DNA of 18,137 nucleotides from Candidatus Altiarchaeota archaeon (lineage in GTDB: Archaea; Altiarchaeota; Altiarchaeia; IMC4; SCGC-AAA252-I15), in NCBI GenBank assembly GCA_043800705.1, contig JAZDMS010000002.1, positions 1 through 18,137 of the forward strand, written 5' to 3'. Made by a program: the position numbers and the translations under genes. The notes under the pieces are model-generated. The model worked only from the letters and a program-made list of their open reading frames with translations. It made no database searches and was not told the DNA's origin. Positions 1 through 18,137 of the stretch are shown here, piece after piece. Within the stretch, counting starts at the first letter, position 1; the number at the start of each line of letters is the position of its first letter.

Positions 1-80
1 GCCAGACGTCAAACCCGCGCCAAGAAAACGGAAAAAGAAAACTTAACCTGCACATTTAATAGAAGAATAGCTTGGGCGGA

Positions 81-108
81 ATTGAGTTTAACAACGGTTA
101 AACGCACT
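81..108. other. dif/attI-like tyrosine recombinase site (11-6-11 imperfect inverted repeat)
   Basis: ATTGAGTTTAA-CAACGG-TTAAACGCACT. The reverse complement AGTGCGTTTAA-CCGTTG-TTAAACTCAAT matches the E. coli dif arms (GGTGCGCATAA / TTATGTTAAAT) at 8/11 and 7/11. It contains GTTRRRY (GTTAAAC) on both strands and lies about 105 bp upstream of a tyrosine recombinase gene. Confidence 0.65.
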
Positions 109-150
109 TTATGCGTTTAATCATCTTTTTGGGTGGGTTAAACGCACTTT
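96..150 (+). repeat. 15-bp direct repeat GGTTAAACGCACTTT (96-110, 136-150) plus an inverted copy TGCGTTTAA (112-120); probable accessory recombinase binding sites
   Basis: Exact repeats read from the sequence, 40 bp apart. TTAAACGCA (98-106) and TGCGTTTAA (112-120) are perfect reverse complements. Confidence 0.8.
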
Positions 151-213
151 TGGCTGTTATTTTTCCGGTGCTCTATGGTCTGTTTTTTAGGGGTGGCCTT
201 CCGATTATTCTTT

Positions 214-993
214 ATGGATTCGGCTTGTGCGTTGGCGTCTTTAGATGATGAGTTGAAGCTGAGAGGGTATTCGCAGCAGACAAGGAAGACGTATGGGAGT
301 TTCGTGGGCAGATACCTCGGCTCCGGCCTAGGTGCGAGGGAATTCCTCCTATCCAACGCCGAAAAGAGCGGTTCCACGCTGAGGACGGCCTATTTCGCGT
401 TGAGGTTCTACCATAATAGGGTTGAAAAAGACGGGTTCAGCCAGGATATTCCTTTGGCGAAGAGGCCGGGTAAACTTCCCGTCGTCCTCAACAGGTCGGA
501 GGTTCAGGAATTGTTCAAGGCGACTGATAACATAAAGCATAGGCTCATCCTCATGTTGTTGTACTATGGCGGCCTCCGGTTAGGCGAGGCTAGGAATCTG
601 AGGTGGGAGGATGTCGACTTCGAGAGGGGCCTGATTCATTTGAAGTCCTGTAAGGGCGGCCGGGACAGGGTCGTTTTCCTTCATGGGCGGGTTGCGAGGA
701 CGATGTGGGAGTGCGGCCTACACAGGGTCGGCCCAGTCTTACTATCCGGTAGGGGTGTGAAGTACTGTCCTAGGACTATTGAGTTGATAGTCGTGAAGGC
801 GGCGGAGAAGGCCGGGATAGGCCGCGAAGTCTCTGCTCATTCTCTTAGGCATAGTTTCGCGACGCACCTCTTGGAGGCGGGGGCGGGCATCAGGTATATT
901 CAGAGGCTCCTGGGTCATGCTGACGTGAGGACGACGCAGGTTTATACGCATGTGGCCAATGGCGGCATTCAGCGGTTGGCCTGTCTGCTTTAG
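214..993 (+). CDS. Tyrosine recombinase, Xer/integron-integrase-like, with short N-terminal SAM-like domain
   Basis: ELKLRGYSQQTRKTY N-terminus, KLPVVL, YYGGLRLGE (Arg), KGGRDR (Lys), HSLRHSFATHLLE (HxxR), LLGH, TTQVYTHV (Tyr); all catalytic residues present. Start placed at ATG 214; the ORF is open from 175. Confidence 0.93.
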   Translation: MDSACALASLDDELKLRGYSQQTRKTYGSFVGRYLGSGLGAREFLLSNAEKSGSTLRTAYFALRFYHNRVEKDGFSQDIPLAKRPGKLPVVLNRSEVQELFKATDNIKHRLILMLLYYGGLRLGEARNLRWEDVDFERGLIHLKSCKGGRDRVVFLHGRVARTMWECGLHRVGPVLLSGRGVKYCPRTIELIVVKAAEKAGIGREVSAHSLRHSFATHLLEAGAGIRYIQRLLGHADVRTTQVYTHVANGGIQRLACLL

Positions 994-1376
994 GCCTTTT
1001 TAGACACTTGTATCGCGGCGCCCATGGTAAGGCTCATTATGGGCATGGCGAGGTATCTCATCCCGATCTCGGCGTAGTATTGTCCGAAGGCCATCCCCGA
1101 CATGGGCAAGAGGACGATGACGTCCAGGAGTATGTTCATGACGAACCAGATGACGCCGATGGTGAAGCCTTCCTGTATCTGTTCCTTTTTCACGTCTTTG
1201 AAGATGTCTATCAGCAGGAGGCCTGCGCTCAGGCTTCCGACGATGATCATTATCGACTTGAACAGGTGTTCGTCGACGATCAGCCTCCCTTCTGCGGAGA
1301 AGAAGGGAATCGACAGGAGGAACGGTATCAGCCATGCGACGAATCCGTATACTGCTATCTTTGCGAAGACTTTCAT
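990..1376 (-). CDS. Small four-TM membrane protein of unknown function (128 aa)
   Basis: C-terminal part of ORF 990..1865 from MKVFAKIAVYGF with four hydrophobic segments. TATA-like TTATAAAC lies about 25 nt upstream. The longer N-terminus is a shadow of tpiA. Confidence 0.8.
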   Translation of the reverse strand: MKVFAKIAVYGFVAWLIPFLLSIPFFSAEGRLIVDEHLFKSIMIIVGSLSAGLLLIDIFKDVKKEQIQEGFTIGVIWFVMNILLDVIVLLPMSGMAFGQYYAEIGMRYLAMPIMSLTMGAAIQVSKKA

Positions 1377-1399
1377 GATGTTGTATTTTGGTTTCGTGT

Positions 1400-2095
1400 T
1401 TATAATACCCCTTTCACGAGGTCCATGAGGGCGGCCCTCGGGTCCTTCGCCTTGGTCACGCCCGAGGCGAGTAATACTCCGTCCGTGCCGAGCTTCAGCG
1501 CGTCTTTGACGTGGGCTCCGGTCTTCACGCCGGCCCCGGTCAATACTCCGACGGAGGGATTGGCTTTTTTCACGGCGTCCACTACGGCCGTTATCAGTTC
1601 GGGCCGTGTAGTCACGGAGACGTCTCCGCCTATGAGTTCCGGCGGTTCGGCTGCGATGTAGTCGGGGCCGAGCATGGCGATCTTCGTCGATTCGGTTATC
1701 GTCTCCTCGTTGGTTTTCATCCCAGAGCATATTATGGTCGCGAGGCCGGTTTCTTTGGCTCGGATTATTCTCGGTCCGATTTCGTCGATTGTCAGCTTTC
1801 TTTCTGAGTGGTTTATTAAAGTCCCTGATGCTCCGGCTTCGACTACGGCTTCGGGGAGTATCCATCCGGTTGCGCTGCCGTATTTGACGGGGTCTATGTG
1901 TTGGCAGAATACGGGTATGTTTACTCCTTCGTGGACGATTCTGACGTCTGCGGCCTGTACTGCGACGATGATGTTGGCTCCGGTCTCTTTGGCTATGTCG
2001 TCGCAGGCGTGTGCGAGTTTGACGGCGTTCCTTCCTGTCGCTTCCTGGTAGGTTTTGAAGTTCACTACGATGCTTTTTCTGAGGTCGGCTTTCAT
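1400..2095 (-). CDS. tpiA: Triosephosphate isomerase, archaeal short type
   Basis: NFKTY, QHID, INHSE, AEPPELIG, GAGV and GVLLASG motifs; 231 aa. Confidence 0.97.
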   Translation of the reverse strand: MKADLRKSIVVNFKTYQEATGRNAVKLAHACDDIAKETGANIIVAVQAADVRIVHEGVNIPVFCQHIDPVKYGSATGWILPEAVVEAGASGTLINHSERKLTIDEIGPRIIRAKETGLATIICSGMKTNEETITESTKIAMLGPDYIAAEPPELIGGDVSVTTRPELITAVVDAVKKANPSVGVLTGAGVKTGAHVKDALKLGTDGVLLASGVTKAKDPRAALMDLVKGVL

Positions 2096-2130
2096 GTTTC
2101 AGCTATTGGATTGGGGATATTTTAAGGCTT

Positions 2131-3024
2131 TTATGGGGCCTGTTTGGCGGCCTTTATCGCTTCGATGGCTGTGTTTATTCCGTATGCTGTGAGGTGGCCT
2201 TTCTGGTCTGCGTAGCCGATCAGTATTATCCTGTTTAGGGCTTTTTCCGCGTCTGATTGGGCGATGTTGAGGGATTTCGCGATTTCTCTCTTGTCTGTGC
2301 TGTTGTATAGGGATATGAGGATGCGGGTTTCGATGGGGTTGAGCCTCCTGTATTCGCCGCGCATGACGGAGACGACGCGCATGAAGTCGCGCATTGTCTC
2401 CTTCTTCGCGACGATGATGATGCAGGACATCCCGGAGGCCTTTATCTGGTAGTCTATGGCCCTGGATTCGCCTCTTATGCTTTCTGGGGAGTAGCCGATG
2501 TATATTTCCCTGTCTACTGTGGCTATGGCGGGGTAAGGTATCTCCTCCTGGCCGTCGGCTTTTTTGAAGGAGACTTTTTGGCTGGTGACGGTGACGGTGT
2601 TTGGGTCTATTTTTCTCATGCGAAATTCGGTGGTGTTGAAGCCGAAGAGGTCGTCCAGTATGGCGTATTGGAGGTTGTATCTGGCTATGGGGACTTCGAG
2701 GGCCATGTCCCTTATCTGGTCGCGGCAGCCTTGCATCACCTTCAGTATCGTCTGTTTGAGGGGGGTCCAGGTCTCGTTGACGCCGTATTGGTTTTCGAAT
2801 GCTTCGGCGACGGACATGAGGGTGTAGTATATTATGGGTCGGTGCTTCTCCTCTGCGTCGGTTATCCTCAGGGTCCCGTTCTCAACGGCGTATTTTACGC
2901 CTTCGGAATCGAGCGTTTTAGTGTTCCAGTCGAGGGCGGCCTTGGTCAGCTTCGGGTTCACCCTGCTCAGGTGGGCTGTGGCGGCGGCAAGCATGACGGC
3001 ATATATACTGGCCCCGGGCTCCAT
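2131..3024 (-). CDS. Hypothetical protein: unknown N-terminal helical region, PH-like domain and C-terminal winged helix, resembling the C-terminal half of archaeal taxis adaptor CheF
   Basis: VTVTSQKVSF..EIPYPAIATVDRE (PH-like) followed by LNPIETRILISLY..IAKSLNI..AEKALNRIILIGYAD..LTAYG, a pattern recalled from CheF C-terminal domains. Begins 6 nt after the KaiC-like gene. Confidence 0.55.
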   Translation of the reverse strand: MEPGASIYAVMLAAATAHLSRVNPKLTKAALDWNTKTLDSEGVKYAVENGTLRITDAEEKHRPIIYYTLMSVAEAFENQYGVNETWTPLKQTILKVMQGCRDQIRDMALEVPIARYNLQYAILDDLFGFNTTEFRMRKIDPNTVTVTSQKVSFKKADGQEEIPYPAIATVDREIYIGYSPESIRGESRAIDYQIKASGMSCIIIVAKKETMRDFMRVVSVMRGEYRRLNPIETRILISLYNSTDKREIAKSLNIAQSDAEKALNRIILIGYADQKGHLTAYGINTAIEAIKAAKQAP

Positions 3025-3030
3025 GTTTCG

Positions 3031-3732
3031 TTATTCGACGTCGCCGAACATTTGCGCATCTGGCGAGATCATCATCCCGTCGGAGGTTATCTTGAACGGG
3101 CACAGTCTCGTCGAGTGGTTGGTGTCTCGCATCTTGATTATCTCGAGGACCCTCAGTCTGTCCCTCTCCTTTGGTATGAGGTACATGTTTATCACGCCGT
3201 CGGCGACGAACTCCTCCATGTCGAATTTGGCGTCCGACCGCTTGTTCGCGGATTTTTCGAGCGCCAGCAGCGTCGTGCAGTCGAGGTCTCCGAGGTATGT
3301 GAGGAGTTCGTAAAGGTTGTTGCGGTATGCGTCGTCGCCCCTGAAGTACAGGCGCAGGAGCGTCAGGCTGTCGAGGACGACCCTTTTGACTCCGTGTTCT
3401 TCGACGTAGTTGCCTATTATGTCCTGCAGGTGGTTGAAGTCGTCGATCTTCACCCTCGTGACTGCGATGTGTGTGCTGAGGTATTTTTCCCAGTCCCATG
3501 ATCCGAATAGCGCCTTGGCGCCTTTCACGACCCTTTCGGGGCTTTGTTCGAGGGATATGAAGAGCCCTTTGTCGTTGTATTGCGCCGCTCCGCGGTAGAG
3601 GAATTCGTACAGGAGCGTAGTCTTTCCGCTTCCTGGGCCGCCGCAGATTATGACGTGCCTTCTTTTCACGAATCCGCCGCCTAACAAGTCGTCAAGTCCG
3701 GGTATGCCTGTGGGGACGCGTTCAACCATCAT
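3031..3732 (-). CDS. Single-domain KaiC/RAD55-like RecA-fold ATPase
   Basis: RVPTGIPGLDDLLGGG, Walker A GGPGSGKT, SLEQ, Walker B VVLDS, EEFVADGVI, IIKMRDTNH. GGTGA ribosome-binding site upstream. Confidence 0.93.
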   Translation of the reverse strand: MMVERVPTGIPGLDDLLGGGFVKRRHVIICGGPGSGKTTLLYEFLYRGAAQYNDKGLFISLEQSPERVVKGAKALFGSWDWEKYLSTHIAVTRVKIDDFNHLQDIIGNYVEEHGVKRVVLDSLTLLRLYFRGDDAYRNNLYELLTYLGDLDCTTLLALEKSANKRSDAKFDMEEFVADGVINMYLIPKERDRLRVLEIIKMRDTNHSTRLCPFKITSDGMMISPDAQMFGDVE

Positions 3733-3751
3733 ATCACCTAGAGAGTTTATG

Positions 3752-3778
3752 TTATGTATTTCCCTGGCTGATTATAAA
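3752..3778 (-). promoter_or_regulatory. Archaeal promoter (TATA box TTTATAAT plus downstream AATACATAA element) for the kaiC-like/cheF-like pair
   Basis: TTTATAAT on the minus strand at 3778-3771 and AATACATAA at 3760-3752. Confidence 0.6.
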
Positions 3779-3785
3779 CGGCTCA

Positions 3786-5369
3786 TCAGGCCCTTACCAT
3801 CGTGAAACTGCCGTATTCGGACTTTGTCAGCCTCTCGCCGGGGGCTATCCTTATGAGGTATAGTTCCGGGGTCTGCGCAACCCTTATGATGCCGAATGTC
3901 GTGATCGGCGGTGCGATGCTCACGTGTATCGGCCTGTTTGTGAAGAAGTGGGGATTCAGGGGAATCTCGTATATGGCGATGCCGAATAGGACGAGCGAAT
4001 ACCTGTCCGTCAGTGAGGCGGATTTGAGAAGCCTGTCCTGTTCTGCCTTCGGCAGTTTTTCGATTTTGATCTCGGAGCGGTGCAGCAGGACGTATACGGT
4101 CCTGTTGTAGTCGACGGGGAGCGTTTCCCCCACCGATGCGTCGATCCTGTCGATGTTGACTATCTCCGCGGCGGGGTTGTAGTACCTGAGTCCGTCTATG
4201 TAGTTGCCTGCGATGAGTTCGTCTATGAGTATCACGGGCTTCGCGCCGCTGTCGTATAGCTGAGGCAGCCGCCTGTATTCGTCGTATCCGTATTTGTTTC
4301 CGCAGAGCATGAGGACGCTGTAGAATGCGCCGGATATGGCCAGTAGCGCGGCCGCCGCCGCGAAGAGCTTTTCCTTTTTGATGTTCGATAGGAGCCTTGC
4401 TGATATGAGCGCTGCGAAGGGCGCGAGGGGGAGGAGGTAGTAGCTGTGTTTGTTGTATGCGAGGAAGAAGGCGATGAATAGGGCGCAGAATGCTATGGGT
4501 AGGGTGTCCTCTTTCCTCCTCCTGTATGCCGCATAGAGCATCCCTAAGGTAAAAACCGCCGCGATGAGCGGTGAGAGGCCCCAGAACGCCTCGTTCAGGA
4601 GGATCTGCGGGTCTTTGAGGCCTCCTCCTTCCTCCGAGACCGGTAGCATTATCCTGCTGGCCTGTCCGCCGATGAATCTGTCGCCGTTTTGGAGGATGTT
4701 GTAGGCCGCGTAGGGCGAGCTCGCCAGCGCGAACCCCAGGGAGAGCGTCAATACGTTCCGCCATCTCCCTTTCATGAGCTCCAATGCGGCTAATCCGATT
4801 AGGAAGAGGACGGCCGGCTGTTTCGCTGTGAATGCTGCCCCGAGGATGAGTCCCGTCGCCATGAATCCGCCTGCGAGGTAGAGGTATACTCCCGCGAGCC
4901 CGAGGGCCATGAATAAGGGGTCGGTCTGGACGTTTCTGCCGACTATCACGTTCATGGGGGTGAACGCGAGGATGGCTGCGGCCGCGAGGCCGGTCCGCTT
5001 GTCGTATATCCTGCGTCCGATCGTGTAGATGAGCGCCGTTGATGCGAGGCTGAAGATTATGGGCACGATCCTCGCCGAGGCTTCGCTTTCGCCGAATGCC
5101 ATGAAGGAGAATCCGAGCAGGTAGGCGGTGAGGGGGGGTATGTTGTTGTCGATTATGCCGCTTTCAAGGTGCGGGTAGGAGAGCGGGTTTTTCGCGATCG
5201 ACCTGCCCAGTTCCGCGTAGAACGCCTCGTTCGTGGCGCCGTGGAATCCGCCGAAGGCGTCACCGATGCGGTTGGTGTAGAGGATGAGGCTTGCCGCCAG
5301 TATCACGGCCAGGACGTGCCATCCGCGCATTCTCTTTTTCTTCCCGGTTTTTCGCCTGCTTTTTGCCAC
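3786..5369 (-). CDS. GT-C fold glycosyltransferase (ArnT/PMT-like, family 39/83)
   Basis: Multi-TM protein with NEAFYAELGR, NIPPLTAYL, FGESEASARIVPIIF, AAAILAFTP, QTDPL, AFTAKQPA and YYLLPLAP motifs, and a soluble C-terminal domain. GTG start 1 nt after the upstream stop. Confidence 0.85.
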   Translation of the reverse strand: MAKSRRKTGKKKRMRGWHVLAVILAASLILYTNRIGDAFGGFHGATNEAFYAELGRSIAKNPLSYPHLESGIIDNNIPPLTAYLLGFSFMAFGESEASARIVPIIFSLASTALIYTIGRRIYDKRTGLAAAAILAFTPMNVIVGRNVQTDPLFMALGLAGVYLYLAGGFMATGLILGAAFTAKQPAVLFLIGLAALELMKGRWRNVLTLSLGFALASSPYAAYNILQNGDRFIGGQASRIMLPVSEEGGGLKDPQILLNEAFWGLSPLIAAVFTLGMLYAAYRRRKEDTLPIAFCALFIAFFLAYNKHSYYLLPLAPFAALISARLLSNIKKEKLFAAAAALLAISGAFYSVLMLCGNKYGYDEYRRLPQLYDSGAKPVILIDELIAGNYIDGLRYYNPAAEIVNIDRIDASVGETLPVDYNRTVYVLLHRSEIKIEKLPKAEQDRLLKSASLTDRYSLVLFGIAIYEIPLNPHFFTNRPIHVSIAPPITTFGIIRVAQTPELYLIRIAPGERLTKSEYGSFTMVRA

Positions 5370-5370
5370 C

Positions 5371-6342
5371 TTAGAGCAACAATCCGATCACGTAGTCGAA
5401 TGCGTAGAACATGAGGAGGGTCAGCGGCATCAGGAGCATGAGGTATTGCACGAGATACTTGTCTTTGCCGTGCCTTATTATCGCGATGAGCCAGCTTGCT
5501 ATGAGTACCGTGATGCTCATGTTCCAGAACGATATTGACTCCAGGAATTCCGGTGTGAGTGTGAGCCTTCCGAATGTTATTCCTCCGACGTTCTCGACTT
5601 CGGGCATATCGGTCAATAACTCCTCCGTGATGGTCCTTATGGTCTTTATGAAATGGATCGAGACCGCGGAAAGGAGCGGCGCCCCGACGACCACGATGAA
5701 GGTGATGAACAGGACGTAGCTTTTGCTGCGGGTGATGATCTCCCTCCTGAGGTCCATGTCCTCCATGATGTCCTTCGCCATGTCGGAAAGGAGCGTGGCG
5801 AGGGGGCCTCAGGTCCTCATCCCCTCTATGAAGAGTTCTATGGCGTTTTTGAAGGCCTGGGACCTGACCCTCGTCGTCATGTCCCTCAGGGCTTCGTTGA
5901 ATTGCATCGTGCTGAGGGACAGGGCGACGGCCCTGTCTATCTCGTACTTGAGTATCCCGAATTCAGGCCTTGAGCTCTCATTGACCGCCTGGAAGGGTGT
6001 CATGCCGGAGTTGAGGTTGGCTGCGACAAGTTGCAGGAAGTTGGGGAGGACCTTCTCGACCGCCCGTCCCCTGCTTTCGGCCCTGAAGAATAGCGTGAGG
6101 TATGTCGCGACGTGGAAGATGAGGATGGCGACCAAGAGGACGAGCATCGTGGCGATGAAGTTCTGGACTGTGAAGAAGAGGGCGGCCGCCGAGACTGGGA
6201 GCACCACTGCGCTGATGACGAAGGCGCGCCCGAGCCAGTAGTCGGCGGACATGGCGCTGCCGCAGGAAAGGAGCAGGGCGGAGACCTTTTCCCTGATGGT
6301 CTTCGGAAAGAACCGGGATGTGACGTAGAAAGCCCTATCCAT
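5371..6342 (-). pseudogene. Type II secretion system F (TadB/TadC/ArlJ-like) pilus platform protein interrupted by one in-frame TGA at 5809-5811
   Basis: ORFs 5809..6342 and 5371..5781 are in the same frame and read EGMRT*GPLATLLSDMAKDI across the stop. Motifs LPNFLQLVAANLNSGMTPFQA and PEFGILKYEI. Joined length 323 aa. Confidence 0.8.
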
Positions 6343-6404
6343 GCCTTTATGTATTACCCTATCACATTATTATTAAGCACGGTCAATATGTATCTGGGGC
6401 TTTT
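6343..6404. promoter_or_regulatory. Compact divergent promoter with a central AT tract (TTATTATTAA, 6367-6376) usable as TATA box in both directions
   Basis: 62-bp gap between divergent starts; the AT tract is 25-38 nt from both ATGs. Confidence 0.55.
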
Positions 6405-7112
6405 ATGGAAGAGCGGATAAAGACGGGGATCAGCGGATATGATAACCTTCTTGGCGGCGGCTTCGTACCGCATAGCGTCAACCTCATATGCGGCTGCAGC
6501 GGCTCGGGGAAGACCCTTTTCACCATGTCCTACCTGTACAACGGCGTCCAGCAGTTCGGCCAGAGGGGGGTCTACATCACCCTCGAGGAGATGAAGGACA
6601 ACATCATAAGGGATTCGAAGGCTGTGGGCATGGACGTCGGTGCCGTCGATGACGAGAAGCTGATGATCTACGACATGTCGAGCCTGAGGCTGAATGCGGT
6701 CCAGACCAGCGACGAGATCGACTCGAACGAGAGCCCGCTGCGCCTTGACAACCTCCTTGAGTTCATCAGGCTAAACTACAGCGACGTAGCCCGTCTCGGC
6801 CTCGACAGCATAGTCCCGATAGCGATAGCCTACCACGACGAGCACGTCTTTAGGGCGGAGCTGTTCAGGTTCATGATGTCGCTGAAGCAGATGGGCATCA
6901 CCGTCGTGTTCACGACCGAGATCGCCCTGTCATCCAACGACACGAGCAGGTTCGGGATGGAGGACTTCCTCGCGGACTCCGTCACCCTCCTTAGGGTGAG
7001 GGAGGAGTGGGGCCGCCAGATCAAGGTCCACAAGATACGCGGCTCGAATCACATGAGGAACTTCGTCGACTACGACATCTCCTCTTCTGGCATTAAGGTA
7101 ATGTACAAGTGA
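6405..7112 (+). CDS. Single-domain KaiC/RAD55-like RecA-fold ATPase (second copy)
   Basis: RIKTGISGYDNLLGGG, Walker A GCSGSGKT, ITLEE, Walker B LGLDS, FTTE, EDFLADSV, VHKIRGSNH. Confidence 0.92.
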   Translation: MEERIKTGISGYDNLLGGGFVPHSVNLICGCSGSGKTLFTMSYLYNGVQQFGQRGVYITLEEMKDNIIRDSKAVGMDVGAVDDEKLMIYDMSSLRLNAVQTSDEIDSNESPLRLDNLLEFIRLNYSDVARLGLDSIVPIAIAYHDEHVFRAELFRFMMSLKQMGITVVFTTEIALSSNDTSRFGMEDFLADSVTLLRVREEWGRQIKVHKIRGSNHMRNFVDYDISSSGIKVMYK

Positions 7113-7116
7113 TACC

Positions 7117-7434
7117 ATGTCAAAGCTGGGTTCCGACCTCTTGACGTTTATGGTCAAGTGGTCCGGCAAGTCGGGGGGGCTCATATTAGTCAACGAGCTG
7201 AAGAAGCTGGGCATAGTCAACATAGATTCTATGTCCGACGAACAGAAGGAGAAGCTTATGACGGGGCTTACGCAGGACTATCTTTGCGTGTTCCTCGGCC
7301 ATAGCAGGTTCCTCATGGCGAGGGCGGAGCTGGTGGGGATACTCGGCATTAATCCCGACTCCTACAGGGTCAACGACAGGGGTTACGGGCATGTGCCGCG
7401 GTCTCCGAACCTCATGGGCAAGCCGACCGGTTGA
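7117..7434 (+). CDS. Small helical hypothetical protein (105 aa), likely partner of the KaiC-like ATPase
   Basis: Starts 4 nt after the KaiC-like stop, fills the gap to the convergent gene and is followed by a T-run. Shares the GxxG..E[LI]KKLGI..F[LV]G pattern with the N-terminus of 13984..14700. Confidence 0.75.
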   Translation: MSKLGSDLLTFMVKWSGKSGGLILVNELKKLGIVNIDSMSDEQKEKLMTGLTQDYLCVFLGHSRFLMARAELVGILGINPDSYRVNDRGYGHVPRSPNLMGKPTG

Positions 7435-7441
7435 ATTTTTT

Positions 7442-8329
7442 CTATGCCGAGTAGATGAGGGGTCTTCTGCTTTTTATCAGGCCTACAAGCCCTATCTGTA
7501 TGCTTATGCATATCGCTAAGACGAATGTGTAGCTGGTCTCGTTTATGCCGGTTCCCATGAGCGACGTCAGGACGACAAGCACCGTGGTTATGATGGTGGG
7601 GATTGCGACCGCGAACAGCATGTATACCATGCTCAGGACGTTCAGCTCCTGTATGTAGTTTTGGATTTTCATCTTCTGATCCCTTATGAGGGCCTGGATG
7701 AGGCCGGAGAGGGCCTCTTTGATGCTGGTGCCTGACTTTACGGCGTTGACGATCTGCCATATGGCGTTTCTCATGTAGTCGCTGGAGGTCCTGAGGGCGA
7801 GGGTTTCGAGGGCTTCGTCGAGGGGGGCGCCCTGGTTAGTTTCCTCGATCACCTGCCTGAGGTCCCTGGATACGAGGCCGTGGTCTGATTCCGAGACCCT
7901 TTTGATGCTGTCGAAGAGCGATAGTCCCGCGCTTATGTTAAGTAGCAGGTCCTTGAGTGCGTATATGAGGTCTTTGTCCACGAGTTCCGCCCTTTTGAGG
8001 GCGAGGATCCTGGGATACCTGAGAAGTATGAAGAAGTCGAGGATGAGGATGATTGCTGCGGGTATTGCCGCCAATTGGAATTCCTGGCCTGGGGCGAGTT
8101 CGAGGGCTGCGAGGGGGACGTATGTGAATGCGAACAGGAGCATGCCGAGGGTGATTGCTGAGAATATGGATGTTATGACGTATTCTTCGGCTGACATGTC
8201 GATGTTGGCCATGACGACGTCGCTTTTGAGCTCGGGGACGAATTCGGTCAGGTATTCGCCCTGTTTTTGGAAGGTCTGCGCCAGCCTTTTGCCCGTTCGT
8301 TGGGGGATGACCATGGCTATGACGCGCAT
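7442..8329 (-). CDS. Type II secretion system F (TadB/TadC-like) pilus platform protein
   Basis: DKDLIYALKDLLLNISAGLSLFDS, GAPLDEALETLA, WQIVNAVKSGTSIKEAL and TM segments; directly abuts the ATPase stop. Confidence 0.9.
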   Translation of the reverse strand: MRVIAMVIPQRTGKRLAQTFQKQGEYLTEFVPELKSDVVMANIDMSAEEYVITSIFSAITLGMLLFAFTYVPLAALELAPGQEFQLAAIPAAIILILDFFILLRYPRILALKRAELVDKDLIYALKDLLLNISAGLSLFDSIKRVSESDHGLVSRDLRQVIEETNQGAPLDEALETLALRTSSDYMRNAIWQIVNAVKSGTSIKEALSGLIQALIRDQKMKIQNYIQELNVLSMVYMLFAVAIPTIITTVLVVLTSLMGTGINETSYTFVLAICISIQIGLVGLIKSRRPLIYSA

Positions 8330-10072
8330 TCAGATCCCCTCCATGCCTTTTTTCTTGTTCACCGTCGCCAGGAGGTCGTCTTTGGCGGTGTAGTAGGTGT
8401 TCATGACCATGCCGATGTCGTCTATTTTGTTTATCTTGTTGCCTACGAGCCAGTCGAGTATCTGCTTCTTCTGCCTCATGTCCTCCTCTATCTCCTTGAC
8501 GCTCATCCCTGTGTAGAGGTTGAGGTCGTTGAAGACCCTGGTGCTCCTATCTATGTCTTCGAAGGAGTCCGTCTTCACCCTCCACCTGTAGAGGTATTTC
8601 AGCTCGAGGCGCCGCTCGGTCGTACCGGGCAGTATCTCCGCGACCTCGAAGGTCCTTCTGATGCCGTGGAGCCTGTCCCTGTACTGGGTCATTATCACCT
8701 GGAGGGATTCGAGCTCGGCTTCGGGTATGTGGATGGGGGGTTCGGTGACGCGGCGGCGCACCTGCTGGCAGGTATCGGCGTGCATGGTCGAGTATACGGA
8801 GTGTCCGGTGTGCATCGCCTCGAACAGGACCTCGGCCTCGCTTCGGTCCCTTATCTCGCCTACGATGACCCTGTCGGGCCTCATCCTGAGGGAGGATATG
8901 ATGAGATCTAGCATGCTGACCCCCCCCAGGTTGTCGGCGTTGGGATTCCTGGTCGTCAGCTGTATCCAGTTGAGTTTCAGGTGGGGCGGCAGCTGTATCT
9001 CCCTAGTGTCTTCGATGCTTATGACCCTCTGACCCGGCGGTATAAAGGCGCAGAGGCTGTTTAGCATGCTCGTCTTCCCGGAGGCTGTTCCGCCTGCGAC
9101 CAGGACGGAAAGCTCGTATTGGATGCACAGCCACATGAACGCCCCGATCTCGGTGGATATGGTGTGGTGTGTGAGGCCCATGAAGTCGACTATGGTCCAC
9201 GGCTCCCTCGCGAACTTCCTGATGGTTATGGTGTTGCCCTGCGACGATATCGGGAACATGGAAGCCATGACCCTGTCCCCTGTTATGAGCCTCGCGTCCA
9301 TGAGGGGGTTGAGGTTGGTGATGTCCTTGCCTATCCTCCTGCCTATCTGGGCTGCGTAGTCGAAGACGTCGTCTTCGCTCTGGATGACGATGTTCGTCTT
9401 CAGCCACCCGTATCTCCTGTGGTAGATGATGATAGGCGAACCGCCGGAGTTGATGCATATCTCCTCTATGAGGTCGTCTCCGAGCATCAGTTCCAGGTCC
9501 CCGAGGCCGTATATCCTGTGGAGGGCGAGGCCGGAGAGTATGTCGGCCTGGTCTTCGGTGACCGGCATCTCGGCGAGTATCTTCTTCCTTGCGTCTTCCT
9601 TGAACTTCTTCTTCATCTCCTCGACCTTGTGGGGGTCGGAGACCTCCTCGGTCCTCGTCGAGATCTTGCCTGCGAGATCCTTGATGACTGCGGATAGGAG
9701 CGTGGCGGTCGCCTGCCCGAGGACGGGCAGGGTTATGCAATATGTGCGCATGATGTCGCCTTTCACGTCGTGGATGCCTATCTCCGCCGGGACGCCGTTG
9801 ACCTTTATCGAGTATTTTTCGAGCTGTTTTCCGCCTATGTCGAGGCATATGCTGGCCCTGTGCAGCTTCTTCAGGGGCCGCCTCTTGACGGTCGGCTTCT
9901 TTAGGACATTCAGGGAATAGTTCACTTCAAGGATGCCGTCCAGCCTCCTGATCCAGCCGTCGGCGGCCTTCAGGTCGACGCCCGCGTCCTTGGCGGCCTG
10001 GGTCAGGTCCGTATCCTGGTCGTATTTTATGGCATCCAAGAGCGTGTCGGCCTGCGTCCTGATCTCAACCAT
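8330..10072 (-). CDS. Type IV pilus assembly ATPase (CpaF/TadA/ArlI family) with N-terminal winged-helix-like extension
   Basis: IEEICIN, TITIRKF, Walker A GGTASGKT, SIEDTRE, LRMRPDRVIVGEIR, His box AMHTGHSVYSTMHA. Start placed at ATG 10072, about 25 nt below a TATA box. Confidence 0.95.
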   Translation of the reverse strand: MVEIRTQADTLLDAIKYDQDTDLTQAAKDAGVDLKAADGWIRRLDGILEVNYSLNVLKKPTVKRRPLKKLHRASICLDIGGKQLEKYSIKVNGVPAEIGIHDVKGDIMRTYCITLPVLGQATATLLSAVIKDLAGKISTRTEEVSDPHKVEEMKKKFKEDARKKILAEMPVTEDQADILSGLALHRIYGLGDLELMLGDDLIEEICINSGGSPIIIYHRRYGWLKTNIVIQSEDDVFDYAAQIGRRIGKDITNLNPLMDARLITGDRVMASMFPISSQGNTITIRKFAREPWTIVDFMGLTHHTISTEIGAFMWLCIQYELSVLVAGGTASGKTSMLNSLCAFIPPGQRVISIEDTREIQLPPHLKLNWIQLTTRNPNADNLGGVSMLDLIISSLRMRPDRVIVGEIRDRSEAEVLFEAMHTGHSVYSTMHADTCQQVRRRVTEPPIHIPEAELESLQVIMTQYRDRLHGIRRTFEVAEILPGTTERRLELKYLYRWRVKTDSFEDIDRSTRVFNDLNLYTGMSVKEIEEDMRQKKQILDWLVGNKINKIDDIGMVMNTYYTAKDDLLATVNKKKGMEGI

Positions 10073-10095
10073 ACAAGAATACAATTAGCCGCCCG

Positions 10096-10105
10096 TTATA
10101 TATAA
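10096..10105 (-). promoter_or_regulatory. TATA box TTATATATAA for the ATPase-platform genes
   Basis: Palindromic AT tract 24-33 nt upstream of ATG 10072, consistent with a leaderless transcript. Confidence 0.6.
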
Positions 10106-10121
10106 TCCGGCGCGGTATTTC

Positions 10122-11396
10122 CTATCCTCTGGCGAGCCACAACTCGCTTGTCCTCATGATGGGGTCGTCCTTGCGGAGCGAGCAGCCTGAGCCGGCATAC
10201 ACGGGTTCGGCATCGAAAGGAAACGTTGCAGTGGCGTTCACTGTGCCTCTGCTGGAATTGGTTTCGTTGTTGATCTCAAGGAGCATGCTGCCGGGGGTCG
10301 GCTCTTGCCCGAAGACTATCCTGATCCAGTCTCCGTCGTCGAAGGTGATGTTCCATCCCGTTCTGGCGGACACGCTCGCCTTCGATGTGGTGAATGTGTA
10401 GTTTGCGTTCGCGAACTCGGCCCGTATGCCGAGGGCGAGGCCGCCGCTGCTCGTGTTCTGCATCTCGAAGGGGTCTGGGGGTGGTGAGATCGGCGGCTCG
10501 TTGGGCGGGTCCAGGTACCTTGTGCTCAGAAGCACGACGTCTACGGATTCGGTGCCGGAGGACGGGTCGGGTATGATTTTGACGGTCTTTTGGCCTGCGG
10601 TCATGTTGAACACGACAAGGGTGTCGTTGAACCACCTGTAGTAGGGTCCTGTCGCCTCCCAGTCCCTGAGGTCAAAGCGGGTGGAGTTTACGCCCCCTAT
10701 CTCGACGGTGAAGTTCTTGCTTGCGTTGTCGTTGTAGACGCGGACCCAAAGGGTGTAGTTGAGGGGTAGCGGCACGTCGACCACCCTTTGAAGGAGGCTG
10801 AAGTCAGACATGTATGTCCCCTCCGAGGCGTCGGCTTCGTCCGTCGCCGTGCCTCCGTCGGCGAGGAAGTCCTCGGCTTCGAGCCAGATGAAGTCGCTTA
10901 TCGAATCGTCGCCGAAGCCGAGGATGAGGTTGAATTCCGCAAGCCCGTAGCCTGTGCTCATGTTCCGAAACCACAGAGTCCTCTTGCTGGAGTTGCCCCA
11001 CCCCCACGAGTAGTTCAGCGGGTAGACTGGGTGTCCGAGCTCGGCAGACGGGTCGGTTAGGTTGCCGCAGTCCAGCGCAAGCTGGGAGCCGGATTCGGCG
11101 GAATAGGTGGAGTTGACGAATTTAGCGTATCCCGCGGCCGCTGCCGGGATGTCCCATGCCGCGGGGACCCTGTCGAAGAAGGAGACCTTCGTCTGCCCCC
11201 CCGTTTTTTCGACCGATGCCTTGAGGTCCTGGATCCCTGCGACGTCGCCTGCGGCGTCGTCGAACATGGTCGCCGTCTTCGCGGCCTTGATGTCGGATCT
11301 AGCGATCGAGACGGACTTCCCGGAGAAATAGTATGTCATCATGAAGAGCGACAGGAACATCAGGACCGTTAGGGTGGTGAACAGGTATCCTTTCAT
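10122..11396 (-). CDS. Class III signal peptide pilin-like adhesin with an inserted carbohydrate-binding-module-like domain
   Basis: MKG|YLFTTLTVLMFLSLF N-terminus with ATGA overlap to the upstream gene. Internal WLEAEDF..DASEG..YTLWVR..AGQKTVKI..VDVVLLS resembles CBM6/35 jelly-roll domains. More than 15 N-x-S/T sequons. Confidence 0.75.
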   Translation of the reverse strand: MKGYLFTTLTVLMFLSLFMMTYYFSGKSVSIARSDIKAAKTATMFDDAAGDVAGIQDLKASVEKTGGQTKVSFFDRVPAAWDIPAAAAGYAKFVNSTYSAESGSQLALDCGNLTDPSAELGHPVYPLNYSWGWGNSSKRTLWFRNMSTGYGLAEFNLILGFGDDSISDFIWLEAEDFLADGGTATDEADASEGTYMSDFSLLQRVVDVPLPLNYTLWVRVYNDNASKNFTVEIGGVNSTRFDLRDWEATGPYYRWFNDTLVVFNMTAGQKTVKIIPDPSSGTESVDVVLLSTRYLDPPNEPPISPPPDPFEMQNTSSGGLALGIRAEFANANYTFTTSKASVSARTGWNITFDDGDWIRIVFGQEPTPGSMLLEINNETNSSRGTVNATATFPFDAEPVYAGSGCSLRKDDPIMRTSELWLARG

Positions 11397-11782
11397 CTGT
11401 ACCACACCCTCGCCGAGGCCACGTAGATCCTCGTGTTGTTGACTATGGTCCTCCTGGAGACGACGTACCTGTCCGGCGCCCCGCAGCCTGTTTCCGCGCC
11501 GAAGACCCTGCCTCCGAGCGCGTCGTCGACGGTGATGTTGACGCAGATGTTGTCCGGCAGGTATGCGATGGAGTCCGCCAGCGGCGAGCCGTCGCCTTCC
11601 AGGGCCGTCAATATGCTGCCGTCAACGTCTGAGACTGCCAGGAAGTCCCCCCCTGCCAGGTAGAGGTATTCTTCCGTCTCCAGCCTGGGCGCGTTGAGGT
11701 AGTACATTATCACGGCGATGAAGACGGTTGCGGCTATGAGCGCCAGCATGGCATCAATCGTGAGTACGAATCCCTTTTTCAT
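11393..11782 (-). CDS. Minor pilin-like protein, class III signal peptide (129 aa)
   Basis: MKKG|FVLTIDAMLALIAATVFIAVI; ATGA overlaps with both neighbours. Confidence 0.8.
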   Translation of the reverse strand: MKKGFVLTIDAMLALIAATVFIAVIMYYLNAPRLETEEYLYLAGGDFLAVSDVDGSILTALEGDGSPLADSIAYLPDNICVNITVDDALGGRVFGAETGCGAPDRYVVSRRTIVNNTRIYVASARVWYR

Positions 11783-12297
11783 CTTTTCTCGTAGTATGCC
11801 TCCAGCTTCAACTCGACCCTTGTCCCGTTCATCAGGGCATATCTCCTCACTATCCTGCGCTCGGATGCGTCCAGGACGGCGCCCTTGGAGTAGAGGACCT
11901 CCGGGGTGCCGCCGTAGTCCCGGCTGACCGTTATGCTGAAATTCTCGCTCCCGAGGCCCATGATCTCCCTCAGGCTCTGGTAGTTTGCGGATTCCAGGGC
12001 CGTCAGCTTCTCCTCGGACAGGACGTTCTCCGCGGATGCGAGGCCGAGCGCATAGACCCTGTCTGGGGTGACTTGGCCGTTTTGCCAGTCCGCCGGGTTT
12101 CCGGGGGTTTTTACGAGCGCGGAGGAGATGTCCAGGAGCCTGCTTTGCCTGGATGACGAGTCCCTGTATGCGTCCATCCTGGCGTATGCGGTGCCCCACA
12201 GCCACATCATGCTGACTATGATCACGAGGAATATGAACAGTGCCGCGATGAGGTCCATAGTGAACACCGCCCCCCTCCCGCGCGTTTTTTTGCTCAT
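11779..12297 (-). CDS. Minor pilin-like protein, class III signal peptide (172 aa)
   Basis: MSKKTRGRG|AVFTMDLIAALFIFLVII; LVKTPGNPADW..LGLA motif typical of archaeal pilin-like proteins. Confidence 0.8.
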   Translation of the reverse strand: MSKKTRGRGAVFTMDLIAALFIFLVIIVSMMWLWGTAYARMDAYRDSSSRQSRLLDISSALVKTPGNPADWQNGQVTPDRVYALGLASAENVLSEEKLTALESANYQSLREIMGLGSENFSITVSRDYGGTPEVLYSKGAVLDASERRIVRRYALMNGTRVELKLEAYYEKR

Positions 12298-12305
12298 TTT
12301 TTTCC

Positions 12306-13499
12306 TCAGACGTATGTGACGTCGTAGTATAGGATGTCGATGCGGCATTGTTTGTTGTTCTGGTCGTGTTTGGCATACTGTCTGGCGTATGCGCCGTCCG
12401 CCGACGCTCCGAAGAAGTCGGAGCAGCTCCATCCGGCGGAGGCTGTGACATCCACGCATGTGAGCCCGGGATTGGCGGCAGCGTGGCAGACGATGTCCGC
12501 AGGCTCCCATGCTGCGCCGTCCTTCGAGACGCCGACGTGGCAGTCAGACGGGGTCCTGGACATGCTCCACCATTCGAAGCATATGGTGACTGCCTTTATC
12601 GTATTGCAGTCCGCAACGCTCGTGTTCCTATACGTCAACATGACGCCGCAGTACTCGCCGGCGTCTGCCCTATGGGCTTCAAGCTGGTTGTCGTCGCATG
12701 TGACGCGGTCTCCTGGGCAGGCTCCGGGATAAAGGCCCTCACACTGGTCGGGGAAGGAACCGGCAGTTGCCTCCTGGATCGCGGCATTGCAAGACTGCGG
12801 GGACACCCGTGCCATTACTCCCTGTACGATTGTTGTCGTGGTCGAAGTTGACGTCGTCGTGGTCGTTGTAGTGAGGCAGCAGCATGTGTCTGTGTTTTTT
12901 CCTGTTGCGCAATGTCCGTCTCCCCCCGCCTCGTGGACTTCACCGTTTTGGGGGCATTTGCTTGGATTCTGCCTGCATGTTCCCCCCGAATACTCCTGGA
13001 TGCCCCTGCAATAGCCGTCGCATGTTGTCGGGGGGAGTGTCGTCGTGGTGCTCGTCGTCGACGTGGTCGTCGTGGAGGTTGCGAAAGATACGGCTCTCAC
13101 GGTGCCGTTGTCGTTTGTGAGCGTCACGATCCCGCCGGTGTAAATGGGGAAGGGGGGCTTCGAGCCCGCGACTTGGCCGTTGATGAACTTCCGCTCGAAC
13201 TCCGCCCCGTATGCGGGCACTTTCACCGTGACGAGCCTGCTGTCCACGGTCACGGTATAGTTGACCCCCCCGACGAGCCTTACGGGGAGCGTCATGTTGA
13301 GCCTCGAGCCGCTTCCTGCTAGATAGACGCTGTTGTAGTTGTCGGATATCTCCTGCGCCCGGTTCTGGGCGTCGATGGACCACAGGCTCTGCGCCGCGCT
13401 ACGCTGCCCCTGGGCTATGAAGTTTATCGACACCAGAAAGATCAGGGTAGCGAGAGAGAGGCTTAACATGAACTCCACAGTCACCTGTCCCCTAGTCAT
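12306..13499 (-). CDS. Pilin/adhesin with class III signal peptide, Thr-rich linkers and Cys-rich domains (397 aa)
   Basis: MTRG|QVTVEFMLSLSLATLIFLV; pilin domain, poly-Thr, 8-Cys module, poly-Thr, Cys-rich C-terminal domain. Confidence 0.82.
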   Translation of the reverse strand: MTRGQVTVEFMLSLSLATLIFLVSINFIAQGQRSAAQSLWSIDAQNRAQEISDNYNSVYLAGSGSRLNMTLPVRLVGGVNYTVTVDSRLVTVKVPAYGAEFERKFINGQVAGSKPPFPIYTGGIVTLTNDNGTVRAVSFATSTTTTSTTSTTTTLPPTTCDGYCRGIQEYSGGTCRQNPSKCPQNGEVHEAGGDGHCATGKNTDTCCCLTTTTTTTSTSTTTTIVQGVMARVSPQSCNAAIQEATAGSFPDQCEGLYPGACPGDRVTCDDNQLEAHRADAGEYCGVMLTYRNTSVADCNTIKAVTICFEWWSMSRTPSDCHVGVSKDGAAWEPADIVCHAAANPGLTCVDVTASAGWSCSDFFGASADGAYARQYAKHDQNNKQCRIDILYYDVTYV

Positions 13500-13501
13500 C
13501 T

Positions 13502-13930
13502 TCAACACGACCCGTCCGCCCTGCCGAGCTCGACCCCCAGCCCGGAATATTCGACGTCGACACAGTAGCCCCCGGAGACCTGCGGAACGCTGCCTGTGAG
13601 GTTGGCGTCGGTGTAGACGTCGAAGATCTCCTGTTTGCCGCTGACCATGGCGACCGCCTGGATCCGGCCCCCGCCGGCCTGCATGGTGGATATGCTGATG
13701 TTGGTCGAATCCGGCACCGCGACGTACACCCTTGTCCTGGCGTCCCTTCCCTGGCTGTAGACGAAGTCGCATGCCTGCTTCAGGTCGTTGAGGGCGGCCT
13801 TGGCCTTGCCGACCTTGATGTTGTCATTGAAGAACCGCATATTGTCCTCGTTCATGGACAGCATGACCGCCAGGATCAGTATGGCGACTGAGAGTATCAC
13901 TATCCATTCTACCGCGGCCTGACCCTTCAT
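13502..13930 (-). CDS. Pilin-like protein, class III signal peptide (Q+1, E+5 type)
   Basis: MKG|QAAVEWIVILSVAILILAVML; DFVYSQG..RVYVAVP. Confidence 0.88.
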   Translation of the reverse strand: MKGQAAVEWIVILSVAILILAVMLSMNEDNMRFFNDNIKVGKAKAALNDLKQACDFVYSQGRDARTRVYVAVPDSTNISISTMQAGGGRIQAVAMVSGKQEIFDVYTDANLTGSVPQVSGGYCVDVEYSGLGVELGRADGSC

Positions 13931-13983
13931 CGGCGTAAAGTATTAAACCCGTAAAATATAAGCTCCCTCGCAATTAAGATAAG
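13931..13983. promoter_or_regulatory. Divergent promoter between the pilin operon and the Cys-repeat gene pair
   Basis: 53-bp AT-rich gap with central TAAAATATAA (13952-13961), 22-32 nt from both starts. Confidence 0.5.
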
Positions 13984-14700
13984 GTGCCCAATCCCAAACT
14001 GGAGGACCTACGGAAGAAGGCATTCCTTCTGTACGCCGGCCCGAAGGGGCCGGAGCTCGTGAACAAGGAGATCAAAAAGTTAGGCATCAAGGAGGACAAG
14101 CTGAACGAATACCAGCTGAAGATACTCCTCAACAACGTTATCAAGACCGTCTTCATCGACTTCGTCGGCCTGGAGGCCACGAAAAAAGCCCTCGCACAGG
14201 ACGTCACCCACGTTCCCGGCTATCATACGTTCATCGAGGAGGAGAGCGAGCCTATACACATATTAGAGCGTTTCCGCTTCATGCGGTGGGTTGTCGCTTT
14301 TTTGGCCCTGTCGATAGTAGGTGTATTGTTCCTGGGGGGCTATTATATGCTCTCATTCGACAGGGAAGGGCTCTGCGACAACAAGAAGGACGTCGACGGC
14401 CGCGACGCCTGCTATCTTTCCCTGGCCTCCTCGCGCGGGAACGTCTCTTTCTGCGACAGCCTAAGCGTCTCGAACAGGCGATACAACTGCTATTCCCTCA
14501 TAGGGCGGAAGCTCAACGACACCCTCATATGCGACAGGATACCCGGCAACGACGTGGGCCTCATAGTCATGCACGACAACTGCCTGATGTGCGTGGCCGT
14601 ATCCCTAAAGAACGGTAGCATGTGCAAATCTTTCCATAATCCGATCACCGTGGACGAGTGCCTGAGCCAGATGGACAGGGCGATATCGCTGTCATGCTAA
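13984..14700 (+). CDS. Single-pass membrane protein: N-terminal helical domain, TM helix, C-terminal Cys-rich repeats
   Basis: GTG start; TM RWVVAFLALSIVGVLFLGGYYML; about four C-x(10-16)-C repeats (RDACY, RYNCY, HDNCL, VDECL). Confidence 0.8.
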   Translation: MPNPKLEDLRKKAFLLYAGPKGPELVNKEIKKLGIKEDKLNEYQLKILLNNVIKTVFIDFVGLEATKKALAQDVTHVPGYHTFIEEESEPIHILERFRFMRWVVAFLALSIVGVLFLGGYYMLSFDREGLCDNKKDVDGRDACYLSLASSRGNVSFCDSLSVSNRRYNCYSLIGRKLNDTLICDRIPGNDVGLIVMHDNCLMCVAVSLKNGSMCKSFHNPITVDECLSQMDRAISLSC

Positions 14701-14734
14701 GGCATTTTAATCCTTCCAATCCAAGGTTTATACG

Positions 14735-15118
14735 ATGAGGCGGTTCTTCGCGGTCCTGGTGGCGGCGCTCATGTTGGGTTGCATCAGCCCGGACGACGGC
14801 CAGATGACCTCAACTTCCGTCACGGCGGGTCAGCAGACGTCGACCACTACATTGGCCTCCAAGGTCGTCCAGACGAGGGAGGAGGCGTCTGAGGGGTCTG
14901 TTGCCGACTGCACGAAGTCGGCGGACGAGAGGCTCAGGAACATATGCTGGCGGGATCAGGCCGTCCGCTCAGGCAATCCTGCGGGTTGCGAGAAGATAAG
15001 CCAAGACGGGGCGAAGGATGAGTGCCTCTATAAAGTAGCGGTAAAATCTGGCGGCAAGGCCGTCTGCGGAAGGATAGCAGACGCCGGGATACGGGCTGTC
15101 TGCGAGTCGAAGACCTGA
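14735..15118 (+). CDS. Putative lipoprotein with Thr-rich linker and Cys-rich repeats
   Basis: MRRFFAVLVAALMLG|C lipobox-like signal, TSTSVT..TSTTT linker, repeats RNICW, KDECL, RAVCE. Confidence 0.8.
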   Translation: MRRFFAVLVAALMLGCISPDDGQMTSTSVTAGQQTSTTTLASKVVQTREEASEGSVADCTKSADERLRNICWRDQAVRSGNPAGCEKISQDGAKDECLYKVAVKSGGKAVCGRIADAGIRAVCESKT

Positions 15119-15165
15119 CCTATCTTGGATTCAGAGAAGGTCCCTGAGTTTACCTAGGGGGTGAA

Positions 15166-15222
15166 TGCTATAACCGCTGAATACGAGATATAGACTGCCA
15201 TAACCGCTGAATACGAGATATA
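15166..15222 (+). repeat. Two-copy tandem repeat, 30-bp period (TGCYATAACCGCTGAATACGAGATATA)
   Basis: 23 bp identical at 15170-15192 and 15200-15222. Confidence 0.9.
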
Positions 15223-15224
15223 AT

Positions 15225-15251
15225 ATCAAAATCGCATGAAACGATTTTGAT
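15225..15251. terminator. Perfect 10-bp inverted repeat between convergent genes; possible terminator hairpin or operator
   Basis: ATCAAAATCG-CATGAAA-CGATTTTGAT, 4 nt past the stop of the ATPase gene. Confidence 0.5.
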
Positions 15252-15255
15252 GATC

Positions 15256-16752
15256 TTATTCGGTGGGCTGTATGTTGAACTGGTTGGAGGCCTTCAGCTC
15301 CGACAGGATGAGTTTCGGGTCGCTGTGGTACCTCTGGAAGAACTTAATGACCTTCGAGTTCTCCCTGATGCCTTTTGCCATCATGTATTGGAGTACCTTC
15401 TCCCTGATCAGGAGCTCCGTCGTGAGCCTCTTCTTTGTGATGCCGCACTCGCGGGCGATCTTCTCTGTGAGCAGGATGGGGTATTCGGTCCTCTTTATGA
15501 TGTCGTTGGCTATGTCGTAGGTGTATATTTCCCCGAGCTGGACCAGGTCGCCTTCTATTCCGGACACCTCAGACACCTGGGTTATCCGCCTCATCATCCC
15601 CCTCTTGCGGTCGTATATCCTGTTCATGACGACGATGAGGTTCAGAAGGGGCATCATCCTTAGGGGAACGTTCATTGGGGGTTCCATGAGGCGGATCGTG
15701 GTCTCGCGGGCGTTGTTGGCGTGCAAGGTCCCCATGCTGCCGTCGAGGCCGATGTCCATAGCGACGAAGAGCGTCTCGGCCTCGTTGCCCCTGACCTCTC
15801 CGACGATGACCCTGTCGGGCCTCATACGAAGCGAGTTCTTGAGCAGGTTGGGCATGCTTATGTGGTGTGTCATGTCGACTGTAGTCGCGGACGACGCCTC
15901 CAGTGGCACCCAGTTGTCTATGAAGTCGAAGTTCAGCTCCAGAGTGTCCTCTACAGTTATGACCCGTTCGGTCTTCGGGATGAACATGGCCATGGCGTTC
16001 ATCAGGGTCGTCTTCCCGGAGCCGGCTCCGCCGGCTATTATCAAGTCGATTGGCGAGAGGCCGAATCCTTCGACGCAGACCCAGAGGAACGCGGCAAGCT
16101 CGTATGTGGCGCTCCCCTTCTCGATGAGGTCCAGCATGTTGTACGGGACCCTCTTGAACTTCCTTATCGTGACCGCCGGCCCGTACGGGGCCGCGGGTGA
16201 GATGGCTACGTTGGCCCTTGAGCCGTCCGGCATATGGGCGTCCAGTAGGGGGTTTAACTCGTTGAGCTCCCTTCCGACGTAGTGAGCGAGCCAGTGTATG
16301 AGGTCGTTGACGGCCTCGTAGCGGTCGAAGAGGATGTTCGTGACACACATCCCGTATTTGCGGTGGACCACGAATACGGGCGTGTTTATCCCGTTGACCA
16401 TTATCTCCTCCAATAGCTCGTCCCTCATGAGGGGGCCGAGGCGGCCGTAGCCGAGGAAAAGGTCGTCTATGATTGAGGAAACGATGTATTCGAGGTTTTC
16501 CGGGTTCGTCTTGGTCTCGTCTATCTTGGACCTAATGAAGCTTCGGAGGTAGTCCTCCTTCCCGTTGCTGTTGTGGATCTCGTCGAGTTTGGTTTTGACT
16601 TCCTTATAGTTGCCGATGAGGCCCCTAGCGTCGCTTATTATCCGCTTCTCGACGTCGCTGAGTTCGGGGGATAGGTAGATGTAGTAGGGTATCTGGCCGA
16701 CTTCCCCCTCCATTATCTTCACGTTGCCGTAAGATTCCAGCAGCTCCGGCAT
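15256..16752 (-). CDS. Second type IV pilus/secretion ATPase (CpaF/TadA family)
   Basis: LEEIMVNG, LDAHMPDGSRAN, VTIRKF, Walker A GGAGSGKT, TVEDTLE, LRMRPDRVIVGEVRG, GSMGTLHAN. Confidence 0.95.
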   Translation of the reverse strand: MPELLESYGNVKIMEGEVGQIPYYIYLSPELSDVEKRIISDARGLIGNYKEVKTKLDEIHNSNGKEDYLRSFIRSKIDETKTNPENLEYIVSSIIDDLFLGYGRLGPLMRDELLEEIMVNGINTPVFVVHRKYGMCVTNILFDRYEAVNDLIHWLAHYVGRELNELNPLLDAHMPDGSRANVAISPAAPYGPAVTIRKFKRVPYNMLDLIEKGSATYELAAFLWVCVEGFGLSPIDLIIAGGAGSGKTTLMNAMAMFIPKTERVITVEDTLELNFDFIDNWVPLEASSATTVDMTHHISMPNLLKNSLRMRPDRVIVGEVRGNEAETLFVAMDIGLDGSMGTLHANNARETTIRLMEPPMNVPLRMMPLLNLIVVMNRIYDRKRGMMRRITQVSEVSGIEGDLVQLGEIYTYDIANDIIKRTEYPILLTEKIARECGITKKRLTTELLIREKVLQYMMAKGIRENSKVIKFFQRYHSDPKLILSELKASNQFNIQPTE

Positions 16753-16755
16753 CGG

Positions 16756-16782
16756 TTATGTATTGTTGGCGGAAGATATAAA
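16756..16782 (-). promoter_or_regulatory. Archaeal promoter (TTTATATC plus AATACATAA) for the second ATPase
   Basis: TATA at 16782-16775 and AATACATAA at 16764-16756, 3 nt before the ATG. Confidence 0.6.
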
Positions 16783-16783
16783 G

Positions 16784-17131
16784 CTATCCGGGCTTCGGGG
16801 GCGACAGCATCGTCCTCAGTTCGGCCTGCATCTCGTTCAGTTTTTCGACGAGCTTCTTCTCCTGCTTCTCCAGGACCTTGATCTTGGCGTCGGCCATGTC
16901 GTGCTCGTCTGTGACGTATTTCATCCCCGCGTCCTTGCCGGTTTCGATGAGGATCGGGCCGACCATCCTGTAGACTTTGCCCTGGGTGAGGGATTCCAGC
17001 TCCTTTTTGGCGTTGTCGAGGTCGGTGTTCTGGAGCATGAGCTGCTGCTTCTGCATGGAGAGCATCTGGACCTGGTTCTGCAGCGTCTGGAACTGTGCGA
17101 GCTTGTCCTGAACCTGTTTCGGTACGTCCAT
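16784..17131 (-). CDS. pfdB: Prefoldin beta subunit
   Basis: VPKQVQDKLAQFQTLQNQ, KVYRMVGPILI, coiled-coil arms; conserved position after pcc1. Confidence 0.95.
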   Translation of the reverse strand: MDVPKQVQDKLAQFQTLQNQVQMLSMQKQQLMLQNTDLDNAKKELESLTQGKVYRMVGPILIETGKDAGMKYVTDEHDMADAKIKVLEKQEKKLVEKLNEMQAELRTMLSPPKPG

Positions 17132-17171
17132 GGCTTCAATACATACGAATTAGGGCTATAAAAGCTGGCCC

Positions 17172-17399
17172 CTATTTCGCGAGTTTCAGGCACATGTCGA
17201 GCCATCTGATGTATGTGTTGGCTGCGGCGCGCATGGCGTGTAGGTCTTTGGCTTCTATGCGCAGGATGAGTTCCTTGTCGTATGTGAGGCTGATGTCGGT
17301 GCGTTCGTGTATGTCGGCGTCTATCTCGGGCTTTATGGATTTGAGGACTGCGTCGGCGGCTTCTTTCGGGACTTTGAGGCTGACTGTGAGCTCGTTCAT
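17172..17399 (-). CDS. pcc1: KEOPS complex subunit Pcc1
   Basis: KSIKPE..ERT..LRIEAKDLHAMRAAANTYIRWL; 75 aa from ATG 17399; synteny. Confidence 0.88.
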   Translation of the reverse strand: MNELTVSLKVPKEAADAVLKSIKPEIDADIHERTDISLTYDKELILRIEAKDLHAMRAAANTYIRWLDMCLKLAK

Positions 17400-17425
17400 C
17401 AGAAAAAGAATGGTAAAGCCAGAAT

Positions 17426-17578
17426 TTATCTGGCTATGATCTTCTTCGTCAGCTCTGTGGGCCGCTTCTTGACCCAGATGTTGGATCTCTTCTCCGTGCA
17501 TGAGTTGCACTTCATCTTGCTGCGCATGAGGTCTTCGTACTGGTATTCCGCGCCGCATTCTATGCAGATATAGGTCAT
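17426..17578 (-). CDS. rpo12: DNA-directed RNA polymerase subunit P (Rpo12)
   Basis: MTYICIECG..KCNSC..IWVKKRP zinc ribbon, 50 aa, ATGA overlap with rpl37ae. Confidence 0.85.
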   Translation of the reverse strand: MTYICIECGAEYQYEDLMRSKMKCNSCTEKRSNIWVKKRPTELTKKIIAR

Positions 17579-17832
17579 TGTGCTGGCACCTCCTCTTCTG
17601 CGACGACTCTCCTGACCACCGGCATGTGGGTCCCGCCTGTGAAGGTGTAGGAGCATGTGCGGCATCTCCATATTCCCGCCCCCTCCCGTTTGAGCCCTCC
17701 TTTGCTGCATTTGGGGCAGATTCTCGCGGCCTTGGATTCGATCTCTACCTTCAATGCTTCGTATCGCATCTTTCGGCCTATCCTTGGACCGTACCTTCCG
17801 AGGCTTCCCACCTTCTTTGTGTGACTGTACAT
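17575..17832 (-). CDS. rpl37ae: 50S ribosomal protein L37Ae (eL43)
   Basis: TKKVGSLGRYGPRIGRKMR, CPKC, GIWRCRTC, FTGG. Confidence 0.96.
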   Translation of the reverse strand: MYSHTKKVGSLGRYGPRIGRKMRYEALKVEIESKAARICPKCSKGGLKREGAGIWRCRTCSYTFTGGTHMPVVRRVVAEEEVPAQ

Positions 17833-17853
17833 CGTGCCTATATTGTAGGGTGT

Positions 17854-17871
17854 GGGGGTTTATAAACCCCC
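17854..17871. promoter_or_regulatory. TATA box TTTATAAA inside a perfect 18-bp palindrome upstream of rpl37ae
   Basis: GGGGGTTTATAAACCCCC, 22-39 nt upstream of ATG 17832. Confidence 0.6.
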
Positions 17872-17875
17872 GCAA

Positions 17876-18136
17876 TTATCCCTCTACTATCGCCCTTACG
17901 CCCCTGGCTTTCCTGAACGCCTTGTCGACGCAGGCTTTGGCTTCATCTACGGTGAAGCTGCCTATGCCGCCTTTTTGCATTGCGTTCAATGTGTCTGTCG
18001 TCGTCACCGTCAGCCTCGCGTTTGTCGCGTATTCCTCGTCGATGGTGGCGTCCATGATTATCTTGGAGCCTATCTTCGCGAAGGTGAACGGTATCGGGGT
18101 GCATGTTATCGGCATCTTGCCGGCCCATTCGCCCCT
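17876..18136 (-). CDS. rrp42: Exosome complex component Rrp42, 3' part (5' end outside the window)
   Basis: PIPFTFAKIG..IMDATIDEE..ARLTV..NAMQKGGIGSFT RNase PH C-terminal domain; immediately upstream of rpl37ae as in the archaeal exosome superoperon. Confidence 0.9.
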   Translation of the reverse strand, partial: RGEWAGKMPITCTPIPFTFAKIGSKIIMDATIDEEYATNARLTVTTTDTLNAMQKGGIGSFTVDEAKACVDKAFRKARGVRAIVEG

Positions 18137-18137
18137 G

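Follow-up and report, generated by a model that had tools for sequence, protein, structure and literature searches.

The window, an 18,137-nucleotide stretch of DNA, begins at the first base of contig C17 in an archaeal genome bin (G000; 2.0 Mb in 43 contigs, 87.6% complete). Close to this contig end lies a gene for a tyrosine recombinase, preceded by a compact recombination site and a candidate promoter (Table 1). The reading frame of the recombinase (175–993) is intact, and a start at the ATG at 214 is supported by the relatives and by the product of the gene caller. The names given to homologues are in line with an assignment of the genome to Altiarchaeota. The frame is on the plus strand and the site (81–146) lies directly upstream of it, so that the gene is transcribed away from the site, as in integrons and as an earlier note on this DNA had described. 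An AT-rich left flank had also been claimed; this is true of positions 21–80 (GC content 0.37) but not of positions 1–20 (0.70), the mean of the window being 0.56. No tRNA genes were found in the window, which is therefore not a tRNA-targeting island, and that candidate was ruled out.

At the extreme left, a minus-strand ATG at 55–53 opens a frame of 18 codons that reaches position 1 (translation MCRLSFLFPFSWRGFDVW). A search for overlaps between the window start and the contig ends of the same genome gave none, and a search of this genome for short matches to positions 1–97 gave none that was informative. DNA of the window is present in two sequencing runs, with a small share in each. Apart from record 5 of run X2, the pieces in these runs that match the window are short conserved parts of the recombinase gene and are uninformative.

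Table 1. Features at the left end of the window
Feature	Position	Strand	Evidence
Putative first gene cassette, Xer-proximal part, truncated at the contig end	1–92	−	Match to a 267-nt contig; open frame
Core recombination site, 11-6-11, attI-like/dif-like: left arm ATTGAGTTTAA (81–91), spacer CAACGG (92–97), right arm TTAAACGCACT (98–108)	81–108		9 of 11 arm positions complementary
Box 1L (R″-like), GAGTTTAAC, assigned to the neighbouring cassette	84–92	+	Box comparison
Predicted crossover region, TAAC then A	89–93		Homology with other contexts ends here; equivalent junctions in relatives
Box 2 (right arm, L″-like), GTTAAACGCA	97–106	+	Repeat and arm search
Box 3 (L′-like), TGCGTTTAA	112–120	−	Perfect inverted copy of 98–106, 5-nt spacer
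Box 4 (R′-like), GTTAAACGCA	137–146	+	Direct copy of box 2; 8 of 9 positions complementary to box 1L (read by eye)
Conserved TTATTTTTCCGGTGCTCT stretch (TTATTTTTCC..TGCTCT), candidate recombinase promoter (TATA box and start region)	157–178	+	Conservation; inferred
Tyrosine recombinase gene, 259 aa; R, K, HxxR, H and Y present, IntI insertion absent	214–993	+	ORF, PF00589, NCBIfam, alignments

Organization of the Recombination Site

The presence of an 11-6-11 site with GTTRRRY on both strands, as the earlier note had proposed, was confirmed by a repeat search and by reading of the arms. The motif occurs at 97–103 and 137–143 on the plus strand and at 86–92 on the minus strand (where the plus strand reads GTTTAAC). 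Three pairs of repeats make up the region: an inverted pair at 80–92/97–109 (85%), a perfect 9-nt inverted pair at 98–106/112–120, and a direct pair at 96–119/136–159. The extra copies of the arm that had been noticed to the right of the core were both recovered, one inverted (112–120) and one direct (137–146).

With at most one mismatch, the arm TTAAACGCA has four copies within 83–146 and six in the whole 18-kb window. Shuffled sequences gave an expectation of 1.85 per window, and 1 of 200 shuffles reached six. A scan of the 2.0-Mb genome for the arm motif, also suggested in the earlier note, came out negative: the 9-mer is not enriched, with 9 copies found against about 10 expected. The 12-mer GGTTAAACGCAC is present in the whole genome at its two places in the window only. 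No second good core site was found in the assembled part of the genome (87.6%), in which the single 28-bp site, with its 11-bp inverted arms and 6-bp spacer, is thus unique in the manner of an Xer/dif site. One other pair of inward-facing arms (at most one mismatch per arm) was observed at C4:70027–70052, with a 10-nt spacer. It was rejected as a further site, being within chance by a rough estimate of our own (about 2–4 expected).

As a single strand, the docking region folds better than its shuffled versions (z-scores of −3.9 and −5.3). The module can be read in two ways. The site attI1 consists of a core site plus two accessory half-sites, and the window can be read on the same plan. It can also be read as a minimal four-box element, in which box 1L (84–92) is followed by inner boxes at 97–106 and 112–120, separated by a 5-nt loop, and by an outer 3′ box at 137–146. 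Of the accessory half-sites that had been proposed, both arm copies exist, but they may be better taken as the inner and outer 3′ boxes of an attC-like site. The four-box reading fits because all arms have changed in concert in the recombinase-less copies of the module described below.

The conserved stretch at 157–178 is kept in these two recombinase-less copies and in the related loci L007 and L159. Judging from this conservation, it is probably the promoter of the recombinase gene. Autoregulation, in which the boxes at 112–146 would also control this promoter, is plausible.

Folded Elements Upstream of Related Recombinase Genes

The 11-6-11 layout recurs upstream of homologous recombinase genes with other arms, for example TTAAGCGAG / TCGCTTAA / AAAAGCGAGG in locus L008; the arms of the site in the DHVE2 group are GATTATGCG / CGCATAATC. 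In a related genome, G041, each minus-strand cassette at such a locus (TIR-STAND; McrBC) is followed by a structured element of ∼90 nt. A covariance model made from six elements found 29 copies in the loci examined. The design of the element is tttcgGATAAC, 3–4 nt, GGATTAAGCG, a branched tip, CGCTTAATCC, 3 nt and GTTATCCG. In its fold, an outer stem carrying AAC/GTT is separated by a small internal loop from an inner stem, which leads to a branched tip in the form of a three-way junction. In the alignment of 29 rows, which was fitted to the model and so leans towards the model's own structure, 92.8% of cells are paired and 19 of the 23 pairs show changes on both sides. None of 500 shuffles reached this level of pairing, and slid controls remained at or below 46.7%. 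The z-scores for folding are about −5.6.

Outer R″/R′ boxes with AAC/GTT, inner L″/L′ boxes and a single-strand fold are all found in the elements, and this is the architecture of attC sites; the 7-nt consensus RYYYAAC/GTTRRRY is only partly kept (e.g., GGATAAC / GTTATCC). The first half of the element (..TAAC, 3–4 nt, TTAA.CG) is laid out like the window's core site (GAGTTTAAC, 4–5 nt, GTTAAACGC). No Rfam family matched either the elements or the site. The three-way junction was also considered as a hammerhead-type ribozyme, a tRNA-like unit or an IS110 bridge RNA, and none of these found support by eye or in Rfam. A reading of the elements as inside-out attC sites (GTT...AAC) was dropped once the borders had been placed at TAAC and the boxes read across the junction. 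A G-T wobble is kept on the recombinase-sense strand at column pair 25/82 (25 of 29 rows), a hint on strand choice.

The elements are arranged in a regular manner. In seven recombinase-bearing loci (L157, L026, L025, L017, L036, L159, and L166), all 12 model matches with E ≤ 0.01 lie upstream of the recombinase gene and on its strand, as does a thirteenth match at E 0.042. Hairpins bounded by ...AAC and GTT... had been predicted to the left of the gene, and in these seven related loci they are observed there in direct orientation. Three elements precede the recombinase gene of L036 (labelled Pacearchaeota), and in L159, whose gene is the closest relative of the window's recombinase gene (71% identity), three to four elements, together with small minus-strand ORFs, stand before a site with TTACCCGCA arms. 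No elements were found in the long upstream flanks of L163 (2.4 kb upstream, 54% identity), L013 and L014.

In five species of the DHVE2 group, the recombinases are ∼94% identical and the right flanks are syntenic over at least 6 kb. The left flanks of these five are unrelated from TAAC onward, and in four of them a minus-strand gene with a ribosome-binding site starts 20–45 nt from the junction (by eye). A 14-nt site pattern with three mismatches gave the same counts in the five genomes as its reversed control; only the exact match beside the recombinase gene, one per genome, is meaningful. Among 21 homologues with at least ∼50% identity and the gene start present, 16 have less than 1.1 kb of sequence between the gene and the upstream contig end, and two further homologue contigs begin inside the recombinase gene. 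Assemblies are regularly broken by something upstream of this gene.

Cassette Junctions at TAAC

The left flank of the window itself is represented in a second context. A 267-nt Logan contig from run X2, from another metagenome and habitat, is identical to window 1–93 (0 differences). Beyond position 93, it continues into TCGCGATTAAGAGAAGTT..., the inner box of an attC-like element (cf. L036), where the window enters the core site. This single short contig from another sample is the sole direct evidence on the window's own left flank.

Comparison of genomes gave equivalent junctions. A cassette of 716–721 nt is common to L159 (3008–3723) and contig C37 of the present genome (2604–1886), with 86.7% identity. 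At either end the similarity stops at TAAC, and different DNA adjoins it in the two contexts. The shared stretch contains one element and two small ORFs, which by eye resemble a RelE-type toxin-antitoxin pair. A McrBC cassette in G041 is separated from the site by a 2.7-kb TIR-STAND gene (848 aa) with its element, and all these genes are on the minus strand. In G043, this McrBC cassette is immediately adjacent to a decayed second copy of the site, and the homology between the two genomes breaks at TAAC, at TTTCGCCTAAC. By comparison with these contexts, TAAC at 89–92 is the predicted cassette junction in the window.

The boxes on either side of such junctions were also compared. Of 11 cassettes, 10 have an outer 3′ box that pairs better with the half-site at the cassette's own far (recombinase-proximal) end than with the adjacent one; in the remaining cassette the two are equal, and in none is the far end the worse partner. 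The matches to the own far end in G041 extend over 11 of 11 and 9 of 11 positions. Such own-end complementarity is the pattern that circular cassettes recombined just after TAAC would leave.

Elements and Module Copies Elsewhere in the Genome

A profile from the genome's own elements gave six copies. Four of them are on contig C35, all oriented alike, and the other two are close to the beginning of C37. The six copies sit in two arrays and are not scattered. C37 runs into an IS630-like element, with overlaps of 139–141 nt to the starts of three other contigs, which shows how such regions fragment in assembly. Inside the C35 array are two IS110-family transposases, so other mobility enzymes are at hand. 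It is conceivable that the hairpins are small non-autonomous transposable elements, or the ends of insertion sequences, that target TAAC or dif-like DNA, the recombinase being a bystander. Such a view would also accommodate an insertion sequence with 25-nt inverted repeats that abuts an element in L025, and published IS families target dif sites, according to the available part of the source (PMC10132070). However, the small number of elements found in the genome and their confinement to two arrays are at odds with it, as are their single orientation relative to the recombinase gene and the lack of a transposase in most cassettes. The own-end complementarity is in keeping with circular cassettes that recombined at a single site. 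We consider the transposable origin improbable.

The whole site-plus-promoter module is present in two further copies in the genome, both lacking a recombinase gene and both with TTACCCGCA arms. One (C35:76346–76448) stands before a DUF6485 gene at the end of the C35 array. The other is near the start of C21 (∼740–860), upstream of a ribonucleotide reductase gene. These orphan modules may be relics of former recombinase loci. They are also the best argument for a regulatory reading, in which the four arms would be operators for a transcription factor and the module the shared promoter of a regulon made up of the recombinase, the DUF6485 protein and ribonucleotide reductase. Three copies of ∼130 bp, with the same spacing and promoter-like stretch, do stand before different genes of the genome. 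Nevertheless, the similarity of the copies is not confined to the boxes but runs from end to end (mean column identity 69%), as expected of duplicated DNA. The position of the C35 copy at the end of a cassette array and the break of between-genome homology inside the module, at TAAC, also speak against a regulon, to which we give an outside chance at most.

A Recombinase Lacking the IntI Insertion

The recombinase matches PF00589 (8.7e-38), and its C-terminal end (...QVYTHVANGG) agrees with the earlier statement that the protein ends near YTHV. Against the equivalog model for archaeal XerA (NF040815) it scores 172.5 bits, below the curated cut-off of 220, and against the integron integrase model (TIGR02249) 168.2 bits in two stretches, below the cut-off of 265. 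Therefore, neither the XerA nor the IntI model was passed. The score against XerS (NF003462) is 54.6 bits (cut-off 267). When the window protein and the homologues L029, L025, and L159 were scanned in full, the top-ranked NCBIfam model was XerA, followed by integron integrase. The designation of the enzyme as Xer-type needs qualification, since neither its score nor its position in the tree is that of a canonical XerA.

The best solved relatives are P. abyssi XerA, aligned in one stretch, and V. cholerae IntIA, aligned in two. Residues 170–203 of the recombinase (33 aa) face residues 170–248 (78 aa) of VchIntIA (2a3v), so the IntI-specific insertion (I2 helix region) is missing. The distance from box I to box II (R to H) is 87 aa (87–88 aa in the clade), compared with 90 in XerA, 95 in XerD and 131 in a true IntI (L098). 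The segment from K to H, which had been judged too short for the insertion, indeed measures 62 aa versus 106 in true IntI. In a tree with IntI, XerA and XerC/D (28 sequences, a thin sampling in which one IntI-like row has a very long branch), 11 of 13 sequences linked to arrays form one clade (100/100), with L036 and L026 branching separately nearby. The clade stands apart from XerA and XerC/D (98/99), on the side towards IntI.

These affinities bear on the possibility that the locus is a plain xer-dif module. The enzyme would then be a chromosome-dimer resolvase and 81–108 its dif site, the extra arms would be autoregulatory operators, and the left flank would be a plastic terminus that accumulates unrelated elements. 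The 11-6-11 layout is dif-like, the site occurs once in the assembled genome, the closest protein of solved structure is an XerA, and some archaea have an xerA/dif module, as the accessible portion of one report describes (PMC5357621). No other tyrosine recombinase was found in the genome, and a search of 18 genomes of its family gave no XerA above the cut-off; the recombinase may therefore also be the only Xer-like enzyme of the lineage. On the other hand, the score is below the XerA cut-off and the array-linked clade is apart from XerA on the tree. Moreover, G041, G043 and G026 carry a canonical XerA gene elsewhere in the genome (308.5, 314.6, and 245.6 bits, respectively; cut-off 220), so that dimer resolution need not fall to the array-linked paralogue. 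The elements copy the layout of the site and their junctions are exact, which is beyond passive accumulation. A plain xer-dif module is thus unlikely as the whole account of the locus, although it and cassette capture are not exclusive, as one site could serve both.

Proposed Mechanism and Significance

With the site and the intact enzyme gene in the window, and the oriented arrays, exact junctions and covarying fold described above, we interpret window 81–146 as a putative integron-like cassette docking site and 214–993 as the gene for its Xer/IntI-like recombinase without the IntI insertion, at a probability of roughly 0.7. This integron-like reading is supported by the junctions in relatives, in other contigs of the genome and in one foreign contig, from which an array at the window locus would be an extrapolation. 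The earlier note had offered cassette capture by a non-IntI recombinase and a self-contained xer-dif module as alternatives. Capture is favoured by the hairpins in seven loci, the two arrays in the genome, and the foreign contig that joins 1–93 to a hairpin; the lack of the IntI insertion is confirmed. This lack is also a point against capture, in that the I2 helix, which is absent from the recombinase, is linked to single-strand recombination by IntI and is viewed as underlying its shift to this mode (PMC7790495, PMC4792948; in the parts of these papers that were available).

In the mechanism that we propose, a cassette would consist of one or a few genes and an element of 90–125 nt, and recombination just after TAAC would insert or remove circular cassettes. 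Cassettes would therefore stack to the left of the site, with their genes mostly pointing away from the recombinase gene. The catalyst would be the recombinase encoded at 214–993, as its sequence suggests, and the element would act as folded single-stranded DNA. Possibly, the docking site doubles as the chromosome dimer-resolution site.

A broader proposal is made tentatively and at somewhat less than even odds. Cassette capture of this type may be widespread in archaea (genomes labelled Altiarchaeota, the DHVE2 group and Pacearchaeota) and possibly occurs in small-genome bacteria. It would be run by a recombinase lineage between Xer and IntI that lacks the I2 helix and recombines folded attC-like hairpins at its own dif-like site. 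This lineage may be a living relative of the integron ancestor, and it could explain why most archaeal attC clusters are found without a nearby IntI.

If this is true, the origin of integrons could be tested directly in a natural attC-like cassette system without the I2 helix. Such a system would also provide a candidate enzyme for many archaeal cassette clusters without a nearby integrase and would explain the regular position of the recombinase gene at contig ends in metagenome assemblies. The cassettes of relatives carry TIR-STAND and McrBC genes (by Pfam) and toxin-antitoxin-like pairs (by eye), and the system may therefore shape the exchange of defence genes among uncultured archaea. A search of the literature found no description of a Xer-type or insertion-less enzyme that runs such arrays in archaea.

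Comparison with Known Systems

XerA/dif and XerS/difSL likewise combine a single recombinase with an 11-6-11 site. The site adjoins the gene in XerS systems and in some archaea (PMC5357621), and dif is not adjacent to xerA in Thermococcales (PMC2958812), both according to the portions of these reports at hand. In contrast, the present enzyme scores below the XerA and XerS cut-offs, XerA is a separate gene in relatives, and cassettes are attached to the site.

In CTX-type elements, a folded single-stranded attP mimics a Xer site and is inserted by a Xer-type enzyme. The present elements are similar in being mimics of a Xer site, by folding, that would be inserted by a Xer-type enzyme. The pdif modules of Acinetobacter plasmids offer a second likeness, since genes bracketed by Xer sites behave there as modules, as the available text of two papers has it (PMC7399989, PMC10132070). 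The difference from both is that here many small cassettes of one family are stacked in one orientation beside the gene of the enzyme, and that in at least three relatives the housekeeping Xer is another enzyme.

Integrons have been described in archaea by Ghaly et al. (2022; PMC9668308). In the part of that study available to us, arrays in metagenome genomes were found with IntegronFinder, most lack a neighbouring integrase, and the IntI-specific domain is present in its six integrases. Both data sets contain cassette arrays from archaeal metagenome genomes, whereas the enzyme here is insertion-less and the elements come from a covariance model of our own and not from IntegronFinder.

With chromosomal integrons, the resemblance extends over several features. 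The recombinase gene points away from the site, at which cassettes are stacked in the related loci, and the cassette genes mostly point away from the recombinase gene. An imperfect palindrome closes each cassette; it has outer and inner boxes and conserved AAC/GTT triplets, arranged as in attC. Crossover falls on the AAC|GTT edge, with halves of the outer box exchanged between neighbours, and toxin-antitoxin-like (by eye) and Pfam-matched defence cassettes are carried. The differences are that the enzyme here has no IntI insertion (168.2 versus 265 bits), that the boxes fit RYYYAAC/GTTRRRY in part and the tip is a three-way junction, and that the docking site has four boxes, like a minimal element.

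A Possible Single Folding Strand of the attC-like Element

The orientation in which the folded elements pair can be examined in alignment A4, where 29 copies were aligned to the covariance model. At column pair 25/82, 25 of the 29 elements retain a G-T wobble on the recombinase-sense strand, and the same position would read as an A-C mismatch on the opposite strand. The retention of a pair that only one strand could form hints that one particular strand of the element is the one that folds.

Elements and Module Copies in the Source Genome

The array on contig C35 of the source genome (see table) carries minus-strand genes between its elements, namely a response regulator and genes of unknown function, and contains two IS110-family transposases. 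At its end, the site-plus-promoter module of the window recurs without a recombinase gene; the arms of this copy are TTACCCGCA, and it stands before a DUF6485 gene. A further copy of the module, on contig C21, is located ∼750 nt from the contig start, with a ribonucleotide reductase gene ∼350 nt downstream; a folded element was looked for beside this copy (G000:C21, locus L003) and was not found.

Judged by eye, the small cassette on contig C37 looks like a RelE-type toxin-antitoxin pair. It is followed by a solitary half-site, consisting of TAAC plus the inner box, and then by an IS630-like transposase that extends past the contig end. This transposase shows overlaps of 139-141 nt with the starts of three other contigs of the same genome (C1, C11, and C28).

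Mobile Elements and Site Copies in Related Genomes

The decayed copy in the DHVE2-group genome G043 takes in the promoter of the recombinase gene as well as the DHVE2-type site, together with ∼45 nt of the gene's 5′ end. Upstream of the recombinase homolog at locus L025, one end of an insertion sequence (IS) abuts the 5′ half-site of a folded element. The repeat at locus L128 is probably also an IS; it has dozens of matching places in the DHVE2-group genomes G042-G045, many of them at contig ends. In the only closed related genome (G026:C1, locus L026), where the sequence is readable to about 6030, both the element and the site are present.

Features in the window, the source genome, and related genomes
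Feature	Location	Strand	Remarks
291-aa ORF	window 990-1865	-	without Pfam match
KaiC-like ATPase genes (two) and gene sets of type IV pilus or archaellum type (two)	window 3031-3732, 6405-7112, 7442-10084, 15256-16752
Folded-element array	G000:C35:70523-76448 (locus L155 4530-10449)		four elements, single orientation
Third site-plus-promoter module copy	G000:C21, about 740-860 (locus L003)		TTACCCGCA arms
Two elements flanking small two-gene cassette	G000:C37:1-2611 (locus L156)
Decayed second DHVE2-type site copy	G043:C55, about 15600-15730 (locus L130)		adjoins McrBC pair
IS with DDE transposase	L025 2413-4291 (G039:C12)		25-nt inverted repeats, 96% complementary
Repeat, ∼940 nt	L128 550-1490 (G041:C25)

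Other Genes of the Window

The 291-aa ORF is convergent with the recombinase gene, the two overlapping by 4 nt at the recombinase stop codon. Much of the window is occupied by the KaiC-like genes and the pilus or archaellum-type sets, the latter including T2SSE ATPases and a T2SSF platform protein.

Follow-up and report, generated by a model that had tools for sequence, protein, structure and literature searches.

Two KaiC-type ATPase genes and their adjacent partner genes in a conserved type IV pilus gene cluster of Candidatus Altiarchaeota

What do two KaiC-type ATPases do among the genes of an archaeal pilus? The question is raised by positions 2131-16752 of an 18,137 nt stretch of DNA (the window, meaning the whole stretch analysed) from a Candidatus Altiarchaeota archaeon (GCA_043800705.1, contig JAZDMS010000002.1; genome G000 below), which we compared with 40 relatives, those named here bearing codes from G001 to G024. 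Families were assigned by Pfam and NCBIfam profile searches of the window ORFs. The locus is a real and conserved type IV pilus gene cluster that includes two KaiC-type ATPase genes, both of them paired with a gene of their own. Five of its genes are prepilin-like, one encodes a T2SSE ATPase, two are TadC genes of half size and one encodes a PMT-type glycosyltransferase. To these are added two single-domain KaiC-like ATPases with their adjacent partners, a Cys-rich protein that crosses the membrane once, a lipoprotein and another ATPase. The structural genes are as follows (a slash marks the predicted pilin cleavage site):

13502..13930, minus strand: pilQ, prepilin-like, 142 aa, first gene of operon 1; N-terminus read as MKG/QAAVEW; 59-63% identical orthologues in L013 and L014
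12306..13499, minus strand: pilP, prepilin-like, 397 aa; N-terminus read from the translation as MTRG/QVTVEF
11779..12297, minus strand: pilO, prepilin-like, 172 aa; from its N-terminus, orthologues in relatives and paralogues
11393..11782, minus strand: pilN, prepilin-like, 129 aa; from its N-terminus and orthologues in relatives
10122..11405, minus strand: pil427, large prepilin-like protein, 427 aa, 17 N-x-S/T sequons; from its N-terminus and orthologues in relatives
8330..10084, minus strand: ATPase1, pilus assembly ATPase of the T2SSE family, 584 aa (PF00437, 3e-30)
7442..8329, minus strand: TadC-a platform gene, 295 aa, one T2SSF domain, 4 hydrophobic segments (PF00482, 3e-17)
5371..6342, minus strand: TadC-b platform gene, 323-aa frame, aligning to TadC-a and to intact 323-aa orthologues
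3786..5369, minus strand: membrane glycosyltransferase of PMT_2/GT-C type, 527 aa (PF13231, 7.1e-17)

The pilin, ATPase, platform and glycosyltransferase genes that the initial annotation had listed on the minus strand are all present by profile match or N-terminus, its 177-aa platform gene being the front of the 323-aa TadC-b. Two minus-strand operons, pilQ-pilP-pilO-pilN-pil427-ATPase1-TadC-a and TadC-b-glycosyltransferase-KaiC1-p297, have intergenic gaps of -13 to 53 nt within each. The full gene order, which is conserved far beyond chance, recurs in G006, G016 and G003 and partly in G015, at 26-83% protein identity and on contigs that are partly incomplete.

The assembly machinery consists of a T2SSE-family ATPase and a TadC/T2SSF platform encoded as two half-size genes. 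ATPase1 has orthologues of at least 56% identity (56-71%) in exactly six of the 40 relatives, the next best match being 48%. In the present assembly a TGA at 5809-5811 splits the TadC-b frame into 177 + 136 aa, and its front part (5809-6342) gives a weak T2SSF match (0.0024); this codon is Gly in 4/4 relatives and 2/2 paralogues. With TadC-b interrupted in this way in the assembly, the population may have an impaired pilus.

All five prepilins, as read from their translations, have class III signal peptides, with a short basic start up to K/R-G followed by a hydrophobic helix; none of the five matched a Pfam pilin family. Several have pilin-like paralogues near other T2SSE/TadC loci of G000. 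The C-terminal ~250 aa of pilP hold Thr-rich linkers and 20 Cys, and relatives align to its residues 1-135 only; the PMT-type enzyme could plausibly O-glycosylate such Thr-rich pilin parts. Two of the five pilins have Q directly after the predicted cleavage site, and Q at +1 is typical of Epd pilins. By gene content (two tadC-like and about five pilin-like genes beside one for an ATPase) the locus also resembles the Epd pilus of Methanococcus maripaludis and the euryarchaeal clade 1/2 type IV pili as outlined in PMC4858521. It differs from the Epd pilus in having no prepilin peptidase within the locus, one A24 prepilin peptidase gene of G000 lying on contig C37 (Peptidase_A24, 38.4 bits over cut-off), and in the extra KaiC2-p105 pair described below. 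An archaellum was considered and rejected: no window ORF scanned matched an archaellin family, ATPase1 scores 263.8 bits against the archaellum ArlI model NF058587 (cut-off 550) and ATPase2 also falls below that cut-off, and the archaellins and arlH-I-J of G000 are on other contigs.

The two KaiC-type genes and their partners are:

6405..7112, plus strand: KaiC2, single-domain KaiC-like ATPase, 235 aa (PF06745, 2.4e-51)
7117..7434, plus strand: p105, three-helix protein of 105 aa with a disordered tail (predicted model), 4 nt after KaiC2
3031..3732, minus strand: KaiC1, single-domain KaiC-like ATPase, 233 aa, with Walker A and with LEQ instead of LEE (PF06745, 8.3e-54)
2131..3024, minus strand: p297, 297 aa, 6 nt after KaiC1 (AF2 model, pLDDT 88.3, pTM 0.84)

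The annotation's pairing of each KaiC-like ATPase with a different partner gene is borne out by these matches and distances. Both proteins belong to the KaiC family by an ATPase domain with Walker A and B, and they are 30% identical to each other. Their best alignment is to the CI domain of cyanobacterial KaiC (E 2e-50 for KaiC1 and 2e-51 for KaiC2). KaiC2 keeps a loop of similar length at the CI segment that we take to be the KaiB-binding B-loop; KaiC1 is ~14 residues shorter there. Neither is a clock-type KaiC: each has one domain rather than two, they score 144.6 (KaiC1) and 163.6 (KaiC2) against the NCBIfam KaiC equivalogs (cut-off 408), no KaiB gene adjoins them, and the Pfam/NCBIfam search found neither KaiB nor KaiA in the window. 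Nor is either one ArlH, the KaiC-like partner of ArlI (bioRxiv 10.1101/2021.03.19.436134). Like ArlH (FlaH), they are single-domain KaiC homologues whose genes accompany those of a T2SSE-family ATPase and of a TadC-family platform, but KaiC1 reaches 20.9 and KaiC2 37.3 bits against an ArlH cut-off of 215, and both lie far in the tree from ArlH, the true ArlH of G000 being encoded on C42.

KaiC2 is transcribed opposite to the pilus genes, and all six aligned sequences share its Walker A, LEE and Walker B without change. In 6/6 relatives with an ATPase1 orthologue, KaiC2 and p105 are wedged between TadC-a and TadC-b, within the limits of the contigs; G008 and G001 too have the order ATPase1-TadC-a-[p105, KaiC2]-TadC-b, the contig of G001 stopping within KaiC2. 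At a minimum of 41% identity, p105 is present in the same six relatives as the ATPase1 orthologue. It has no Pfam or NCBIfam family match, and a fold search with its model gave nothing significant (best Z 6.4; CARD domain Z 4.4, rank 42); its tail carries a conserved motif, P-x-[ST]-P-x-[LM]-x-G-K-P. In G024, a genome of another family, a KaiC2-like (47%) and p105-like (33%) pair runs on the opposite strand, flanked by arlH (244 bits against a cut-off of 215) and arlI (720 bits against one of 550). The KaiC2 sequences of G000, G006 and G024 form one 100/100 clade. KaiC2-p105 accompanies type IV filament machines from genus to genus.

KaiC1 and p297 form a separate two-gene module. They adjoin each other in eight of the nine relatives whose loci were examined, and KaiC1 likewise forms a 100/100 clade. 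The predicted p297 structure divides into a helical domain (1-106), a PH-like domain (112-226; Z 10.9 to PH domains) and a MarR-type winged helix (227-297; Z 12.3, rmsd 1.5 over 71 residues to MarR 5hsm_A, with many other MarR entries matching). It has no Pfam HTH match, and the putative recognition helix is not markedly basic. The module sits at the edge of the pilus locus in four relatives, occurs without any pilus gene in the examined flanks of G018, G020 and G022, and in G002, where the pilus core is missing, abuts p238-cc-arlH-arlI. Since KaiC1-p297 occurs without pilus genes, the module is not pilus-specific. Of the proposed linkage between KaiC/partner pairs and pilus genes in relatives, the neighbourhood comparison upholds KaiC2-p105 and the edge position of KaiC1-p297, but not a pilus-specific KaiC1-p297. 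Paralogues of p297 on contigs C1 and C11 of G000 have no KaiC neighbour.

Beyond operon 1 lie three further genes:

13984..14700, plus strand: p238, 238-aa membrane protein with a cytoplasmic helical N-part, one membrane segment and a Cys-rich outer part (hydrophobicity, alignment)
14735..15118, plus strand: lipoprotein-like gene, Cys-rich, 127 aa, with an L-G-C lipobox-like signal (translation)
15256..16752, minus strand: ATPase2, another T2SSE ATPase, 498 aa, with no TadC gene adjoining (9.5e-31; 264.3 bits against the ArlI cut-off of 550)

The receptor-shaped membrane protein and the lipoprotein noted in the initial annotation are recognizable, p238 by its single hydrophobic segment (~residues 99-117) followed by 10 invariant Cys, and its remark that the window holds no histidine kinase, response regulator (receiver), MCP or archaellin agrees with our finding no match to these families among the ORFs scanned. 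Its grouping of sensor and lipoprotein as a pair does not hold outside G000, the only genome in which they adjoin. In 7/7 relatives examined p238 is followed by a coiled-coil (cc) gene and arlH-arlI, as first gene of p238-cc-arlH-arlI-arlJ, whereas the lipoprotein travels in a conserved block lipoprotein-ATPase2-prefoldin beta-Pcc1 that lies 15-21 kb away in relatives. In G000, p238 is divergent from the pilin operon. A helical domain shared by p105 and the N-part of p238 had also been claimed, and as far as the sequences go the similarity is only marginal: BLASTP gives E 0.002 over 47 residues, hhalign a probability of 8.9%, and a profile built without p238 ranks p238 next after three family members at E 0.11 (among 15,598 ORFs of G000 plus 8 added p238 orthologue sequences) and matches 0/7 of the other p238 orthologues.

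We consider the best explanation, with a probability of roughly 0.6, to be a euryarchaeal, Epd-like adhesion pilus locus in which KaiC2-p105 is a dedicated, CirA-like regulatory module and KaiC1-p297 a separable second one. This reading builds on the observed gene content, conserved order, co-occurrence and fold assignments. KaiC2 would act as an ATP-driven single-domain KaiC switch, and p105, by binding it, would serve as its adaptor in the role that KaiB plays in clock systems. The module would control pilus expression or assembly, and possibly the balance between pilus and archaellum, in resemblance to what CirA does for archaellum genes in Haloferax volcanii. KaiC1 would bind and control p297, most likely a DNA-binding protein, the module being parked at the pilus-locus edge in some genera only. 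In the account given in PMC10983859, the KaiC-like cirA gene lies inside the arl cluster in reverse direction and CirA lowers arl transcription. KaiC2 likewise lies within a type IV filament cluster on the opposite strand, as does the KaiC2-like gene between arlH and arlI of G024; the likeness is one of position and direction, and it differs in that CirA is described there without a p105-like partner and that the main context here is a pilus.

KaiC2, with p105, might instead serve the pilus machine as a structural or motor accessory, with no signalling switch involved, and bind the ATPase1 hexamer in the way that ArlH, the partner described for ArlI (bioRxiv 10.1101/2021.03.19.436134), docks on ArlI. 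Its single-domain form and its place among ATPase and platform genes in 6/6 relatives would suit such a role, which we nevertheless think unlikely: KaiC2 is remote from ArlH by score (37.3 bits against 215) and in the tree, runs opposite to the machine genes and has a counterpart that coexists with a true ArlH in the G024 cluster. G000 holds other T2SSE/TadC pilus loci, and while those on contigs C35 and C24 also contain a KaiC gene, the one on C31 does without. The pilus-embedded KaiCs of G000 (C17, C35, C24) do not form one clade, in a tree whose backbone is unresolved, and this counts against the favoured reading. With 19 KaiC-type domain stretches in G000, one may also ask whether the neighbourhood is functionally meaningless and the KaiC modules are general, multi-copy regulators that happen to sit there. 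The other contexts of KaiC1-p297 and the KaiC-free p297 paralogues on C1 and C11 fit that idea; the exact position of KaiC2-p105 between platform genes, kept across at least three genera, its one-to-one co-occurrence with the ATPase1 orthologue and the return of a diverged copy inside a type IV filament cluster in G024 make it quite improbable.

The linear pathway that the initial annotation proposed, in which a Cys-repeat membrane sensor signals to the KaiC ATPases by way of a helical domain that it shares with p105, and these in turn to the pilus motor by way of a CheF-like adaptor, appears very unlikely. It can draw on the BLASTP hit and rank of p238 given above, on a PH-like domain in p297 that is of the fold class of CheF, and on the finding of neither CheF nor CheW families in G000 (87.55% complete). 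Against it stand the hhalign value and the non-circular profile search, the place of p238 at the head of an arlH-arlI-arlJ operon with the lipoprotein in another block, and the MarR-type winged helix in which p297 ends. The CheF-like adaptor itself finds no backing, p297 having no CheF-arch (PF04283) match at E <= 0.01 and CheF 7ovp appearing in Foldseek at rank 40 (E 1e-3, TM 0.27/0.24).

Regulation of pili by KaiC proteins is not a new thought. Makarova, Koonin and Albers (2016, PMC4858521) describe KaiC families associated with archaeal type IV pilus loci, among them a KaiC (arCOG01174) paired with a small alpha-helical, death-domain-like protein, arCOG03758, proposed as a stand-in for KaiB with a predicted regulatory role. 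In both cases KaiC genes lie in or beside type IV pilus operons and a small alpha-helical protein adjoins KaiC. As that source describes it, the published pair belongs to subclade 4B and is mostly from TACK archaea, whereas the present one is from Altiarchaeota and lies between half-size TadC genes; p105 and arCOG03758 are compared here by description. The KaiC1 module with its PH/winged-helix protein has no mention in the passages of PMC4858521 consulted, the per-locus data of that paper being in its supplements. Since KaiC regulators of archaeal pili had already been predicted from genomes, the locus refines a known idea.

Beyond two or three model species, little is understood of how archaea turn their pili and archaella on and off, and KaiC-like ATPases, few of whose partners are identified, have been put forward as general signalling hubs. 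At this locus two KaiC-partner pairs are clean and conserved and lead to testable predictions, the predicted partners being a small helical adaptor with a conserved [ST]-P tail motif and a PH plus winged-helix output protein. A more far-reaching possibility, which we hold tentatively and regard as doubtful, is that KaiC2-p105 is a CirA-like switch balancing adhesion pilus against archaellum in an archaeon whose genome yielded no chemotaxis genes. The partner domain would then be a new, KaiB-replacing adaptor fold that is reused stand-alone, as 2-4 tandem copies in proteins encoded beside CBS-domain and receiver genes, and possibly as the cytoplasmic part of the Cys-rich p238 that heads arlH-arlI-arlJ back-to-back with the pilus operon. 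If true, the ancestral region of 40 kb would amount to a supercluster for surface appendages under the control of three KaiC-family ATPases, and the finding would carry greater weight if KaiC2-p105 coordinates pilus and archaellum in this lineage.

An ORF listing combined with family scans bore out the gene list of the initial annotation, and the resulting map of the window, which is one whole contig (C17) of a 2.0-Mb metagenome-assembled genome (43 contigs, 87.55% complete), is as follows.

Genes of the window: coordinates, strand and product
175-993, plus strand, tyrosine recombinase
about 990-1379, minus strand, small membrane protein with no family
1400-2095, minus strand, triosephosphate isomerase
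2131-3024, minus strand, p297
3031-3732, minus strand, KaiC1
3786-5369, minus strand, PMT_2 glycosyltransferase
5371-6342, minus strand, TadC-b
6405-7112, plus strand, KaiC2
7117-7434, plus strand, p105
7442-8329, minus strand, TadC-a
8330-10084, minus strand, ATPase1
10122-13930, minus strand, five prepilin-like genes
13984-14700, plus strand, p238
14735-15118, plus strand, lipoprotein
15256-16752, minus strand, ATPase2
16784 onward, minus strand, prefoldin beta, Pcc1 and a zinc-ribbon protein

KaiC1 and KaiC2 are single-domain KaiC-like ATPases, each beside a partner gene (p297 and p105, respectively), ATPase1 and ATPase2 belong to the T2SSE family, and TadC-a and TadC-b are half-size platform genes. 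Across the genome we counted 19 KaiC-type domain stretches, seven T2SSE ATPase genes and four archaellin genes; arlH-I-J is also present, and neither a CheF nor a CheW family turned up in the 87.55% of the genome estimated to be there. The tyrosine recombinase sits at the contig end (175-993), three genes away from the pilus locus. The p105 and TadC-a genes are convergent, and since just 7 nt separates their stop codons (7432-7444) their transcripts may overlap. A look-up of sequencing runs covering window positions 2131-12100 found none, from RNA or otherwise.

Comparison with related genomes by tblastn, using window proteins against fetched regions, showed that the pilus locus and both KaiC-partner pairs are conserved, one of the pairs being linked to gene clusters for type IV filaments. 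The full order is kept in relatives G006 and G016: p238; then five pilins, ATPase1 and TadC-a; then p105 and KaiC2; then TadC-b, an extra GT4 gene, the PMT enzyme, KaiC1, p297 and triosephosphate isomerase. G003 and G015 have the same order up to their contig ends, the core of ATPase1, TadC-a, the p105/KaiC2 pair and TadC-b also occurs in G008, and in G001 the pilus core is kept until the contig ends inside KaiC2. Exactly these six of 40 relatives have an ATPase1 orthologue at 56% identity or more (the next best is 48%), and all six encode p105 at 41-70% identity; p105 was matched in 8 of 41 genomes, the other two being the window's own genome and G024. This one-to-one co-occurrence of KaiC2-p105 with ATPase1 is new here. 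The linkage of KaiC and partner genes to pilus genes, which had been put forward from the sequence alone, extends to relatives, with KaiC2-p105 beside ATPase1/TadC in six and KaiC1-p297 near the pilus genes in four. The GT4-family glycosyltransferase gene (367 aa) that lies between TadC-b and the PMT-type enzyme in relatives (locus L013, 11888-12991, from G006; also L014 and L015) is absent from the window.

The KaiC2-p105 pair is also found beyond the pilus locus. G024, a member of another family, carries KaiC2-like (47%) and p105-like (33%) genes between arlH and arlI, on the opposite strand, in an archaellum operon that also holds ArlF/G-like genes and arlJ; that the pair recurs among archaellum genes is likewise new here. 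Within the window's genome, two further pilus loci have a KaiC gene, located between the ATPase and TadC-a on contig C35 and after TadC on C24, and the pilus locus on C31 has none.

KaiC1-p297 is a separable module. Genes similar to p297 occur in 12 of 41 genomes, and we fetched the loci of nine relatives, leaving out G011 and G019. In eight of the nine (G003, G006, G016, G015, G002, G018, G020 and G022) a KaiC1-type gene of 58-83% identity lies directly upstream of p297; G022 is counted at two loci, with just the last 45 KaiC1 residues preceding the contig start, and in the ninth, G027, the contig ends too early for the upstream gene to be seen. Of these, only G003, G006, G016 and G015 have pilus genes in the vicinity; in G018 and G020 the module is flanked by unrelated genes. 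The same-genus relative G002 (70% complete; locus L066, contig C136, 1-7000) has triosephosphate isomerase, p297, KaiC1 and GT4 followed by p238, a small coiled-coil gene, arlH and arlI on one contig, with no pilin, ATPase1, TadC or KaiC2-p105 between the KaiC1 side and p238. Two p297 paralogues of the window's genome (on C1 and C11) stand without a neighbouring KaiC gene.

A tree of 25 KaiC-type sequences (one row, with five stops, was excluded) recovered a KaiC2 group (the window's genome, G006 and G024) and a KaiC1 group (the window's genome, G006 and G020), both with support of 100/100, and placed ArlH remote from both. A single pilus-type KaiC subfamily is possible but draws no support from this tree. 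Walker A, LEE and Walker B are all retained in KaiC2, whose best match is the KaiC CI domain; in KaiC1, LEQ replaces LEE and about 14 residues are missing at a loop that KaiC2 keeps. In the KaiC CI domain, this position is where KaiB binds.

Neither the p105 nor the p297 family has a Pfam or NCBIfam match reaching the curated cut-off, and as KaiC partner families both are new here. A model of p297 from 8 sequences (pLDDT 88.3, pTM 0.84) predicts three domains. Residues 1-106 would form a helical N-domain. The middle part (about 112-226) is PH-like, matching PH and PTB domains with Z 10.9 and a Foldseek E of about 1e-4, and residues 227-297 match winged helices of the MarR type (Z 12.3, with an rmsd of 1.5 across 71 residues). 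The N-domain gave a sub-threshold match to DUF5790 (18 bits against a cut-off of 26.8) and was barely covered by the fold searches. The protein had been called a CheF-like adaptor; since the CheF-arch family is unmatched and CheF (7ovp) appears just at Foldseek rank 40, the likeness to CheF is confined to the PH fold. In searches of other kinds, Protein Atlas gave only leads below 0.9 for p297, to winged-helix regulators of Thermoplasmatota, and only unnamed bacterial clusters at 0.85 for p105; a word-indexed protein search with p297 found 4 proteins, and a related-locus search with a narrower alignment found 2 loci, both already known.

The p105 protein consists of three helices (3-31, 41-59 and 62-76) and a disordered tail in which P94, P97 and G101 are invariant, K102 and P103 are nearly so, and S or T precedes P97. 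Its fold search gave nothing over Z 6.4, and neither KaiB-like nor death-fold structures matched to any notable degree. When 1.84 billion representative proteins were searched exhaustively with a profile, 127 matched at E <= 0.001 and 40 at E <= 1e-10. By length they fall into three groups, of about 80-105 aa, about 235-240 aa and about 320-360 aa, the longest holding 2-4 copies. The few with names are from Altiarchaeales and one Woesearchaeota. The window's genome encodes multi-copy proteins (331-340 aa, 2-3 copies) on C37 (about 40912-42039) and C31 (about 1019-2158); a CBS-domain gene follows each of the C37 and C31 genes, and a receiver-domain gene precedes the C37 copy.

The initial annotation also proposed that a helical domain is shared between p105 and the N-terminal part of p238, a one-pass Cys-rich membrane protein. 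A marginal similarity is indeed there (BLASTP E 0.002, 28% over 47 residues), and hhalign gave E 0.0037 at a probability of 8.9%. A profile built without p238 rows reached the window p238 at E 0.11 and matched none of the other seven p238 orthologues; in that search p238 still ranks next behind three family members among 15,598 ORFs of the genome and 8 added p238 orthologue sequences. The phylum-wide search used an alignment already containing p238 and is circular for this question. Judged by these sequence comparisons, homology is possible.

A single membrane segment, at about residues 99-117, precedes the outer part of p238, in which 10 Cys are invariant. A pairing of p238, as receptor, with the lipoprotein is not supported: p238 precedes ArlH in relatives, and the lipoprotein belongs to a separate block. 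In all seven relatives examined (G001, G002, G003, G006, G008, G015 and G016) the ArlH gene lies within about 0.5 kb after p238, with a small coiled-coil gene in the interval where called; in G006, ArlH (225.8 bits, cut-off 215) is followed by ArlI (716 bits, cut-off 550) and arlJ. The block of lipoprotein, ATPase2, prefoldin beta and Pcc1 (window 14735-17420) is kept in 5 of 5 relatives, 15-21 kb from p238. The window's genome lacks this intervening stretch (14700-14735), which in relatives includes the coiled-coil gene, arlH, arlI and arlJ; here that module lies on C42 (7404-11915), beside a hisI-like gene. Given the distance in relatives and the arl module on C42, the segment was lost or moved, or else the joint was made in assembly, and the adjacency is secondary. 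The ancestral arrangement is one of back-to-back pilus and archaellum motor operons, which is new here. ATPase2 is an orphan pilus-type ATPase with no TadC, beside housekeeping genes.

TadC-b is divided into ORFs of 177 and 136 aa, sharing one frame, by a TGA at 5809-5811. The frame is unbroken (about 323 aa) in four relatives and two paralogues, each with a Gly codon at this point (GGA in the relative of the same genus), so that TGA stands in place of an invariant Gly codon of a GG motif. TGA serves as the normal stop here, ending 10 of the window's 20 genes, so we rejected recoding as an amino acid, which leaves either a nonsense mutation or an error of assembly.

No Pfam pilin model matched the five pilin-like genes, so their assignment depends on their N-termini (MKG/Q, MTRG/Q, ...GRG/A, MKKG/F and ...MKG/Y, each followed by a hydrophobic helix) and on paralogues beside the genome's other T2SSE/TadC loci. 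Gaps from the pilin genes down to ATPase1 are -13 to 37 nt, and ATPase1 runs into TadC-a without a gap. The 427-aa pilin contains 17 N-x-S/T sequons. The C-terminal ~250 residues of the 397-aa pilin (12306-13499) carry Thr-rich linkers and 20 Cys and are unaligned in relatives, whose orthologues are about 140 aa and have no such extension; it may be an exchangeable adhesive module. ATPase1 and ATPase2 share 30% identity, and both score far under the ArlI cut-off. Contig C37 carries a gene for an A24 prepilin peptidase; a crude hydropathy count gave it 6 segments, compatible with both the long EppA type and the short type. PMC4858521 describes one ATPase, two half-size tadC-like genes and about five pilin-like genes as the layout of clade 1 (Epd) and many clade 2 euryarchaeal systems, which our locus matches in gene content.

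Archaeal KaiC proteins have reportedly been described as signal transduction hubs in a 2017 mBio paper. The 2016 paper (PMC4858521) already describes KaiC families at pilus loci of archaea, loci with two tadC genes, and a KaiC with a helical partner, and it proposed for small helical KaiC partners the role now suggested for p105; KaiC2-p105 is likewise a KaiC with a small helical protein. ArlH is a KaiC-like partner of ArlI (bioRxiv 10.1101/2021.03.19.436134).

We infer that KaiC2 interacts with p105 and KaiC1 with p297; a complex prediction for KaiC2 (6-row alignment) and p105 (16-row alignment) scored 0.01 against a mark of 0.32, which speaks neither for nor against binding. From its motifs, CI-like match and kept loop, we propose that KaiC2 would be an ATP-dependent switch with p105 as its read-out, and KaiC1 may gate the winged-helix protein p297. 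KaiC2-p105 would act on how the filament machine is expressed or assembled, by analogy with CirA, a KaiC-like protein that does so for arl genes and provides an experimental precedent (PMC10983859).
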